Source of the DNA: Candidatus Levybacteria bacterium RIFCSPHIGHO2_01_FULL_37_33
GTDB taxonomy: Bacteria > Patescibacteriota > Microgenomatia > Levybacterales > UBA12049
Reading direction: 5' to 3'
Assembly (NCBI GenBank): GCA_001782085.1
Contig: MFNM01000022.1
Location: 1-43,564, forward strand
Length of the DNA: 43,564 bases
The notes under the pieces are model-generated. The model was not told the DNA's origin, ran no database searches, and saw nothing but the letters and a program-made list of their open reading frames with translations. Shown piece after piece: positions 1-43,564 of this stretch; positions within the stretch are counted from its first letter, which is position 1, and each line of letters begins with the position of its first letter. The position numbers and the translations under genes are program-made.

Positions 1-141
1 TCTTTCTTGAGCAGTTAATTTTGTATGATGGTTTCCCATAACCCTGTATTCTATCTCAACAGGTGTTCGGATTCCATTTAGAACTTAGAAAACCGATAAC
101 ATTCTTGAGAAACTTTGAAGAGTCCTCTATAATTGCTCCGT

Positions 142-231
142 ATGAATAAGAAGGTTGTTTTGGCAGTTGGTGCGCATCCGCCCATAGTTGATCTTAATTT
201 CAAATTAATCTATAATTCTCCTCTAGCATGA
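142..231 (+). pseudogene. Decayed 5' end of a PIG-L/LmbE-type deacetylase gene (copy 1)
   Basis: 29-codon ORF MNKKVVLAVGAHPP... resembles the (I/V)LAVGAHPDD N-terminus of PIG-L/LmbE proteins, then diverges. Its stop overlaps the ATG of the next ORF. Confidence 0.3.
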
Positions 232-629
232 CTATAGAAAGTAGTCCGTTAAATAAAGCAAACGACATAATGATTGAAGCTGCAAGACAGGTTCAATCTC
301 TTGTTGAAGATGTTGTTAAAAATACAGCTAATTTTCCACAAACCTACTTCGGGCATAGCAGAACTGGAAAGATTATACTTAGACCAGGGCTGATTGTGGA
401 TATTATTGAAGAGGGAGATAAAAAATGGGCAATTGTCTTAGAACCGGAAGGAATTAAGAGATATCCTCTTGTCTTTGCAGTATTGCCCCGCACGAAAACA
501 AATATCATGGCTCCTGATACTTTCTCTTCAGATAGTTCTCTTAATGATTATCTAGTATATGGATGGAAAGCTTTGCAAGGACTTGAAAAATACCAGAGAA
601 AAATTAGTCGGGGGAAACCCTGGGGATAA
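228..629 (+). CDS. Hypothetical protein
   Basis: 133-aa ORF with no motif I recognise, bracketed by the two PIG-L-like start remnants. Confidence 0.5.
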   Translation: MTIESSPLNKANDIMIEAARQVQSLVEDVVKNTANFPQTYFGHSRTGKIILRPGLIVDIIEEGDKKWAIVLEPEGIKRYPLVFAVLPRTKTNIMAPDTFSSDSSLNDYLVYGWKALQGLEKYQRKISRGKPWG

Positions 630-765
630 TGGTTTTGGACTGAAAGAAAAACTGAACTCAAAAAATCTTACTAAAAAATGCTAGGCTTCTTGAAAGAATA
701 AGAGAAGAACAAGATTGCTAAGCTGAGAACTTTCCCCGAATCTTTTGTAATCCCCTCATATGAGC

Positions 766-810
766 ATGAAAAATAAGGTTGTTCTTGCTGTTGGGGCGCC
801 TGTTTTTATA
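766..810 (+). pseudogene. Decayed 5' end of a PIG-L/LmbE-type deacetylase gene (copy 2)
   Basis: MKNKVVLAVGAP... parallels 142-188 at DNA level (ATGAAnAAnAAGGTTGTTyTnGCnGTTGGnGCGC). It runs into the stop of the convergent recombinase gene. Confidence 0.3.
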
Positions 811-1711
811 GATCAGATAGGGTTGTGGTTTCTTTTCCTCTTTCTCCTACGAAATCAAGATACCTTTCGGTGGTCGATAATCTTTTGTGTCCTAAAATTT
901 TGGAAATAAGAACCAAAGAAGCACCCTGTTTTAAATGATGAGCAACGAATGTGTGTCTTAAATCATTTACTTTGGCATCTTTTATTTCTGCCAATCGGAA
1001 ATATCTTTCCATCGATGTTCTGATATTTCGAACTAAAAACGGTCTTCCGGATTTTGTAATAAAAAGATGATTGTCCTTGGTTTTTGGTCTTATCTCAATA
1101 TACTTTTGTAGTGCTTCCCGCCCCCTTTTATTAAGAGGAATATCTCTTTGCCCATGTTTTTCGTAAGGTTCTATGTGCAAAGAATCATTTCTAACGTCTG
1201 AAACTTTTAGATTTGCCAACTCTCCGATTCTTATTCCTGTCTGAAGAAGAAGTTCGATTATTGCAAACATTCTCGGATCGTTTCGTGCGGTATCCCGCAA
1301 AGCTCTGTATTCGGTTGGAGTAAGGATTCGGGGAGGTGCAAGCTGATATTTTGGATGAGCAACCAAAAGGGATGGGTCATCGGTAACATATTCATTAATC
1401 TTAAGAAACCTATAAAAAGTTCGGGTAGAATTAATTTTTCGAGAAATTGATTTAGGGGTGTAGCCGTCTCTCTGCATTTTGCCAAGAAATGCTTCGATGT
1501 CTTCCCGGGTTACCTCGTAAATTTTATTTTTCTGAAGAACTTCTAAGAACGAGACGAGCTGCTCTATATCTTTGCCGTATGCTACAATTGTAGAGCTTGA
1601 GTGCTTTTTAATTTTTAGAAAATTTTTGAACTCTTGGTGGGCATCCCGGAGTTTTACGTCTTTCATATAAAAGTGATATCCTATAATATCAAGAAACTTA
1701 GCTTTAGTCAA
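806..1711 (-). CDS. Tyrosine site-specific recombinase, XerC/XerD family
   Basis: 301 aa. N-terminal SAM-like core-binding domain, then catalytic signature TGIRIGEL (Arg), LRHTFVAHHL (HxxR) and GHKRLSTTERY (His/Tyr). Confidence 0.9.
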   Translation of the reverse strand: MTKAKFLDIIGYHFYMKDVKLRDAHQEFKNFLKIKKHSSSTIVAYGKDIEQLVSFLEVLQKNKIYEVTREDIEAFLGKMQRDGYTPKSISRKINSTRTFYRFLKINEYVTDDPSLLVAHPKYQLAPPRILTPTEYRALRDTARNDPRMFAIIELLLQTGIRIGELANLKVSDVRNDSLHIEPYEKHGQRDIPLNKRGREALQKYIEIRPKTKDNHLFITKSGRPFLVRNIRTSMERYFRLAEIKDAKVNDLRHTFVAHHLKQGASLVLISKILGHKRLSTTERYLDFVGERGKETTTLSDL

Positions 1712-1734
1712 GATGGGAATTTAATATATATAGT

Positions 1735-2073
1735 ATGAAGAAAATACTGTTTATCACAGCTGTTGTAGCCTCAATTTTCATCATAAATAGCCTTGTCCGC
1801 TCGATTTACGATCTTTGGGGAAAACAAGACTTAATTACAAAGGCTCAAAAAGAATTGGATAGTGAAAAACGGGAAAATAAGGAGCTAAAATCAAAATTGT
1901 CTCAAGCTCAGAGTAGTAAGTTTGTAGAGGAGGAGGCTAGGAATAAACTTTTGCTAGTAAAACCGGGGGAGGAGCAAGTAATTATTTCCCAAGATCTCCT
2001 CTCGTCAAGTTCTGCTAAGAAAAAGCCGGATTCCCGCCCGAATTTTCGAAAATGGTGGGACTTATTCTTCTAG
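1735..2073 (+). CDS. Septum formation initiator (FtsB/DivIC-like)
   Basis: N-terminal TM helix, coiled coil, then EEEARNKLLLVKPGEEQVI, typical of DivIC/FtsB family proteins. Confidence 0.65.
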   Translation: MKKILFITAVVASIFIINSLVRSIYDLWGKQDLITKAQKELDSEKRENKELKSKLSQAQSSKFVEEEARNKLLLVKPGEEQVIISQDLLSSSSAKKKPDSRPNFRKWWDLFF

Positions 2074-2077
2074 TTTA

Positions 2078-2105
2078 CACTGAGAGAACAAAGTGAGTCG
2101 AAGTG
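2078..2105 (+). repeat. REP-like 28-mer CACTGAGAGAACAAAGTGAGTCGAAGTG, inverted partner at 11301-11328
   Basis: The reverse complement of 11301-11328 matches at 26 of 28 positions (hand alignment). It lies 5 nt after the ftsB-like stop. Confidence 0.8.
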
Positions 2106-2280
2106 TTGCGGGGGTTGGAAGAAATCAGGAATTTTTTCCTCTCCCAAACCACGCCTATATTTATACCAGATTTAAGTTAGAAGGTCTATTTTTGTAAGGA
2201 CTCTTATGCTCTCTACGCATGCAAGCTTTGGGGCTGGTTTATCAAAAATTGGCTCAATTTCTACAAAATTAATTTAATTT

Positions 2281-2484
2281 TTACTTACCCCAGATTTTAT
2301 AAATAATAAAACTAGGAATTGAGACAATAATACCCCCAACTATAAATTGACCCCAACTTGGTTCTAGCCAAGATTTTGTAACAATACCCATAGATGTTTG
2401 ATTAATAGGAGAAAGAGTAGCAATAAACAGAAGCGCAATCAAGACTATCCAAATTGTTAATATAATTTTTTGATTTTTATTCAA
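2281..2484 (-). CDS. Small membrane protein (2 predicted TM helices)
   Basis: 67-aa hydrophobic ORF starting 3 nt downstream of the preceding gene's stop; operon-like. Confidence 0.5.
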   Translation of the reverse strand: MNKNQKIILTIWIVLIALLFIATLSPINQTSMGIVTKSWLEPSWGQFIVGGIIVSIPSFIIYKIWGK

Positions 2485-2486
2485 GG

Positions 2487-2813
2487 TTAATAGCTGTATC
2501 GGTAGCTATTGTATCCGTAGTTATAATCGTAATCTGAATAGGACGGAGTATACCAATTAGAATTATAAGAACGACCGCTGTAATAGGAGTTATTGTATCC
2601 ATACCCGTTGCTATATGAGGGAGAACGGTAATTGTAGTTATCGTAAGTATAGGCATTAGCCCTGGAACGATAATAAGGTTGTACATAGGTTCCACTTGAA
2701 CGATAATAACCCCGAACGTATGTTGCTTCTACCGAACCGTGTGGGAATGACAAAGCAAGGGTAAGAATAATAAACAAACCTAAAATAATCTTCTTCACAT
2801 CTTGATTATACAC
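2487..2813 (-). CDS. Secreted Tyr/Asn/Ser-rich low-complexity protein
   Basis: Signal-peptide-like N-terminus (KKIILGLFIILTLALSFPHGSVEA), then about 80 aa dominated by Y, N, S, R and G (YYRS, YNYR, GYGYNN). Confidence 0.6.
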   Translation of the reverse strand: MYNQDVKKIILGLFIILTLALSFPHGSVEATYVRGYYRSSGTYVQPYYRSRANAYTYDNYNYRSPSYSNGYGYNNSYYSGRSYNSNWYTPSYSDYDYNYGYNSYRYSY

Positions 2814-2889
2814 CCTCTGTCAAACAAACCGTATATTTATAGTAATATTTATAAACAAAACTTGTCTTCTCTCCGAGCTTAAAACTTTA

Positions 2890-3789
2890 TTAATTTATTT
2901 TTACGTTCTTAACTTCAGACATCGGGATATTTTCTCCATTTATTATCATCTCTATTGCCTTCATCCCCTTGAGTAACATTTCAGCTTGCTGGGGTCTTGT
3001 GGCAGGCTCTAGTGCATCATCAGAGCATATATACTCCTTATTTTTTCTAATTGGGTATAGACTGGATATACTTTTTGATACGCTTGCTTCATCAAGGCAT
3101 GTATTTTTATCAAAATCTTCATAGTTTTCCAATAATTTCTTAAAATTTTCAGGATGTTTATTATTTGCTAGTACAAATGTTTTTTTATTTGAATCCCAAT
3201 CATAATAATCCCACCATAGCAAACGACAACTTCCCAAACATCCTAAATATCCTATGTCTCCGGATATTGAAATCCCTTCTCCGCGGTAAGACAAAGAAAA
3301 GTATGGGTCTCTAGTAGAAAAATCTTCTCCAAATTCAATATTTACCCATCTACCTTGATTATCGTCAAATGATTTTTTGAAAATTAACTTATATTTATTA
3401 CCTTCTTTGCGATAAATTCCTATTGAACTATCATTCCAGCTATTGTAGTCAATTACAGATTTCATTGAAACATATTCTTGCTTATCATTTTCAAACACCC
3501 TTACATATTGTTTTACTTCATCCGGCTCACTATCTTTATTTAGTAAAAATTCAAATAAGTCAGGATATTCATTTTTACTTACTACTTTTGTAGACCCTCT
3601 GTATAATGTATTATTGCAAATCCTGACGACTTCTTTTCTTGATGTAAAATCCTTCAATTCAAAAGGGTTAACACAATTATTTTTACTATTTTTATAATAA
3701 ACAACGGTTAAAAGAGATATTGCAAATAAAATCAATACTATAAACTTAGAAAGAGGTGTAACTGTGGTAAATCTCTTACACATATTCAT
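2890..3789 (-). CDS. Hypothetical membrane-anchored/secreted protein
   Basis: 299 aa with an N-terminal hydrophobic anchor (FIVLILFAISLLTVVYY) and several Cys. No recognised domain. Confidence 0.55.
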   Translation of the reverse strand: MNMCKRFTTVTPLSKFIVLILFAISLLTVVYYKNSKNNCVNPFELKDFTSRKEVVRICNNTLYRGSTKVVSKNEYPDLFEFLLNKDSEPDEVKQYVRVFENDKQEYVSMKSVIDYNSWNDSSIGIYRKEGNKYKLIFKKSFDDNQGRWVNIEFGEDFSTRDPYFSLSYRGEGISISGDIGYLGCLGSCRLLWWDYYDWDSNKKTFVLANNKHPENFKKLLENYEDFDKNTCLDEASVSKSISSLYPIRKNKEYICSDDALEPATRPQQAEMLLKGMKAIEMIINGENIPMSEVKNVKIN

Positions 3790-3844
3790 TTATTCTGAAA
3801 GGATTATCTTATTCTGTTAGGAGGAAGTCAAGCGAAGAACCGGT

Positions 3845-4048
3845 CTAATTTATAAGATCTACTGGTTTTACCTTTAACGCACGTGCAATTTTGTGTATGG
3901 TTTTAAGGGTTGGATTCCGCTTACCAGCCTCAATATCTATTATTGACTTAGGGTCAACTTTTGCTAATTCAGCTAACTGCTCTTGAGTTAGATTGCGTTC
4001 CTTTCTTGTTCTCCTAATCTTGTCTCCCAGCTTTTTATAGGTTGCCAT
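3845..4048 (-). CDS. XRE-family helix-turn-helix transcriptional regulator
   Basis: 67 aa. IRRTRKERNLTQEQLAELAKVDPKSIIDIEAGKRNPTLKTIHKIARAL is a classic Cro/C1 HTH. Confidence 0.85.
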   Translation of the reverse strand: MATYKKLGDKIRRTRKERNLTQEQLAELAKVDPKSIIDIEAGKRNPTLKTIHKIARALKVKPVDLIN

Positions 4049-4148
4049 CTTGACTTAATTCTGGTATATATGTCACATTAGTAACAGGAAATATATTCCA
4101 TATTTTAGCCTTAAGACGCGATTGAAAAGTTAATAGGAAATTAAGCTT

Positions 4149-4637
4149 ATGAAGAAGTGGGAAATCATAAGAAATATTTTGTTGAGTATTAGTGCTATAG
4201 TTGTCGTCTCTTCTGTTGTTTACTACCTTTTCGCCTATTTACCCTCTTTAAGCGAAAAAAAAGAACTTTATGAACAAGAGGTAGAACTTTATAAAAGAAG
4301 AGAAAATTGCGCTCAAGCTGGCAAAGAATACCATTTAAGTATAATCAAGAATCCTCCTAAATACGCCGAATTGCCACCCAGTTATTTCACTCCAAGATTT
4401 TATTACAATCACGCACTTAAAAAGTGCTTATATCATAGTGGCTACCTAATCTTTCAGGCAGAGGGAACTATTCATGAAGAATGGGTTATAGATATAAATA
4501 CAAGTGAAAAACTAGCCTTTCTTTCTTATTTTAACGGTAAAGATGTTACAGTGGCTGGTACTGGCGAAAGACTTAAGGCGGGTATGGACAAAGAGCAATT
4601 TAACTTGAAAGTAAAAGAATTGTTTGGGGATCAATAA
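4149..4637 (+). CDS. Membrane-anchored hypothetical protein (paralog group with the next two genes)
   Basis: N-terminal TM helix. Shares the C-terminal K(K/R)C(L/I)(Y/H)xSG(Y/L) motif with 4650-4892 and 4889-5224. Confidence 0.55.
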   Translation: MKKWEIIRNILLSISAIVVVSSVVYYLFAYLPSLSEKKELYEQEVELYKRRENCAQAGKEYHLSIIKNPPKYAELPPSYFTPRFYYNHALKKCLYHSGYLIFQAEGTIHEEWVIDINTSEKLAFLSYFNGKDVTVAGTGERLKAGMDKEQFNLKVKELFGDQ

Positions 4638-4649
4638 TTCAAACAAAAA

Positions 4650-4892
4650 ATGCGTTTAAAATTCCAACCATCAGGTAAATTAATAACTATTATTATAATT
4701 CTGGCTTTAATTAGCTTGTGGTTCTACTGGTTTCAATGGTTTCCTGCAAAAATAAGGTCTGATTGTGAGAATGAGATAATAACTTCGGATACTGTAGCGC
4801 TGAAGTATCTTGACGAAGATACCCGACCAAAATCGGTTGAGGATTACAATCTCCGTTTTATGAGATGCATACACAGGAGTGGACTAAAATGA
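4650..4892 (+). CDS. Small membrane-anchored protein, paralog
   Basis: The TM helix ends in FYWFQWFPAKIRSDC, near-identical to FYWFQWRPMQIRKEC in the next gene. Confidence 0.55.
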   Translation: MRLKFQPSGKLITIIIILALISLWFYWFQWFPAKIRSDCENEIITSDTVALKYLDEDTRPKSVEDYNLRFMRCIHRSGLK

Positions 4893-5224
4893 CAGAAGGA
4901 AAAGCAAAGAAAGAGAATAAGAAGGTTTTGATTATCATTGTGGTTATGGTTCTCGCTTTGTTGACCGGTCTGTTTTATTGGTTTCAATGGCGACCCATGC
5001 AGATTAGGAAGGAATGTTACAAATTAAGTTTTGGTAAAGTAGAAGGGTGGATTGAGGAGAATACAAAAAATTATGAATGGGCACCAGGGAAAGAGTGGCA
5101 CGCTTTAGAAGGAAACGCTAGTGGTAAATGGGGTTGGAAATATACTATTCCGGAATCAAAAGAAACAGTTGAATATTGGTTTAAAAGATGTCTTACAGAA
5201 AAAGGATTAGAGGGCAGATTTTAA
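4889..5224 (+). CDS. Small membrane-anchored protein, paralog
   Basis: The ATGA start/stop overlap with the preceding gene favours the ATG at 4889 over the track start 4865 (same frame). Confidence 0.55.
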   Translation: MTEGKAKKENKKVLIIIVVMVLALLTGLFYWFQWRPMQIRKECYKLSFGKVEGWIEENTKNYEWAPGKEWHALEGNASGKWGWKYTIPESKETVEYWFKRCLTEKGLEGRF

Positions 5225-5317
5225 TGGCGTTAAACTGAGACTACTTGCGATGGTCAGCTCAGTTCAATGAATTGACATTTACTGACAAACGAAGTATAAG
5301 AGTTATAATTGCCCCGC

Positions 5318-6091
5318 ATGATGAAGATGAAGATTAAGATTTTATTTGTAGTATTGGCAATTTTTCTGTTTTTAGCCCCGGAAATACTCGCGGCAAGTTC
5401 TTCTTTCTTTAGTAACGCACAAAATTGGTATAATTCCAATTGCGTTAGAAGACCAGAGAGAGCTAGGGGACAACAAGCAGTTCTTTGTTATGCTTTTGAT
5501 AAATTAAATGAGCTTCATCAGACTAATGATACTCAAGATCAGAAAATAACAGAATTAGAGCAACGAATTGAAGATCTAGAAGTATTACACCCCACACCCA
5601 CACTAACGCCAATATCCGCAAAAAGAGTGTTTATTACAAGCACTATTTACAACGGCAACTTAGGTGGATTGGCTGGAGCAGACGTTAAGTGCCAAGAGCG
5701 TGTTACTGCTGCTGGATTGGGAGGAAGCTGGAAAGCTTGGCTAAGCGATGATTCAATATCTGCTGGATCTAGACTTACCCATAATTCAGGGTCTTATGAA
5801 TTAATTAATGGTTCTAAAATTGCTGATAGTTGGGAGGATCTTACAGATTTTTCTCTTGATGCTCCGATAAATATTAGCGAACTAAATACAACCGTAAATA
5901 ATCCTTGGGTCTGGACAAATACTTTTGGTGATGGGACTATTCGTCAAATAAACAACAGCAGTTGTATTAATTGGAGTTCTACCTCTTCGGGCGGGTCTAC
6001 AGGAGATTCTTCCAGGACTGATGGTGGATGGTCAGATTTTGGTGCAATTGTCTGCTCTTCTAGTCGTCCCCTTTACTGTTTTGAACAATAA
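5318..6091 (+). CDS. Secreted protein with coiled coil and Cys-containing C-terminal domain (DUF1554/endostatin-like C-type-lectin fold, tentative)
   Basis: Signal peptide MMKMKIKILFVVLAIFLFLAPEILA. C-terminal pattern VFITSTIYNGNLGGLAGADVKCQ...WKAWLSD...CxxW...RPLYCFE. Start placed at the first ATG after TATAAT (5304-5309). Confidence 0.55.
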   Translation: MMKMKIKILFVVLAIFLFLAPEILAASSSFFSNAQNWYNSNCVRRPERARGQQAVLCYAFDKLNELHQTNDTQDQKITELEQRIEDLEVLHPTPTLTPISAKRVFITSTIYNGNLGGLAGADVKCQERVTAAGLGGSWKAWLSDDSISAGSRLTHNSGSYELINGSKIADSWEDLTDFSLDAPINISELNTTVNNPWVWTNTFGDGTIRQINNSSCINWSSTSSGGSTGDSSRTDGGWSDFGAIVCSSSRPLYCFEQ

Positions 6092-6573
6092 GCTTATTTT
6101 TGATCGCCGGACTTTGCGGGCTTATTGCGAGACGTGAATCACCGGCGTCCATGTCCTTAAAATCATTTTCTTATCTTATCCAAAGAACTTCTAAGTATCA
6201 ATTCTAGCGCAAGAACCGAGGCTAGACTCTGCCCGTTAAGCTGTGTGGGGACAGAGAGACGCAGGTAGAAAGAGCTTAGCGAGCCTTAATCTCTCGTTCT
6301 AGGGCATTCTACGCCTAGAGGGATGGTCTCTGCGCAGGTTTCTTTTATGGAAGGGCGTACCTCCTCTTTCTTATTTGTTTCTTATTTGTGTACGGGTGAA
6401 GAGTGGGAGTATAGGACGAAATAAGCATTCTTAGTTTGAGGTACTCTTTCCCCGCCTCATACGTAGTGAAGCGTTTTTCTCTACCACCCATATCCCATTT
6501 TTAATTTTTCTGAATTTTTTGGGGATTTAAAGGTATTGAGTCTTAAGCTGGGTATGAGGTGTATAATTATAAT

Positions 6574-7125
6574 ATGGCAAAAGACTTATCCTTATTAGAG
6601 CCGGGGCTGACCCTGAAGCAGAGGAAGTTCCTTAAATTGTACTTTGAGACTGGAAACGGCACTCAAGCAGCGCTTGCTGTCTATAACACCAATGACCGGG
6701 GAAGCGCAAGCGTGATAGCTTCGGAAACATTAGCAAAACTTAAGAATCATGTCCGTGCATATATGGAGAGCAAAGGTTTATCTCTTGGTTTTTTGGTTGA
6801 CAAAATAATACAAGGCACAGAAGCAACAAAGACTACCAATGCAGCGATACTGGTTCAGAAGAACGGAAAAGCAGTTAAGGCGGAGGAACAGGGGCTGATT
6901 GAAGTACCGGACTACAGCGTAAGGCATAAATATTTGGAGACTGCAGCGAAGTGGCTGGGGCTGGAGCAACCAACAGTAACTATGCAACAAACAAATCAAC
7001 AATACACCTATTTTAGCGTAGATAAAAAGACTAAGGACGATTTTAACGAAAAATTCAGCCGATATCTTAAAGATTTTTATAGTAAAGAAAGCCCGGAAGA
7101 AAGCCCGGCGGATCAACAGGGTTAA
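6574..7125 (+). CDS. Terminase small subunit-like HTH protein
   Basis: LTLKQRKFLKLYFETGNGTQAALAVYN...ASVIASETL matches the N-terminal HTH of the phage TerS (Terminase_2-type) pattern LTxKQxxFxxEYxxxxNxxxAA. ATG sits 6 nt after TATAAT (6562-6567). Confidence 0.65.
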   Translation: MAKDLSLLEPGLTLKQRKFLKLYFETGNGTQAALAVYNTNDRGSASVIASETLAKLKNHVRAYMESKGLSLGFLVDKIIQGTEATKTTNAAILVQKNGKAVKAEEQGLIEVPDYSVRHKYLETAAKWLGLEQPTVTMQQTNQQYTYFSVDKKTKDDFNEKFSRYLKDFYSKESPEESPADQQG

Positions 7126-7234
7126 AAAGTCGTGCGAGAATGGAAGAGCTACCTATTCAAACAATTATTTTTAAAGCGAAAAATAGAATAATAGAATAAA
7201 TGTAATACCTGACTTTTAGGGTAAACCAAGAAGA

Positions 7235-7915
7235 ATGAATATGACTATGACACCTGAAGAAAAAGTCAAGCAGGAAACTCTCTGGGTTTTAGAACACCTT
7301 CAGGAAGAGAATATTGTTACAGAAGAAGACACGATTATTAGGTTTAATCTAGTTAATGCTATCGGTGCGAATGTTCCCTCTCATGAGAGACAAAAGCAGA
7401 TAATCCGTATGTTACACCGAGAGAAGGCAATCAAGATCTCAAAAGAAACCAAACGCGGGTTTGAATTAAGAGTTTTGAAACATAAGTTTAATGAAATTTA
7501 TCACTTCTATCACGAACAGCAAGGCGAGACGACTGCCACAGTAATAACTCAAGATGACAGTCGCCCATTGTTAAAGGTTGAGGGGACTTGGGGTTATCTT
7601 AAGTTTGGCAAGTATGGTACGAAAATCAAGATAGGAAAAGCGAACCCAAGAGCTTCAAGAGCTTTCAAGTTGCTTCAATCCCTATCAGAGCCATGGGAGG
7701 TAAACAAAACTATAGATGCAGTCTTTGAGGCAATCAGGTCACCGAAAGATCAAGATGACTCACGATTATTGGACTGGAATACTGCAAAAACCAGAAAGGT
7801 TGAAATTATCCAGACCGCCATAAAAGAGCTCCAAAGAGATAATAAGTTGAAAGGCAAAATCAGGTTCGTGTTCAACAACGATAAAACTATAGTGAAAGCT
7901 GTTCGCCTCGTGTAA
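7235..7915 (+). CDS. Hypothetical protein (mobile-element associated)
   Basis: 226-aa ORF with no recognised motif. Confidence 0.5.
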   Translation: MNMTMTPEEKVKQETLWVLEHLQEENIVTEEDTIIRFNLVNAIGANVPSHERQKQIIRMLHREKAIKISKETKRGFELRVLKHKFNEIYHFYHEQQGETTATVITQDDSRPLLKVEGTWGYLKFGKYGTKIKIGKANPRASRAFKLLQSLSEPWEVNKTIDAVFEAIRSPKDQDDSRLLDWNTAKTRKVEIIQTAIKELQRDNKLKGKIRFVFNNDKTIVKAVRLV

Positions 7916-8067
7916 AAGTGGGACTTAGTGTAAGTTTTTTGCTGTAGCCTACTAACGCTTAGTGGAACTATCCATTTTAGCCTCAAAAACTGAGTATCTT
8001 CTTCTAAAATCCCACTAATACTCACTCGCAAAACTCAAATGAGTGGGTGTCTTATGATGGTTTTATC

Positions 8068-8310
8068 ATGAACATAAAAGAGTATTATTCAACTTCTGAT
8101 CTTGCGTTAACAGCTACACTTTCCCTATTTTATTCTATTGAAGCGATAGATCGTCAAAACCCTTATAAAGCACAATTCCTATTTAAGCGAGATGAACAAC
8201 TAGATAAGCTCATTGAAGCCTATTGGCGTGGCGAATTAAAAGTCAACCCTCAAGTCTATTTCAATCAACTCAAAGTTATCAAAAGTAGGATTTACGAAGG
8301 AGAATACTAG
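8068..8310 (+). CDS. DUF5659-like small protein
   Basis: YSTSDLALTATLSLFY...FLFKRDEQLDKLIEAYWRGELKVNPQVYFNQLKVIKSRIY resembles the DUF5659 pattern common in phage/plasmid modules. Start placed at an internal in-frame ATG. Confidence 0.45.
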   Translation: MNIKEYYSTSDLALTATLSLFYSIEAIDRQNPYKAQFLFKRDEQLDKLIEAYWRGELKVNPQVYFNQLKVIKSRIYEGEY

Positions 8311-8861
8311 TGGTTATGACTTATCAGAATGGGTTAACCCGAGAACAGGTCATACGCCATAGGCTGACCAAAGAAGAGGTTATAAGCCGAATTACAGAGA
8401 TTTATCATGCTGGCTATGATCTGAATTCTGAGTTTGATGTTTGGGATCAGCTTTTAGCCTGCGAATCGCTTGCGGGAACAGAAGCTAAAGAACAAGAGAG
8501 TTATGGAAAAACGAAAGAAGACGTTAGTGTTAAATGGAGTGTTAATGATATCTATAAACAAAACACTAACTTTGAGTTAACTGAAAGTAAACAAAAAGCT
8601 ATCGTAGAATTAGAAACATTTACCTACGAAACTCCGCCTATTAAAATCGCCCAGCTTTTAGAAATACTATTTGCTGAATACAATTCAAAGAACTGGTGGT
8701 GGCTTGTTGTTGCCCAACAATGGAATCCCAGAGCTATAAATCGTGTAATTAAACGGATGATTAAGCTCCACACATCCGGAGTCGTAACAATACAAAACCC
8801 AGCCGCTTATTTTACTTACCTAATTAAACTTCGCAAAAAAAGAAGGAGTGTTTATAAGTAG
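8310..8861 (+). CDS. Hypothetical protein, possible replication/initiator-like
   Basis: GTG start preceded by GAAGGAGAA. The C-terminal IQNPAAYFTYLIKLRKKRR resembles the xPxAYFxxxxK tail seen in phage/plasmid replication-associated HTH proteins (weak). Confidence 0.4.
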   Translation: MVMTYQNGLTREQVIRHRLTKEEVISRITEIYHAGYDLNSEFDVWDQLLACESLAGTEAKEQESYGKTKEDVSVKWSVNDIYKQNTNFELTESKQKAIVELETFTYETPPIKIAQLLEILFAEYNSKNWWWLVVAQQWNPRAINRVIKRMIKLHTSGVVTIQNPAAYFTYLIKLRKKRRSVYK

Positions 8862-8863
8862 CA

Positions 8864-9094
8864 ATGATACCTGTAAACAAAAATACTAAAGACACTGAAA
8901 GCACCCTGTATATGGATGAGGTGGCAATAAAGGAATTTCAGGAAATGTATTTACAAAAACACGGACAAAAACTAACCAGCGAAGAAGCATTAGAACTTGG
9001 AACACGACTTATAAACTTTGTGAAAGCGGTATATGGCAATAATTTACCGAAGCTAAAAACACTTGACATAGGCACAAAAAAGAGTGATACTTAG
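8864..9094 (+). CDS. Hypothetical protein
   Basis: 76-aa ORF, tightly packed after the preceding gene. Confidence 0.4.
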   Translation: MIPVNKNTKDTESTLYMDEVAIKEFQEMYLQKHGQKLTSEEALELGTRLINFVKAVYGNNLPKLKTLDIGTKKSDT

Positions 9095-9191
9095 AAAGTA
9101 CTCAAGGTTTTACCGGTTGCCTTTTTTAATGGCTGTCTTGGGCAATCTGAGCAATCGGTTTGAGTACACCAGGGCAGCCATTTGAAATCTT

Positions 9192-10955
9192 ATGGATATA
9201 CAAATTACTCTAAAATACATCGGATATGCCCGTAAATCTTCTGAAGACAATAAGGAGCGGCAGGCTGCTTCACTCCCTGAGCAGCTATACGCCCTTGAGG
9301 GTATTAAGGCAAAACATAATCTTAGTGTCATTGAAGTTCTACAAGAATCAAAATCCGCTCATAAGGCAGGCAGAGAAATATTCAATACTATGCTTGAGGA
9401 CATAGAGATGGGTAAGGCAAACGCAATCCTAACGTGGCACCCCAATAGACTATGTCGCAATCCACTTGACGCAGGGCGAATTATTTACTTGATGGATGAA
9501 GGGAAGCTTATTGAAATACGGACTCCTTCTCGGTCATACCGAGATAATTCTGATGATAAGTTTTTTCTTTCGCTTGAGTTTGGTATTTCAAAGAAAGACA
9601 GTGATGATAAAAGCATTGTGGTTGAGAGAGGGCTTGAGAAGAAGGCACGAGATGGCTGGAGACCAGGAGTCGCTCCGCAAGGCTATTTAAATGATAAAAC
9701 TACAGAAAGTGGTTTTAGGAAAATATTAACAGATCCAGAAAGATTTCCGTTCGCTGTAAAAATCTTTGAGTTATTCCATGCAGGCATACCAGCAGTAGAA
9801 ATTCACAGAATTGCAAAAGACGAATGGCACTTTACAACTCGTCAGAAGAAACGACTTGGAGGAAAGCCATTATCTTTAAGCATGATATACGCAATTCTTA
9901 CAAACCCCTTTTATTGCGGTAAGTTTGAATATCCTGTTGGAAGTGGGAAATGGTATGAAGGTCAGCATGAAAAAGCAGTGAGCGAAGAAATGTTTAATGA
10001 AATCCAAGTGAAACTTGGACGTAGAAGTCAATATAAATTAAAACACCACGAATATGCTTATACTGCCCTCATGCGTTGCAGTTTTTGTGATTCAGGTATA
10101 GTGGCGGAGCAGAAATGGCAGTGTATTTGTACAAACTGCAAGTTAAAATTCTCTCTTACTAAAAATAACCGGGACAAATGTACTGGATGTGGCACATTGA
10201 TAGAAGAGATGGTAAAACCAAAGCTACTTCATTATATTTATTATCGCTGCGGAAGAAAGAAAGACCCGGCTTGTAGAGAACGAGCAATAAGAATTGATGG
10301 ACTTGAGCAACAGATTGATGAGAAACTCTCTCAAGTTGAGATTTCCCCTCTCTTTATGGACTGGGCAATACGTCAAATTCACAAGATGAATGACAAGGGA
10401 CGAGACTTCAGGGAAGATGCTATAGAGGGTATTAAGCGAGCTCACGATGCGTGTAGAGCCAAACTTGATAACTTGCTTAAGCTCAAAATCTCGCCTGCAA
10501 ATAGTGATGGGAGTTTATTAAGTGATGAAAAATATAGAGAGGAAAAGACAACATTAGAGCAAGAATTAAAAAACATACAGCAACAATTAGGAAATGTAGA
10601 TGAGCGCATGATCCAAGCGAACAATGATACAGTAAAAGCCTTTAATTTTGTCACAAGAGCAAAGGAGAAATTTGCAGGCAACGACTTGAAAGTAAGACGG
10701 GATATTTTCATGGGACTTGGGTTGCACCTAAAGCTACAAAACAAAACAGTCCTGTTTGACAGTCCAAAGTACATTATGACGCTTAAAAAGATGAAAGAAG
10801 AAGCTCCGGTGATTGCGGAACGGGTCGCACCTGAGAAAGAGGTTGTTATGAAGCCTCAAATGGAACAAAAGTTCGCCTCAATTCCTGCTGTGTTGCGGGG
10901 CCAGGAGTTGCGCCTGGCCTATGAGATTATGCAACTGTTGTCTTCAATTACTTGA
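9192..10955 (+). CDS. Large serine recombinase (integrase-type)
   Basis: 587 aa. Resolvase-type catalytic N-terminus (GYARKSSEDNKERQAASLPEQ), recombinase domain, Cys-rich zinc-ribbon region (CSFCDSG...CTNC...CTGCG) and a long C-terminal coiled coil. Confidence 0.9.
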   Translation: MDIQITLKYIGYARKSSEDNKERQAASLPEQLYALEGIKAKHNLSVIEVLQESKSAHKAGREIFNTMLEDIEMGKANAILTWHPNRLCRNPLDAGRIIYLMDEGKLIEIRTPSRSYRDNSDDKFFLSLEFGISKKDSDDKSIVVERGLEKKARDGWRPGVAPQGYLNDKTTESGFRKILTDPERFPFAVKIFELFHAGIPAVEIHRIAKDEWHFTTRQKKRLGGKPLSLSMIYAILTNPFYCGKFEYPVGSGKWYEGQHEKAVSEEMFNEIQVKLGRRSQYKLKHHEYAYTALMRCSFCDSGIVAEQKWQCICTNCKLKFSLTKNNRDKCTGCGTLIEEMVKPKLLHYIYYRCGRKKDPACRERAIRIDGLEQQIDEKLSQVEISPLFMDWAIRQIHKMNDKGRDFREDAIEGIKRAHDACRAKLDNLLKLKISPANSDGSLLSDEKYREEKTTLEQELKNIQQQLGNVDERMIQANNDTVKAFNFVTRAKEKFAGNDLKVRRDIFMGLGLHLKLQNKTVLFDSPKYIMTLKKMKEEAPVIAERVAPEKEVVMKPQMEQKFASIPAVLRGQELRLAYEIMQLLSSIT

Positions 10956-11189
10956 AGTGTCGGACTATATCTTCATCCCTATCTTTTAAACAGAGAGCCC
11001 AGCGTATAGTCTCTACGGGTTTCCCGATATCTCGTCGAGATCTTCCCTCGGTATTGTCCTTTCGAAGCTTTACGCGCGAGAGGATTTCACCGATATAGCT
11101 GAGTTAACTTCCATAAATTTATGAAAGAGCCCATCTTTGAGCCTCATGTGCACTGTACACTACCCCGCGTGTAAGTTCATTATACCAAT

Positions 11190-11218
11190 TTGACCTCAAT
11201 CTGTCCAACTGTTAAAAT
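11190..11218 (+). promoter_or_regulatory. Sigma-70-type promoter of tRNA-Met
   Basis: TTGACC (11190-11195), 17-nt spacer, TAAAAT (11213-11218). The tRNA starts 11 nt downstream. Confidence 0.55.
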
Positions 11219-11228
11219 ATGTGGGCTT

Positions 11229-11300
11229 GCCAACGTAGCTCAGGGGCAGAGCGGACGTTTCATAAGCGTCATGTCGCTGGTTCGAATCCAGCCGTTGGCA
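11229..11300 (+). tRNA. tRNA-Met (anticodon CAT; Met versus Ile2/initiator not resolved)
   Basis: Hand-folded cloverleaf: acceptor GCCAACG/CGTTGGC, D arm GCTC..GAGC, anticodon stem GACGT/GCGTC with loop TTCATAA, T arm GCTGG-TTCGAAT-CCAGC, discriminator A. CCA is not encoded. Confidence 0.9.
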
Positions 11301-11328
11301 CACTTCGACTCACTTCGTTCGCTCAGTG
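11301..11328 (-). repeat. REP-like 28-mer, inverted copy of 2078-2105
   Basis: CACTTCGACTCACTTCGTTCGCTCAGTG abuts the tRNA 3' end; 26/28 match to the reverse complement of 2078-2105. Confidence 0.8.
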
Positions 11329-11539
11329 CAAGCAAAAGCTGGAATAGAAAAAATAAAATAAAGATTTTAAAACTAGATATTTAAGACGTAGGTTCCACAA
11401 CCCCAATTTTTAAGATTCGAGTCAAATCCGCGGAGCAAATTTATAATGTTGCATAATTACTCACTAAACACTTCCCATAATAATTTCCCACATAGTTAGC
11501 CAGAGGGAACTCGAAATAACATCATGTTATAATCTCCCT

Positions 11540-12016
11540 GTGGTTTTAGAACGAAGATATTTATCAAGGGAGGAAATTCTTCGAGATGGTATCCTGCCTC
11601 ATGGAAAACGTTTCATGTTCCTCGAAAGCGTCGAGGTACTTGAGCCAGGAAAGAAAGTGCGAGGAAAACTTGTTGACAGACGACTTCCCGAATTTTCTTA
11701 TCTCGTAGATCACATTCCAGAATACCCTATTTTTCCTGGAGCATTAAGTCTTGAAGCGCTTGCAGAACTTTCAGGAATTGCAGTCCTCTCTGGATTTCCA
11801 ACGGATAGCAATAAAATCGGAGTCTTGCGTAAAGGTGTTATAGAACTTTACAAACCGATAGAACCTGAAGATGATATTGATCTTGAAGCAGAAATCTTAT
11901 TTTTCAAAATGAGCACAGGAAAAACTAAAGTAAGAGCTCTTAACAAAGATGAAGTTGTTGCTGAAGGAGAAGTAACATTCATGCTTGTTGATAAATCGAA
12001 AAATCCAACTGAATAA
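11540..12016 (+). CDS. FabZ/FabA-like hotdog-fold dehydratase
   Basis: ILPHGKRFMFLESV...DHIPEYPIFPGALSLEALAELSG parallels the FabZ signature LPHRxPxLLvD...GHFPxxPvmPGvLxxEAxAQ. GTG start lies 6 nt after TGTTATAAT. Confidence 0.7.
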   Translation: MVLERRYLSREEILRDGILPHGKRFMFLESVEVLEPGKKVRGKLVDRRLPEFSYLVDHIPEYPIFPGALSLEALAELSGIAVLSGFPTDSNKIGVLRKGVIELYKPIEPEDDIDLEAEILFFKMSTGKTKVRALNKDEVVAEGEVTFMLVDKSKNPTE

Positions 12017-12097
12017 TCATTCTAACTCCCTACATCCGTGGGACTTAACTTTTAACCGCGATTGATTATAGACGTCCTGTTTTGTATAATCCTGTCT

Positions 12098-13081
12098 ATG
12101 AGAGAAAGAGCGGAACGGATTCATGTCTCAGCGAATATTGAAGCAGAGAGAGTTCCTGGGCAGATTATATATCTTTTTCCTGGTCAAGGAGTGCAAAAAG
12201 TTGGGATGGGGAAAACTTTATATGAAAACTCCGAAATTGCGCGGAAAATTCTTGATCAACTAAAACCAGAGCTATTAGATGTCATGATTAATGGGCCGTG
12301 TGGAGATCAACCTATTAATCTACTCGATGATACCGCAAATGCACAGCCTGCCATAGTCGCAGTCAGTTTAGCAACTTATTTTGCGTTTCTCAAAAAAAAT
12401 CCTTCATTTGGGGAAATACGACCCCTTGCCTTTTTGGGACACAGTACCGGTCAAATGAGTGCTATGGGAGCGGCTGGTGTTATAGATGTAGAAACAGCAT
12501 TGCATATGGCAGCTGAAAGAGGAAAATTAATGAAAGAAGTAGGTGAGAGGAAAGAAAACAAAGGCGGCATGCTAGGACTTTTAGGGGCAACTTTGGAAAA
12601 AGCAGAATCGCTCTGTGCTGAAACCTGCGAAGCGCTTGGAGAAGAAGGTGTATGGGTTGCGAATGATAATACAGTAGACCAGATCGTTTTAAGTGGCAGA
12701 GAAAGCCATATTGTATATGCTGAGGCTCATACAGAAGAAGCGGGAATAAAAAAAGCGAAAAGCCTTCGTGTTTCAATTGCTACACATTGCCCTCTGATGA
12801 AAGAAGCACAAGATATGTTCGCGCAATATCTAGCTCACATCAAGTTTGGCAGACCTACTTCTCCCATTATTCTAAACACAACGGGAAAGTTAACTTCGGA
12901 TCCTGATAAGATAAGAGCAGATTTAGTTGAGGGTTTCACTAAAGGGGTTAGATTTAGAGAGGGCCTAGAAGAAGCGAAAAAAATTGGAGCTACTAGTTTT
13001 GTTGAGATCGGTAAAGGACCATTATCGGATTTTGTAGACAGAGCAATACCAGATTCAAAGCAGTTTCAAATAACTACGTAA
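12098..13081 (+). CDS. fabD: Malonyl-CoA:ACP transacylase-like acyltransferase
   Basis: FPGQGVQKVGMG and GHSTGQMSA (GHSxG nucleophile elbow) at the spacing typical of FabD. ATG lies 7 nt after TATAAT (12085-12090). Confidence 0.75.
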   Translation: MRERAERIHVSANIEAERVPGQIIYLFPGQGVQKVGMGKTLYENSEIARKILDQLKPELLDVMINGPCGDQPINLLDDTANAQPAIVAVSLATYFAFLKKNPSFGEIRPLAFLGHSTGQMSAMGAAGVIDVETALHMAAERGKLMKEVGERKENKGGMLGLLGATLEKAESLCAETCEALGEEGVWVANDNTVDQIVLSGRESHIVYAEAHTEEAGIKKAKSLRVSIATHCPLMKEAQDMFAQYLAHIKFGRPTSPIILNTTGKLTSDPDKIRADLVEGFTKGVRFREGLEEAKKIGATSFVEIGKGPLSDFVDRAIPDSKQFQITT

Positions 13082-13145
13082 GCTCATTTTTTTTGATATA
13101 GTTTTATATATTGCTTTGGCGGCAATTATTTTTTATTATCAAGCC

Positions 13146-13346
13146 ATGGCAAATCCCGAAGCGATTTGTGGAAACTGCAAGTTTTTTGATCGAAACGGAG
13201 CTGACAGCAACCCAATCGGCAAATTAATTGGTCCAAATGGTGAAGTAATTAAGGGTTTATGCAGGGCTCCAAGAGGACTTCTTCTTGGAGAGAGACTTAC
13301 TATTCAAAACTGTACAATGCCGGACGGTACATTTAAATCACGGTAA
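13146..13346 (+). CDS. Small Cys-containing hypothetical protein
   Basis: MANPEAICGNCKFF... has 4 Cys (CxxC plus two distal), possibly metal-binding. Start chosen at an internal in-frame ATG. Confidence 0.4.
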   Translation: MANPEAICGNCKFFDRNGADSNPIGKLIGPNGEVIKGLCRAPRGLLLGERLTIQNCTMPDGTFKSR

Positions 13347-13435
13347 AAAGTTATTTTTGAAGCGCAACAAATTACCTCTCAAGCATCGCCTGCTCCGACT
13401 CAAGCCCCCGGTGTGTTATAATTTTTCTCACCTCT

Positions 13436-14236
13436 ATGGTTAATAAGTCGATTGGTATTATTGATTCTGGAATAGGCGGGCTTTCGATTTGGAGAGAAAT
13501 TGTTAAAGAACTTCCAAAAGAATCCACTATTTACTTAGCCGATTCAAAGAATTGTCCATATGGCAGCAAATCCTCGGAAGAAATTTATCAACTTTCCAAA
13601 AAACTAGTTACATTTCTGGCTCAAAAGAAAGTTAAATTAATAGTTTTAGCTTGCAATACAATAACAGTTTCCTGCTTATCTAAATTAAGGATAGAGTTTC
13701 CAAAAATACCGATTATAGGAACAGTCCCCGTAATAAAAACAGCTTCAGAAATTACCAAAAATAATAAAATCGGAGTTTTATCAACTGTAAGAACAGCAAA
13801 AAGCAAATATCAGAAAAAATTAATACAAACCTTTGCCGGGGGAGCAAGGGTTTTGAATATTGGTACAGATAAGCTTGTCCCGATTATCGAAAACGAGGAG
13901 ACGAACATGATTAAGATCAATAAGATTTTGAACGAAGAACTGAAACCCTTCCTGGATTTTAAAATCGATACTTTGGCTCTTGGCTGTTCTCATTTCCCGT
14001 TTTTGAAAAAAAAGATGCAAAAAATTTTAGGCAAGAAGATTCTAATTTTGGATTCTTCAGCGGCAATTGCAAGGCAAATTGAAAGAGTTCTTAAAAACAA
14101 TAAAACACTTTCGGTATATAATAGTCGTAGTTATGTTTTACTGACAACCGGAGATCTTGAGAAGTTCAAAAAATTATCAAAAAAACTGTTGGGAAAAAAG
14201 TTCAAAAATGTTGCAATAAAAAGTATATCTTTATGA
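13436..14236 (+). CDS. murI: Glutamate racemase
   Basis: IGIIDSGIGGLSI, LACNT and GCSHFP motifs; overlaps the murD start by 4 nt. Confidence 0.9.
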   Translation: MVNKSIGIIDSGIGGLSIWREIVKELPKESTIYLADSKNCPYGSKSSEEIYQLSKKLVTFLAQKKVKLIVLACNTITVSCLSKLRIEFPKIPIIGTVPVIKTASEITKNNKIGVLSTVRTAKSKYQKKLIQTFAGGARVLNIGTDKLVPIIENEETNMIKINKILNEELKPFLDFKIDTLALGCSHFPFLKKKMQKILGKKILILDSSAAIARQIERVLKNNKTLSVYNSRSYVLLTTGDLEKFKKLSKKLLGKKFKNVAIKSISL

Positions 14237-15711
14237 TAAATAAATTTAAAAACAAGAAAATTGCGGTGATTGGGCTTGGAATAGAAGGTTTATCAAGTGT
14301 AAAATTTTTTAAAAAACAAGAAGCAAAAGTTATTGCTCTTGATCAAAAACCCTCCTTCGCTAAAGCTTCGAAGGGCAGGCAGGAAAAGATAATGCTCGGT
14401 AGAGATTATTTGAAGAATCTAGATCAGTACGATCTTGTTGTAAGAAGTCCGGGAGTTAAGCTAGGGCTTTTAGAAAAATATATATCAAGAAATAAGATAA
14501 CTTCGCAAACTAAGCTTTTTTTTGACCTTTGCCCGTGCCCGATTATTGGAGTAACCGGCACAAAAGGGAAGGGAACCACAGTATCTTTGATTTACGAAAT
14601 GCTGAAAAAGCAATCCTCCTCCGCTAAAGCTTCGGGGGACAAGGGCTTAGATGTATATTTAGGAGGAAATATCGGTAAGCCTCCTTTGGATTTTTTGGAC
14701 AAATTAAATCCTCAGTCCATTGTTGTTCTGGAATTGTCCAGTTTTCAGCTGCAGGATCTTACCAAAAGCCCTCATATTGCTGTCGTTCTTATGATAACAA
14801 GCGAGCACCTCGATTATCACAAAGATACACATGAATATGTTAATTCAAAAAGAAATATTCTTCGTTTTCAAACCAAAGAGGATCTTGTAATTATAAATAA
14901 AGATTATCCGGCAAGCAATGAATCACATATTCATACAGAAGGAAAAGTTTATGAGATAAGCCGAATTGGAAAAGTTAAAGAAGGGTGTTTTGTAAAAGAT
15001 GGAAAAATTATTGTCAGGGTTTCTCGGGGTCCTGTCAAAGGTTTCCTTCCCGTCGATGCTCGTTCTAGCCTCTCAAGTTCGGACGAACTCCGCGTCGCCG
15101 GAAACCCTTCCACCTTTGCCACCCCTCGATTTGGAACTGCGGAAATAATCAAAACTAAGGATATTCTTTTGCCAGGAAAACATAATCTAGAAAATGTTTG
15201 CGCGGCTGTTATGGCGGCGCTTCTTTCTGGTGTTTCAAAAGAAAACATTGTAGAGGTTCTTAAAACTTTTAAGGGACTTGAGCATAGGCTTGAGCTTGTT
15301 TCGGAAATAAATGGGGTAAGATTTTATGATGATTCTTTTTCTACAATTCCAGAGACGACTACCGCGGCAATTGAGGCGTTTTCGGATCCCGAGATTTTAA
15401 TACTTGGAGGGTCGAGTAAAAATAGTGATTTCAAAAAATTGGGAGAAGTAATTTCAAATTCAAGAAATATAAAAGCGATAATAGGAATAGGAATGGAATG
15501 GAAAAGAATAAAATCCCAAATCCAAAATCACAAATCACAAAAGATTATCGAGGGATTAAAAAATATGAAAGAGATTGTCCAGAAAGCTGCATCAATATCA
15601 GAGCTGGGGGATGTGGTTTTGCTTTCTCCAGCCTGCGCAAGCTTTGACATGTTCAAAAACTATAAAGACCGCGGAAACCAGTTTAAAGAAGAAGTGGGAA
15701 AACTTATTTAA
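14233..15711 (+). CDS. murD: UDP-N-acetylmuramoyl-L-alanine--D-glutamate ligase, carrying four in-frame repeat insertions
   Basis: N-terminal Rossmann IAVIGLGIEG, P-loop GVTGTKGKGTT, Mur ligase C-terminal domain. About 45 aa longer than typical MurD because of the insertions listed below. Confidence 0.9.
   Translation: MINKFKNKKIAVIGLGIEGLSSVKFFKKQEAKVIALDQKPSFAKASKGRQEKIMLGRDYLKNLDQYDLVVRSPGVKLGLLEKYISRNKITSQTKLFFDLCPCPIIGVTGTKGKGTTVSLIYEMLKKQSSSAKASGDKGLDVYLGGNIGKPPLDFLDKLNPQSIVVLELSSFQLQDLTKSPHIAVVLMITSEHLDYHKDTHEYVNSKRNILRFQTKEDLVIINKDYPASNESHIHTEGKVYEISRIGKVKEGCFVKDGKIIVRVSRGPVKGFLPVDARSSLSSSDELRVAGNPSTFATPRFGTAEIIKTKDILLPGKHNLENVCAAVMAALLSGVSKENIVEVLKTFKGLEHRLELVSEINGVRFYDDSFSTIPETTTAAIEAFSDPEILILGGSSKNSDFKKLGEVISNSRNIKAIIGIGMEWKRIKSQIQNHKSQKIIEGLKNMKEIVQKAASISELGDVVLLSPACASFDMFKNYKDRGNQFKEEVGKLI
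14350..14383 (+). repeat. Small palindromic element (core CGCTAAAGCTTCG), in frame in murD
   Basis: CCCTCCTTCGCTAAAGCTTCGAAGGGCAGGCAGG with stem CCTTCG/CGAAGG; translated as PSFAKASKGRQ. Confidence 0.8.
14614..14645 (+). repeat. Second copy of the CGCTAAAGCTTCG palindromic element, in frame in murD
   Basis: TCCTCCTCCGCTAAAGCTTCGGGGGACAAGGG; translated as SSSAKASGDKG. Confidence 0.8.
15040..15140 (+). repeat. GC-rich insertion of about 100 nt, in frame in murD
   Basis: Outer stem GGTTTCC (15040)/GGAAACC (15100) and inner palindrome AGTTCGGACGAACT (15075-15088). Visibly more GC-rich than the rest of the gene. Translated as GFLPVDARSSLSSSDELRVAGNPSTFATPRFGTAE. Confidence 0.7.
15511..15543 (+). 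repeat. Heptamer array AAATCCC/AAATCCA/AAATCAC x2, in frame in murD
   Basis: 7-nt periodic A-rich array translated as KSQIQNHKSQK. Confidence 0.7.
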
Positions 15712-15733
15712 TAATATGTTATTATTTTAGTAA

Positions 15734-15934
15734 ATGGAATTTCTTTTCATGATCCATAAGCCTCATTTGAAAGTATTCTCTGCTGTTTGTTCAAACTTCG
15801 TGGTAGTTTGGATTATTGGAGCTTTTGCGACTAGAGAGCTTTTTGTGTTGACCAGTAATATTCTTGCTGCTATACTAATGTGGTACGCTGCCGCATGGGC
15901 AGAGAAAGAACTGGAGAGAAATTATGAATCTTAA
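15734..15934 (+). CDS. Small membrane protein
   Basis: 66 aa with two hydrophobic helices. Confidence 0.45.
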   Translation: MEFLFMIHKPHLKVFSAVCSNFVVVWIIGAFATRELFVLTSNILAAILMWYAAAWAEKELERNYES

Positions 15935-16046
15935 TCTCGACAGCATAATGGTTCAATCGCAAATCGCTATTGCGCTTATTATTATTGCTTTTGCAGTTTT
16001 GTATTTTGTGTCTTCCAGGAAGGGTCACCGCTCCAAACGCCCTTAA
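15924..16046 (+). CDS. Very small membrane protein (40 aa; not in the ORF track)
   Basis: MNLNLDSIMVQSQIAIALIIIAFAVLYFVSSRKGHRSKRP: one TM helix plus a basic tail. Overlaps the previous stop by 11 nt. Confidence 0.4.
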   Translation: MNLNLDSIMVQSQIAIALIIIAFAVLYFVSSRKGHRSKRP

Positions 16047-16053
16047 AATTTTC

Positions 16054-16082
16054 TTGAAATTTTAACTCATTAATGTTATAAT
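16054..16082 (+). promoter_or_regulatory. Near-consensus sigma-70 promoter
   Basis: TTGAAA (16054-16059), 17-nt spacer, TGtTATAAT with the -10 at 16077-16082. Confidence 0.65.
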
Positions 16083-16091
16083 GGTTAAATC

Positions 16092-16136
16092 ATGAACCAG
16101 CAAATGAAATCTTACTGGTACTATTTAACAAACTAA
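16092..16136 (+). CDS. Candidate 14-codon leader peptide MNQQMKSYWYYLTN
   Basis: ATG lies 9 nt after the -10 box. The aromatic run Y-W-Y-Y is followed by antiterminator/terminator alternatives. Confidence 0.35.
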   Translation: MNQQMKSYWYYLTN

Positions 16137-16178
16137 CTTCGGTTGGTGAGTTTGTAGTGCTCAGATTTCATAATAAGG

Positions 16179-16202
16179 CTCGCCAATCGGCGAGTTTTTT
16201 TT
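16179..16202 (+). terminator. Intrinsic terminator (attenuator candidate)
   Basis: CTCGCC-AATC-GGCGAG followed by 8 T, ending 10 nt before the racemase ATG. Confidence 0.7.
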
Positions 16203-16212
16203 GTGGAAAAAT

Positions 16213-16911
16213 ATGAAAAAATTAAATAAAAATTCAATCGGAATTATCGGTGGAATGGGACCACAGGCTTCGGCAAGAATGCTAGAGATTATGATTTCTA
16301 TGGCATCTTTAGAGTTTAATGCTATAAATGGTGATGATTTCCCCGAGATAATAGTAGATTCGATACCAATCCCAGATTTTATTTCTGATAAAAAGAACAT
16401 CAAGCCCGCTTTTAAAATGCTTAGCGATAGAGTTAAAAAACTAAATTTGCTTGGCATATCTCGTTTCGCCATTGCTTGTAACACCGCACATATATTCATA
16501 AATGATCTTAGTCAAGTCTCAGATTCTCCTTTTATCTCGATGATAGATAAAGTTGCAAAAGAAGTTTTAAAACGAAAAATTAAAAGAATTGGATTGCTAG
16601 CATCCCCCTCAACAATAAAATTTAATTTATATCAAAAAGCTTTGAAAGGAAAAGTTGAGACAATTTTACCTTCAGATAAAGAAATAGATTTATTAGAGAA
16701 TGTAATTAGGAATATAATATCCGGCAAAAACTCCTCTCTTGATACAAAAAGATTGTTAAGTATCGCTAAATCTCTAGAAAGAAGAGGAGCAGAGGGAATT
16801 ATTTTGGGTTGTACTGAGTTGCCATTGATTTTTCCTAAAGATTTCATTTTGCCTGTTTTCGATTCGCTCGAAATATTATCAAGATCATTATTGCGCAAGG
16901 TTTATGAATGA
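16213..16911 (+). CDS. Aspartate/glutamate-family racemase (aspartate racemase-like)
   Basis: IGIIGGMGPQAS, ACNTAH and GCTELP motifs. ATG at 16213 preferred over the track TTG at 16201, which lies inside the terminator T-tract. Confidence 0.85.
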   Translation: MKKLNKNSIGIIGGMGPQASARMLEIMISMASLEFNAINGDDFPEIIVDSIPIPDFISDKKNIKPAFKMLSDRVKKLNLLGISRFAIACNTAHIFINDLSQVSDSPFISMIDKVAKEVLKRKIKRIGLLASPSTIKFNLYQKALKGKVETILPSDKEIDLLENVIRNIISGKNSSLDTKRLLSIAKSLERRGAEGIILGCTELPLIFPKDFILPVFDSLEILSRSLLRKVYE

Positions 16912-17092
16912 AATACAATTAGCACATATGAAAAAAAGAGTACTTTCGGGTATTCGGACCAAGAAGGCGGAGCCGTTTTATTTTGACGATTGTTATGTTT
17001 GTCAAGCAACGAAAAAAGCGGAGAAGGAGGGAAAGGATTTAAGTGTGGAGGAGTTGACAGAGATTTTTCGAAAGGCAAATGAGCAGAACTAA
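16904..17092 (+). CDS. Small chimeric ORF whose residues 9-18 duplicate the TrpS N-terminus
   Basis: MKKRVLSGIR (from 16928) is identical to the first 10 aa of TrpS at 17290, with synonymous differences. The remainder (FYFDDCYVCQ...) is unrelated. Confidence 0.3.
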   Translation: MNEIQLAHMKKRVLSGIRTKKAEPFYFDDCYVCQATKKAEKEGKDLSVEELTEIFRKANEQN

Positions 17093-17219
17093 GAGAATTA
17101 AGACTTATGCGTTTGTAGATGCGTCGAACATCATTTATGGCGCGCGAGCGGAAGGATGGCGAATTGATTTTGGGAGCTTACGAGATTTGATAGAGTACAA
17201 AAAAAGAGGGAGACCCTAA
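17079..17219 (+). pseudogene. Truncated NYN/LabA-like nuclease gene (N-terminal 46 codons only)
   Basis: MSRTKRIKTYAFVDASNIIYGARAEGWRIDFGSLRDLI matches the start of NYN-domain proteins (vavFvDgsNlyy...gwkiDy.kL), then stops. Confidence 0.5.
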
Positions 17220-17289
17220 ATTAGAATCTTCCCTCAGTGTTATGAAATAATTATAACAGCGGCTTGTTATCTTGTCAACAGGGAAATAT

Positions 17290-18261
17290 ATGAAAAAAAG
17301 AGTTTTATCTGGAATTAGGGCGACGGGGAGATTACACCTTGGAAATTATTTAGGTGCTGTGAAGGGCATGCTTGAGCTTCAGGATAATCCGGAATATGAA
17401 ACTTTTTATATGGTTGCCGATGTTCATACAATCACAACGCCTTACAATATCGAAGATCTTAGAAAAAACAGGCGGGAAGTAATTATTGATTATCTTTCTT
17501 TAGGATTAGATCCTGAAAAGTCCACTATATTTCAGCAATCGGAAGTTCCGGAGCATATAGAACTTGCTTTTTATTTTTCATCAGTCGTTACAATTGCCAA
17601 GATGCAGCATCTTCCGACTTTTAAAGAAAAAGTAAAACAATATCCACACAATTCCACAATGGCGCTTTTGAATTACCCGATTTTAATGGCGGCTGACATC
17701 TTGATTTATAAAGCAGAATTAGTTCCGGTTGGAATAGACCAGGAGCCACATTTGGAAGTTGCAAGAGAGATTGCGCGGCGTTTTAATCAAGACTTTAGCA
17801 CTGACTTTCCGCAACCCCAAAGATTTAAAACTGAAGGAGAATATATACCATCGTTAACTGGAGAGGGGAAGATGAGTAAGTCTGTCGAAGGTTCATATAT
17901 CAATTTAACGGACAGTTTAGAAACAATCAGAAAAAAAATTCGCGCCGTTCCTACGTCTAGTACTTCGGGAGGAGAGAAGACAGAAGGTGTTAAAACTCTT
18001 TTCACTTTGCTTGCCTTATTTTCACCAAAATCTCACGAGGATTTTGAGCGAAAGTATGAAAAAGGAAATCTTCAGTATTTAGAACTTAAAGATTTTATTT
18101 CAGAAATTATTTTTAGAGAACTTGAGCCAATTCAAAAGAAAAGAAAAGAGCTTGAGCCAAATAAAGAGTATATCGATAGCGTAATCAAAGAAGGTAATGA
18201 AAAGGCAAGGGAAGCTGCACGGGAGACAGTAAGGGAAGTTAAGGATAAAATGGGTCTTTAA
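17290..18261 (+). CDS. trpS: Tryptophan--tRNA ligase
   Basis: Class I aaRS: HLGNY (HIGH variant), KMSKS present, TrpRS-like size. ATG at 17290 is in frame with the track start. Confidence 0.9.
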   Translation: MKKRVLSGIRATGRLHLGNYLGAVKGMLELQDNPEYETFYMVADVHTITTPYNIEDLRKNRREVIIDYLSLGLDPEKSTIFQQSEVPEHIELAFYFSSVVTIAKMQHLPTFKEKVKQYPHNSTMALLNYPILMAADILIYKAELVPVGIDQEPHLEVAREIARRFNQDFSTDFPQPQRFKTEGEYIPSLTGEGKMSKSVEGSYINLTDSLETIRKKIRAVPTSSTSGGEKTEGVKTLFTLLALFSPKSHEDFERKYEKGNLQYLELKDFISEIIFRELEPIQKKRKELEPNKEYIDSVIKEGNEKAREAARETVREVKDKMGL

Positions 18262-18301
18262 AACTAGCTTCATTTTAGGATTGGCAAACAGCTTTTGGAT
18301 G

Positions 18302-18310
18302 TGGTATACT
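18302..18310 (+). promoter_or_regulatory. Extended -10 promoter element TGgTATACT upstream of ftsH
   Basis: Lies 7 nt upstream of ATG 18318, with no Shine-Dalgarno between. Confidence 0.5.
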
Positions 18311-18317
18311 CTTGCGG

Positions 18318-20186
18318 ATGGCAAACGGTAAAAAAAACAGTAAAAAACAAAAAATCTTCAAGGTAAAACTAAATACTTCCTGGAAAAATCTTTTTCTCTA
18401 CGGATTTTTAGCAGTTATTGCAGGATTTCTTTTTTTAAGCGCAACTGCGCCTTTGGAACAGATAAGCACAGTGCCTCTTTCTCAGGTAATTTCCGATGTA
18501 AAACAAGGAAAAGTTAAAGAAATTTCGATAGTCGATAATAAATTAACAGTTAAAGAAAAAGATAAGACGGTTCAGGCTTTTAAAGAACCCGGAGCAAATG
18601 TTTATCAGCTCTTCAAAGACGCAGGCGCATCTTTGGAAAAAACAAAGGTTTTGGTAAAAGATGAGACAGGTCTAAACGCCTGGGTAAATATTCTCTCATC
18701 TGTTCTGCCAATAATACTAATGGTCGCATTTTTCTACTTTATCTTCAGACAAGCACGGGGGGCGCAGGAAAATATTTTTTCTTTTGGACAATCAAAAGCA
18801 AAGTTATTTTCAAAAGATACTCCGAGAATAAGATTCTCCGACGTTGCAGGAGTCGATGAAGCAAAACAGGAGCTTACAGAAATTGTGGACTTTCTTAAAA
18901 ATCCCGGAAAATATAAAGCTATGGGTGCCCGAACTCCAAAGGGCGTTCTAATGGTTGGTCCATCTGGAACAGGGAAAACTCTTCTTGCCCGGGCGACTGC
19001 GGGAGAAGCGAATGTCCCGTTTTTTTCTATGGCAGGATCGGAATTTATGGAGATGCTTGTTGGAGTCGGAGCATCCCGTGTCCGTGATTTATTTAATACT
19101 GCCAAAAAAGCACAACCTGCAATAATTTTTATCGACGAGGTAGATGCAATTGGAAGACAAAGAGGTGTGGGGATAATGGGAGGACATGATGAAAGAGAGC
19201 AGACCTTAAATCAAATATTGGTAGAGATGGACGGATTTGCCCCGACAGAACAACTGGTGGTTATTGCCGCAACAAATAGGCCCGATGTTCTGGATCCTGC
19301 ATTGATTAGACCCGGAAGATTTGACAGAAGAGTTATGCTCGATATGCCTGATGTTGTCGGGAGAAAGGCGATTCTTTCGATTCATGCGCGGGGAAAACCA
19401 TTTGAAAAAAATGTAAATTGGGAAAGGGTCGCAAAAAGAACAGTAGGATTTTCAGGCGCCGATATCGAAAACATGTTAAATGAAGCGGCAATTTTAGCGG
19501 CCCGGCTTGAGAAAAAAGCAATAGATATGAGCGATTTGGAAGAAGCCGCAACAAAAGTGAAACTGGGACCTGAGAAAAAAAGACTTCAAACAGATGAAGA
19601 TCGAAAAATGACAGCATATCATGAGGCAGGACATGCATTGGTTTCTTGGGAAATGCCGCACATGGATCCGGTTCACAGAATCTCAATCGTTTCGCGGGGG
19701 CTTTCTTTAGGACACACCATGATGGAGCCGACAGAGCATGTTCATGAAACAAAAACAAGATTGGTTGAACAGATTAGTGTAATGCTTGGGGGGCGGGCGG
19801 CAGAGAATTTGGTCTTTTCGGAAATGACAACAGGAGCAGCGGATGATATTGCAAAAGCAACAGAAGTGGCAAGAACAATGGTTGTTGAATTTGGAATGAG
19901 CGACTTAGGCCCAATAAACTTAGACGGAGAAAGAAAAAGATATTTTGAACAGTCTACGGTATCGCAGGAAATGGCGGCAAAAATTGATGAGCAAGTTAAA
20001 AGAATAACAGATGCGGCTTATAAAAGAGCCGCTTCAATCTTGATCAAGCTTAGAAAAAAACTTGATCTTCTGGCAAGTGAACTTCTTAAAAAGGAAACAA
20101 TTGAGTCGGAGGAGTTTTTCAGGCTCATTGGTCCCAAAAAAATGATTAAAAGTCATGGTTTTGCCCTCGTCCCCGCAAAAGCCTAA
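18318..20186 (+). CDS. ftsH: ATP-dependent zinc metalloprotease FtsH
   Basis: Two N-terminal TM helices, AAA+ Walker A GPSGTGKT, second region of homology, and HEAGHAL zinc motif. Confidence 0.95.
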
Positions 20187-20222
20187 TTGACATTGCCTCT
20201 ATTTTCCTGAAATACTTGATAG

Positions 20223-20858
20223 ATGAGAAAAGACCACAAATTTTCAAAAAGCGAGGCGATAAAATTTGGATTGACTATTACAAAAAGAGAACTAAAGTTT
20301 TTTATTGGCATTTTTGTAATATTTATTTTAGTAAATTTTGCATTTAACATATTAGCCAAAGATATTTCCCAAAGCTTCCCATTTTATTTTTCTATTATCG
20401 TAACAATTGCCCTTTCTTTAGTAGGAACAATTCTTCAAATGGGTCTTATTAAAATTTCTCTGAATTTTCTTGATAATAAAAAAAGTCAACATATTGACCT
20501 TTTTACGACTCATCGGCCAGTTTTTAAGTTCTTAACCGCCTCAATTTTATACGGTCTTATTGTTTTTGCAGGTTTTATTCTTCTTGTAATCCCCGGAATT
20601 ATTTGGGCAATTAAATTTCAATTCTATAGTTACTTAATTGTCGATAAGGAAATGGGGCCAATTGAAGCTTTGAAAAAAAGTTCTCAAATTACAAAAGGCG
20701 TAAAATTGGATCTTCTTGTTTTTTCATTCTTACTTACAGGAATAAATATTTTAGGAGTTTTGGCTTTTGGAATCGGACTTATTTTAACTATTCCAACAAC
20801 CATTATTGCAACAGCTTTTGTCTACCGCAAACTCCTCTCCAAAACCTCCGGAGTTTAG
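20223..20858 (+). CDS. Polytopic membrane protein (DUF975-like)
   Basis: 211 aa with about 5 hydrophobic helices. A promoter TTGACA-18-AATACT ends 6 nt before the ATG. Confidence 0.55.
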   Translation: MRKDHKFSKSEAIKFGLTITKRELKFFIGIFVIFILVNFAFNILAKDISQSFPFYFSIIVTIALSLVGTILQMGLIKISLNFLDNKKSQHIDLFTTHRPVFKFLTASILYGLIVFAGFILLVIPGIIWAIKFQFYSYLIVDKEMGPIEALKKSSQITKGVKLDLLVFSFLLTGINILGVLAFGIGLILTIPTTIIATAFVYRKLLSKTSGV

Positions 20859-20880
20859 TTTTGCTATAATCCTTATTCAT

Positions 20881-21648
20881 ATGTCTGCTGAGCAATTCAG
20901 GTCGAGCGGAGATCTTTTTCAAGCAATAAAAGAATCAGCTGGTTTGGGCAGAAAAAGATCTTACCTTGATGATTCAAAAAAACTTCTTGAACTTAAAAAA
21001 GCTGAATGGGAAAACCATTATTTACAAGATTGTATACCTGATTTGCCTACTTTAATAGTTGCTAATCATTATTCAAGAACACCTCTTATGCGGATAGGGG
21101 ATAGCTTTATGACTACAAATGATTCACTTGTTTTGTCAGCAGTTATAACCCAAGGTATTCCAAAACTGAGCCCAAGGAGGACAACTTGGCTTACAAAAGG
21201 AAATTTAAGCGGCCCACTATCCAGATTCTCAGGTGCAAGAAAAGCTCAGGAAGCAGCCATTGCTTGTTATGATTTAATAGATGTTGATAATAAATCTTCT
21301 AGAGAAATCTATGAGAGCCTCCAAGAGGCAATATCTGAAGGACTAAATATTGGAATTTACCCACAGGGAAGAATCGGAAGAGTACTTAAAAAACCTCGCA
21401 GAGGAATTATAGGTTTTAGAGAGAAGACAGAGTTTACTGGTTTTAGAGCAGTTATTTCTCTTCTTTCAAGAACCGGGTTGCCGTTTCAAATTATGCCAGT
21501 TAGTGTTTTTCAGCAGAGCGGTAAGTATCAGGCAATTTTTGGAGAGGTCCTTATACCTGCGGGAAAAGCAAAAGATTTGACGGAGGAAGCAATGAGAAGA
21601 ATAGCATTATCACTTCCGCGAAAATTACAAGGTGATTACAGGAAATAA
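20881..21648 (+). CDS. PlsC-like acyltransferase with degenerate motif I
   Basis: VANHYSRTPLMRIGD (an NHxxxxD-like motif with longer spacing) and IYPQGRIG (FPEGtR-like). Start placed at the ATG 10 nt after TGcTATAAT rather than the overlapping track start 20806. Confidence 0.5.
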   Translation: MSAEQFRSSGDLFQAIKESAGLGRKRSYLDDSKKLLELKKAEWENHYLQDCIPDLPTLIVANHYSRTPLMRIGDSFMTTNDSLVLSAVITQGIPKLSPRRTTWLTKGNLSGPLSRFSGARKAQEAAIACYDLIDVDNKSSREIYESLQEAISEGLNIGIYPQGRIGRVLKKPRRGIIGFREKTEFTGFRAVISLLSRTGLPFQIMPVSVFQQSGKYQAIFGEVLIPAGKAKDLTEEAMRRIALSLPRKLQGDYRK

Positions 21649-21977
21649 TTGTAACTCTTTTGGGCATTGTTCTCCCGTCTTGCATCAAGTTAATTTCCTC
21701 CTGAAACGAAAATTGTATTGTTAATTGAACCAAACTTGAGTATTCGACGAAAAGCCAAATTTTGGACTTGAAGTAATTTTGTATTAGGCAACGATTCCTG
21801 GCTTTAAAATGGTCAATTTTTGACAAGATTTACCTTTTTCTAAAGAGGTTTACGGATTAAGACAATGGAGATGCTCAAGAGGATATTAAAATGATTCAAC
21901 AAAACAATTTCGAGAGGATTTTACGTGAGGCAAATCGTCTCCTTTCTTTTTTGAGCGTTTGATGATATAATTTTTAC

Positions 21978-22322
21978 ATGAATAAGCTCGTGCCTTTTGG
22001 AAAATTTGTAAAAATACCTACTAAGCTTTCCTTTTTATCTTCAACATCAGTTGTTGTAGGCAAAAAAGGAACTCCTTTGGGATTTGTATTCGGCCGTGAC
22101 TCATTTATTTCTTTTCTAGAGCACATAGATGGCGAATTTGAAAAAACTGCCAAACGCAAAGAGCTTGCTTTTCATAATCCAGCAGGAAAACTTATAGATC
22201 TTATAGAAGATAGATTGCCTCTTAATCCAAGATTTGTTGAGGATTTGAAACAATCCTTGCATAATGCCGAAAAATCCGGATGGATTCCTTTTGAAGACAT
22301 CAAAAAATCCCTGAATGTTTAA
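21978..22322 (+). CDS. Putative antitoxin of a RelE/ParE module
   Basis: 114-aa ORF overlapping the toxin start by 8 nt. ATG lies 6 nt after TGaTATAAT. Confidence 0.55.
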   Translation: MNKLVPFGKFVKIPTKLSFLSSTSVVVGKKGTPLGFVFGRDSFISFLEHIDGEFEKTAKRKELAFHNPAGKLIDLIEDRLPLNPRFVEDLKQSLHNAEKSGWIPFEDIKKSLNV

Positions 22323-22578
22323 GGTCAAATTTACTCCTGCCGGCACGAAGGATTTAAAAAAGCTTCCCAAAGATTTGCAGAGAAGAGTAATTAGAAAGAT
22401 AGATTTTTTTTCTAAGGTAGAAAATCCTATTTTGCTTTCAAAGCCGCTTGTAAATCTTCCTCCATCCACTCATAGATTCCGAGTTGGAGATTATCGCGTT
22501 GCTTTTTTTATCAAAGAAGGTGTAATCTACATTGATCGCATAGGTCACAGAAGAGAAGTGTATCTGCGTAATTTTTAA
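22315..22578 (+). CDS. RelE/ParE-family type II toxin
   Basis: 87 aa. F..A.KDLKKLPKDLQRRV..KI...NP......L......HRFRVGDYRVAFFI......YIDRIGHRREVY is the RelE/ParE pattern. Confidence 0.8.
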   Translation: MFKVKFTPAGTKDLKKLPKDLQRRVIRKIDFFSKVENPILLSKPLVNLPPSTHRFRVGDYRVAFFIKEGVIYIDRIGHRREVYLRNF

Positions 22579-22590
22579 AAGAGATATATT

Positions 22591-23514
22591 ATGGAGAAAT
22601 TTGTACTGATAGATGGTAACGCAATAGTACACCGAGCTTATCATGTAATGCCTCCACTAACTCGCTCAGACGGTACCCCAACCGGCGCTGTTGCGGGATT
22701 TTTTTCTATGATTCTTAAAATAATTGCGGAACTTAAACCAGACCATATTGCAATTGCTTTTGACAGCCCAAGCCCAAACTTCAGAAAAGAATTTTTTGCG
22801 CAATATCAATCGCAGCGCCCTGCAATGGAAAGCGATCTTTCCCCGCAGTTTGGAATAATTCAAGGGATTTTGGAAAAGGCAAAAATATCTGCGTATGCTG
22901 TCGACGGACTTGAAGCAGACGATATTATAGGAACAATCGCAGAGAAAGCCAAGAAAACCGGACATCTGGTTTACATTCTAACCGGCGATCGGGATATGCT
23001 TCAGCTGGTAAATCACAAAACAAAAGTTTTAGCCCCAGTTAAAGGAATTTCGGAGATGGTGCTTTTCGATGAAAAGAAAGTTAAAGAAAAATACGGCATA
23101 TCTTCTTCTCAGTTCGTAGAACTTAAGGCTTTGATGGGGGATAATTCTGATAATTATTCTGGAGTTTCAGGGATCGGACCTAAGACCGCTTCAAATTTAA
23201 TCAATGCATTCGGATCCGTTGATAATATTTACAAAAATATCTCAAAAATAAAAACTAAAAACCCAAAACTTGCGCAAAAACTTGAAGCGGGTAAAAATAA
23301 CGCGAAACTCGCCCATCAGCTTGCAACAATCTTAACAGACGCCCCGTTTGAATATGATTTTTCCGACTGTGATATGAAAAACTTGGATATTCCGGAATTC
23401 AAAAAAGCTCTTGAAGCTTATGATTTTAAAACACTTCCGAAACGGCTTGATGACATTTTTCAAAAGAGCGGAAAAATAGAGAAAATTGTGAAGACACAGA
23501 TGAAACTTTTATGA
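22591..23514 (+). CDS. 5'-3' exonuclease (stand-alone Pol I N-terminal/FEN domain)
   Basis: LIDGNAIVHRAYH, GDRDMLQL and the H3TH motif GVSGIGPKTA. Confidence 0.9.
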   Translation: MEKFVLIDGNAIVHRAYHVMPPLTRSDGTPTGAVAGFFSMILKIIAELKPDHIAIAFDSPSPNFRKEFFAQYQSQRPAMESDLSPQFGIIQGILEKAKISAYAVDGLEADDIIGTIAEKAKKTGHLVYILTGDRDMLQLVNHKTKVLAPVKGISEMVLFDEKKVKEKYGISSSQFVELKALMGDNSDNYSGVSGIGPKTASNLINAFGSVDNIYKNISKIKTKNPKLAQKLEAGKNNAKLAHQLATILTDAPFEYDFSDCDMKNLDIPEFKKALEAYDFKTLPKRLDDIFQKSGKIEKIVKTQMKLL

Positions 23515-23515
23515 A

Positions 23516-23585
23516 ATTGTTCCATTGCTCTATTGCTGCATTGTTCTTTTTAAAACAATTTAACAATGAAACAATCTAACAATTT
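23516..23585 (+). repeat. Inverted array of 8-nt units (ATTGYTnn x4 / AACAATnn x4) spanning the glycosyltransferase start
   Basis: ATTGTT at 23516, ATTGCT at 23524 and 23532, ATTGTT at 23540, loop, then AACAAT at 23554, 23562, 23570 and 23578. ATG 23566 lies inside a unit. Confidence 0.8.
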
Positions 23586-24768
23586 GCGCATAGCCATTAT
23601 CCACGACTATATTAAAGAGTATGGAGGTGCTGAAAGAGTTTTGGAAGCGCTTCATGAGATTTGGCCAGATGCGCCGATTTATACTACAGTCTTTCTCCCA
23701 GATTTTTTAGGACCTCACAGAAATAGGTTCAAAAACTTCAAAATTAAGACTTCTTTTCTTCAATACCTGCCATTTAAGGAAAAACTTATCAGCCCTTTTA
23801 GAATTATTGCACCTTTGGTTTTTAAAACTTTTGATTTCTCAGAATTCGATGTGGTTATGGTTTCTGCAACAGGAGCATACAGTCCGAATTCGATTCGGAC
23901 AACAATTAACAATCGACAGTCAACAATTAACAAAAAAATAGTTCAAATTTGCTATTGTCATACTCCGCCCCGATATCTTTATGGGTATGCGACTGCTCGG
24001 GAATGGAAGAATAATTTAGTTTTTCGAGTTTTGGGGGAGCTTGCAAATCATTTCTTAAGGTTAGTTGATTTTAAAAGTTCACAAAATGTTGATTTTTTTA
24101 TTGCAAATTCAAAGAATGTTGCGGGAAGGATAAAAAAATTCTATAGAAAAGACTCAATAGTTATTTATCCACCGGTTGATACGCGGAATAAGGAATCAGG
24201 AATAAGGAATCAAAAAGTAAAAAAATCACATAATTCGTCATTCATAATTCATAATTCATATTTTTTAGCTGGCGGTAGGATAGCGAGGCCGAAAAATATT
24301 GAGTTGATAATTAAGACATTTGCTAAGCTAAAATTACCTCTTAAAGTTTTTGGAAAAGAATTCGGCGGACTTAGATTAAAAGAATCAGGAATTAGGAATC
24401 ACGAATCACGCATTGAATATCTGGGAGAAGTAAGCGATGAAGAAAAGTTAGAACTTATGAGAAATGCTAAGGCTTTTATTTTTGCCTCCGAAGATGAGGA
24501 TTTTGGGATTACTCCGGTTGAGGCAATGAGTGTTGGCACGCCGGTTATCGCATATCGGTCTGGGGGAGTTTTAGAGTCGGTTATTGAAGGGAAAACGGGT
24601 TTGTTTTTTGATGAATTGACAACCGAAAGCTTGTCAAAAGCAATCAAACAATTTAACAATTTAACAATTAATGCAAGCGATTGCATCGCCCAAGCCCAAA
24701 AGTTTTCAAAAGAAAGATTTAAAAAGGAAATAAAAGAGTTTGTAGAAAATAAATATAATAAAGATTAA
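23566..24768 (+). CDS. GT4-family glycosyltransferase with in-frame repeat insertions
   Basis: The EDFGITPVEAMSVGTPVIAYRSGGVLESV region and two Rossmann halves. Insertions at 23884-23927, 24185-24262, 24381-24411 and 24647-24668. Confidence 0.85.
   Translation: MKQSNNLRIAIIHDYIKEYGGAERVLEALHEIWPDAPIYTTVFLPDFLGPHRNRFKNFKIKTSFLQYLPFKEKLISPFRIIAPLVFKTFDFSEFDVVMVSATGAYSPNSIRTTINNRQSTINKKIVQICYCHTPPRYLYGYATAREWKNNLVFRVLGELANHFLRLVDFKSSQNVDFFIANSKNVAGRIKKFYRKDSIVIYPPVDTRNKESGIRNQKVKKSHNSSFIIHNSYFLAGGRIARPKNIELIIKTFAKLKLPLKVFGKEFGGLRLKESGIRNHESRIEYLGEVSDEEKLELMRNAKAFIFASEDEDFGITPVEAMSVGTPVIAYRSGGVLESVIEGKTGLFFDELTTESLSKAIKQFNNLTINASDCIAQAQKFSKERFKKEIKEFVENKYNKD
24185..24262 (+). repeat. Inverted heptamer array (GGAATMA x4 ... 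nnnATTC x4), in frame in the glycosyltransferase
   Basis: GGAATAAGGAATCAGGAATAAGGAATCA, a 16-nt A-rich loop, then CATAATTCGTCATTCATAATTCATAATTCATA. GAAT/ATTC cores are complementary. Translated as NKESGIRNQKVKKSHNSSFIIHNS. Confidence 0.75.
24381..24411 (+). repeat. Heptamer array AGAATCA GGAATTA GGAATCA CGAATCA, in frame in the glycosyltransferase
   Basis: Same word family as 24185 and 32699; translated as KESGIRNHESR. Confidence 0.75.
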
Positions 24769-24770
24769 AT

Positions 24771-25466
24771 ATGCCGGACGAAATAAGAGAAACACAGCCG
24801 CCTAAAGGATATAAGCATACACAGAAATTCGGTGGTACTCTCACATCTGAGAAAGAAGGTAAAATTATAGCTCTTGCTAATAGACCATTTAAGTATATTG
24901 ATGAACAATTATGTAATCTTATATCTACTGGAATTGATACAAAATTAAAGGGAGCAGTAGATCAGAAGACAAATATTCTTGATCTTGGAAGCGGTACTGA
25001 TTCTCTTGCTTGCAAACAAGTCGCAGAAAAATATGGAAAATCAGTAAATGTTGTCGGATTGGATTTTTTTCCTCAAAGTGCAGGAAAAGATAATATCTCA
25101 ATCGTACAGGCAAATATGGCGGAATTACCTTTTAAAGACGAGTCTTTTGATTTTATTTTTTCTTATCAAGCGCTGATGTTCTTGGAGCATGATAATGATG
25201 AAGCAGCGGTTGAAGAAATTCACAGAGTTCTCAAGCCTGGAGGATATGCTGTATTAGATTGGGATAGTGTTGGTTATATGAATGGAGATATCAAAAAAAA
25301 TCTTACAGATCTTGCGAGTCAGTTAGGTCTTATTTGGAGAAGTACAATCCTAGAACGAGAAGACAGAAGGAGTCAAATGGTTCATGTCTTATTTAAGCCT
25401 CCAGTTGACCAAGAATTCTTAGGAAAATTTAATGAAGTTCATGAAAGATTTGGAATAAAAGAATAA
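24771..25466 (+). CDS. Class I SAM-dependent methyltransferase
   Basis: Motif I ILDLGSGTD; post-I and motif III region VLKPGGYAVLD. Confidence 0.8.
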   Translation: MPDEIRETQPPKGYKHTQKFGGTLTSEKEGKIIALANRPFKYIDEQLCNLISTGIDTKLKGAVDQKTNILDLGSGTDSLACKQVAEKYGKSVNVVGLDFFPQSAGKDNISIVQANMAELPFKDESFDFIFSYQALMFLEHDNDEAAVEEIHRVLKPGGYAVLDWDSVGYMNGDIKKNLTDLASQLGLIWRSTILEREDRRSQMVHVLFKPPVDQEFLGKFNEVHERFGIKE

Positions 25467-25602
25467 TTATGGAGGTTCTTAAAAACTCACAGTTCTGTGG
25501 CTTTGGACCACACACTGAGCAATTATTTTAAAATATCAAAGTAATATGCAAGAGTTGTCTCAAATTAAATAAATAGTTGGAAATTTGTGGTATAATGAAT
25601 TT

Positions 25603-25752
25603 ATGAAAAAGCACCTTTTACATACAATAGTTTGGAAAGAAAATAAATTTTTTGTTGCAAAATTTTTGGAGATTGAACTTGCCAGTCAGGGAAAGACAAA
25701 AAAACAAGCTTTGCAAAATTTAAAAGAGGCTTCAGATCTCTATTTCAATTAA
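25603..25752 (+). CDS. Short HicB/UPF0150-like antitoxin-fold protein (orphan; not in the ORF track)
   Basis: MKKHLLHTIVWKENKFFVAKFLEIELASQGKTKKQALQNLKEASDLYFN fits the HicB N-terminal-domain pattern. ATG lies 6 nt after TGgTATAAT (25588-25596). No HicA partner was seen. Confidence 0.5.
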   Translation: MKKHLLHTIVWKENKFFVAKFLEIELASQGKTKKQALQNLKEASDLYFN

Positions 25753-25778
25753 GAACCGCTATGTGTTAAAATTTCCCC

Positions 25779-25850
25779 ATGCCGGAGTTGCCAGAGGTTG
25801 ATCCCACTTCACTAAAGTTTCGAGGGGCAAGAACAATTAAATTATTATAA
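25779..25850 (+). pseudogene. fpg/mutM start remnant interrupted by a CTAAAG-type palindromic element
   Basis: MPELPEV + DPTSLKFRGAR (element at 25803-25832) + TIKLL, then stop. PELPEVE is the invariant Fpg N-terminus. Confidence 0.6.
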
Positions 25851-25860
25851 AGGAAATAAA

Positions 25861-25965
25861 ATGCCTGAGCTACCTGAAGTTGAGACAATTAAATTGGGTC
25901 TTCAGAAATATCTCATCGCGGACTCCTTGTTTTTTGATGTTGTAAGTGGTAAGATTAATTTCTAG
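25861..25965 (+). pseudogene. fpg/mutM start remnant (34 codons)
   Basis: MPELPEVETIKLGLQKYL... then a premature stop. Full-length Fpg is roughly 270 aa. Confidence 0.65.
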
Positions 25966-25995
25966 TACTGAGCGCAGTCGAAGTACTAGTTTTTT
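25962..25995 (+). terminator. Intrinsic terminator
   Basis: Perfect 8-bp stem CTAGTACT/AGTACTAG, 12-nt loop GAGCGCAGTCGA, then TTTTTT. Confidence 0.7.
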
Positions 25996-26019
25996 ATGCT
26001 TCGGCGGGCTCAGCATATT

Positions 26020-26136
26020 ATGGGCAATAATCATAAGGAAAAGATTGTAATGTCCATTGGAGGATCCCTCATCGTATCAAATGGAGGAATTGATACTACT
26101 TTTTTTTCTAAATTCAATGTTGTCAACAACAAATAG
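26020..26136 (+). pseudogene. Displaced pyrH start remnant (38 codons)
   Basis: EKIVMSIGGSLIVSNGGIDTTFFSKFN versus the intact PyrH EKIAISLGGSLIVPNGGIDTAFLKRFN (19/27 identical by hand alignment), then stop. Confidence 0.7.
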
Positions 26137-26147
26137 GGAAAGCAACA

Positions 26148-28217
26148 ATGAATAGAAATATAGAAGTGCCGCCTATTAGCGGAGCACAAGAAGTACTTAA
26201 GAATAATGTACGAGTAATGCTTATTAACATGGAAGGAGAGTATGGTTTATCTTTACATGAACCGATTGGAATTGAATCAGTAGCAGCCCGTTTACTTGCA
26301 GAAGTTCCGGGCGTGGAGCTTGACATTTTTGATGTGCAACCGGAACTTGTTAGAACTGGTAAAGTAGATACTGATAAGCTTGCTGAACGCGTAAGAAATT
26401 TTGCAAGTAAAGATGGAATGCCTTTCCTTTTAGGAATAGGTGTTCCCATATATTCTTGGGAATATACAAAGTCTTTCCTTATAAAGCTTGATCAAGATCC
26501 TCCGAAATCTCCAGTGACTGTAGTATTGGGAAATGCAATTCCAACCTATACAAACCCAGAGCTAATAAAAAGGGAGTTTCCAAATGTTAAGCTAGTTGTT
26601 GGTGAAGGAGAAGAGGTATTTGCAGGTATGGCGAAAGCGTTAGCTCGAGGAGAGGAAGTACAAGATAGCCTGTATTATACGCCGCCAAACCTAGAAGAAT
26701 ATGTTCGTCCTTATCGTGGCTTAACCCAAGACGTTATTGATCTGGGGGGATCTGTTAAGATTGAGACCTCTCATGGTTGTGATTATGGTGCATGTACATT
26801 TTGCTCACGATGTCTGAGAGCGGGTAAAGATTATCGTACTGTCCCTGAGGGAACAGTGGTAAATGAGGCTCAGGGACTTCTTGATGATTTTAATATTACT
26901 CGTTTTGAATTAACCGATGAGGAAGCATTCGGAGACACAGAAGCAACATCAAGACTCGTTTCTGCTTTAAAATCTGCTGATATGCCACGTGTTCCTTTTG
27001 TCGCATCATTACGAGTTGATACGTTGATTAAGCTTAAGGAGCAAGGTTTGCTAGAACAACTACAAGAAGTGGGGCTAGATAAAGTGTTTTTGGGAGTAGA
27101 GGGTGGTTCCGATGAGTATCAAAAGCAAATTGCAAAAGGACAGAAAATGGCAGCTGTTAAAAAAGCTATGTTAATTGTTCAAGAAAGTGGAATTGATATG
27201 GAAATTGGATATATTATGTTTTCTTGGCGGATGAATTTTGACATGCTTAAAAAGAATATAGAGTTTTTGGCCGAAGGCAATGCTCAATTTGTGTCCTCTT
27301 TGTTCAATATTCTAGCGGTACGTGCAGGAACACTAGATGAGAAATTACTTCGTAAATATGTTCAGCAAGGTATTATTACTGATTACGACCCAGATGAAAT
27401 GTTTAGTGTAAATCTTTCGTACTATCGAGATGTTCCATTCCTTGACGAGAAGGTAGGACAATTATATCAAGAAGTTACTGAGTTTGGTAAGGCAGATGCA
27501 AGATTGTATTACTCTCTTAAGAGTTTAGTTCGCGCAGAATCACTCCCATTAGACATGCAAGAACAAGCAAGGGATTTATACTTACGAATGAAAGATTTAC
27601 ATCTAAAGTTTTTACAAAATGCTGTTGGCTTAGATCAGGACGACGGAATAGCTGAAAAACGGAGAAAGCTTGTTGAAGAAATACAAACTTTATTTGGCAC
27701 TTCTTCTATGGGAGATATATCAGACATCGTAATAAGAGAAACACTAGTTTTTCTTAATGAAGAGGCTGAAAGAAAAACCGCAACAGGAGAACAGATTGGG
27801 TCAATGATTGTATGTGTAAATTCACAGAATAAGATTTTACTAGTAAGACCTCGGGATGATGAAATGTGGGCATTTCCTGGTGGGGAAGTTAGGGATGGTG
27901 AAGAAATACGCGATGCTGCAATAAGAGAGGTAAGAGAAGAGCTTGGGGTAAAAGATGTAGAAATACTTGATCAATTACCCGTAATTTCAAAAGAAGGACA
28001 TCATGATGCCACAACAGGCGCACGGTCACGGCTAATACTCTACCATTCGACTGCGCGAATAAAAGGGGAAATAGACATACATAAGTCAGATCATGAAGTG
28101 GTAGACACATTGTGGCTTAGTTCTGAAGAGATTTTAAGAGAAAGAGTAAAGAGTCGTGATAACGTGAAAGAAATCGCTCGTATTCTCTCAGAGAGGAAAA
28201 CGGGAGTTCATAATTGA
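26148..28217 (+). CDS. Fusion protein: B12-binding-like domain + radical SAM core + helical linker + C-terminal Nudix hydrolase
   Basis: VVLGNAIPT...VVGEGEE (B12-type rSAM N-domain), SHGCDYGACTFCS cluster motif, and a complete Nudix box GGEVRDGEEIRDAAIREVREELGV near the C-terminus. SD-like AGGGAAAG lies upstream. Confidence 0.8.
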   Translation: MNRNIEVPPISGAQEVLKNNVRVMLINMEGEYGLSLHEPIGIESVAARLLAEVPGVELDIFDVQPELVRTGKVDTDKLAERVRNFASKDGMPFLLGIGVPIYSWEYTKSFLIKLDQDPPKSPVTVVLGNAIPTYTNPELIKREFPNVKLVVGEGEEVFAGMAKALARGEEVQDSLYYTPPNLEEYVRPYRGLTQDVIDLGGSVKIETSHGCDYGACTFCSRCLRAGKDYRTVPEGTVVNEAQGLLDDFNITRFELTDEEAFGDTEATSRLVSALKSADMPRVPFVASLRVDTLIKLKEQGLLEQLQEVGLDKVFLGVEGGSDEYQKQIAKGQKMAAVKKAMLIVQESGIDMEIGYIMFSWRMNFDMLKKNIEFLAEGNAQFVSSLFNILAVRAGTLDEKLLRKYVQQGIITDYDPDEMFSVNLSYYRDVPFLDEKVGQLYQEVTEFGKADARLYYSLKSLVRAESLPLDMQEQARDLYLRMKDLHLKFLQNAVGLDQDDGIAEKRRKLVEEIQTLFGTSSMGDISDIVIRETLVFLNEEAERKTATGEQIGSMIVCVNSQNKILLVRPRDDEMWAFPGGEVRDGEEIRDAAIREVREELGVKDVEILDQLPVISKEGHHDATTGARSRLILYHSTARIKGEIDIHKSDHEVVDTLWLSSEEILRERVKSRDNVKEIARILSERKTGVHN

Positions 28218-28270
28218 TTTTCATAGTACTGACTGTTACTATCATATTTTAGTACTGATACCAACTTTTT

Positions 28271-28981
28271 ATGACAAATAATAATTATTCTGAGAAAATT
28301 GCTATCTCGCTAGGGGGTTCGCTTATTGTCCCAAATGGAGGCATAGATACAGCCTTTCTTAAGAGGTTTAATGATTTCATAAGAGACAAACTGGCGGAAA
28401 AAGAAAACCGCCAGTTTTTTATTGTAGTAGGGGGTGGATCAACTACTAGGCATTACCAAAAAGCAGTAAGAGAAGTTGTAGGAGACAAGCTTGCTTCTGA
28501 AGATTTAGATTGGCTTGGTATTCATGCGACAAGACTTAATGCCCATCTTATCCGTACCATTTTTCGGGACATCGCCCATTCTTATATTCTTAAGCATTAT
28601 GAAATCATAAGGAAAGTGGATGAGCCAGTTGTTATTGGTTCTGGTTGGAAGCCGGGGTGGTCTACGGATTATTGCGTCGCAATGGCTTGCGAGGATTATA
28701 ATATCAAAACGATTATAAATTTAAGCAATATTGCTCAAGTTTATGATAAAGATCCAAAAAAGTTTCAAGATGCAAAACCAATTAATAAAATTTCCTGGGA
28801 AGATTTTCGAAAACTGGTGGGGGATAAGTGGATTCCCGGAATGCATGCACCATTTGATCCGGTTGCTTCTAAAAACGCTCAAGAACTTGGAGTAAAGGTT
28901 GTAGTTCTCAAGGGTGATGATTTCGAAAATCTCGAAAATTACTTCAACGGCAAAAAATTTGTTGGAACTGTGATAGAATAA
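28271..28981 (+). CDS. pyrH: UMP kinase, archaeal type
   Basis: ISLGGSLIV, VVGGGSTTRHY and DWLGIHATRLNAHLI are typical of archaeal-type uridylate kinases (amino acid kinase fold). Confidence 0.8.
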   Translation: MTNNNYSEKIAISLGGSLIVPNGGIDTAFLKRFNDFIRDKLAEKENRQFFIVVGGGSTTRHYQKAVREVVGDKLASEDLDWLGIHATRLNAHLIRTIFRDIAHSYILKHYEIIRKVDEPVVIGSGWKPGWSTDYCVAMACEDYNIKTIINLSNIAQVYDKDPKKFQDAKPINKISWEDFRKLVGDKWIPGMHAPFDPVASKNAQELGVKVVVLKGDDFENLENYFNGKKFVGTVIE

Positions 28982-29048
28982 ATTGCTTTATTGTTTGATT
29001 GTTGTATTGTTTTTTGATTTAACAATTTAGCAATGGTACAATTTAGCC
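28982..29048 (+). repeat. Inverted array of 8-nt units (ATTGYTnn x4 / ARCAATnn) containing the recF promoter
   Basis: ATTGCT 28982, ATTGTT 28990, 28998 and 29006, loop, AACAAT 29021, AGCAAT 29029, TACAAT 29037. TGgTACAAT sits 6 nt before ATG 29049. Confidence 0.8.
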
Positions 29049-30110
29049 ATGTTTCTCCGATCACTCAGTCTTCAAAATTTTAGAAACTACGAAAAGGCGG
29101 ATTTTAATTTTGCAAAAGATACAGCCATAATTGTTGGTCCGAATACTTCGGGTAAAACAAATTTTGCAGAAAGCATCTTTTATCTTGCAACGGGAAGAGG
29201 TTCTAAAGCCGAAAAAGACGCAGACTTGATACGTTTTTCGCAAAACTTAGCGAGGCTTTCGGGAGTACTTGAGGATAAAACAGAGCTTTCTGTTGTTGTC
29301 TGCCGGGAAGAATCAGATACGCGGGAAACAATTCGCAAGAAATATTTGGTAAACGGTGTTTTCAAAAGAAGAGTGGATTTTGCGGGAAATTTTGCTTGTG
29401 TAATTTTTTCTCCGGAGGATTTGGATATTATAATCGGCGGGCCGAACTTAAGAAGAAGATTATTGGACAATCTCTTAGAGCAGGTTGATAGGGACTATAG
29501 AAATGCGACAATTGTTTATACAAAAGCTCTTCGGCAAAGGAACGCGCTTTTAGACCGGGTAAGAGAATCAGGAGTAAGAAATGAAAAACTTTTCGAGTAT
29601 TGGGACGATCTTTTAATAAATAATGCGGCCGTTATTACAAAAAAAAGAGAAGAGTTTGTGCAGTTTATAAATGATTTTTCAAAAGAGATTTTTGATTTTA
29701 TTGTTTTTTACGACAAGAGTATTGTATCAAGTGCTCGGCTTTTGCAATATAGGCAGGCAGAAGTCGGAGCAGGGGTAACACTGGTTGGTCCACATCGAGA
29801 TGATGTGTCTTTTAGTATGTTTAATAACACGAGGCAAACAACACATGACATAAAATCTTTTGGATCAAGAGGACAACAGCGGTTAACTATTCTTCAGATG
29901 AAAATTATCGAGCTTTCTTTTATAGAAAAAATAATAGGGCAAAAACCTATCCTTATTTTGGATGATATATTCTCAGAGCTTGACTCAGGACACATAAAAT
30001 TGGTTTTGGATATGCTTTCGAATCAGCAATCAATTGTTACGACAACGCATAAAGAATTTATCGATTCAAAAATTCTTAAAAATGCCGACGTGATAGAATT
30101 GAGTAAATGA
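29049..30110 (+). CDS. recF: DNA replication and repair protein RecF
   Basis: Walker A GPNTSGKTN, SMC-like signature, Walker B LILDDIFSELD. Confidence 0.9.
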   Translation: MFLRSLSLQNFRNYEKADFNFAKDTAIIVGPNTSGKTNFAESIFYLATGRGSKAEKDADLIRFSQNLARLSGVLEDKTELSVVVCREESDTRETIRKKYLVNGVFKRRVDFAGNFACVIFSPEDLDIIIGGPNLRRRLLDNLLEQVDRDYRNATIVYTKALRQRNALLDRVRESGVRNEKLFEYWDDLLINNAAVITKKREEFVQFINDFSKEIFDFIVFYDKSIVSSARLLQYRQAEVGAGVTLVGPHRDDVSFSMFNNTRQTTHDIKSFGSRGQQRLTILQMKIIELSFIEKIIGQKPILILDDIFSELDSGHIKLVLDMLSNQQSIVTTTHKEFIDSKILKNADVIELSK

Positions 30111-30961
30111 AAACTTTCGATCCTGAAATACTTAAAAAACTGTATAAACCGCCGCCAGACTCTCATAAAGGACAGAATGGGAAGCTGCTTTTAATCGGAG
30201 GATCTAAGATTTTTCATGCGGCTTCGCTCTGGTCCCTAAAGGTTGCGTCAAGAATAGTTGATATGGTTTTTTATTCATCCATTCCCGAAAACAACCAGAT
30301 AGTTCAAAAGACAAAACAGGAATTTAGAGACGGAATAGTAGTTTCGCGAAACAAGGTCGAAGATTACATAAATGAAGCCGATTGCATTCTCATTGGTCCG
30401 GGATTGCCAAGAAAAGAGGGAGAGGAAGAGGGTGATGATGACACAAAATTCTTAACAGAAAAACTCCTTAAAAAGTACCCTAATAAAAAGTGGGTTATCG
30501 ATGGAGGCTCTCTTCAAATGATGGATTTGGAGATTATCCCGGGCAATTCAATCTTGACGCCCCACAAAAGAGAGTTCGAGATGCTGAAATTAAAAATTAA
30601 AAATGAAAAATTAAAAATGACAATTCAAAATTTAAAATTGGAAGAACAAATTGCAGAGCTTGCTAAAGAGTTTAATTGTGTAGTTTTGCTCAAGGGAGAA
30701 AAAGATTATGTTTGTTCGCCTCGGGAGTGCACAGAGGTTCCTGGGGGGGATGCGGGGATGACAAAAGGAGGAACGGGAGATGTTTTAGCAGGTTTGGTTG
30801 CGGCTTTGTATTGTAAAAACGATGCATTTATTTCGGCCTGCTCTGCATCATTTATAAACAAAAAGGCAGGGGAAAGCTTATTCAAAAAAGTCGGTTACTA
30901 CTTTAACTCCTCAGACCTCGTTGACGAAATTCCTAAGGTTATGAAAGAATTAATCTTCTGA
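30107..30961 (+). CDS. nnrD: ADP-dependent NAD(P)H-hydrate dehydratase (YjeF C-terminal type) with in-frame A-rich insertion
   Basis: HKGQNGKLLLIGGS and GTGDVLAGLVAAL motifs. Insertion at 30587-30642 is translated as KLKIKNEKLKMTIQNLKLE. Confidence 0.8.
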   Translation: MKTFDPEILKKLYKPPPDSHKGQNGKLLLIGGSKIFHAASLWSLKVASRIVDMVFYSSIPENNQIVQKTKQEFRDGIVVSRNKVEDYINEADCILIGPGLPRKEGEEEGDDDTKFLTEKLLKKYPNKKWVIDGGSLQMMDLEIIPGNSILTPHKREFEMLKLKIKNEKLKMTIQNLKLEEQIAELAKEFNCVVLLKGEKDYVCSPRECTEVPGGDAGMTKGGTGDVLAGLVAALYCKNDAFISACSASFINKKAGESLFKKVGYYFNSSDLVDEIPKVMKELIF

Positions 30962-31231
30962 CTGACTCTGGAGTTTTTGGGAGAGGCGGGAGAGTTGGAG
31001 GGTTACGAAAACTGCAAGAACAGTTACTACAAGCGCATAAATCAAAAGTGAAATAATGCCAGAATTGCCCGGAAGCCATTTTTTGACATAACTATTTACA
31101 ACTTCTTGAATTAGACTATTCCATGCGAGAGCGGCCACCAGTCCAAATCCGCTGGTTGAAAGAGTAACCATTTGTTTTATTACCTCAACATGCAGTCTTT
31201 TTTCTTCTTCGCTTTGTTTTCTCCCCGCCAT
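30950..31231 (-). CDS. Small membrane protein (DUF5654-like)
   Basis: MAGRKQSEEEK...GFGLVAALAWNSLIQ... with two TM helices. Internal ATG chosen because the longer track ORF overlaps the Fic gene. Confidence 0.5.
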   Translation of the reverse strand: MAGRKQSEEEKRLHVEVIKQMVTLSTSGFGLVAALAWNSLIQEVVNSYVKKWLPGNSGIISLLIYALVVTVLAVFVTLQLSRLSQKLQSQSED

Positions 31232-31297
31232 TAGCTTATTATAACACTTATTTTGAATATTTAAATTCTTCGGGAAATATGCGATAATTGGATACGA

Positions 31298-32362
31298 ATG
31301 TATATACCAAAGTTCACTATTACAAACAAGATTCTTAAAAACATCGGAATAATTGAGGCATGCCGGGAAGTTATAGACAAAGCACCTCTTCTTCCTTACT
31401 ACGAAAAACAGTTCCGGGATGATGCGCTTATCAGAACTGTTCACTACGGAACTCATATTGAGGGAAATGAGTTAAATCTTTCCCAGGCAGAAAATGTAAT
31501 TATGGGAAAAGATGTTGTAGCCCGACAACGCGATATTCAGGAAGTTATAAACTACAGAAAGGTTATGCGGTATATTGAAGACATGGAAGAGTCAGAAAGA
31601 GTCAAAGAGTCAAAGAAAATTATAGACGAGGGTCTTATAAAACATCTCCATAGTCTTACAGTTAAAAAAATTTTATCAGCGGATGCTATCGGAAATTATC
31701 GAAAAAAACAGGTTGTTGTTAAAAATAGTTATACCGGAAAGGTTTCTTTTAAACCTCCTCTTTCTGTTGCGATCCCACCCCAGATAAAAGACCTAATTGC
31801 ATTTATAAACAGCACATCGGAGCAAGATATTCATCCGGTTTTGAAGAGCGGAGTTGTTCATTATGAACTCGTAAGAATCCACCCGTTTTTAGACGGAAAT
31901 GGACGAGTTGCAAGAGCACTTTCTACCCTTATTCTGTTTTTGGAAGGATATGATATAAGAAAATTCTTTTCTCTTGAGGAATATTTTGATAAAGAAGCAG
32001 TTAGGTATTATGACGCTTTGCAAAGTGTTGGAAAAAATGACGGCGATTTAACAAAATGGCTTGAATATTTTACGCAAGGTCTAGCAATTGAGCTTTCAAA
32101 AATAAAAGACAGGGTTGAGAAAATTTCAATCGACGCAAACCTTCGGGAAAAACTCGGAGGGAAACCAATAATGCTGACAGACAGACAGCTTAAGATAATG
32201 GAATATATTCAAAAGATAGGATATCTTCAGAACAAAGCATTTGGCGGGCTTTTTCCAATGGTTTCTGAGGACACGATTTTAAACGAGTTGAAAGCGCTGA
32301 TGAAGGCGGGTATAATCCGAAAGCAAGGAAAAACCAAAGCCGCAAAGTACATTATGAAGTAA
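31298..32362 (+). CDS. Fic-family protein (AMPylase-type) with C-terminal winged-helix domain
   Basis: Canonical Fic motif HPFLDGNGRVARAL. ATG lies 9 nt after TGcGATAAT. Confidence 0.85.
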   Translation: MYIPKFTITNKILKNIGIIEACREVIDKAPLLPYYEKQFRDDALIRTVHYGTHIEGNELNLSQAENVIMGKDVVARQRDIQEVINYRKVMRYIEDMEESERVKESKKIIDEGLIKHLHSLTVKKILSADAIGNYRKKQVVVKNSYTGKVSFKPPLSVAIPPQIKDLIAFINSTSEQDIHPVLKSGVVHYELVRIHPFLDGNGRVARALSTLILFLEGYDIRKFFSLEEYFDKEAVRYYDALQSVGKNDGDLTKWLEYFTQGLAIELSKIKDRVEKISIDANLREKLGGKPIMLTDRQLKIMEYIQKIGYLQNKAFGGLFPMVSEDTILNELKALMKAGIIRKQGKTKAAKYIMK

Positions 32363-32403
32363 AAAAGAGTCATAGAGCCAAAGAGATAAAGACAATAAAG
32401 ATT

Positions 32404-34209
32404 ATGCACTTTAGTACTTTAAGTAAATATTACGAAAAATTAGAAGCAACTAGTAAACGCTTGGAATTGATAGATATTCTCTCAAAACTTTTTAAACAGG
32501 CAAAGAGCGATGAAATAGGTAAAATTTGTTATTTGATTCAGGGAAGAGTCGCGCCTTTTTTTGAACCAATAGAGATGGGGATGGCGGAAAATATTGTAGC
32601 GGTTGCGATAGCTCGGGCGTTCAATAAGGAAAAAGAACACGTAATTAAATTGTATCGAAAACTTGGGAATATGGGAATTGCAGCAGAAGAGCTATCGCGG
32701 AATCACGAATCGCGAATCAGGAATCAGGAATTAACAATAAGCCAGGTATTTAATGAACTTTTGAAAATTGCAAAATTCTCAGGTGAAGGGACTGTTGAAA
32801 AAAAAGTATCTGCGCTTTCAGGACTTCTTAAAAAATTAGATCCGATTTCTGCAAAGCATGTAGTAAACATTCCGCTTGGGACTTTAAGACTTGGTATTGG
32901 TGATGCTACAGTTTTGGATTCTCTATCCCTTTCAAAACATGGAGATAAAACACTTCGCCCTGTTCTTGAAGATGCATATAATAAAACAAGCGATCTGGGT
33001 TTTGTTGCAGAAACTTTTTTTAAGAAAGGAATCAACGGCATTAAAAATATAAAACTTACCTTAGGAAAGCCGATTCGACCCGCTCTTGCCGAGAGACTTC
33101 CTTCGGCAGATGAGGCAATAAAAAGGTTAGGAAATGAATTTGCGGCAGAGCCAAAGTTCGATGGATTTAGAGTTCAGATTCACTTAAGTAGAGCACACCT
33201 CCGAGGTGTGCCGCAGGCGCAACACCACCTCGGAGGTGGAGGAGAAGAGGTTGTTCAGCTTTTTTCAAGAAATCTAGAAAATACAACTCATGCCTTTCCC
33301 GACATCGTTTCAGGAGCGAAAAAAGAAATTAAGGCAAAATCTGCAATCTTAGAAGGGGAAGCAATTGCGTATAATCCTCAAACGCAGGAATTTTTGCCGT
33401 TTCAGGAAACTACAAAAAGAAGAAGAAAATATAAAATTGAGGAGATGGCAAAAAAACTTCCCTTAGTCTTATTTGCCTTTGACCTTTTGTATTTAAATGG
33501 GAAGGATATAACACAGAAACCTTATAGGCAAAGGAGAAAACTTTTGGAATCAATAGTTTCAAGAAATGGCGGAGTTATTAAAATTGCGCAGGAAAAGATT
33601 TTAAAAAGTACTAAAGAAATAACAGAATTTTTCAACGAAGCAATTTCTGAAGGACTTGAGGGACTCATGCTTAAAAAGCTGGATAGTCCCTATATCGCAG
33701 GGGGTAGGGGTTTTCATTGGATTAAATTTAAGAGAACTCAGGCAGGACAATTGACAGATTCGGTTGACTGCGTTTTACTTGGGGTCTATTCAGGAAAGGG
33801 GAAGAGAACAGAGTTTGGAGTAGGAGGGCTTTTGGTTGGCGTTTATGATGAGAAAAAAGACGAATTCGTTTCAATATCAAGGATCGGTACGGGCTTAACA
33901 GATGAGGAATTTAGAAAAGTAAATGAAATTTCAAAGCAATTAAGAGTTGTGCATAAGCCGGCTCGGGTCAATTCTGATATTACGCCGTCCTATTGGGTTG
34001 AGCCAAAGGTAGTTTTGGAAATTCAGGCAGACGAGATAACCCGCTCTCCAATCCACACGGCAGGTCGTGATAGAGAAGGCTTAGGATATGCTCTTCGTTT
34101 CCCAAGACTTGTAAAGTTTCGGGAAGCGGATAAAAGAGCCGAGGATGCGACAACAGTTGAAGAAATAAAAAAACTCTACAAACAACAATTCAACCACTAT
34201 AAGAAATAA
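32404..34209 (+). CDS. lig: ATP-dependent DNA ligase (Lig1/archaeal type) with two in-frame repeat insertions
   Basis: Motif I EPKFDGFR, then LEGEAIAY, FAFDLLYLNG, EGLMLK and WIKFK. Insertions at 32699-32732 and 33193-33239. Confidence 0.9.
   Translation: MHFSTLSKYYEKLEATSKRLELIDILSKLFKQAKSDEIGKICYLIQGRVAPFFEPIEMGMAENIVAVAIARAFNKEKEHVIKLYRKLGNMGIAAEELSRNHESRIRNQELTISQVFNELLKIAKFSGEGTVEKKVSALSGLLKKLDPISAKHVVNIPLGTLRLGIGDATVLDSLSLSKHGDKTLRPVLEDAYNKTSDLGFVAETFFKKGINGIKNIKLTLGKPIRPALAERLPSADEAIKRLGNEFAAEPKFDGFRVQIHLSRAHLRGVPQAQHHLGGGGEEVVQLFSRNLENTTHAFPDIVSGAKKEIKAKSAILEGEAIAYNPQTQEFLPFQETTKRRRKYKIEEMAKKLPLVLFAFDLLYLNGKDITQKPYRQRRKLLESIVSRNGGVIKIAQEKILKSTKEITEFFNEAISEGLEGLMLKKLDSPYIAGGRGFHWIKFKRTQAGQLTDSVDCVLLGVYSGKGKRTEFGVGGLLVGVYDEKKDEFVSISRIGTGLTDEEFRKVNEISKQLRVVHKPARVNSDITPSYWVEPKVVLEIQADEITRSPIHTAGRDREGLGYALRFPRLVKFREADKRAEDATTVEEIKKLYKQQFNHYKK
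32699..32732 (+). repeat. Heptamer array GGAATCA CGAATCG CGAATCA GGAATCA GGAATT, in frame in the ligase
   Basis: Same word family as the glycosyltransferase arrays; translated as RNHESRIRNQE. Confidence 0.75.
33193..33239 (+). repeat. Twin GC-rich hairpins in frame just after ligase motif I
   Basis: GCACACCTC-C-GAGGTGTGC (33193-33211) and CCACCTC-G-GAGGTGG (33225-33239); translated as AHLRGVPQAQHHLGGG. Confidence 0.8.
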
Positions 34210-34238
34210 TTGACAAGTCTTCTTCTAAGTGTTATCTT
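34210..34238 (+). promoter_or_regulatory. Sigma-70-type promoter
   Basis: TTGACA (34210-34215), 17-nt spacer, TATCTT (34233-34238). ATG 34252 lies 13 nt downstream. Confidence 0.5.
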
Positions 34239-34251
34239 TGCAAAATTGATT

Positions 34252-35178
34252 ATGAAAGAAAGAATAAATGAAGACGAACCATACAGGGAGTGGGAAGAGT
34301 TAAGACCAACTAGGACAAGATTAACAAAATTTCGAGATGAATTTTCAGGAAAAACCAATGCAAAGCCAGTTGTAAGAAATCAGAGATCTGTAAGATATGT
34401 CGCAAAGAAAACTTTGCTTGATCGGCCAGATTCATCCGCTTTGGCTTTAATTAGAGAATCCAATTTTCCATTAGGGTTATTATCGAACCAATCGATTTCA
34501 CTACTTGAATCAAATTTTAGAAGATCGGTTCAGGCAGCGGAGTTAACAATAGAAGACTTACACCGATGGTTAAATGGAGAAGAGGGGGTCAATCAGCAAG
34601 AGGTGATTAAGAAATTGCGCGGAACTCTTTTTGAAGAGGCTATAACGAGAGAGTTTGTAAAAAGAAATCCTAATCACTTTGTTACTAATCCGGTTTTAAC
34701 TTCAAAGATTATAGGTTCGATGATAAGCAGGGGATCACCCGGTGAATTTGTTATGCCGGATCACCTAGTATTCTTAAAACAGTTGCGAGTTGCTAGTCTA
34801 GTGGGATTTATTGAAGACAAAAAGGTTGTTCGTTATATTGCAGACAGTGAATTACTTGAGCAGCTTGAAAGTGAACGGAGACTTTTTTCATTGATCGCAG
34901 ATAATGCTGAGGCGCAAGCTCAATTTCGACGTGAAACTCAAAAAAATATCCCATCGTTTCCCTATCAGATAAGTGTGGCTCCCATTCATGAGGGGATAGT
35001 CTGGTTAGCTGTTGTTAGAGAGGCCGTTCGTGATGTCGGTCAATTACCAAATCGGACGACACTTTTTGAATCGACTGTTTCTGCGGCGGCGATTAATCAA
35101 TTGTCAGAAAGTTTAATAACTAAAAGATTTTTGCCAAGACTCTTTCCTTCTTTGGTAAAATCCGCTGATGGAAGTTAA
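34252..35178 (+). CDS. Hypothetical protein with a possible PD-(D/E)xK nuclease motif
   Basis: FVMPDHLVFLKQLRVASLVGFIEDKK gives PD-x17-EDK. No other recognised domain. Confidence 0.5.
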   Translation: MKERINEDEPYREWEELRPTRTRLTKFRDEFSGKTNAKPVVRNQRSVRYVAKKTLLDRPDSSALALIRESNFPLGLLSNQSISLLESNFRRSVQAAELTIEDLHRWLNGEEGVNQQEVIKKLRGTLFEEAITREFVKRNPNHFVTNPVLTSKIIGSMISRGSPGEFVMPDHLVFLKQLRVASLVGFIEDKKVVRYIADSELLEQLESERRLFSLIADNAEAQAQFRRETQKNIPSFPYQISVAPIHEGIVWLAVVREAVRDVGQLPNRTTLFESTVSAAAINQLSESLITKRFLPRLFPSLVKSADGS

Positions 35179-35236
35179 AGTTTTAAAAGAAGCAGTGGAA
35201 GTGACAAGAGAAGTCTGGGCGAAATAGAAAACTGAG

Positions 35237-35245
35237 TGTTATAAT
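35237..35245 (+). promoter_or_regulatory. Extended -10 element TGtTATAAT
   Basis: Lies 6 nt upstream of GTG start 35252, with no SD. Confidence 0.5.
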
Positions 35246-35251
35246 GTCTTT

Positions 35252-36676
35252 GTGAGTTTTGTAGCAGATCTACATTTACATAGTAAGTATTCGCGTGCGG
35301 TTTCGCAGAATATGATTTTGCCTGAGATGGCAAGGTGGGCAAGCTTAAAAGGACTTGATGTTATTTCCACATCGGATTTTACTCATCCTCTTTGGTTTAG
35401 AGAATTAAAGAGTCAACTTGAGGAAGCATCCGATGGTCTTTACAGACTTAAATCAGACAACAGTCAGACTCTATTTCTTCTATCAACAGAAATTTCAAGC
35501 ATTTATAAACAGGGAGAGAAACTTAGAAGAATTCATAATCTGGTTTTTGTGCCAAATCTTGAAACAGTTGAAAAGATAAACAAAGAATTTACAAAAAGAG
35601 CATTCAATCTCCTAGCAGACGGCAGACCTATTATCGGACTCTCATCAAAAGATCTTTTAGAGCTTCTTCTTTCTATCGATAAAAATATTTTGCTTATTCC
35701 CTGTCATGTTTGGACGCCTCATTTTGGCTTATATGGAAGTGCTTCGGGATTTGATTCTATAGAAGAATGCTTTGGTAACTTAAGAGATTATGTATATGCA
35801 GTAGAAACCGGTTTATCAAGCGATCCGGAGATGAACTGGCAAATTGAAGAGTTAAGGACTCGTTCAATCCTCTCATTTTCCGATGCCCATTCGGGAGCAA
35901 AGATGGGAAGAGAGGCGACCGTATTTGAGCTTCAAGAACCAAGCTATGAGAACATAAGAAAATCAATAACTCGGTTATCGGTTTTCAGTGGTCAGTTATC
36001 GGGTACCAGTTCATCGGTTGCTCGGTCTACAGATAAACTGAAAACAGAACAACAAAAAACCGAAAACAGAAAACCGAAAACTGATAACAGAATTCAATAC
36101 ACCATTGAATTTTATCCTGAGGAGGGGAAGTATCATTTTTCCGGTCATCGAAATTGCAAAGTAGTTCGGGGTCCAGAGGAAACTAGGAAAGACGGAAATA
36201 TTTGCCCGGTATGCAAAAGGCGGCTTACAGAAGGAGTTCTTTACAGACTTCAGCAGTTATCCAATAAAAATTTATTAGGAAAAGTAGAGGCTAAAATAAG
36301 TCAGTCGGGGATAAAATGGTACACCGATACAATGAAGAATCATCCGCCGTTTATAAAACTTGTTCCTTTAAACGAAATAATCTCAGAAGCTTTTTCTTCG
36401 ACTGTTTCCAGCCAAAAAGTTAAAGATACCTTTGATAACTTATGCAAGAATTTAGGATCGGAAATAGAAGTTCTTCTTAAAACCCCGCTTTCCCAAATAG
36501 AAAAAATAGGAGGGGCTAAATTATCGCAAGGGCTTGATAAAGTTAGAAAGGGCAATATTGTCATAGACCCAGGATATGATGGAGAATACGGGAAAGTAAA
36601 AATATGGAACGGCAACGACACAATTACTCAATCAGTAGAAGAAAAACAAGAGTCTCAATTGGGTCTTCAATTTTAA
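35252..36676 (+). CDS. Endonuclease Q-like PHP-domain nuclease (TIGR00375-type) with a 120-nt in-frame hairpin insertion
   Basis: ADLHLHSKYSRAVS PHP motif, zinc finger CPVCKRRLTEGVLYR, C-terminal DPGYDGEYGKV. Confidence 0.75.
   Translation: MSFVADLHLHSKYSRAVSQNMILPEMARWASLKGLDVISTSDFTHPLWFRELKSQLEEASDGLYRLKSDNSQTLFLLSTEISSIYKQGEKLRRIHNLVFVPNLETVEKINKEFTKRAFNLLADGRPIIGLSSKDLLELLLSIDKNILLIPCHVWTPHFGLYGSASGFDSIEECFGNLRDYVYAVETGLSSDPEMNWQIEELRTRSILSFSDAHSGAKMGREATVFELQEPSYENIRKSITRLSVFSGQLSGTSSSVARSTDKLKTEQQKTENRKPKTDNRIQYTIEFYPEEGKYHFSGHRNCKVVRGPEETRKDGNICPVCKRRLTEGVLYRLQQLSNKNLLGKVEAKISQSGIKWYTDTMKNHPPFIKLVPLNEIISEAFSSTVSSQKVKDTFDNLCKNLGSEIEVLLKTPLSQIEKIGGAKLSQGLDKVRKGNIVIDPGYDGEYGKVKIWNGNDTITQSVEEKQESQLGLQF
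35969..36090 (+). repeat. Long imperfect hairpin built from 7-nt units, in frame in the EndoQ-like gene
   Basis: T/G-rich arm CGGTTAT CGGTTTT CAGTGGT CAGTTAT... and A/C-rich arm ...AAACCGA AAACAGA AAACCGA AAACTGA TAACAG. The terminal 15-mers are complementary at 13/15 positions. Translated as RLSVFSGQLSGTSSSVARSTDKLKTEQQKTENRKPKTDNR. Confidence 0.8.
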
Positions 36677-37314
36677 TGTTTAAAGATAGAAGACAAGCGG
36701 GAAAATTACTGGCCCGAAAACTTAAAAAATTTAAGAATGAAAAAGACGTTGTTGTAATAGGAATAACAAGAGGAGGAGTAGTAGTTGCTAAGGAAATCAG
36801 TAATTTTTTGAATCTTCCCCTTGATATTATAGTTATTAAAAAAATCGGAGCACCGCAAAATCCCGAACTTGCAATCGGCGCAATAGGTCCAAACGGTGTT
36901 GTTTTTTGGGATGAGGGTCTAATTAGAAGACTTAATATAGATGAAGAATACAAAAATCGCTCAAAAGAGATTAAGAATTTTGAGAGAGGTGAGCTTGAGA
37001 AATTTTTAAGAGGAGACAAAAAATCTTTAAATGTAAAAAATAAAAAAATTATTCTAGTAGATGACGGTGTGGCAACAGGCGCAACTGTTCTTTGCGCGGT
37101 AAAGTTTTTTAGAAAAGAGAAAAGTAAAGAGGTTGTTTTGGCGGTTCCGGTGATTGCAAAAGATACCCTTTTAAGTATTAAGAAATACTTTGATGCTGTT
37201 ATAGCTCTTCAAATAGAAGGAGAACTTTATGCCATAGGACAATTCTACAAAGAATTTCCTCAAGTAGATAACAAGGAAGTAATGGATCTAATTAATGAAA
37301 AATCAAGAGAATAA
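36676..37314 (+). CDS. Phosphoribosyltransferase-family protein
   Basis: PRPP-binding motif ILVDDGVATGAT. TAATG stop/start overlap with the upstream gene favours ATG 36676. Confidence 0.75.
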   Translation: MFKDRRQAGKLLARKLKKFKNEKDVVVIGITRGGVVVAKEISNFLNLPLDIIVIKKIGAPQNPELAIGAIGPNGVVFWDEGLIRRLNIDEEYKNRSKEIKNFERGELEKFLRGDKKSLNVKNKKIILVDDGVATGATVLCAVKFFRKEKSKEVVLAVPVIAKDTLLSIKKYFDAVIALQIEGELYAIGQFYKEFPQVDNKEVMDLINEKSRE

Positions 37315-37331
37315 ATTGTAAAATAAGGCGT

Positions 37332-37955
37332 ATGAAGTTAATCGTAGGGTTAGGCAACCCGGACATAAAATATGGGCATACACGCCATAATCTGGGTTTT
37401 ATGGTATTGGACAGATTTCTAAAAGACTTTTCGCAGGTTCAAAAAACTATTTGGGAAGATAGCAAAAAATTTAAATGTGATATTTCTCAGATTGAATGGC
37501 AGCCCAAACAAGGAGTACTTAGAAGAATAATTTTAGTAAAACCTAAAACATACATGAACAATTCAGGTCTAAGCGTTAAGCTTGTATCATCATTTTACAA
37601 AATTAATCCATCTGACATTTGGATAATTCATGATGAAATCGATTTGCCTTTAGGCAGTATGAAAATAAGATTTGGCGGAGGAACTGCGGGGCACAAGGGA
37701 GTGATGTCCATAATGAGCTCTTTGGGTACGGAAAAATTTTGGAGATTTAGGTTAGGCATCGGACACCAAAAAGGAATTCAAAATTTAAAATTCAAAATTA
37801 AAAATTCCAAAAGCGTCGAAGAATTTGTCTTGAGAGGATTCTCAAGCGGAGAGGCTGGAAAAGCGCGTGATGTTATAAAACGGGGATCAAAAGCTATTGC
37901 GGAGGCGCTTGAAAATGGTTTAGAAAAAGCAATGAACAGGTTCAATACCAAATAG
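37332..37955 (+). CDS. pth: Peptidyl-tRNA hydrolase with in-frame A-rich insertion
   Basis: LIVGLGNPDIKYGHTRHNLGF. The insertion at 37773-37811 (GIQNLKFKIKNSK) falls in the loop after RLGIGH. Confidence 0.9.
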   Translation: MKLIVGLGNPDIKYGHTRHNLGFMVLDRFLKDFSQVQKTIWEDSKKFKCDISQIEWQPKQGVLRRIILVKPKTYMNNSGLSVKLVSSFYKINPSDIWIIHDEIDLPLGSMKIRFGGGTAGHKGVMSIMSSLGTEKFWRFRLGIGHQKGIQNLKFKIKNSKSVEEFVLRGFSSGEAGKARDVIKRGSKAIAEALENGLEKAMNRFNTK

Positions 37956-37958
37956 CTT

Positions 37959-38237
37959 ATGAAATCCATTAAAAAAATTCTTGAAAACTTTGATCCCATG
38001 GAGGATAAATATATTTCGCGGGAGTTTCAGTCTTACGGAATTTATCTTTCGGAGCAGCTTGATGACTACAAACATAGAGGATTATATATAAAACTTGCAC
38101 AAACGACTCATAGGTCAATTCTTGAGAAAGCGCTGTCTTATGTCTCGGACAGCTCGGCAAAGAATAAAGGAGCATTATTTATGTGGAAGCTTCAAGAATT
38201 GACAAAAACTAAATCCAAAGCACTAAATTCCAAATAA
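37959..38237 (+). CDS. Hypothetical protein
   Basis: 92-aa ORF whose 3' end runs into the A-rich arm of the 38208-38336 repeat. Confidence 0.45.
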   Translation: MKSIKKILENFDPMEDKYISREFQSYGIYLSEQLDDYKHRGLYIKLAQTTHRSILEKALSYVSDSSAKNKGALFMWKLQELTKTKSKALNSK

Positions 38238-38336
38238 TATCAAAATTCAAATTACCAAAACTCAAAACAGTTCTGAATTTAAAATTTTGAGAGTTTAGAA
38301 TTTGTTTAGAGTTTCGGATTTAGAAATTAGAATTTT
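38208..38336 (+). repeat. Inverted arrays of degenerate units (A-rich AAAWYC arm / T-rich GRWTTT arm)
   Basis: ACTAAATCCAAAGCACTAAATTCCAAAT...CTCAAAACAG then CTGAATTTAAAATTTTGAGAGTTTAGAATTTG...TTTCGGATTTAGAAATTAGAATTT. Examples: CTCAAAA/TTTTGAG and AAATCCAAA/TTCGGATTT. Confidence 0.65.
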
Positions 38337-38341
38337 TTGTT

Positions 38342-38608
38342 ATGGTAGCACGCGTTTTTGTATCGGGTTTTGTCCAGAATGTTGGATACCGCCAATTTGT
38401 AAAAAGAATTGCTTATGAAACCGGTTTAAACGGATGGGTTAGAAATCTCTCTGATGGAAGAGTTGAGTCCCTGTTTTCAGGCAGTAGAGATGAGATAGAA
38501 AAAGCAATAGAAGAATGCTGGAAGGGCCCATTTTTATCCGAAGTCGAAAGCGTTAACGTTCAGTGGGAGAAAGCAGAGAAAGAGCTTGGAAGTTTTGAGA
38601 TTCTTTAA
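38342..38608 (+). CDS. acyP: Acylphosphatase
   Basis: VSGFVQNVGYRQF...GWVRNLSDGRVE is the acylphosphatase signature; 88 aa. Confidence 0.85.
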   Translation: MVARVFVSGFVQNVGYRQFVKRIAYETGLNGWVRNLSDGRVESLFSGSRDEIEKAIEECWKGPFLSEVESVNVQWEKAEKELGSFEIL

Positions 38609-38658
38609 TATGATACAATCAGAATTGTAAATTTACTATTTGCAATTTGCCATTTACT

Positions 38659-39408
38659 ATGTTGTTTTACATCCTGTTCTTCACTCTTATCGGCAGCGTT
38701 TTTTCACTTATTGGAGGAGTAGTTATTCTTTTTAAGGAAAAATTGGCGCTTCGGATTTCTCACCTTTTGTTTTCTTTTGCCGCAGGAACGCTTTTAGGAA
38801 CCGCGTTTTTTGATCTTTTGCCCGAAGCCGCGTCAAACGCCCCTAAAGATATAAATATATTTTTGTGGGCTCTTATTGGATTTTTGGTTTTTTTCTTAAT
38901 TGAACGTTTTATTCACTGGTTTCACCACCATCACGAGCATCCGGCCGAGCCTGCCCTAAAGCCTACGGTTGCGCTCATAACACTTGGAGACAGTGTTCAT
39001 AACTTTATTGACGGCGTTGCCATTGCCGCGAGCTTTTTGGTAAACATTCCTCTGGGAATTGTAACTTCGCTGGCTGTCGCGGCTCATGAAATTCCTCAGG
39101 AAATAGGCGATTTCTCAATACTTTTACATAAAGGTGTCGATCGGAAAAAAGTTCTTTTACTGAATCTTTTAAGTTCCGCAGCTGCAATTGTTGGCGCTGT
39201 TTTGACATTTCTTATGGCAGATTTCGTGACAGGACTTTTACCGGTTTTTCTTTCCGTTACTGCTGGTTTTTTTATTTACATTGCGGCATCGGATCTTATT
39301 CCCGAAATTCACGAGAAAAACAAAGCCGGCTTTGCATTTATCGAAAGTTTTCTTCTTATTTTAGGGATTTTTGCGATTTGGGTTTTTGTATCGCTTCTTG
39401 GAAGGTAG
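38659..39408 (+). CDS. ZIP-family divalent metal transporter (ZupT/GufA-like)
   Basis: His-rich loop HHHHEH, HNFIDGVAIA and HEIPQEIGDF motifs, multiple TM helices. The start could also be TTG 38647. Confidence 0.8.
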   Translation: MLFYILFFTLIGSVFSLIGGVVILFKEKLALRISHLLFSFAAGTLLGTAFFDLLPEAASNAPKDINIFLWALIGFLVFFLIERFIHWFHHHHEHPAEPALKPTVALITLGDSVHNFIDGVAIAASFLVNIPLGIVTSLAVAAHEIPQEIGDFSILLHKGVDRKKVLLLNLLSSAAAIVGAVLTFLMADFVTGLLPVFLSVTAGFFIYIAASDLIPEIHEKNKAGFAFIESFLLILGIFAIWVFVSLLGR

Positions 39409-39412
39409 AGGC

Positions 39413-40228
39413 TTACTTGGAAAGTTCCTGATCGATAATTGTTTTGAAGGAGGCGAAAGACTGCGCTCCGACCACAATTTGTCCGTTTACAAAAGTTGAT
39501 GGCGTTCCACTGACTCCTGCCTGTGTCCCGTCTGCAATTTGCTCTTCAACCAATTTTGTGTATTTGCCGCTATCAAAGCAACTCTGAAATTGTCCCTGAT
39601 TAACTCCGACTTCGGCAGCCAATGGACCAAGTTTATCCAAAGCAAATCCCGTGCCATTTGATGTTGTTCTTTCGAATATCTTGTCTACGTAGTTCCAAAA
39701 TGCGTCATTGCCGCCAAGTTCTGCAACGCACTCTGTTGCCTCCGATTCTTTTTGGGCATTAGCGTGAAAAGAAAGAGGGAAATGGCGGTAGACCCAGTTC
39801 ACTTTATCCCCATAAGTTTGTAGAATTTCTTTCATTGTCGGGTGGAATCTTTGACAAAACGGACATTCCAGATCTGAATACTCAACAATAGCCACTTTGG
39901 CGTTTTTGTTGCCCCTTATATGATCCTTGTCGGTTACCGGTTTTATTTTCCCAGCAGGCGCCTGTTGATTTGGCACATTTGGCGCAGCCGCAGGTGTATT
40001 GGGTTGGGTTGCAGTCTGGGGATTACCTGTGGAATTTTGGCTTGTCGCTAGTTTAGTTGTAAGTGCACCTAATAAAAATGAAGCAACCAAAAGTAGCACT
40101 AAAAGAATAGGAGTGTAGGATTTTGAATCTTGAAAAAATTTCTGAAGACTAAATTCTATTGGTATTTTTATTCGGGTTTTTATTGGCTCTTTTGTTTCGG
40201 TGGTTAACTTTTTTACTGCTCTAGGCAT
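39413..40228 (-). CDS. Membrane-anchored DsbA-like thiol:disulfide oxidoreductase
   Basis: N-terminal TM helix, Pro/Ala/Gln-rich linker, thioredoxin fold with CPFC active site. Confidence 0.8.
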   Translation of the reverse strand: MPRAVKKLTTETKEPIKTRIKIPIEFSLQKFFQDSKSYTPILLVLLLVASFLLGALTTKLATSQNSTGNPQTATQPNTPAAAPNVPNQQAPAGKIKPVTDKDHIRGNKNAKVAIVEYSDLECPFCQRFHPTMKEILQTYGDKVNWVYRHFPLSFHANAQKESEATECVAELGGNDAFWNYVDKIFERTTSNGTGFALDKLGPLAAEVGVNQGQFQSCFDSGKYTKLVEEQIADGTQAGVSGTPSTFVNGQIVVGAQSFASFKTIIDQELSK

Positions 40229-40260
40229 TAAACAATTGTATAAAAGTCAACAAAGTGTTG

Positions 40261-40449
40261 TCAAGCATTAGATCCAAGCCTGAATAAACTAAATATCCCC
40301 ATGCTTGCTTGGGTTTTAGGATAAGAAATACTTGCTGCTTTTCTCCTCTGCCTCAAACCTTTTTTAATTTTAAAACATTCTCGAATGTCTTTAATAGAAA
40401 AAGGAGTCGGCCAGGAATTTAAGAATGGTTCAAGATAAATATCTTTCAT
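40261..40449 (-). CDS. Hypothetical small protein
   Basis: 62-aa ORF with a strong SD (GGAGGTG, 4 nt before the ATG). Confidence 0.45.
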   Translation of the reverse strand: MKDIYLEPFLNSWPTPFSIKDIRECFKIKKGLRQRRKAASISYPKTQASMGIFSLFRLGSNA

Positions 40450-40461
40450 TTTTCACCTCCT

Positions 40462-40680
40462 TTATAAAATTAATCTTAAAATAAAAAACAGGATGATAAT
40501 AACCGAACCAAAAGAAATAAACATGTTTATAATCAGCAATTTTTCTAAAGACTGGGGAATAGCAATTATAAGTTCGTTTTTGGCTCTTTTTGAATAAAGA
40601 GCAAACAATAAATTGTAAATTCCCAAAGCAGCCGAAATGATTATCATAGCAATGTAAAAAGTAATATATAAAAAATTCAT
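40462..40680 (-). CDS. Small membrane protein
   Basis: 72 aa with two TM helices; abuts the upstream gene's stop. Confidence 0.5.
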   Translation of the reverse strand: MNFLYITFYIAMIIISAALGIYNLLFALYSKRAKNELIIAIPQSLEKLLIINMFISFGSVIIILFFILRLIL

Positions 40681-41322
40681 TTATGCCACCCCAAAAGAAT
40701 GTCCTGGAAATATTTCTTCTGTTATTCTAAAACGATGTTCTTCATTTTTTGATTTATACCATATAGGAGCGTCCATCATATCTGGTTTTTCTATATCTAG
40801 AACATCAGACATTAAAAAGCCTATCTCTTTTGGATCTTTTATATTCATCAATCTAAATTCTTCCTGGTGTGTAGGCCTATCAAAAGTGATAATTACGTTG
40901 CCTATATCCAACAATTGATTTATTATTCCAGTCTTTTCTATATCGATTTCGGTTGATTTTACCTGGTTTAGTATTATGTTATTAATATAATTTGAAAATA
41001 AAGGCTTATAACAAACTTCAAGTATTCTATTTGTTGTTAAGATATAAAAATGGCAATGCCAGTCAACGATTATTTTTGCAATTATACTTGAGGTCATTAG
41101 AAATACCACGGGCATAGATGACATAAATAAGCCAACTTGCGAGATTTTTAATACAAATAGATAATAAAGGATTAAAGTAACAAAGACTGCAACCACAATC
41201 GAAAAAAACACCGGCATTATAATAATAAACCAGTGTTGCCTTTTTCTAAGAAGTATTCTCTCTCTTGTGTTAAAGGGAGGACTGTCTTCAATTCTTTTTA
41301 TGATCTGATAATCATTGAGCAT
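40681..41322 (-). CDS. Membrane protein with bacterial PH-like (YdbS/YdbT, DUF304-type) architecture
   Basis: Two adjacent TM helices followed by a soluble domain of about 90 aa. SD AAGGGGGA lies upstream. Confidence 0.5.
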   Translation of the reverse strand: MLNDYQIIKRIEDSPPFNTRERILLRKRQHWFIIIMPVFFSIVVAVFVTLILYYLFVLKISQVGLFMSSMPVVFLMTSSIIAKIIVDWHCHFYILTTNRILEVCYKPLFSNYINNIILNQVKSTEIDIEKTGIINQLLDIGNVIITFDRPTHQEEFRLMNIKDPKEIGFLMSDVLDIEKPDMMDAPIWYKSKNEEHRFRITEEIFPGHSFGVA

Positions 41323-41447
41323 AAATCCCCCTTCTTATTAATTTGATTATTGTCTATCACATATAGTGTTCACCGAAGTGAAAATATCACAGATTTATTT
41401 AAACTTCAGTAATTTAAGTTACTATAAATCAGTGTTTTTTTTACAAT

Positions 41448-41473
41448 AAAATTGTTAGGTTGCTAACAATTTT
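41448..41473. promoter_or_regulatory. Perfect 11-bp-arm palindrome overlapping the -35 of the Crp/Fnr gene promoter
   Basis: AAAATTGTTAG-GTTG-CTAACAATTTT. The promoter is TTGCTA (41460-41465), 17-nt spacer, TGaTATACT (-10 at 41483-41488). Confidence 0.6.
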
Positions 41474-41517
41474 GCTTTGTGATATACTCTGTGCGCAATT
41501 TTTATGGAGGTGAAACT

Positions 41518-42165
41518 TTGACACCATCAGAAAAACTTTACATTTTTTTTTCTCAATATAAATTACTTCAGTATAAAAAGGGAGAAACCTTTTTGCGTGC
41601 AGGCGATATTCCGCAAGGAATATATTTTCTAAAAAAAGGATATGTAAGGCTTTATTCACTTTCTTCTGCGGGTAAAGAATTAACGCTTGTTATTTATAAA
41701 CCCGGAGAATTTTTTCCAGTCGTATTTACATTTACGGCAGAACCAAGTATTTACTATTTTGAAACCTTAAGTGAAGTAGAAATGGAAAGATCCCCAAGAG
41801 AAAAATTCATTCCTTTTATAAGAGAAAACCCAGATGTTTTTGATGAGGTGAATCTTCATATTATCGAGAGATTTCAAGTTGCCTTGCGAAGAATGGAATA
41901 TTTAACTTTTGGAAACGCAAATTCAAGACTGGCGTCAATACTTTTAATATGCGCAAGATATTTCGGAATAAGAAGCGATCATAAAGAAATCAAAATACCA
42001 ATCCCCTTTACTCATAAAGATATTGCGAATCTTGTTGGAATGGCAAGAGAGACAGTAAGCGTCGAACTTAAAAAATTTTTAGACAAGGGACTTATTGAAA
42101 GAAAAGGAAGACTTCTTGTCATAAAAAATAGGAACGCTTTAGAAAAAGAAGCAAGCAAACTTTAA
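41518..42165 (+). CDS. Crp/Fnr-family transcriptional regulator
   Basis: cNMP-binding-like beta-roll (FLRAGDIPQGIYFLKKGYVRLY) and C-terminal HTH (HKDIANLVGMARETVSVELKKF). TTG start lies 7 nt after GGAGGTG, in frame with the track ORF. Confidence 0.85.
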   Translation: MTPSEKLYIFFSQYKLLQYKKGETFLRAGDIPQGIYFLKKGYVRLYSLSSAGKELTLVIYKPGEFFPVVFTFTAEPSIYYFETLSEVEMERSPREKFIPFIRENPDVFDEVNLHIIERFQVALRRMEYLTFGNANSRLASILLICARYFGIRSDHKEIKIPIPFTHKDIANLVGMARETVSVELKKFLDKGLIERKGRLLVIKNRNALEKEASKL

Positions 42166-42179
42166 AACTGCCCTCTATA

Positions 42180-42563
42180 ATGAGAAAAGAAACAGAATCT
42201 CAGGGAGAATGGCGGGCAAATTTAGACGAGGCAAGAGAAATATTGTCTGAACTAAGGGAAACTTTAATTTCATCCTGGCTTATGATTCATTCAACAAATG
42301 ACAAAGATGAAAGAAGAATTTTTGGTGGAGACTGGGGAGAAGCTGTAAGAGAAGAAATCGAACTTACCAAAGGTGTTATTGCTCCGGCAAAAATTGAATT
42401 AGAACTGCCATTAACTAATATAATCCAAGAAAGAAGAGTAAAAAGTAAAGCCGGAAAAATTTCAGAGGAGTATGGCGGAACAATTGAGGAAGGAAAAGAA
42501 ATTGCCCGCCGCCACATAAGAGTTACCAAAAAAATTCAGCGCCGTTTGGGAGTTGATGAATAA
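42180..42563 (+). CDS. Hypothetical protein
   Basis: 127-aa charged ORF with no recognised motif. Confidence 0.45.
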   Translation: MRKETESQGEWRANLDEAREILSELRETLISSWLMIHSTNDKDERRIFGGDWGEAVREEIELTKGVIAPAKIELELPLTNIIQERRVKSKAGKISEEYGGTIEEGKEIARRHIRVTKKIQRRLGVDE

Positions 42564-42601
42564 ATGTTTAATGGAGGTATAGAAAATCAAATGCATGAAA
42601 C

Positions 42602-43564
42602 CTAGTATTCTTCTTCAGCTAGGTCGATAGCCCTAAGCGAAGCTGCTGCTTTTCTCACTGTTTCATCCCACTCGGTCTCCGGATCGCTGTCGTAGACTAT
42701 TCCTCCCCCTGCCTGAATATACGCAGTTCCGTCTTTAAAAACGACAGTTCTTATAGTTATGGCCATCTCAAGATCACCATCATACGAGACATATCCCATT
42801 GCGCCTGCATATGCGCCTCTTTTTTCTCTCTCAAGCTCAGCTATTATCTGCATTGCCCTTATTTTAGATGCTCCGCTGACTGTGCCCGCTGGAAAAGCCG
42901 AACGCAAAGCATCCAAAGAAGTGTATTTATCTGAAAGTCTTCCCTGTACCTCGGACGTAAGATGCATAACATGCGAAAACCGTTCAACTTCCTTCAACCG
43001 CGGTACTTTCACAGTTCCCGGAACAGAAACTCGCCCTATGTCATTTCTTCCTAAATCGACAAGCATAATATGTTCTGCATTCTCTTTTTCGTCCTTCTTA
43101 AGCTCTTCTGCCAGCCGTTCATCTTCTTCCGGAGTTGACCCCCTCGGTCTTGTTCCGGCAATTGGCCATGTGCTTATATCTTTATCTTCAACTTTTAAGA
43201 GTAATTCCGGAGAAGCACCAATAATCTGAAAGTCTCCAAAATTAAAGTAAACCATAAACGGCGAAGGATTTACCCTTCTTAAGGCCCTATAAAGAGAAAA
43301 GGGTTCGGCTTCTGTTTTTCTTGCCCATCTTTGAGACATGACGACCTGAATTACATCTCCTGCAACTATGTACTCTTTTATTCTTTTTATTGCTCCTATA
43401 TACTCTTCTTTTTCAAAGTTTGATTGCGCATTGCCAGTCATAATGCTACTCTCCTTTTTAGTTTCAAATAGTATTGGGGAATGTATCCTATCTACTATTT
43501 GATCAATTTTTGAGGTTGTTTCTTGATATTGCCTTTCCAGATTACCAACATCTTCTACATGTAT
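42602..43564 (-). CDS. trpE: Anthranilate synthase component I-like chorismate-binding enzyme (5' end beyond the window)
   Basis: GDVIQVVMSQRW, LMVDLGRNDIGRV, PAGTVSGASKIRAM and GAYAGAMGY motifs. The frame stays open for all 41 codons upstream of the track ATG (43441) to the window edge. Confidence 0.8.
   Translation of the reverse strand: MHVEDVGNLERQYQETTSKIDQIVDRIHSPILFETKKESSIMTGNAQSNFEKEEYIGAIKRIKEYIVAGDVIQVVMSQRWARKTEAEPFSLYRALRRVNPSPFMVYFNFGDFQIIGASPELLLKVEDKDISTWPIAGTRPRGSTPEEDERLAEELKKDEKENAEHIMLVDLGRNDIGRVSVPGTVKVPRLKEVERFSHVMHLTSEVQGRLSDKYTSLDALRSAFPAGTVSGASKIRAMQIIAELEREKRGAYAGAMGYVSYDGDLEMAITIRTVVFKDGTAYIQAGGGIVYDSDPETEWDETVRKAAASLRAIDLAEEEY

Follow-up and report, generated by a model that had tools for sequence, protein, structure and literature searches.

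Heptanucleotide units are, as far as two later reports summarize the original survey, the commonest class of long simple sequence repeats (LSSRs) in many bacteria; their proposed cause is slippage (Mrazek 2007, cited through PMC4679880 and PMC4692102). The accounts in these two reports describe heptanucleotide repeats as enriched in non-coding DNA, but as scarce or peripheral in open reading frames (ORFs). Rickettsia palindromic elements (RPEs) measure about 105-146 nt, share a family consensus and form a stable palindrome (PMC3184786). Borg tandem repeats create amino-acid tandem repeats; inside ORFs every unit length is divisible by three and the repeats are near-perfect, and local seeds and slippage have been discussed for them as well (PMC9879509).

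We analyzed a window of 43,564 nucleotides (contig MFNM01000022.1 of Candidatus Levybacteria bacterium RIFCSPHIGHO2_01_FULL_37_33, genome GC about 0.37), in which an earlier note had described 14 arrays or palindromes, in frame and stop-free in seven conserved genes. All 14 were found at or near the described positions, in intact ORFs, in frame and without stops, and the low-complexity peptides quoted for them all occur in the translations. The presence of small hairpins, GC-rich mini-palindromes and short tandem repeats with 7-base units within housekeeping-enzyme loops is genuine and extends across the lineage. We found no account of such in-frame repeats for candidate phyla radiation (CPR) bacteria in the literature; what is new here is a variant of already known kinds of repeat.

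One of the closest comparisons is with the heptanucleotide LSSRs, including the short tandemly repeated repetitive sequences (STRR) of cyanobacteria, the TAACTGA repeats of Beggiatoaceae and the GGGNATC repeats of Xanthomonas and Nostoc. Shared traits are head-to-tail 7-nt units in 3-8 copies, a frequency far above chance, a lineage-specific signal and slippage as the proposed origin. The unit AACTGAT is a rotation of TAACTGA, and the window units CGACAGT and CAACAAT resemble the STRR unit CAACAGT. Unlike the known repeats, 73% of the arrays here lie mid-ORF in conserved housekeeping genes, many units occur instead of one consensus, the units are homogenized at constant length, and some arrays are paired in inverted orientation.

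The likeness to RPEs, which the earlier note had drawn, is fair in the sense that the repeats work like them: in-frame repetitive inserts occupy permissive surface sites of conserved ORFs and add an extra peptide, and copies also occur between genes. Membership fails on length and shared consensus, since most arrays are 27-60 nt long, non-palindromic and without a common consensus; only the GC-rich mini-palindromes and an AACAAT hairpin behave like RPE-type dispersed families, and both are much shorter than RPEs. As in Borgs, the repeats are lineage-specific, fast-evolving and ORF-internal, with A-biased sequence and disordered, hydrophilic products. In contrast to Borg repeats, copies in the window are imperfect and the unit is 7 nt long, so that each unit is translated in all three frames, which yields a 7-aa periodicity.

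Three kinds of repeat in the window

The features are listed in Table 1. The earlier note had grouped them as one unnamed class of inverted arrays. This single class is rejected, since the set is a mixture of three repeat types: most arrays are plain direct heptanucleotide tandem repeats, which form a named category, the GC-rich items, at least those of the murD#1/#2 type, belong to a separate and very widespread dispersed family, and the 8-nt AACAAT hairpin represents a third, conserved family. Sister copies in intergenic DNA, also proposed earlier, were confirmed at four places.

Table 1. Repeat features of the window, in order of position.
Feature	Position	Strand	Repeat	Translation
murD#1	14354..14374	+	GC-rich mini-palindrome CCTTCGCTAAAGCTTCGAAGG	PSFAKASKG
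murD#2	14614..14643	+	30-nt GC-rich mini-palindrome insert	SSSAKASGDK
murD#3	15022..15132	+	GC-rich insert of ~35 aa, GC 0.59, non-periodic	
murD#4	15484..15541	+	GGAAT pentamers, then heptamer array AAAATCC/AAATCAC (TRF, lag scan)	KSQIQNHKSQ
Intergenic, adjoining GT4 start	23516..23583	+	8-nt-period inverted array (ATTGYTNN)x4 - loop - (AACAATNN)x4	
GT4#1	23900..23933	+	heptamer array CAACAAT/TAACAAT/CGACAGT	TTINNRQSTINK
GT4#2	24185..24260	+	inverted heptamer arrays (GGAATNA)x4 ... (NNNATTC)x4	ESGIRNQKVKKSHNSSFIIHNS
GT4#3	24382..24408	+	heptamer array GAATCAG/GAATTAG/GAATCAC	ESGIRNHESRIE
GT4#4	24639..24669	+	(ARCAATNN)x4 8-mer array	KQFNNLTIN
Intergenic, AA-kinase-like gene/recF	28982..29051	+	8-nt-period ATTGTT/ARCAAT hairpin	
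nnrD	30587..30639	+	heptamer array AAATTAA/AAATGAA/AATTCAA	KLKIKNEKLKMTIQNLKL
Fic	31587..31616	+	AAAGAGTC 8/9-mer array	ESERVKESKK
Intergenic, Fic/ligase	32364..32394	+	AAAGAGNC 8-mer array, sister of the Fic array	
lig#1	32694..32731	+	heptamer array GAATCAC/GAATCGC/GAATCAG	NHESRIRNQ
lig#2	33190..33249	+	palindrome downstream of motif I, GC-rich (0.63)	RAHLRGVPQAQHHLGGGGEE
EndoQ-like gene	35971..36092	+	periodic hairpin of inverted heptamer arrays (TCGGTTN)n ... (AACCGAN/AACAGAN)n	
pth	37775..37811	+	heptamer array AATTCAA/AATTTAA, GGAATT..AATTCC flanks	IQNLKFKIKNS
Intergenic	38242..38336	+	inverted heptamer array (ungapped inverted-repeat scan; absent from the earlier note's list)	

In a lag scan of the window (L=21, at least 85% self-match), lag 7 gave 8 arrays versus a mean of 0.07 in dinucleotide shuffles, lags 14 and 8 gave 4 and 1, and no array was called at any other lag from 4 to 16. 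The word families likewise exceeded the null, with 13 matches of ARCAATNNARCAAT (0.07 expected) and 9 of GAATNNNGAATNNNGAAT (0.04 expected). A lag-7 signal was also present in related Microgenomates loci, and none of the non-CPR controls contained an array in the 85% scan. A looser census at 80% counted 105 arrays in 669 kb of CPR loci versus 3 in 271 kb of controls, although the loci are syntenic and the counts are therefore not independent samples. These data bear on the possibility that chance or composition in an AT-rich genome, or faulty assembly, has produced the arrays. Low-complexity A-rich sequence is indeed common at 37% GC, but enrichment is confined to lags 7, 14 and 8, Bacteroides controls of similar GC have no arrays, an identical GT4 protein is encoded on 24 independently assembled contigs, and many species have arrays at orthologous sites. 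We consider this explanation refuted by the lag enrichment, the GT4 contigs and the array-free controls, and thus extremely improbable.

Only about five or six of the 14 features form hairpins that exceed shuffled sequences. RNA-fold z-scores were -4.0 for the EndoQ-like array (fold energy -35.4 kcal/mol), -3.3 for lig#2, -2.2 for Fic, -1.9 for pth and -1.4 for GT4#2, and approximately zero or positive for the remaining nine, among them murD#3 (-0.5) and the unstructured nnrD array (+2.1). The label "hairpin" given earlier is thus appropriate for a minority and not for the other nine.

Occupancy of orthologous sites

Ortholog alignments placed 12 of the 14 features on indel hot spots, where inserts differ between species or are missing. 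The earlier reading as lineage-specific insertions is upheld for these twelve. It fails for murD#4 and GT4#4, because these segments are ancestral: close orthologs of murD#4 have the same length, and GT4#4 follows the family consensus.

The GT4 gene illustrates both situations. At GT4#1 (pLDDT 55-59 in the AlphaFold model), orthologs have a different heptamer array, a GC palindrome or no insert. GT4#2 joins the two Rossmann halves as a linker (residues 209-229, pLDDT below 50) and has a different occupant in every ortholog. GT4#3 is a hot spot where the baseline codons read GAATT and a GAAT seed starts the arrays in the window and in L008, L010, L012 and L018. The proposed siting in loops or linkers agrees with the low-confidence coil modelled for these three inserts, but GT4#4 lies in confident helices.

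The nnrD array adds 14-17 aa relative to L008, L013 and L017. The Fic array lies in a loop of variable length that is longer in L009, the EndoQ-like array adds about 27 aa relative to five orthologs, in a region about 50 aa longer than P. furiosus EndoQ, and the pth array adds 3-11 aa after the GIGH motif, where an insert had been claimed. The insert reported after ligase motif I was also present: lig#2 is an insertion of 18-20 aa relative to L008 and L013, and L060 has a longer insert at this site. In murD, the murD#3 insert is missing in most orthologs, L008 and L020 have other inserts there, and the allele in strain contig L002 looks insert-free.

Concerted change of the units was evident at two sites. 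At lig#1, (GAATCAC/G)x4 in the window corresponds in position and length to (AAATCAC)x4 in L008; L007 has (AACTCAA)x4, L013 has AACAACT units, and the baseline ortholog L017 is non-repetitive. At murD#4, five different units occur across species in perfect arrays of constant length, including AAAATCA (L007), AAATCCG (L059) and AATTTCC (L028), and the codons ATAAAATC start five of the arrays (window, L007, L013, L059 and L020).

Units of 7 nt inside an ORF, like other repeats whose units are not multiples of three, are the classic architecture of contingency loci, in which gain or loss of a unit shifts the frame and switches the gene on or off, and several related species do have perfect arrays of 4-5 units. 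However, the host genes (murD, pth, ligase) have essential housekeeping roles, the arrays occupy mid-ORF positions, and those in the window are imperfect (74-100% match). The arrays compared among strains 99.8-100% identical had no indels, and protein clusters at 90% identity contained no copy-number variants; the pth array was unchanged in 8 cluster members. Because near-identical strains show no copy-number changes, phase variation is largely refuted, and we regard it as very unlikely.

Dispersed palindromes and start-codon hairpins

The GC-rich mini-palindromes of the murD#1/#2 type were found on at least 120 metagenome contigs. Among the 80 contigs that were read, contig GC spanned 0.29-0.68; long open frames contained 44 of the copies, which occurred there in both orientations. 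The two murD copies have a 12-mer in common (GCTAAAGCTTCG). With a GC of 0.58, murD#1 exceeds the genome value of about 0.37; its segment is lacking in the nearest ortholog (L013), but other orthologs have a native 21-aa segment there. murD#2 is a clean 10-aa insertion missing from 14 of 14 aligned orthologs; over 33 nt, it matches a copy in the EndoQ C-terminus of L034 at 91% identity.

The ATTGTT/AACAAT hairpin with its 8-nt period is a conserved family adjoining start codons. The recF ATG lies within the last unit of the copy at the recF junction (fold z -3.6), which is present in L014, L021 and L059 and absent from L013, L018, L023 and L036. The copy upstream of GT4 has a periodic stem (z -2.0), and its 3' arm also occurs at the orthologous place in L008. 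Like the Neisseria REP2 and Borrelia stem-loop repeats (PMC3184786), this is a small dispersed repeat directly upstream of ORFs, where it supplies or overlaps the ATG; there is no sequence relationship, and the arms here consist of 8-nt periodic units.

Such dispersal could suggest that a non-autonomous mobile element, or a small number of them, gave rise to all arrays. The elements would be hairpins of the MITE, RPE or REPIN kind with periodic arms, transposing into genes and spacers, and direct arrays would be decayed half-elements. Unrelated genes do share units (GAATCAS twice in GT4 and in the ligase; an exact 18-mer in nnrD and pth), several loci carry the AACAAT hairpin, which is patchy by species at the recF junction, a distant species has an identical nnrD array, and a GC palindrome, a type found on many contigs and in many genes, is nested within a heptamer array in L018. 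Nevertheless, heptamer units vary widely across sites and species without conserved termini, arrays start at local conserved codons, concerted changes of units leave position and length fixed, and most arrays lack hairpin potential. Genes for an IS- or RAYT-type transposase are lacking in the neighborhood of the arrays (the tyrosine integrase and serine recombinase genes of the window lie within an integrated element at 1-11 kb), and no target-site duplication was evident on inspection. An origin of all arrays from mobile elements is therefore unlikely.

Selection for function, either as periodic binding sites or hairpins in RNA or DNA that control translation, processing or termination, or as flexible linkers or heptad-like segments in proteins, appears about equally doubtful as a general explanation. 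The placement of the recF start codon in the 3' arm of the hairpin in four species, the element upstream of GT4 and the folding of both intergenic hairpins argue for it, as do the nnrD segment, with length and pattern kept in six species, and the GT4#4 DNA repeat, kept in the loci of 10 other species. Precedents are the Neisseria REP2 repeats with RBS and ATG (PMC3184786) and the Beggiatoaceae TAACTGA heptamers upstream of start codons (PMC4679880). Many close relatives, however, have no inserts at the same sites and junctions, species differ in what occupies a given site, with no sequence relationship among the occupants, and the inserts are modelled as disordered coil; no Rfam family matched, and no candidate binding protein was identified.

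Probable local turnover under a selective filter

DNA-level slippage and gene conversion, with small dispersed palindromes in addition, probably account for the repeats, which selection would have restricted to permissive loops. Heptanucleotide arrays of 3-8 units, A-rich on the sense strand and sometimes paired in inverted orientation, would arise in situ from a local seed, as the murD#4 and GT4#3 start sequences suggest. Turnover of units within an array, by replication slippage, unequal exchange or gene conversion, would uphold the repetitiveness, so that a change spreads to all units and selection fixes overall length and frame; lig#1 and murD#4, with different units at constant length, show concerted change of this sort. 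Hairpins of about 70 nt with an ATTGTT/AACAAT core in 8-nt units, and GC-rich mini-palindromes of about 30-110 nt, form the second and third kinds.

The molecular mechanism, which may be slippage, gene conversion or template switching, is our inference. No slippage event was directly observed, and copy number does not vary in the strain-level data. Relative to baseline orthologs, insert sizes do not fall into 21-nt steps, which argues against simple three-unit slippage. Inverted arrays go beyond slippage alone and require a further assumption, either template switching or units whose core is palindromic.

Homologous recombination among related Levybacteria would carry array-bearing patches across lineages. 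A mosaic ligase allele (P0133) has a different array at lig#1, and the nnrD array is identical to that of L031 at 53 of 53 nt, within flanks and a gene that are 71% identical. As this array is more conserved than its flanks, it could be under constraint or functional rather than a passive passenger. The sequences of the AACAAT hairpin and of the GC mini-palindrome are conserved across loci and species, so both behave like mobile or functional elements.

Selection would act as a filter whose survivors are frame-preserving, stop-free, hydrophilic and located in loops. Its signatures are the A-rich sense strand of 69 of 77 coding arrays (11 A-rich and 17 T-rich among intergenic arrays), a per-nucleotide array density 3.5 times higher in intergenic DNA, and the low pLDDT of the GT4 inserts. 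The array peptides are probably in most cases tolerated passengers. All three kinds of short repetitive DNA would persist only where extra DNA is tolerated, that is, in the very short intergenic spacers and in surface loops and linkers of conserved proteins, and this confinement to tolerant places would be the reason why they are read through in frame.

Heptanucleotide periodicity in the window and its relatives

The earlier note had described at least 14 hairpin or periodic micro-arrays lying in frame inside seven conserved genes, namely murD and the GT4 glycosyltransferase gene (four each), the ligase gene (lig, two), nnrD, the Fic gene, the EndoQ-like gene and pth. All 14 were found at their places within intact ORFs, and the low-complexity peptides quoted for them were present in the ORF translations. 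For the most part the observation is correct, and it is statistically solid. The window has a GC content of about 37% and carries nearly all of its genes on the plus strand. GT4 homologs bear the names Candidatus Levybacteria, Microgenomates or Patescibacteria. An identical GT4 protein occurs on 24 metagenome contigs, each assembled independently, indicating that the sequence is not an assembly artefact.

A self-match scan of the window (lags 4-16, 21-nt windows, at least 85% match) was compared with dinucleotide shuffles. At lag 7, 8 arrays were detected versus a mean of 0.07 in the shuffles; there were 4 arrays at lag 14, 1 at lag 8, and none at any remaining lag. A looser threshold yielded 12 period-7 arrays, all of them in ORFs, and 7 period-8 arrays, most of them between genes or at the start of a gene. 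Enrichment over shuffles exceeded 100-fold for both main word families. TRF reported period-7 rows of 3.4-8.9 copies with 66-92% match. According to TRF and the lag-7 scan, head-to-tail 7-nt units in at least three copies account for 9 of the 14 features (murD#4, GT4#1-3, nnrD, lig#1, EndoQ with two arms, and pth).

With the GT4 protein, 57 loci were recovered from species-representative genomes. The Levybacteria-like loci among them contained 1-7 period-7 arrays per approximately 20 kb in the 85% scan, which found none in non-CPR control loci (Bacteroides, Prevotella, Sulfurimonas and others, some of similar GC). A census at 80% self-match counted 105 period-7 arrays in 669 kb of CPR loci versus 3 in 271 kb of controls. 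The period-7 signal is a property of the lineage.

Most of the census arrays (77 of 105) were located in coding sequence, in the middle of ORFs, at a density of 12.7 per 100 kb of coding sequence; per nucleotide, arrays were 3.5 times denser in intergenic than in coding DNA. On the sense strand, 69 of the 77 coding arrays were A-rich, with peptides rich in K/N/Q/S/E/I, whereas the intergenic arrays were split into 11 A-rich and 17 T-rich cases. The commonest units contain TCA, and their reverse complement would carry TGA. The sense-strand bias of the coding arrays against the intergenic split fits a selection filter. In the pooled loci, minus-strand ORFs account for 13% of coding bases but hold none of the 77 coding arrays; this may reflect pseudo-replication and not a real strand effect, as counts from syntenic loci are not independent samples.

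Insertion status and turnover between species

GT4 was aligned for 26 orthologs, and orthologs of the other genes were extracted from syntenic loci. Nearly all internal length variation of GT4 was confined to three hot spots, which coincide with the GT4 arrays 1-3. Two further variable sites are used in other species, and several orthologs are without any insert. The proposal that the features are lineage-specific insertions in loops held in so far as 12 of the 14 lie at indel hot spots. The exceptions were murD#4, for which insertion was ruled out by equal length in close orthologs, and GT4#4 (KQFNNLTIN), for which it was ruled out by identity with the family consensus. Insertions that are clearly lineage-specific were murD#2 (10 aa, unique to the window organism), murD#3 (about 35 aa), nnrD (14-17 aa) and, downstream of ligase motif I, lig#2 (18-20 aa). 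The EndoQ insertion (about 27 aa) is equally clear, and its region exceeds that of P. furiosus EndoQ by about 50 aa. Among the smaller ones were pth (3-11 aa after GIGH), lig#1 and Fic. In the ortholog alignment, murD#1 was extra relative to the nearest ortholog, with a native segment occupying the position in others.

In an AlphaFold model of GT4 built from the alignment (mean pLDDT 74), inserts 1-3 appear as low-confidence coil, with insert 2 linking the two Rossmann halves, and GT4#4 falls within confident helices. Removal of the inserts by intron, intein or RNA processing was set aside on sequence grounds, because they are in frame, free of stops and without such a signature.

One strain contig (L002), otherwise 99.9-100% identical to the window, deviates around the murD#3 insert, where 82 divergent nt (L002:889-970) replace 159 nt (window 14983-15141) and the gene caller splits MurD. 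The replacement resembles an insert-free allele of the type seen in locus L013. Recombination, a frameshift or chimeric assembly could each explain the L002 region.

At orthologous sites, the repeat units differ between species and often form perfect 4-5-fold repeats. The murD#4 site has AAAATCC/AAATCAC in the window, (AAAATCA)5 in L007, (AAATCCG)5 in L059, (AATTTCC)4 in L028 and AATAACG in L008, all in arrays of equal length, and is non-repetitive in L017 and L022. Likewise, lig#1 consists of (GAATCAC/G)4 in the window versus (AAATCAC)4 in L008, whose ortholog is 82% identical; position and length are unchanged, and thus a single change has spread through every unit. Four more loci (L007, L013, L059, L060) have other units at this site, and the baseline L017 is non-repetitive. 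Arrays begin at conserved local codons: five murD#4 arrays start with the ATAAAATC codons, and several GT4 site-3 arrays start at GAAT, where the baseline codons read GAATT. Units that change in concert and derive from local seeds argue for slippage or gene conversion in situ, not for transposition.

Contingency loci show frame-shifting copy-number variants within a population and typically involve surface or virulence genes. In the arrays compared, no indels were found among contigs 99.8-100% identical to the window, and 90%-identity clusters of the seven proteins contained no copy-number or length variants. Array turnover was seen only between species, and VNTR behavior was not encountered. 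Phase-variable contingency loci were rejected on this absence of variants among strains and clusters, and on the identity of the hosts (murD, pth, ligase and similar genes).

Hairpins and dispersed palindromes

Hairpin potential was borne out for five of the features, which fold better than dinucleotide shuffles (RNA-fold z of -4.0 for EndoQ, -3.3 for lig#2, -2.2 for Fic, -1.9 for pth and -1.4 for GT4#2). The remaining nine had z about 0 or positive and were indistinguishable from shuffles, the nnrD array being significantly unstructured (z +2.1). Two intergenic elements also fold well (see table). The good folders are built of 2-6-bp helices parted by regular internal loops, because both arms consist of 7- or 8-nt units. 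Ungapped inverted repeats at 18/22 matches were absent from the window. Relaxing the scan to 18/24 gave 5 structures versus about 1.9 in shuffles, and the enrichment is therefore only modest; 4 of the 5 were periodic arrays. No Rfam family covered any array in the window, where matches were limited to tRNA and a group I intron elsewhere.

The 8-nt-period ATTGTT/AACAAT inverted array is kept in sequence across loci and species. In the window, L014, L021 and L059 it separates an AA-kinase-like gene from recF, whose ATG falls within the last CAATG unit of the array. The same junction holds only an 8-20-nt spacer in L013, L018, L023 and L036, and unrelated arrays or GC palindromes in other species. 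The window and L008 also have the AACAAT element upstream of GT4, and L012 and L015 have it in frame within a MutM-like ORF. The direct form of the element is the set of conserved GT4#4 codons, seen in the loci of 10 other species. The KQFNNLTIN codons of the window form an almost invariant (AACAATTT)x3 DNA repeat, which occurs at orthologous GT4 positions in L007, L008, L009, L011, L012, L014, L015, L031 and L055, in species whose GT4 proteins are only 46-76% identical. The sequence comparison suggests a possible nucleotide-level constraint on the GT4#4 repeat, or a link to the AACAAT hairpin family.

GC-rich mini-palindromes form a further group. The sequence CGCTAAAGCTTCG is common to murD#1 and murD#2, and these match a copy in the EndoQ C-terminus of a distant locus (L034). 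A degenerate 21-mer scan detected a 21-nt GC-rich core, CCTYCGCTAAAGCTWCGRRGG, in at least 120 metagenome contigs. The 80 contigs read (L064-L143) range in GC from 0.29 to 0.68, and 44 of the copies in them lie in stop-free frames of at least 450 nt. Both orientations and several frames are represented (SFAKATEGK, PPSLKLRRT, LRSFSEGG, SVALAKEG). Such a distribution suggests a mini-palindrome family that is very widespread and extends far outside CPR. Unrelated GC palindromes occupy the same GT4 and nnrD hot spots in other species; at GT4 site 1 of L018 (1828-1917), the GC-rich palindrome CATCCGTCAGCCGACGGATC is nested in an (AAAATCA)n heptamer array. When every insert was compared with all loci by BLAST, those of EndoQ, lig#2 and murD#3 had no sister copies.

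The single new class that had been proposed is thus unsupported, as three different things were found: heptamer arrays, the AACAAT inverted array and GC mini-palindromes.

Features of the window discussed in the text
Feature	Position (nt)	Strand	Remarks
Region resembling an integrated mobile element or prophage remnant	1-11300		without period-7 arrays
Tyrosine integrase	806-1711	minus	
Small terminase subunit	6559-7125		
Large serine recombinase	9192-10955		adjoins tRNA-Met
Group I catalytic intron, full-length	10941-11149	minus	Rfam 62.9 bits (gathering threshold 50)
tRNA-Met	11229-11301		
murD#3	15022-15132	plus	
murD#4	15484-15541	plus	
Intergenic element	23510-23590		fold z -2.0
GT4#4 repeat	24639-24669		
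Intergenic element	28975-29055		fold z -3.6
nnrD array	30587-30639		
Ligase region compared with P0133	32404-34209		
lig#1	32694-32731	plus	
EndoQ insert	35971-36092	plus	
Phosphoribosyltransferase ORF	36604-37314		overlap with EndoQ-like 3' end at 36604-36676
New intergenic inverted array	38242-38336		from the ungapped inverted-repeat scan

Possible movement, known systems and implications

A ligase protein variant, P0133, is nearly identical to the window ligase from about residue 125 to about residue 375, the lig#2 insert included. Its first approximately 125 residues are divergent, with a different, L060-like lig#1 array that is 6 aa longer, and substitutions are scattered over its C-terminal third. 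By sequence, P0133 is a mosaic ligase allele. The nnrD array is identical at 53 of 53 nt to L031:14863-14915, with nnrD genes 71% identical overall, and is different in L007, a closer relative than L031. The simplest reading of the P0133 allele and the nnrD identity would be homologous recombination of short patches; alternatively, constraint on the nnrD segment could account for its identity in place of patch transfer.

MITEs have terminal inverted repeats, target-site duplications and a related autonomous IS element, and REP/REPIN sequences are associated with a RAYT (IS200/IS605-like) transposase in the same genome. Of the elements here, 5 have inverted arms. Inspection revealed no convincing target-site duplication at the elements, and among 20 flanking ORFs scanned with Pfam none encoded an IS- or RAYT-type transposase. 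Integrase and recombinase hits of these scans were confined to the integrated element at 1-11 kb. The group I intron overlaps the 3' end of the serine recombinase ORF, just upstream of tRNA-Met, and its host gene is not evident. Elsewhere in the window, reading the phosphoribosyltransferase ORF from its first ATG gives a 73-nt overlap with the EndoQ-like 3' end; the real start codon probably lies farther downstream.

According to PMC4679880 and PMC4692102, heptanucleotide repeats are the most frequent type of long simple sequence repeat in many bacteria, and slippage has been proposed for them. The arrays share the repeat type and the excess over composition with these heptamer SSRs (LSSR/STRR-like). 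However, STRR, TAACTGA and GGGNATC repeats are enriched in non-coding DNA or lie at the periphery of ORFs (PMC4679880, PMC4692102), and are predominantly intergenic, whereas arrays of the window lineage are mostly coding, in the middle of housekeeping ORFs, and differ further in their many unit types, homogenization at constant length and occasional inverted pairing. Rickettsia palindromic elements (RPEs) are in-frame insertions of consensus palindromes 105-146 nt long (PMC3184786). The outcome is the same here, in-frame insertion into conserved ORFs at permissive sites, but no shared consensus was found among the heptamer arrays, which are 27-128 nt long; the GC mini-palindromes do share a 21-nt core but measure only about 30 nt. 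ORF-internal tandem repeats of Borgs have units always divisible by three (PMC9879509), in contrast to the 7 or 8 nt seen here. A literature search found nothing relevant on such arrays in CPR, Patescibacteria or Microgenomates.

We consider it fairly probable that 7-nt arrays are generated and homogenized in situ throughout the lineage, by a molecular mechanism that we infer, alongside two small dispersed palindrome/hairpin families, and that selection would filter arrays and palindromes/hairpins alike into permissive loops and spacers. It is unlikely, though conceivable, that Levybacteria and related Microgenomates possess an active, largely sequence-independent process in a 7-nt register, be it a replisome/repair property or a dedicated enzyme, which seeds, inverts and continually homogenizes short arrays and so rewrites loops of essential proteins while keeping their length constant. 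In that case, the periodic hairpins built from inverted arrays (the EndoQ insert, GT4#2 and the 8-nt AACAAT element) would represent small genomic elements of a distinct kind not described so far.

What is unusual is that units not divisible by three are tolerated in the middle of ORFs and evolve in concert at fixed length. The arrays offer a tractable system for why 7 nt is the favored bacterial slippage register, a question raised in 2007 and, according to PMC4692102, never followed up in detail. If general, the phenomenon would amount to roughly a hundred arrays inside conserved proteins per 1-Mb CPR genome, which would confound annotation, alignment, phylogeny and structure prediction of CPR proteins, and would provide a DNA-level route to new disordered loops in the essential enzymes of ultra-small genomes.

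Follow-up and report, generated by a model that had tools for sequence, protein, structure and literature searches.

Heptanucleotide repeat arrays in housekeeping genes of a Levybacteria contig: probable simple-sequence repeats of DNA-level origin, tolerated within the reading frame

Repeat units with a length not divisible by three are generally assumed to be kept out of coding sequence. The stretch of DNA analysed here (the window, 43,564 nt of contig MFNM01000022.1 from Candidatus Levybacteria bacterium RIFCSPHIGHO2_01_FULL_37_33) raises the question of how one 7-nt word came to be repeated in the genes of two unrelated proteins, a glycosyltransferase and a DNA ligase. The initial annotation had placed three GGAATMA/CGAATCR heptamer arrays at 24185-24212, 24381-24411 and 32699-32732, and all three are present. 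These GGAATCA-type arrays (n=3) consist of 4-4.7 head-to-tail 7-nt units (TRF and our own period scan) and are translated into RNKESGIRNQ, KESGIRNHESRI and RNHESRIRNQ. With at most one mismatch, the pattern GAATCASGAATC matched the window 11 times against 0.40 expected, a count reached in 0 of 100 shuffles; all matches fall within the three arrays except one at 30020.

The arrays of the window are hosted by MurD, a GT4 glycosyltransferase (GT; ORF 23566..24768), NnrD, an ATP-dependent DNA ligase (ORF 32404..34209), Pth and an EndoQ-like protein. The features are as follows.

2123..2132, + strand: single copy of the 10-mer AATCAGGAAT, within the stem-loop that follows ORF 1735..2073; taken to be a chance match outside the array system
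15484..15541, + strand: GGAAT pentamer run, then AAATCCC/AAATCAC heptamer array, MurD C-terminal domain (ORF 14233..15711)
23900..23933, + strand: CAACAAT array, TTINNRQSTINKK, GT site A; the empty state of orthologs is 30 nt shorter
24185..24212, + strand: GGAATAA GGAATCA GGAATAA GGAATCA, four units forming a perfect 14-nt unit twice, GT site B, inter-domain linker; encodes RNKESGIRNQ
24213..24228, + strand: A-rich spacer separating the two site-B arrays
24229..24262, + strand: CATAATT CGTCATT CATAATT CATAATT CAT, ~4.6 units, degenerate inverted partner of the 24185 array; encodes HNSSFIIHNS
24381..24411, + strand: GAATCAG GAATTAG GAATCAC GAATCAC G, GT site C; its orthologs in L011 and L092 are perfect (GAATCAC)4.6 arrays
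30587..30640, + strand: AAATTAA array and AATTCAA/AATTTAA run in NnrD (ORF 30107..30961); one T>G removes an in-frame TAA
32699..32732, + strand: GAATCAC GAATCGC GAATCAG GAATCAG GAAT, variable loop of the ATP-dependent DNA ligase (DNA-binding domain, aa 98-109)
35971..36092, + strand: inverted pair within ORF 35252..36676, (TCGGTTA/TCAGTTA)n followed by (AACCGAA/AACTGAA)n; the only composite forming a real hairpin
37775..37811, + strand: AATTCAA/AATTTAA array, loop at aa 148-160 of peptidyl-tRNA hydrolase (Pth; ORF 37332..37955)

The copy of AATCAGGAAT at 2123-2132 had been counted as a related fragment (~2119-2135). It exists, but is probably a coincidence, with 0.25 copies expected per window, and it lies across the loop and the 3' arm of a stem-loop that is A/U-rich and ordinary.

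The arrays are part of a marked excess of period 7. At least eight period-7 arrays were found in the window, against 0-2 at other periods and 0 in shuffles. Across 80 related Microgenomates loci (1.32 Mb) there were 132 period-7 arrays, compared with 3 at period 3, 2 at period 6, 20 at period 8 and 13 at period 9; no period that is not a multiple exceeded 20. A 50-kb E. coli control contained no arrays. The search for further copies proposed in the initial annotation thus succeeded both in this genome and across the lineage. For GAATCAS and for AAATTCG alike, arrays were found in more than 120 genome stretches, spread over many phyla. Long stop-free frames contain 111 of 140 arrays (79%), against 84.5% for random positions. 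This indicates that the arrays lie within genes at roughly the density of random placement and are not excluded from coding DNA; predominantly intergenic placement, a trait of the heptamer-repeat class, does not apply to them, and in this respect they are a variant. Among the 29 non-ORF arrays, 18 have stops on both strands.

Several features point to an origin in the DNA and not in the protein. The units are diverse, perfect arrays read in three frames give no protein-level repeat, and imperfect arrays contain higher-order repeats of 14 and 21 nt that are perfect, which slippage by several units would be expected to produce. Since a 7-nt unit is read in three successive frames, three units specifying seven residues, the same unit yields the same peptide in any two genes, as had been proposed and as the translations bear out. 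The ESGIRNQ/ESRIRNQ peptide and its sharing between glycosyltransferase and ligase are best read as by-products. Protein-level selection for a heptad-like repeat was considered and rejected: an array spans only ~1.5 peptide periods, and perfect 7-nt identity extends over all three frames.

The reading frame nevertheless leaves its mark. Arrays in genes have a stop-free orientation, point changes at would-be in-frame stops and a net loop length that is a multiple of 3. In the ATAATTC and AAATTAA arrays, units are changed exactly where TAA would be in frame; in the array at 24229-24262, with codon phasing read from the sequence, the would-be TAA units are altered (TCG TCA; TCA TAT). The expectation that arrays come in whole multiples of three units did not hold, as they typically comprise 4.3-4.9 units (30-34 nt). 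Among perfect in-ORF runs, 32 of 50 have a length that is a multiple of 3 (p = 9e-6) and none exceeds 34 nt. Frame is maintained through net loop length, not unit count.

Where alignments could place them, the arrays occupy variable, insertion-tolerant loops and not conserved blocks. Those of the ligase and Pth align to variable loops of solved homologs. When 27 sequences are aligned, those of the glycosyltransferase coincide with three of the five indel hot spots; these sites measure 78, 93 and 66 nt in the window, whereas the empty state has 48, 45 and 60 nt. An AF2 model of the glycosyltransferase, of mediocre quality with a mean pLDDT of 64.9, shows coil with low-confidence stretches for the segments at sites B and C, which weakly supports a loop location. 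Empty sites, which the initial annotation had suggested looking for, were found among orthologs; the same loops are short in some, as in NnrD orthologs without the array, which are 11-12 aa shorter, and filled by other heptamer units or other palindromic inserts in others. GT site C carries homogeneous (GAATCAC), (AAATCGC) or (AAAGTCA) arrays in different species, while the ligase loop carries (GAATCAS), (AAATCAC), (CGAAAAA) or a (GACTACR) hairpin. Pure insertion of 21 nt or its multiples was rejected, as differences from empty orthologs were +6 (GT site C), +9 (the ligase loop), +12, +30, +33-36 and +48 nt. Arrays often take the place of sequence that was already there.

Taken together, the arrays are probably heptanucleotide simple-sequence repeats that arise in the DNA and that genes tolerate in frame as extra loop residues. 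A DNA process would create and re-homogenise them regardless of coding. The most likely candidate for this process is copying by strand slippage or template switching in steps of 7 nt, possibly with a contribution from copying between arrays. Genes would then retain only arrays that are stop-free, frame-neutral in net length and placed in tolerant loops. We infer that the arrays have no dedicated function, and that they are stable inside species and turned over between species. Against this reading stand the absence of any observed step of the generating process and the absence of copy-number polymorphism in 10 contigs of the same species.

The arrays could alternatively be mobile mini-cassettes resembling Rickettsia palindromic elements, either blocks of ~30-34 nt or composites of ~72-125 nt (array, spacer, inverted array), that are copied by transposition, template switching or gene conversion and persist where they are in frame. 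One composite type, (GGAATMA)n followed by an A-rich spacer and (AYAATTC)n, does recur in several genomes, at GT site B in the window, L092, L015 and L023 and at GT site C in L091 and, at the protein level, in P0081. The site-B composite has 0 mismatches over ~85 nt between the window and L092, in genes that share 76% identity, and another array has 1 mismatch in 54 nt relative to L213. Both arrays are far more conserved than their flanks, which is unexpected for neutral DNA. An exact (AAATTCG)4.7 33-mer, starting and ending in the same phase each time, is found at four sites in three genomes (a 30-nt AAATTCG run in another phase occupies a fifth site), and an identical imperfect AAATTAA 33-mer is common to two different genes, MurD of L013 and NnrD of the window. 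Identical units are shared by 4.6% of comparisons within genomes against 1.1% between genomes, and units at most one base apart by 15.5% against 9.1% (permutation p ~0.0015). The excess of run lengths that are multiples of 3 would be expected under whole-block insertion. Peptides of classical palindromic elements occupy the same loops in other orthologs, and other phyla have inverted arrays with full complementarity (L137, L154). The arrays also lie in frame in unrelated ORFs without disrupting them.

However, most arrays within a genome differ in unit, and hence form no single element family, and the A-rich, stop-free bias of the units raises the odds of coincidental identity. Target-site duplications or conserved termini were not evident by eye at the composites, an unsystematic look identified no candidate transposase, and the frequent replacement of sequence, as in the small net gains at GT site C and the ligase loop, also speaks against such cassettes. 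We regard such cassettes as unlikely. Conservation above flanks, within-genome unit sharing and the shared 33-mer count against the preferred reading and hint at copying between sites or at constraint.

The preferred reading of DNA-level repeats tolerated in loops must also accommodate array size. The arrays of this lineage have a mode of 30-33 nt. A mode of 30-34 nt is seen across phyla for AAATTCG and for other heptamer units of the same loci; it is weaker, with a long tail, for GAATCAS. Frame quantisation, in which a seed gains exactly 3 units and only +21 nt stays in frame, was considered as the cause of the size cap and fitted the in-ORF data. It was rejected as the main cause: AAATTCG arrays in high-GC genomes of other phyla also measure 21-34 nt, and low-GC arrays outside ORFs share this range, against a coding-frame cause. 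A size mode of ~32 nt across phyla points to a mechanistic constraint. Simple slippage leaves this sharp mode unaccounted for, as it does growth within essential genes without frameshifted intermediates of +1 or +2 units. Blocks of ~32 nt might instead be laid down by a dedicated, widely conserved and unit-indifferent process, such as a ruler-like enzyme activity or inter-array copy-and-paste. This would fit the cross-phyla size mode, the multiple-of-3 lengths, the identical arrays at non-homologous sites and the conservation above flanks, although we judge it quite improbable. If true, the blocks would rank as the smallest kind of mobile DNA compatible with coding, and the surface loops of essential enzymes in CPR bacteria would be under continual rewriting.

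A selected function was also weighed, whether as adaptive linkers or surface patches rich in K/N/Q/S/E/I, or as RNA or DNA hairpins, pause sites or protein-binding sites (OB-fold/cold-shock-type). Such a role could explain why some arrays are better conserved than their flanks, and the constancy of the ~32-nt mode across phyla could reflect a binding partner; the cold-shock protein CspB binds heptamer repeats with one protein per unit, according to PMC4679880. The composite at 35968-36095 folds into a strong hairpin, at -17.7 kcal/mol as DNA (z -3.1) and -35.4 kcal/mol as RNA (z -4.0). The hairpin proposed at 24185 fared less well. Its inverted array at 24229-24262 exists, is complementary to the first array in the GAAT/ATTC cores only, and does form the 4-bp helices; however, the segment 24183-24264 reaches -2.6 kcal/mol as DNA (z -0.35), no better than shuffles, and a marginal -7.6 kcal/mol as RNA (z -2.3). 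A stable DNA hairpin at 24185-24262 was rejected on this basis. The complementarity is imperfect because the exact complement, TGATTCC, would put a TGA in frame. The three GGAATCA arrays gave no fold in DNA and RNA folding, single arrays have no inverted partner, and Rfam gave no hit over the arrays. For AAATTCG arrays of other phyla, a role in the 5'-UTR or as translation enhancer was tried and set aside: a Shine-Dalgarno motif, start codon and ORF lay at most 120 nt downstream in 14 of 109 cases against 6 of 97 on the opposite strand as antisense control, no clear enrichment. Unit, length and peptide of the loops are also completely different from one species to another, many orthologs have an empty loop, and the brevity of an array in peptide periods leaves no protein repeat to select. 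A selected function is therefore very unlikely.

The initial annotation had further anticipated that unit counts would vary among strains. Ten contigs from 9 samples (99.4-100% identity) show no indel in any of the arrays, and all ligase-bearing contigs (7/7) carry the same 32-nt array; array length and sequence vary between species, not within them. In JGI metagenomes, a gapped flank pattern for strain-level variants gave no match, while the same pattern matches 7 of the loci compared here. Assembly artefact was rejected, as identical arrays occur in independent ENA, JGI and NCBI assemblies. The absence of variation among near-identical contigs makes phase variation unlikely: contingency loci, slippage-prone tracts that toggle genes by frameshift, would suit a unit of 7, where a one-unit change shifts the frame, and heptamer repeats drive HMW adhesin phase variation in Haemophilus (PMC8262952), but aligned length variants in protein clusters of at least 90% identity do not differ at arrays (sole exception, the mosaic ligase variant P0126 with a different insert), the genes affected encode housekeeping enzymes in single copy (MurD, Pth, ligase) and are not surface or restriction-modification genes, and the arrays have fewer than 5 units and are often imperfect, so that this reading is largely refuted and extremely improbable. 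There is no sign of arrays acting as genetic switches. The initial observation of shared heptamer arrays is thus confirmed, and its interpretation is supported in part.

The bacterial excess of 7-nt repeats has been on record since 2007 and, to our knowledge, has never been explained. A lineage of ultra-small bacteria with such repeats in essential enzymes offers a natural experiment, in which the reading frame and stop codons record the arrays that are survivable, and orthologous loops across hundreds of metagenome genomes record array births, homogenisation and replacement. The ~32-nt mode suggests a mechanistic constraint open to biochemical test. For annotators, recurring K/N/Q/S-rich peptides (ESGIRNQ, KSQIPNKSQ, KFKIQNS) in unrelated CPR proteins should not be read as homology or domains.

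Heptamer repeats are over-represented in bacteria (Mrazek, Guo and Shah 2007, as cited in PMC4692102 and PMC4679880), and inverted pairs of heptamer arrays have also been reported (PMC4692102; PMC4679880). With prokaryotic heptanucleotide long simple-sequence repeats, the arrays share tandem 7-nt units, the period excess, a size of about four units and occasional inverted pairs. The majority of Xanthomonas GGGAATC arrays have four units (PMC4692102); this unit (rotated, GAATCGG) has a GAATC core and is one base from the GAATCAG/GAATCAC found here, and our own scan recovered Xanthomonadales arrays (L154, L130). However, the Xanthomonas GGGAATC and Nostoc GGGGAYT repeats are described as intergenic, G-rich (G-quadruplex candidates) and up to 26 units long (PMC4692102), whereas 79% of the arrays here lie in ORFs of housekeeping genes, are translated and A-rich, and have fewer than 5 perfect units. 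Related heptamer systems include cyanobacterial STRR heptamers and the TAACTGA repeats of Beggiatoaceae, cyanobacteria and Bacteroidetes (PMC4679880). The TCAGTTA/TCGGTTA units of the 35971-36092 composite are the reverse complement of TAACTGA/TAACCGA, and one orientation alone of TAACTGA repeats is translatable (PMC4679880). TAACTGA repeats are concentrated upstream of start codons, where a regulatory role was proposed (PMC4679880), in contrast to the arrays here, which are inside ORFs.

Two systems of repeats within genes offer further parallels. Rickettsia palindromic elements (PMC10969869) are likewise in-frame repetitive DNA at fold-compatible positions in unrelated housekeeping genes, in a bacterium with a reduced genome; their translation adds peptide segments to the host proteins, and some instances are palindromic. 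They differ in forming ~150-bp families, each with a conserved peptide, whereas the present arrays are ~32 nt long with diverse 7-nt units and no evidence of transposition. Borg-element repeats (PMC9879509) are also nucleotide-level tandem repeats in ORFs that evolve fast between relatives and encode low-complexity protein segments, there creating intrinsically disordered regions (PMC9879509). The arrays here differ in their 7-nt unit, which is not divisible by 3, so that three frames are read in turn. The intragenic units of Borgs are reportedly multiples of 3 nt, leaving their copy number free to change.

All three GGAATCA/CGAATCA arrays that the initial annotation had described in a glycosyltransferase and a DNA ligase are present in the window:

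24185-24212, array 1, glycosyltransferase site B: GGAATAA GGAATCA GGAATAA GGAATCA
24381-24411, array 2, glycosyltransferase site C: GAATCAG GAATTAG GAATCAC GAATCAC G
32699-32732, array 3, DNA ligase: GAATCAC GAATCGC GAATCAG GAATCAG GAAT

The host ORFs encode a GT4 glycosyltransferase (GT; 23566..24768) and an ATP-dependent DNA ligase (32404..34209). The word GAATCASGAATC has 11 matches in the window at ≤1 mismatch versus 0.40 expected, a count attained in no shuffle. The encoded peptides are RNKESGIRNQ, KESGIRNHESRI and RNHESRIRNQ; as had been proposed, their recurrence in unrelated proteins is the mechanical result of a common 7-nt unit. The inverted partner array at 24229-24262 exists as well, and the GAAT/ATTC cores are its sole match to the complement of array 1. 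A 10-mer at 2123-2132, initially taken for a related fragment, is judged a chance occurrence (one extra copy, 0.25 expected per window) and lies within an ordinary A/U-rich stem-loop. Overall, the observation is confirmed and its first interpretation is borne out in part.

The heptamer pattern is much wider than these three arrays. A period scan of the window returned 8 period-7 arrays, plus 5 and 2 at the multiples 14 and 21; all remaining periods from 2 to 21 gave 0 to 2 arrays each, and shuffles approximately none. Further arrays are:

23900, CAACAAT array, GT site A (same gene as arrays 1 and 2)
15511, AAATCMC array, MurD
30587, AAATTAA array, NnrD
37775, AATTCAA array, peptidyl-tRNA hydrolase (Pth)
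35971-36092, inverted pair, (TCGGTTA)n then (AACCGAA)n, PHP/zinc-finger ORF

By its homologs, the window belongs to Candidatus Levybacteria (Patescibacteria/CPR). Across 80 loci around the orthologous GT in Microgenomates genomes (1.32 Mb), 132 arrays have period 7, compared with 3 of period 3, 2 of period 6, 20 of period 8, 13 of period 9 and 6 of period 12; a 50 kb E. coli control contained zero arrays. Units in these loci are varied, mainly A-rich with a TC step (AAATTCA, AAATCAC, GAATCAC, AAATTCG, AAAGTCA), with a GC-rich minority such as CCATACG and GCGGTCA. The data show a period-7 phenomenon at the level of DNA. Period 8, the runner-up in related loci, is also represented in the window by tandem arrays at 23516-23543, 23554-23585, 24647-24669 and 31596-31616 (ATTGCTCC; AACAATTT; AAAGAGTC); the AACAATTT array occurs around the GT start and again within the gene (perfect, x2.9).

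The array hosts are conserved housekeeping enzymes. Long stop-free frames hold 111 of 140 arrays, compared with 84.5% of random positions, so coding DNA is not avoided, and array frequency in this lineage is shown to be equal in coding and non-coding DNA. Arrays are concentrated in the GT gene, at 0.49 per kb versus 0.073 per kb in its flanks. In alignment A1, 27 GT orthologs that share 65-79% identity with the window's protein vary in length at five sites only (columns 123-160, 245-305, 345-385, 443-460 and 483-490), three of which hold the window's arrays. A check for empty sites bore out the expectation: the commonest states at sites A, B and C are empty, at 48, 45 and 60 nt, whereas the window's sites measure 78, 93 and 66 nt. 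Other orthologs carry other heptamer arrays there, or peptides of palindromic-repeat-element type. Such peptides (CHPERSEGS..., IARSEERATRQS...IASPLRGLAMT, ESRHSGKP...DSGQARMT, GNPSAGSGRQKP, LPAGRQGS) occupy the same five loops; the GT gene can thus house in-frame repeat DNA of several classes. A mediocre AlphaFold model shows sites B and C as coil, with some stretches at pLDDT <50. In comparison with solved structures, a variable loop within the ligase's DNA-binding domain holds its array, and the Pth array maps to a loop whose length is not constant among homologs. Where alignments allowed placement, arrays are shown to lie in indel-tolerant loops.

Other elements were also seen in the window. 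Relative to Sulfolobus ligase 2hiv, the ligase has an 18-residue insert, LSRAHLRGVPQAQHHLGGGGEE, in its adenylation domain (aa ~261-282). The MurD ORF (14233..15711) contains an in-frame GC-rich segment, VSRGPVKGFLPVDARSSLSSSDELRVAGNPSTFATPRFGTAE, at 14985-15141. Inverted repeats lie inside it at 15033-15046 and 15100-15121, and the segment resembles an in-frame insertion of a palindromic element. In contig L002 this segment takes another, AT-rich form, 77 nt shorter, and MurD is two ORFs. A full-length match to the group I intron model (Rfam RF00028, 62.9 bits) lies at 10941-11149 (-), adjoining a tRNA-Met at 11229-11301 (+); joining the flanks of the match rebuilt no tRNA.

The hairpin proposed for array 1 and its partner (24183-24264) does not hold as DNA (-2.6 kcal/mol, z -0.35, no better than shuffles); the RNA value is -7.6 kcal/mol (z -2.3). 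Complementarity at 24185-24262 is poor because TGATTCC, the exact complement of GGAATCA, would bring an in-frame TGA once per three units. The right arm of such composites (array, spacer, inverted array) reads ATAATTC in the window and ACAATTC in the relative L091, and the altered units in the window's arm are exactly those where TAA would otherwise be in frame (TCG TCA; TCA TAT). The same stop logic explains the lone T>G in the NnrD AAATTAA array (AAT TAA to AAT GAA). The arrays are shown to obey a stop-codon and frame filter. A perfectly complementary version is found in other phyla, as (GAATCAM)4, a GC-rich loop and (TGATTCK)4 in L137, with a similar architecture in a Luteimonas stretch (L154). 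Window-like composites recur at GT site B in L092, L015 and L023, and at site C in L091 and in the homolog P0081 (protein level).

The inverted pair at 35968-36095 forms a true hairpin, the strongest built from heptamer arrays (DNA z -3.1; RNA -35.4 kcal/mol, z -4.0). Its ORF (35252..36676, 474 aa) has no Pfam match and is similar to PHP plus zinc-finger nucleases of the EndoQ type (HLHSKYS..., CPVCKRRL). The hairpin units are the reverse complement of a TAACTGA-type unit known from Beggiatoaceae. In GC-rich Deltaproteobacteria/Acidobacteriota, inverted pairs (CGAATTT)4...(AAATTCG)4 flank GC-rich segments of 30-300 nt, and MAG HYP3_US_05_8 has many arrays of this type:

L238, 1696-2038
L236, 1602-1808
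L259, 4740-4913
L223, 902-976
L285, 7395-7477

The unit-number variation among strains that slippage had led the initial annotation to anticipate was not seen: ten same-species contigs from nine samples, 99.4-100% identical to the window, have zero indels in any array. The ligase array keeps the same 32-nt form in 7/7 contigs extending to it, and among 90%-identity protein clusters a mosaic ligase (P0126) is the only member seen to differ in length where an array lies. Between species, the same loops hold different arrays. At GT site C, perfect (GAATCAC)4.6 in L011 and L092, (AAATCGC)4.6 in L024 and (AAAGTCA)4.7 in L028 all adjoin the same conserved I-E-F codons, with a degenerate GAATCAS form in the window and a decayed form in L012. 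In the ligase loop, the window has (GAATCAS)4.7, L011 has (AAATCAC)4.6 of equal length, L012 has (CGAAAAA)2.9 and L213/P0126 has a hairpin of (GACTACR)3 plus an inverted copy; other orthologs have a loop that is 3-5 residues shorter. In L213 (~77% nucleotide identity), the arrays at GT sites A and B and in the EndoQ-like loop all differ from the window's. These differences indicate that loops are refilled repeatedly and that arrays are homogenised or replaced on a between-species time scale. The arrays are shown to be static inside this species and fluid from one species to another.

P0126 (L213 10001-11824) is 100% identical to the window's ligase over residues 170-360 and ~75-85% elsewhere, a mosaic that indicates recent recombination between Levybacteria species. 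An in-frame hairpin composite, (GGACTAC)3 followed by an inverted copy (GTAGTCG / GTAGAC), recurs in two relatives, each time in another gene: at GT site A (L092 ~340-400) and in the ligase loop (L213 ~10290-10360).

The reading we favour, with some reserve, is that the arrays arise by slipped-strand or template-switch copying and would be passengers without dedicated function. The main rival, considerably less probable, is that pre-formed blocks or composites are copied and pasted. In favour of this rival, non-homologous sites bear identical 33-mers; two species with 76% identity between their genes have site-B composites that agree over ~85 nt with 0 mismatches; and the NnrD array has 1 mismatch in 54 nt with flanks 15-30% divergent, some arrays being conserved above their flanks. 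Units are also common to arrays within genomes (permutation p about 0.0015), and 32/50 run lengths are multiples of three (p 9e-6). Selection for a function of the protein, RNA or DNA may apply to single arrays; as a general explanation it is unsupported and improbable. Phase variation of arrays so invariant among strains is very unlikely.

The repeat is widespread. Exact (GAATCAS)3 and (AAATTCG)3 each match at least 120 genome stretches, and the matches listed include Acidobacteriota, Verrucomicrobiota, Planctomycetota, Bacteroidota, Deltaproteobacteria, cyanobacteria, Xanthomonadales and several CPR groups. Array size has a sharp mode at 30-34 nt (~32 nt) in every phylum examined: 90/130 AAATTCG arrays among the matches listed fall in this range, and for a further 298 heptamer arrays of other units at these loci the peak is at 31-32 nt. 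Long size tails occur in some lineages only, and the longest perfect run in Microgenomates ORFs is ≤34 nt. Frame quantisation (a seed plus exactly three further units, since only +21 nt stays in frame) was tested as the cause of this size cap and rejected, as was a 5'-UTR role.

Full-text literature searches found no paper discussing simple-sequence repeats in Patescibacteria. The present findings agree with an earlier report of over-represented heptanucleotide repeats among prokaryotes, with polymerase slippage over a 7-nt contact as the proposed cause (PMC4692102; PMC4679880). The GGGAATC repeats of Xanthomonas are mainly of four units, with some inverted pairs (PMC4692102). They resemble the present arrays in their size of about four units and in their inverted pairs, and GGGAATC rotated (GAATCGG) is one base off the units found here. 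The arrays belong to a repeat class that is known but poorly understood, and their setting, intragenic and translated, is unusual.

What the first reader, a model, noticed from the sequence alone, without database searches (positions are those of the whole stretch)
25963..28370. One-gene cassette encoding a B12-type radical-SAM / Nudix hydrolase fusion, inserted at the start of pyrH
Seen: a single 689-aa ORF (26148-28217) joins four parts. (i) A Rossmann-like B12-binding-type N-domain (VMLINME..., VVLGNAIPT, VVGEGEE). (ii) A radical-SAM core whose cluster motif reads CDYGACTFC, i.e. CX4CX2C rather than the canonical CX3CX2C. (iii) A helical linker of about 130 aa. (iv) A C-terminal Nudix domain with a complete Nudix box (GGEVRDGEEIRDAAIREVREELGV). 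The gene has its own SD. It is bracketed by the 9-mer TAGTACTGA (25963; 28224 and 28250) and by two versions of the pyrH start: a dead 38-codon copy at 26020-26136 and the intact gene at 28271. This is the footprint expected when incoming DNA carries a replacement gene start. Knowledge: radical-SAM enzymes acting on nucleotides (viperin-like) make antiviral chain terminators, and Nudix enzymes hydrolyse (modified) nucleoside diphosphate derivatives. I do not know of a characterised rSAM-Nudix fusion. Inference: a self-contained nucleotide or cofactor-modifying accessory module, possibly defensive, acquired horizontally.
Basis: partly seen in the sequence, partly recalled or inferred. Interest (0 to 1): 0.8.

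Follow-up and report, generated by a model that had tools for sequence, protein, structure and literature searches.

The report
OxsB-like radical-SAM/Nudix enzyme beside pyrH
A rare accessory gene in an ultra-small groundwater bacterium (Levybacteria) fuses a relative of OxsB, the B12/radical-SAM enzyme that makes the antiviral nucleoside oxetanocin, to a Nudix pyrophosphatase, and across distant lineages it almost always sits just upstream of the UMP kinase gene, so it probably makes an unknown modified nucleotide.

Summary
ORF 26148-28217 encodes a 689-aa protein with a Rossmann domain, a radical-SAM core, a helical bundle and a Nudix domain. The CX4CX2C cysteines are invariant in all 33 aligned family members. 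The Nudix catalytic residues are kept in 26-27 of the 27 fused members.

The first three domains are homologous to OxsB, the cobalamin-dependent radical-SAM ring-contraction enzyme of oxetanocin-A biosynthesis. OxsB is the top match by a wide margin: PDB profile E 2.5e-37 (next 2e-14) and Foldseek E 7e-28 (next 1e-14). CX4CX2C is a published OxsB peculiarity. OxsB needs a phosphohydrolase partner (OxsA, HD domain) close by. Here a Nudix takes that place, either fused or encoded by the next gene.

The gene is rare (about 30 protein clusters, in CPR bacteria and DPANN archaea). It is absent from syntenic relatives, which have fpg-pyrH-recF. It has been exchanged recently: the block is 93-100% identical to a relative, against 65-80% for the flanks.

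The pyrH link is not a random insertion footprint. A bona fide UMP kinase, of archaeal or bacterial type, follows the gene in 9 of the 12 distinct loci whose downstream sequence is known, and a tenth has a decayed remnant.

Best reading: an OxsB/OxsA-like nucleotide-remodelling module fed by UMP kinase. The product and role (defence or antagonism) are inferred. It is a new variant of a known kind.

The parts
25861..25920 (+). Remnant of fpg (first 20 codons only). The rest of the gene, which is intact at this position in relatives, is deleted.
   Evidence: tblastn with L026 Fpg gives 90% identity over residues 1-20. Fpg is intact in the empty-site loci L024 and L026 and in L010.
25955..26019 (+). 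Old pyrH leader: a stable hairpin (CTAGTACT...AGTACTAG) followed by a T-run. It holds the first TAGTACTGA copy (25963).
   Evidence: RNA fold -24.4 kcal/mol, z -4.5. Hairpin/T-run leaders precede pyrH in L024 and L001. No Rfam match.
26020..26136 (+). Dead 38-codon 5' fragment of pyrH (pyrH'). It ends 11 nt before the rSAM-Nudix start codon.
   Evidence: It is 68% identical to L010's recF-adjacent pyrH and 55% to the window's intact pyrH. The same fragment is present in L001.
26148..28217 (+). The OxsB-like radical-SAM / Nudix fusion gene (689 aa).
26205..26642 (+). Rossmann (cobalamin-binding-type) domain, residues about 20-165. It has GNAIPT and GEGE motifs like OxsB's GNVIPS and KEGE.
   Evidence: Pfam B12-binding E 3e-4. 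Five-stranded Rossmann fold in the model. Aligned to the OxsB Cbl domain.
26745..27332 (+). Radical-SAM core, residues about 200-395. It contains C211-X4-C216-X2-C219 (nt 26778-26804), R221 and the D257-E258 'GGE' motif.
   Evidence: Pfam Radical_SAM E 4e-11. These residues are invariant or nearly so in 33/33 sequences. They align to OxsB C313/C318/C321, R323 and D362-E363 (PMC9204698).
27333..27782 (+).
   Evidence: The profile alignment runs to OxsB residue 656. All-helical in the model. OxsB domain description in PMC13331322.
27783..28214 (+). Nudix hydrolase domain, residues about 546-689. Nudix box at residues 579-601 (nt 27882-27950).
   Evidence: Pfam NUDIX E 1.3e-18. Box conservation. 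Foldseek matches to Ap4A hydrolases, MutT and RppH.
28218..28270 (+). Intergenic copy of the pyrH leader, with two TAGTACTGA copies (28224, 28250).
   Evidence: It is 95% identical to L001.
28271..28981 (+). Intact pyrH (archaeal-type UMP kinase, 236 aa), the conserved downstream partner.
   Evidence: NCBIfam TIGR02076 pyrH_arch 175 bits, above the cut-off of 158. It is 76-78% identical to ordinary Levybacteria UMP kinases.
26100..28850 (.). Recently exchanged block: 93-100% DNA identity to relative L001. Identity falls to 65-80% on both sides. The two breakpoints lie inside pyrH' and inside the 3' part of pyrH.
   Evidence: blastn and 100-nt sliding identity.

Best explanation
The gene encodes a single-polypeptide counterpart of the two-protein OxsB/OxsA system.

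Shown:
- The first three domains (Rossmann, radical-SAM core with a CX4CX2C [4Fe-4S] site, helical bundle) are homologous to OxsB.
- The C-terminal domain is a Nudix hydrolase with an intact catalytic box.
- The Nudix partnership, fused or as the next gene, and the downstream UMP kinase are conserved across lineages.
- The gene is rare, absent from syntenic relatives and recently exchanged.

Inferred mechanism:
- The radical-SAM half reductively cleaves SAM and abstracts hydrogen from the sugar of a (deoxy)nucleoside phosphate. The pyrH link suggests a uridine or other pyrimidine nucleotide.
- It then remodels the sugar. The model reaction is OxsB-type ring contraction through a cobalamin adduct. 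A diol dehydration is the alternative.
- The tethered Nudix plays the OxsA role. It keeps the phosphohydrolase next to the radical enzyme and removes pyrophosphate from the substrate or product.
- The co-transcribed UMP kinase, and in some lineages a PfkB-type kinase or a SurE nucleotidase, feeds or recycles the nucleotide pool, as CMPK2 does for viperin.
- The product would be a nucleoside or nucleotide analogue used against viruses, hosts or competitors.

Inferred for this genome: the module sits in the pyrH transcription unit and spreads among Levybacteria by recombination, with pyrH sequence on both sides serving as homology arms.
For: OxsB homology:
- The family profile against PDB sequences gives OxsB E 2.5e-37 over OxsB residues 162-656. 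The next hit is at 2e-14.
- Foldseek of a confident model (pLDDT 90, pTM 0.90) gives OxsB E 6.8e-28. The next hit is AprD4 at 1e-14.
- Shared residues: CX4CX2C, Arg after the motif (OxsB R323 = R221 here), and the GGE-motif Glu that contacts cobalamin in OxsB (E363 = E258 here). All are invariant here (PMC9204698).

Phosphohydrolase partnership:
- OxsB works with the HD phosphohydrolase OxsA and is inactive when the two are separated by a membrane (PMC13331322).
- Here, 27 members carry a fused Nudix with conserved catalytic residues.
- The unfused members P0028 and P0031, the nearest outgroup P0046 and a Sphingobium plasmid homologue each have a separate Nudix gene immediately downstream.
- These separate Nudix proteins belong to different Nudix lineages, so the pairing was recruited repeatedly.
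- The Sphingobium operon also has the SurE 5'/3'-nucleotidase.

Nucleotide context:
- A UMP kinase passing NCBIfam equivalog cut-offs follows directly in the window, L001, L004, L006, L007, L010, L017/L009, L022 and L029, with a remnant in L011.
- A PfkB kinase overlaps the start codon in L004 and L018.
- More distant relatives are fused to PNP_UDP_1 or dNMP-kinase domains.
- Viperins are likewise linked to nucleotide kinases (bioRxiv 10.1101/2023.09.13.557418).

Accessory and mobile character:
- A pattern-based scan found 5 loci among 185,579 species genomes.
- Empty sites exist in L024 and L026.
- A 95%-identical block lies in 65-80% flanks.
- rSAM and pyrH identities are discordant between the window and L004 (81% against 23%).
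- Two lineages carry the gene beside AbiE, toxin-antitoxin and integrase genes, or beside an ABC-3C-like system.
Against: - Identity to OxsB is only about 18% in the Foldseek alignment, so the reaction type cannot be transferred with confidence.
- OxsB's N-terminal domain is absent, and its Asn186 under the cobalt is Pro100 here.
- Cobalamin binding is untested. CPR and DPANN organisms generally cannot make B12 (own knowledge). The second-best structural match, AprD4, is a B12-independent dehydratase (own knowledge).
- No substrate is known, and the pyrimidine inference rests only on gene order.
- The adjacent pyrH looks like each host's ordinary housekeeping gene: the window's is 76-78% identical to ordinary Levybacteria UMP kinases but 61-64% to the pyrH next to other copies of the gene. 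The link could therefore be positional, that is, use of a strong essential-gene promoter.
- There is no real match to known defence systems.
- No homologue was found in phage or viral collections.
- Most loci lie in housekeeping surroundings.
Confidence: 0.5

Rival explanations
1. Nucleotide-handle chemistry. The radical-SAM half modifies (methylates, dehydrates or epimerises) the non-nucleotide part of a UDP- or NMP-linked metabolite such as a sugar nucleotide. The Nudix then cuts off the nucleotide handle and releases UMP, which the adjacent UMP kinase recycles. This is the logic of Fom3 acting on a CMP-linked phosphonate (own knowledge).
For: - Nudix enzymes typically cleave nucleoside-diphosphate-X.
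- A UMP kinase lies directly downstream and a PfkB sugar-kinase-like gene upstream.
- Other B12-type radical-SAM enzymes (MgmA, CysS, TokK, TsrM) are the next structural matches.
- One homologue lies in an NRPS-like biosynthetic cluster.
Against: - OxsB is the closest relative by 13 or more orders of magnitude in both sequence and structure searches.
- All NCBIfam methylase models score far below their cut-offs.
- No nucleotidyltransferase that would build a UDP-X substrate was seen next to any copy.
Confidence: 0.2
2. Positional hitch-hiker. The gene makes some accessory product, but its place upstream of pyrH has no functional meaning. It reflects expression from an essential gene's promoter and spread by recombination through pyrH homology.
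For: - The adjacent pyrH is the host's own type in each lineage.
- The recombination breakpoints lie inside pyrH sequence.
- Three lineages keep the gene without pyrH.
Against: - Homology arms cannot explain the same position next to bacterial-type and archaeal-type pyrH genes that share only about 23% protein identity, or in a DPANN archaeon.
- L010 keeps a second full pyrH directly after the gene.
- L011 carries a decaying pyrH remnant at a locus that is not a pyrH locus, as if the pair moved together.
Confidence: 0.15
3. Housekeeping nucleotide metabolism. The enzyme is an alternative radical route in pyrimidine or deoxynucleotide supply or salvage for reduced genomes, for example a dehydratase- or reductase-like step, expressed with pyrH.
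For: - Operon with pyrH, and housekeeping surroundings in most loci.
- The radical enzyme is related to one that acts on nucleotide sugars.
Against: - The gene is extremely sparse: about 30 protein clusters against more than 7,600 pyrH relatives, and 5 loci in 185,579 species genomes.
- It is absent from close syntenic relatives.
- It has been laterally exchanged.
Confidence: 0.08
4. RNA 5'-end enzyme. An RppH/Dcp2-like Nudix domain binds or decaps RNA 5' ends and the radical-SAM half modifies the terminal nucleotide.
For: By sequence, the best matches for the Nudix domain are RNA pyrophosphohydrolase RppH and Dcp2 (E about 1e-7).
Against: - These matches are weak, cover little more than the Nudix box, and are far below family cut-offs.
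- By structure, Ap4A hydrolases and MutT match as well or better.
- The separate Nudix partners of unfused relatives belong to other subfamilies.
- No RNA-binding domain is present.
Confidence: 0.04

Closest known systems
OxsB with OxsA (oxetanocin-A biosynthesis, Priestia megaterium plasmid), and the homologue AlsB (albucidin)
   Same: - Homologous Rossmann, radical-SAM and helical-bundle domains. OxsB is the top match by a wide margin in sequence and structure searches.
- Same CX4CX2C cluster motif, the Arg after it, and the cobalamin-contacting Glu of the GGE motif (PMC9204698).
- Obligatory partnership with a nucleotide phosphohydrolase (PMC13331322).
- Carried on accessory or mobile DNA.
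   Different: - About 18% identity only.
- No OxsB N-terminal domain.
- Pro instead of Asn186 under the cobalt.
- The partner is a Nudix, mostly fused, rather than a separate HD-domain protein. AlsB instead uses a second radical-SAM enzyme.
- Linked to UMP kinase, which points to pyrimidines rather than dATP or dAMP.
- Found in CPR bacteria and DPANN archaea.
- The product is unknown.
Viperin / prokaryotic viperins with CMPK2-type kinases
   Same: A radical-SAM enzyme presumed to act on a nucleotide and genetically linked to a nucleoside-monophosphate kinase that can supply substrate (bioRxiv 10.1101/2023.09.13.557418). Both are accessory and patchily distributed.
   Different: - No specific homology: no viperin match in the Pfam, NCBIfam, PDB or PADLOC searches.
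- B12-type architecture.
- The kinase is PyrH (amino-acid-kinase fold), not a CMPK2-type P-loop NMP kinase (own knowledge of the folds).
- Carries an extra Nudix domain.
AprD4 (radical-SAM 1,2-diol dehydratase with a B12-like domain)
   Same: Second-best structural match (E 1e-14). It has a Rossmann domain plus a radical-SAM core and acts on a sugar ring.
   Different: - A much weaker match than OxsB.
- No helical bundle or Nudix domain.
- The NCBIfam AprD4 model scores 29 bits against a cut-off of 500.
- Its substrate is an aminoglycoside.
Free-standing Nudix NTP/Ap4A pyrophosphatases (MutT, RppH, CT771, aq_158)
   Same: Complete Nudix box and fold.
   Different: The domain is tethered to a radical-SAM enzyme. 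No subfamily model reaches its cut-off. The substrate is unknown.

Membership tests
OxsB-type (class 1) cobalamin-dependent radical-SAM enzymes | Closer to OxsB than to any other solved radical-SAM enzyme across the Rossmann, radical-SAM and helical-bundle domains | tested here: met
   PDB profile search: OxsB E 2.5e-37, next hit 2e-14. Foldseek: OxsB 6.8e-28, next hit 1e-14.
OxsB-type (class 1) cobalamin-dependent radical-SAM enzymes | CX4CX2C [4Fe-4S] motif instead of CX3CX2C | tested here: met
   C211, C216 and C219 are invariant in 33/33 sequences and align to OxsB C313, C318 and C321. The motif is described for OxsB in PMC9204698. Some wider relatives (P0054, the Sphingobium homologue) have CX3CX2C.
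OxsB-type (class 1) cobalamin-dependent radical-SAM enzymes | GGE-motif Glu that hydrogen-bonds cobalamin, salt-bridged to the Arg after the Cys motif (OxsB E363 and R323) | tested here: met
   E258 and R221 are invariant and align to E363 and R323 (PMC9204698).
OxsB-type (class 1) cobalamin-dependent radical-SAM enzymes | Asn186 positioning water under the cobalt | tested here: not met
   The aligned residue is Pro100 (32 of 33 sequences), followed by the invariant Ile101 (PMC13331322).
OxsB-type (class 1) cobalamin-dependent radical-SAM enzymes | Extra N-terminal domain of OxsB and AlsB | tested here: not met
   The Rossmann domain starts at about residue 20. The alignment to OxsB starts at OxsB residue 143-162.
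OxsB-type (class 1) cobalamin-dependent radical-SAM enzymes | Binds cobalamin and needs it for activity | not testable with these tools
   There is only a weak Pfam B12-binding match (21 bits against a cut-off of 32) plus the fold and motif similarity. Spectroscopy on purified protein is needed.
OxsB-type (class 1) cobalamin-dependent radical-SAM enzymes | Ring contraction of 2'-deoxyadenosine phosphates | not testable with these tools
   No biochemical data. The gene context points to uridine nucleotides instead.
OxsB/OxsA two-component system | Dedicated HD-domain phosphohydrolase partner | tested here: not met
   No HD domain was found in the protein or listed among the annotated neighbours. 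The partner is a Nudix, fused or adjacent. The role is the same in outline but the fold is different.
Nudix hydrolase superfamily | Nudix box GX5EX7REUXEEXGU and the Nudix fold | tested here: met
   Pfam NUDIX 67.7 bits against a cut-off of 21.1. Box residues are conserved in 26-27 of 27 fused members. Foldseek matches Nudix structures.
Nudix hydrolase superfamily | Assignment to a named subfamily (MutT, RppH, ADP-ribose pyrophosphatase and others) | tested here: inconclusive
   All NCBIfam Nudix models score far below their cut-offs, for example RppH 39.8 against 118.
Viperin-like radical-SAM nucleotide dehydratases | Sequence or structure membership in the viperin family | tested here: not met
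   No viperin match in the Pfam, NCBIfam, PADLOC, PDB sequence or Foldseek results. Only the kinase linkage is analogous.
Known or candidate anti-phage defence systems (PADLOC) | Significant full-length match to a system protein | tested here: inconclusive
   Only weak matches: PDC-M51A (36 bits, E 7e-10, residues 22-383) and PDC-S07 on the Nudix box. PADLOC models have no curated cut-off. The level is that of generic B12-type radical-SAM and Nudix similarity.
Integrative mobile element | Own recombinase, and direct repeats or attachment sites at the ends | tested here: not met
   No recombinase lies between fpg and recF. The repeated 9-mers lie in the duplicated pyrH leader. The exchange breakpoints lie inside pyrH sequence.

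The most novel reading that the evidence does not exclude
CPR bacteria and DPANN archaea carry a self-contained synthase, an OxsB-like radical enzyme with a tethered Nudix, that converts a pyrimidine nucleotide supplied by the co-transcribed UMP kinase into a new sugar-remodelled nucleotide analogue (oxetane-type or other). The analogue acts as an antiviral or host-directed weapon. The module spreads between genomes by using pyrH sequence on both sides as portable homology arms, so that insertion never inactivates the essential gene.
Probability: 0.25. Interest if true: 0.8.

Novelty: new variant of a known kind. Interest (0 to 1): 0.66.

Why it matters
According to a recent review, OxsB and AlsB are the enzymes behind the only two known natural oxetane nucleosides, and why OxsB needs its phosphohydrolase physically close is still an open question (PMC13331322). 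I know of no other characterised member of this clade (own knowledge).

A family in which the phosphohydrolase is fused to the radical enzyme, and in which different Nudix types were recruited independently, is direct comparative evidence that the coupling is functional. It also offers a one-polypeptide system in which to study it.

The conserved UMP kinase partner suggests a pyrimidine substrate, and therefore a nucleoside analogue of a kind not yet described. Such compounds are leads for antivirals and herbicides.

The family would also be one of the few candidate chemical-antagonism or defence functions in the very small genomes of CPR and DPANN episymbionts.

A related operon (surE, rSAM, nudix) on a conjugative plasmid of a cultivable Sphingobium makes the idea testable.

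Tried and rejected
1. Viral origin. No relative was found in IMG/VR contigs or GenBank phages. The BFVD fold search gave only generic B12-type radical-SAM matches.

2. TAGTACTGA as an attachment site or target duplication. Rejected. The copies belong to the duplicated pyrH leader hairpin, and the motif is absent from the junctions of other loci.

3. A special cassette-type UMP kinase travelling with the gene in all lineages. Rejected as a general rule. The window's pyrH is closer to ordinary Levybacteria pyrH (76-78%) than to the pyrH next to other copies (61-64%). The window and L004 share 81% rSAM identity but only 23% pyrH identity. L010 and L011 do suggest occasional joint movement of the pair.

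4. The separate Nudix genes as simple fission products of the fusion. Rejected. They share only 25-38% identity around the Nudix box and belong to different subfamilies.

5. A known RNA element in the leader. Rfam gave no match.

6. Foreign base composition. The cassette is 37-40% GC against 33-39% in the flanks, which is not informative.

7. A named NCBIfam family. All hits (BchE, the lipid-biosynthesis B12-binding/radical SAM model TIGR04072, ArsL, MCR glutamine methylase, AprD4) score far below their cut-offs.

8. Literature. No paper in the held library links OxsB or cobalamin-dependent radical-SAM enzymes with Nudix.

Full report
**1. The observation**

The window carries a 689-aa ORF at 26148-28217 on the + strand.
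- Pfam finds NUDIX (residues 551-669, E 1.3e-18) and Radical_SAM (205-357, E 4.3e-11) above their gathering scores. B12-binding (37-160, E 3e-4) falls below its score.
- No NCBIfam model comes near its cut-off.
- The cluster motif reads C211-DYGA-C216-TF-C219, that is CX4CX2C.
- The Nudix box (residues 579-601) is complete.
- TAGTACTGA occurs three times (25963, 28224, 28250), against 0.16 expected by chance.
- A 38-codon copy of the pyrH start lies at 26020-26136, about 75% identical in DNA to the start of the intact pyrH at 28271.

**2. The fusion is real and belongs to a small, sharply bounded family**

A search of 5.8 billion proteins returned 32 relatives scoring 330-1459 bits, followed by a gap down to 53 bits.
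- Twenty-seven are full-length rSAM-Nudix fusions, 41-95% identical, from independent assemblies.
- In the alignment A1, the three cysteines, R221 and E258 are invariant in all 33 sequences, and D257 is kept in 32 of 33.
- The Nudix catalytic residues R593, E597 and E598 are kept in 27/27 fused members and E594 in 26/27.
- A pattern-based scan of one genome for each of 185,579 species found only five loci. The records are labelled a Levyibacteriota MAG, an unclassified bacterium, two Micrarchaeota (DPANN) MAGs and one bin called Gammaproteobacteria.
- No relative was found in viral contigs or phage genomes.

**3. What the radical-SAM half is**

- A profile of the family searched against all PDB sequences gives OxsB (5UL2) at E 2.5e-37, covering OxsB residues 162-656. 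The next hit is at 2e-14.
- The AlphaFold model is confident (pLDDT 90.2, pTM 0.90). Foldseek against the PDB again puts OxsB first (E 6.8e-28), ahead of AprD4 (1e-14), MgmA, CysS, TokK and TsrM.
- In the alignment, OxsB reads SRGCDYSRCTFCPR. This is the same CX4CX2C spacing, and a review lists it as an OxsB peculiarity (PMC9204698).
- The Arg after the motif (OxsB R323) and the GGE-motif Glu that hydrogen-bonds cobalamin (E363) correspond to the invariant R221 and E258.
- Two differences stand out. OxsB's extra N-terminal domain is missing, and Asn186 under the cobalt is Pro100 here (PMC13331322).
- The family is therefore a distant OxsB homologue (about 18% identity in the Foldseek alignment), not a viperin relative.
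- An exhaustive HMMER search of 1.84 billion cluster representatives found 364 clusters at E < 1e-30. Most are 520-570-aa stand-alone enzymes. Several of those inspected carry CX4CX2C, while P0054 and the Sphingobium homologue have CX3CX2C.

**4. The Nudix partnership is conserved**

OxsB acts on 2'-deoxyadenosine phosphates. It needs the HD-domain phosphohydrolase OxsA physically near: no activity is seen when the two are separated by a membrane, and OxsA then strips the phosphates (PMC13331322).

In the present clade a Nudix takes this place.
- It is fused in 27 members.
- In the unfused members P0028 (Micrarchaeota) and P0031, a separate Nudix gene follows at 29 nt or overlaps the rSAM gene.
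- The nearest outgroup P0046 also has an overlapping Nudix gene.
- A conjugative plasmid of Sphingobium yanoikuyae carries gntR, surE (5'/3'-nucleotidase), an OxsB-like rSAM and a NUDIX gene in a row.
- These separate Nudix proteins are not orthologues of the fused domain, so the pairing arose more than once.
- More distant relatives are fused to a nucleoside-phosphorylase-superfamily domain or a dNMP-kinase domain.

All of this points to a nucleotide substrate.

**5. The pyrH link**

A UMP kinase gene starts 3-70 nt downstream, on the same strand, in the window, L001, L004, L006, L007, L010, L017/L009, L022 and L029. L011 has a truncated remnant.
- These are bona fide pyrH genes above the NCBIfam equivalog cut-offs: archaeal type in the window, L007 and L010, and bacterial type in L004.
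- The window and L004 share 81% rSAM-Nudix identity but only 23% pyrH identity. The position next to pyrH is therefore kept even when the gene moves between lineages with different pyrH types.
- In L004 and L018, a PfkB-family kinase overlaps the start codon.
- In L010, a second pyrH and an AAA_28 gene follow.
- Three lineages lack the kinase. L012-15 has a lone gene beside an rve integrase, AbiE and MazE/ParE. L019 lacks it, and so does L021, where the gene lies inside an NRPS-like cluster.
- The linkage resembles that of viperins with CMPK2-type kinases (bioRxiv 10.1101/2023.09.13.557418).

**6. Insertion and spread in this genome**

The window's pyrH is 76-78% identical to ordinary Levybacteria UMP kinases.
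- Relatives with the same backbone (FtsH, 5'-3' exonuclease, GT4, then Fpg, PyrH, RecF, carbohydrate kinase, then Fic, ligase) have nothing between fpg and pyrH: L024 on a 644-kb contig, and L026.
- In the window, fpg is cut down to 20 codons.
- Against L001, the backbone genes are 65-80% identical in DNA. From about 26100 to 28850 identity is 93-100%, non-coding DNA included. The fall-off points lie inside pyrH' and inside the 3' part of pyrH.
- This pattern fits recent exchange by homologous recombination with pyrH sequence on both sides. The step from pattern to mechanism is an inference.
- The 9-mers are the 5' arm of the pyrH leader hairpin, present once in the old leader and twice in the new one. 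They are not attachment sites, and there is no recombinase in the cassette.
- The pyrH' fragment is specific to the window/L001 lineage.

**7. Interpretation**

Shown:
- OxsB homology.
- An intact Nudix domain.
- A conserved Nudix partnership and a conserved pyrH partnership.
- Rarity, presence/absence polymorphism and lateral exchange.

Inferred:
- The radical half remodels the sugar of a (deoxy)nucleotide, probably a pyrimidine.
- The Nudix plays the OxsA role.
- pyrH and PfkB feed or recycle the nucleotide pool.
- The product is a nucleoside or nucleotide analogue used in antagonism or defence.

Cobalamin use, the substrate and the reaction type are open. AprD4-like B12-independent dehydration is a live alternative. 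The rivals are nucleotide-handle chemistry on a UDP-linked metabolite, a purely positional link to pyrH, a housekeeping role, and RNA 5'-end chemistry.

**8. Novelty and verdict**

No paper in the held library connects OxsB or cobalamin-dependent radical-SAM enzymes with Nudix.

I rate this a new variant of a known kind: an OxsB/OxsA-type pair with a different, fused phosphohydrolase, a new kinase partner and a new phyletic home.

Its interpretation is partly supported.

Noticed in passing
window 25955-26022 (+); also L024 6935-7003 and L001 9775-9870: A stable hairpin followed by a T-run lies just upstream of the (dead) pyrH start: -24.4 kcal/mol, z -4.5. Hairpin/T-run leaders of different sequence precede pyrH in relatives. 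There is no Rfam match. It could be a pyrH attenuator in Levybacteria.
   Followed up: partly
window 25778-25800 and 25861-25965: There are two MPELPEV(E) starts of fpg. Only the first 20 codons of fpg survive (90% identical to a relative's Fpg). The DNA glycosylase gene that flanks the site in relatives has been lost here and in L001.
   Followed up: yes
L030 7338-11218 (NZ_CP139981.1, 12915-16795): A conjugative plasmid of cultivable Sphingobium yanoikuyae HAMBI_1842 carries gntR, surE (5'/3'-nucleotidase), an OxsB-like radical-SAM gene (CX3CX2C; OxsB is its best PDB hit at 3.5e-31) and a NUDIX gene, in that order. This is a tractable relative of the system.
   Followed up: partly
proteins P0043, P0047, P0048, P0049, P0055, P0056, P0063: OxsB-like domains are embedded in giant proteins of 1,482-6,428 aa. 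P0047 also has a PNP_UDP_1 domain and P0049 a dNMP-kinase domain plus Peptidase_M54. Their organisms and functions are unknown.
   Followed up: partly
L010 10194-17161: Two full-length pyrH copies (64% identical) bracket a 5.5-kb stretch with AAA_28, three TrmB-type regulators, a GNAT acetyltransferase and a GCHY-1 (GTP cyclohydrolase) gene.
   Followed up: no
L021 1-17695: An unfused OxsB-like rSAM with an overlapping Nudix gene lies in a high-GC NRPS-like cluster. The cluster has FemAB-like, condensation, adenylation, thioesterase, FAD-oxidase and EPSP-synthase-like genes and a second Nudix. It resembles a peptidyl-nucleoside-type cluster (own reading).
   Followed up: no
L011 3981-6921 and L012 556-7598: In two lineages the gene sits alone beside conflict or mobile genes. 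L011 has an ABC-3C-like set (DUF2326, MC6/MC8, CTD12) and a resolvase. L012 has AbiEii/AbiEi, MazE/ParE and an rve integrase.
   Followed up: partly
window 24771-25752: The stretch between the GT4 glycosyltransferase and the fpg remnant differs in every relative. The window has a class-I methyltransferase and a 55-aa ORF with no family match. Relatives have MFS, abhydrolase, Nudix or unknown genes. It looks like a local hotspot for gene turnover.
   Followed up: partly
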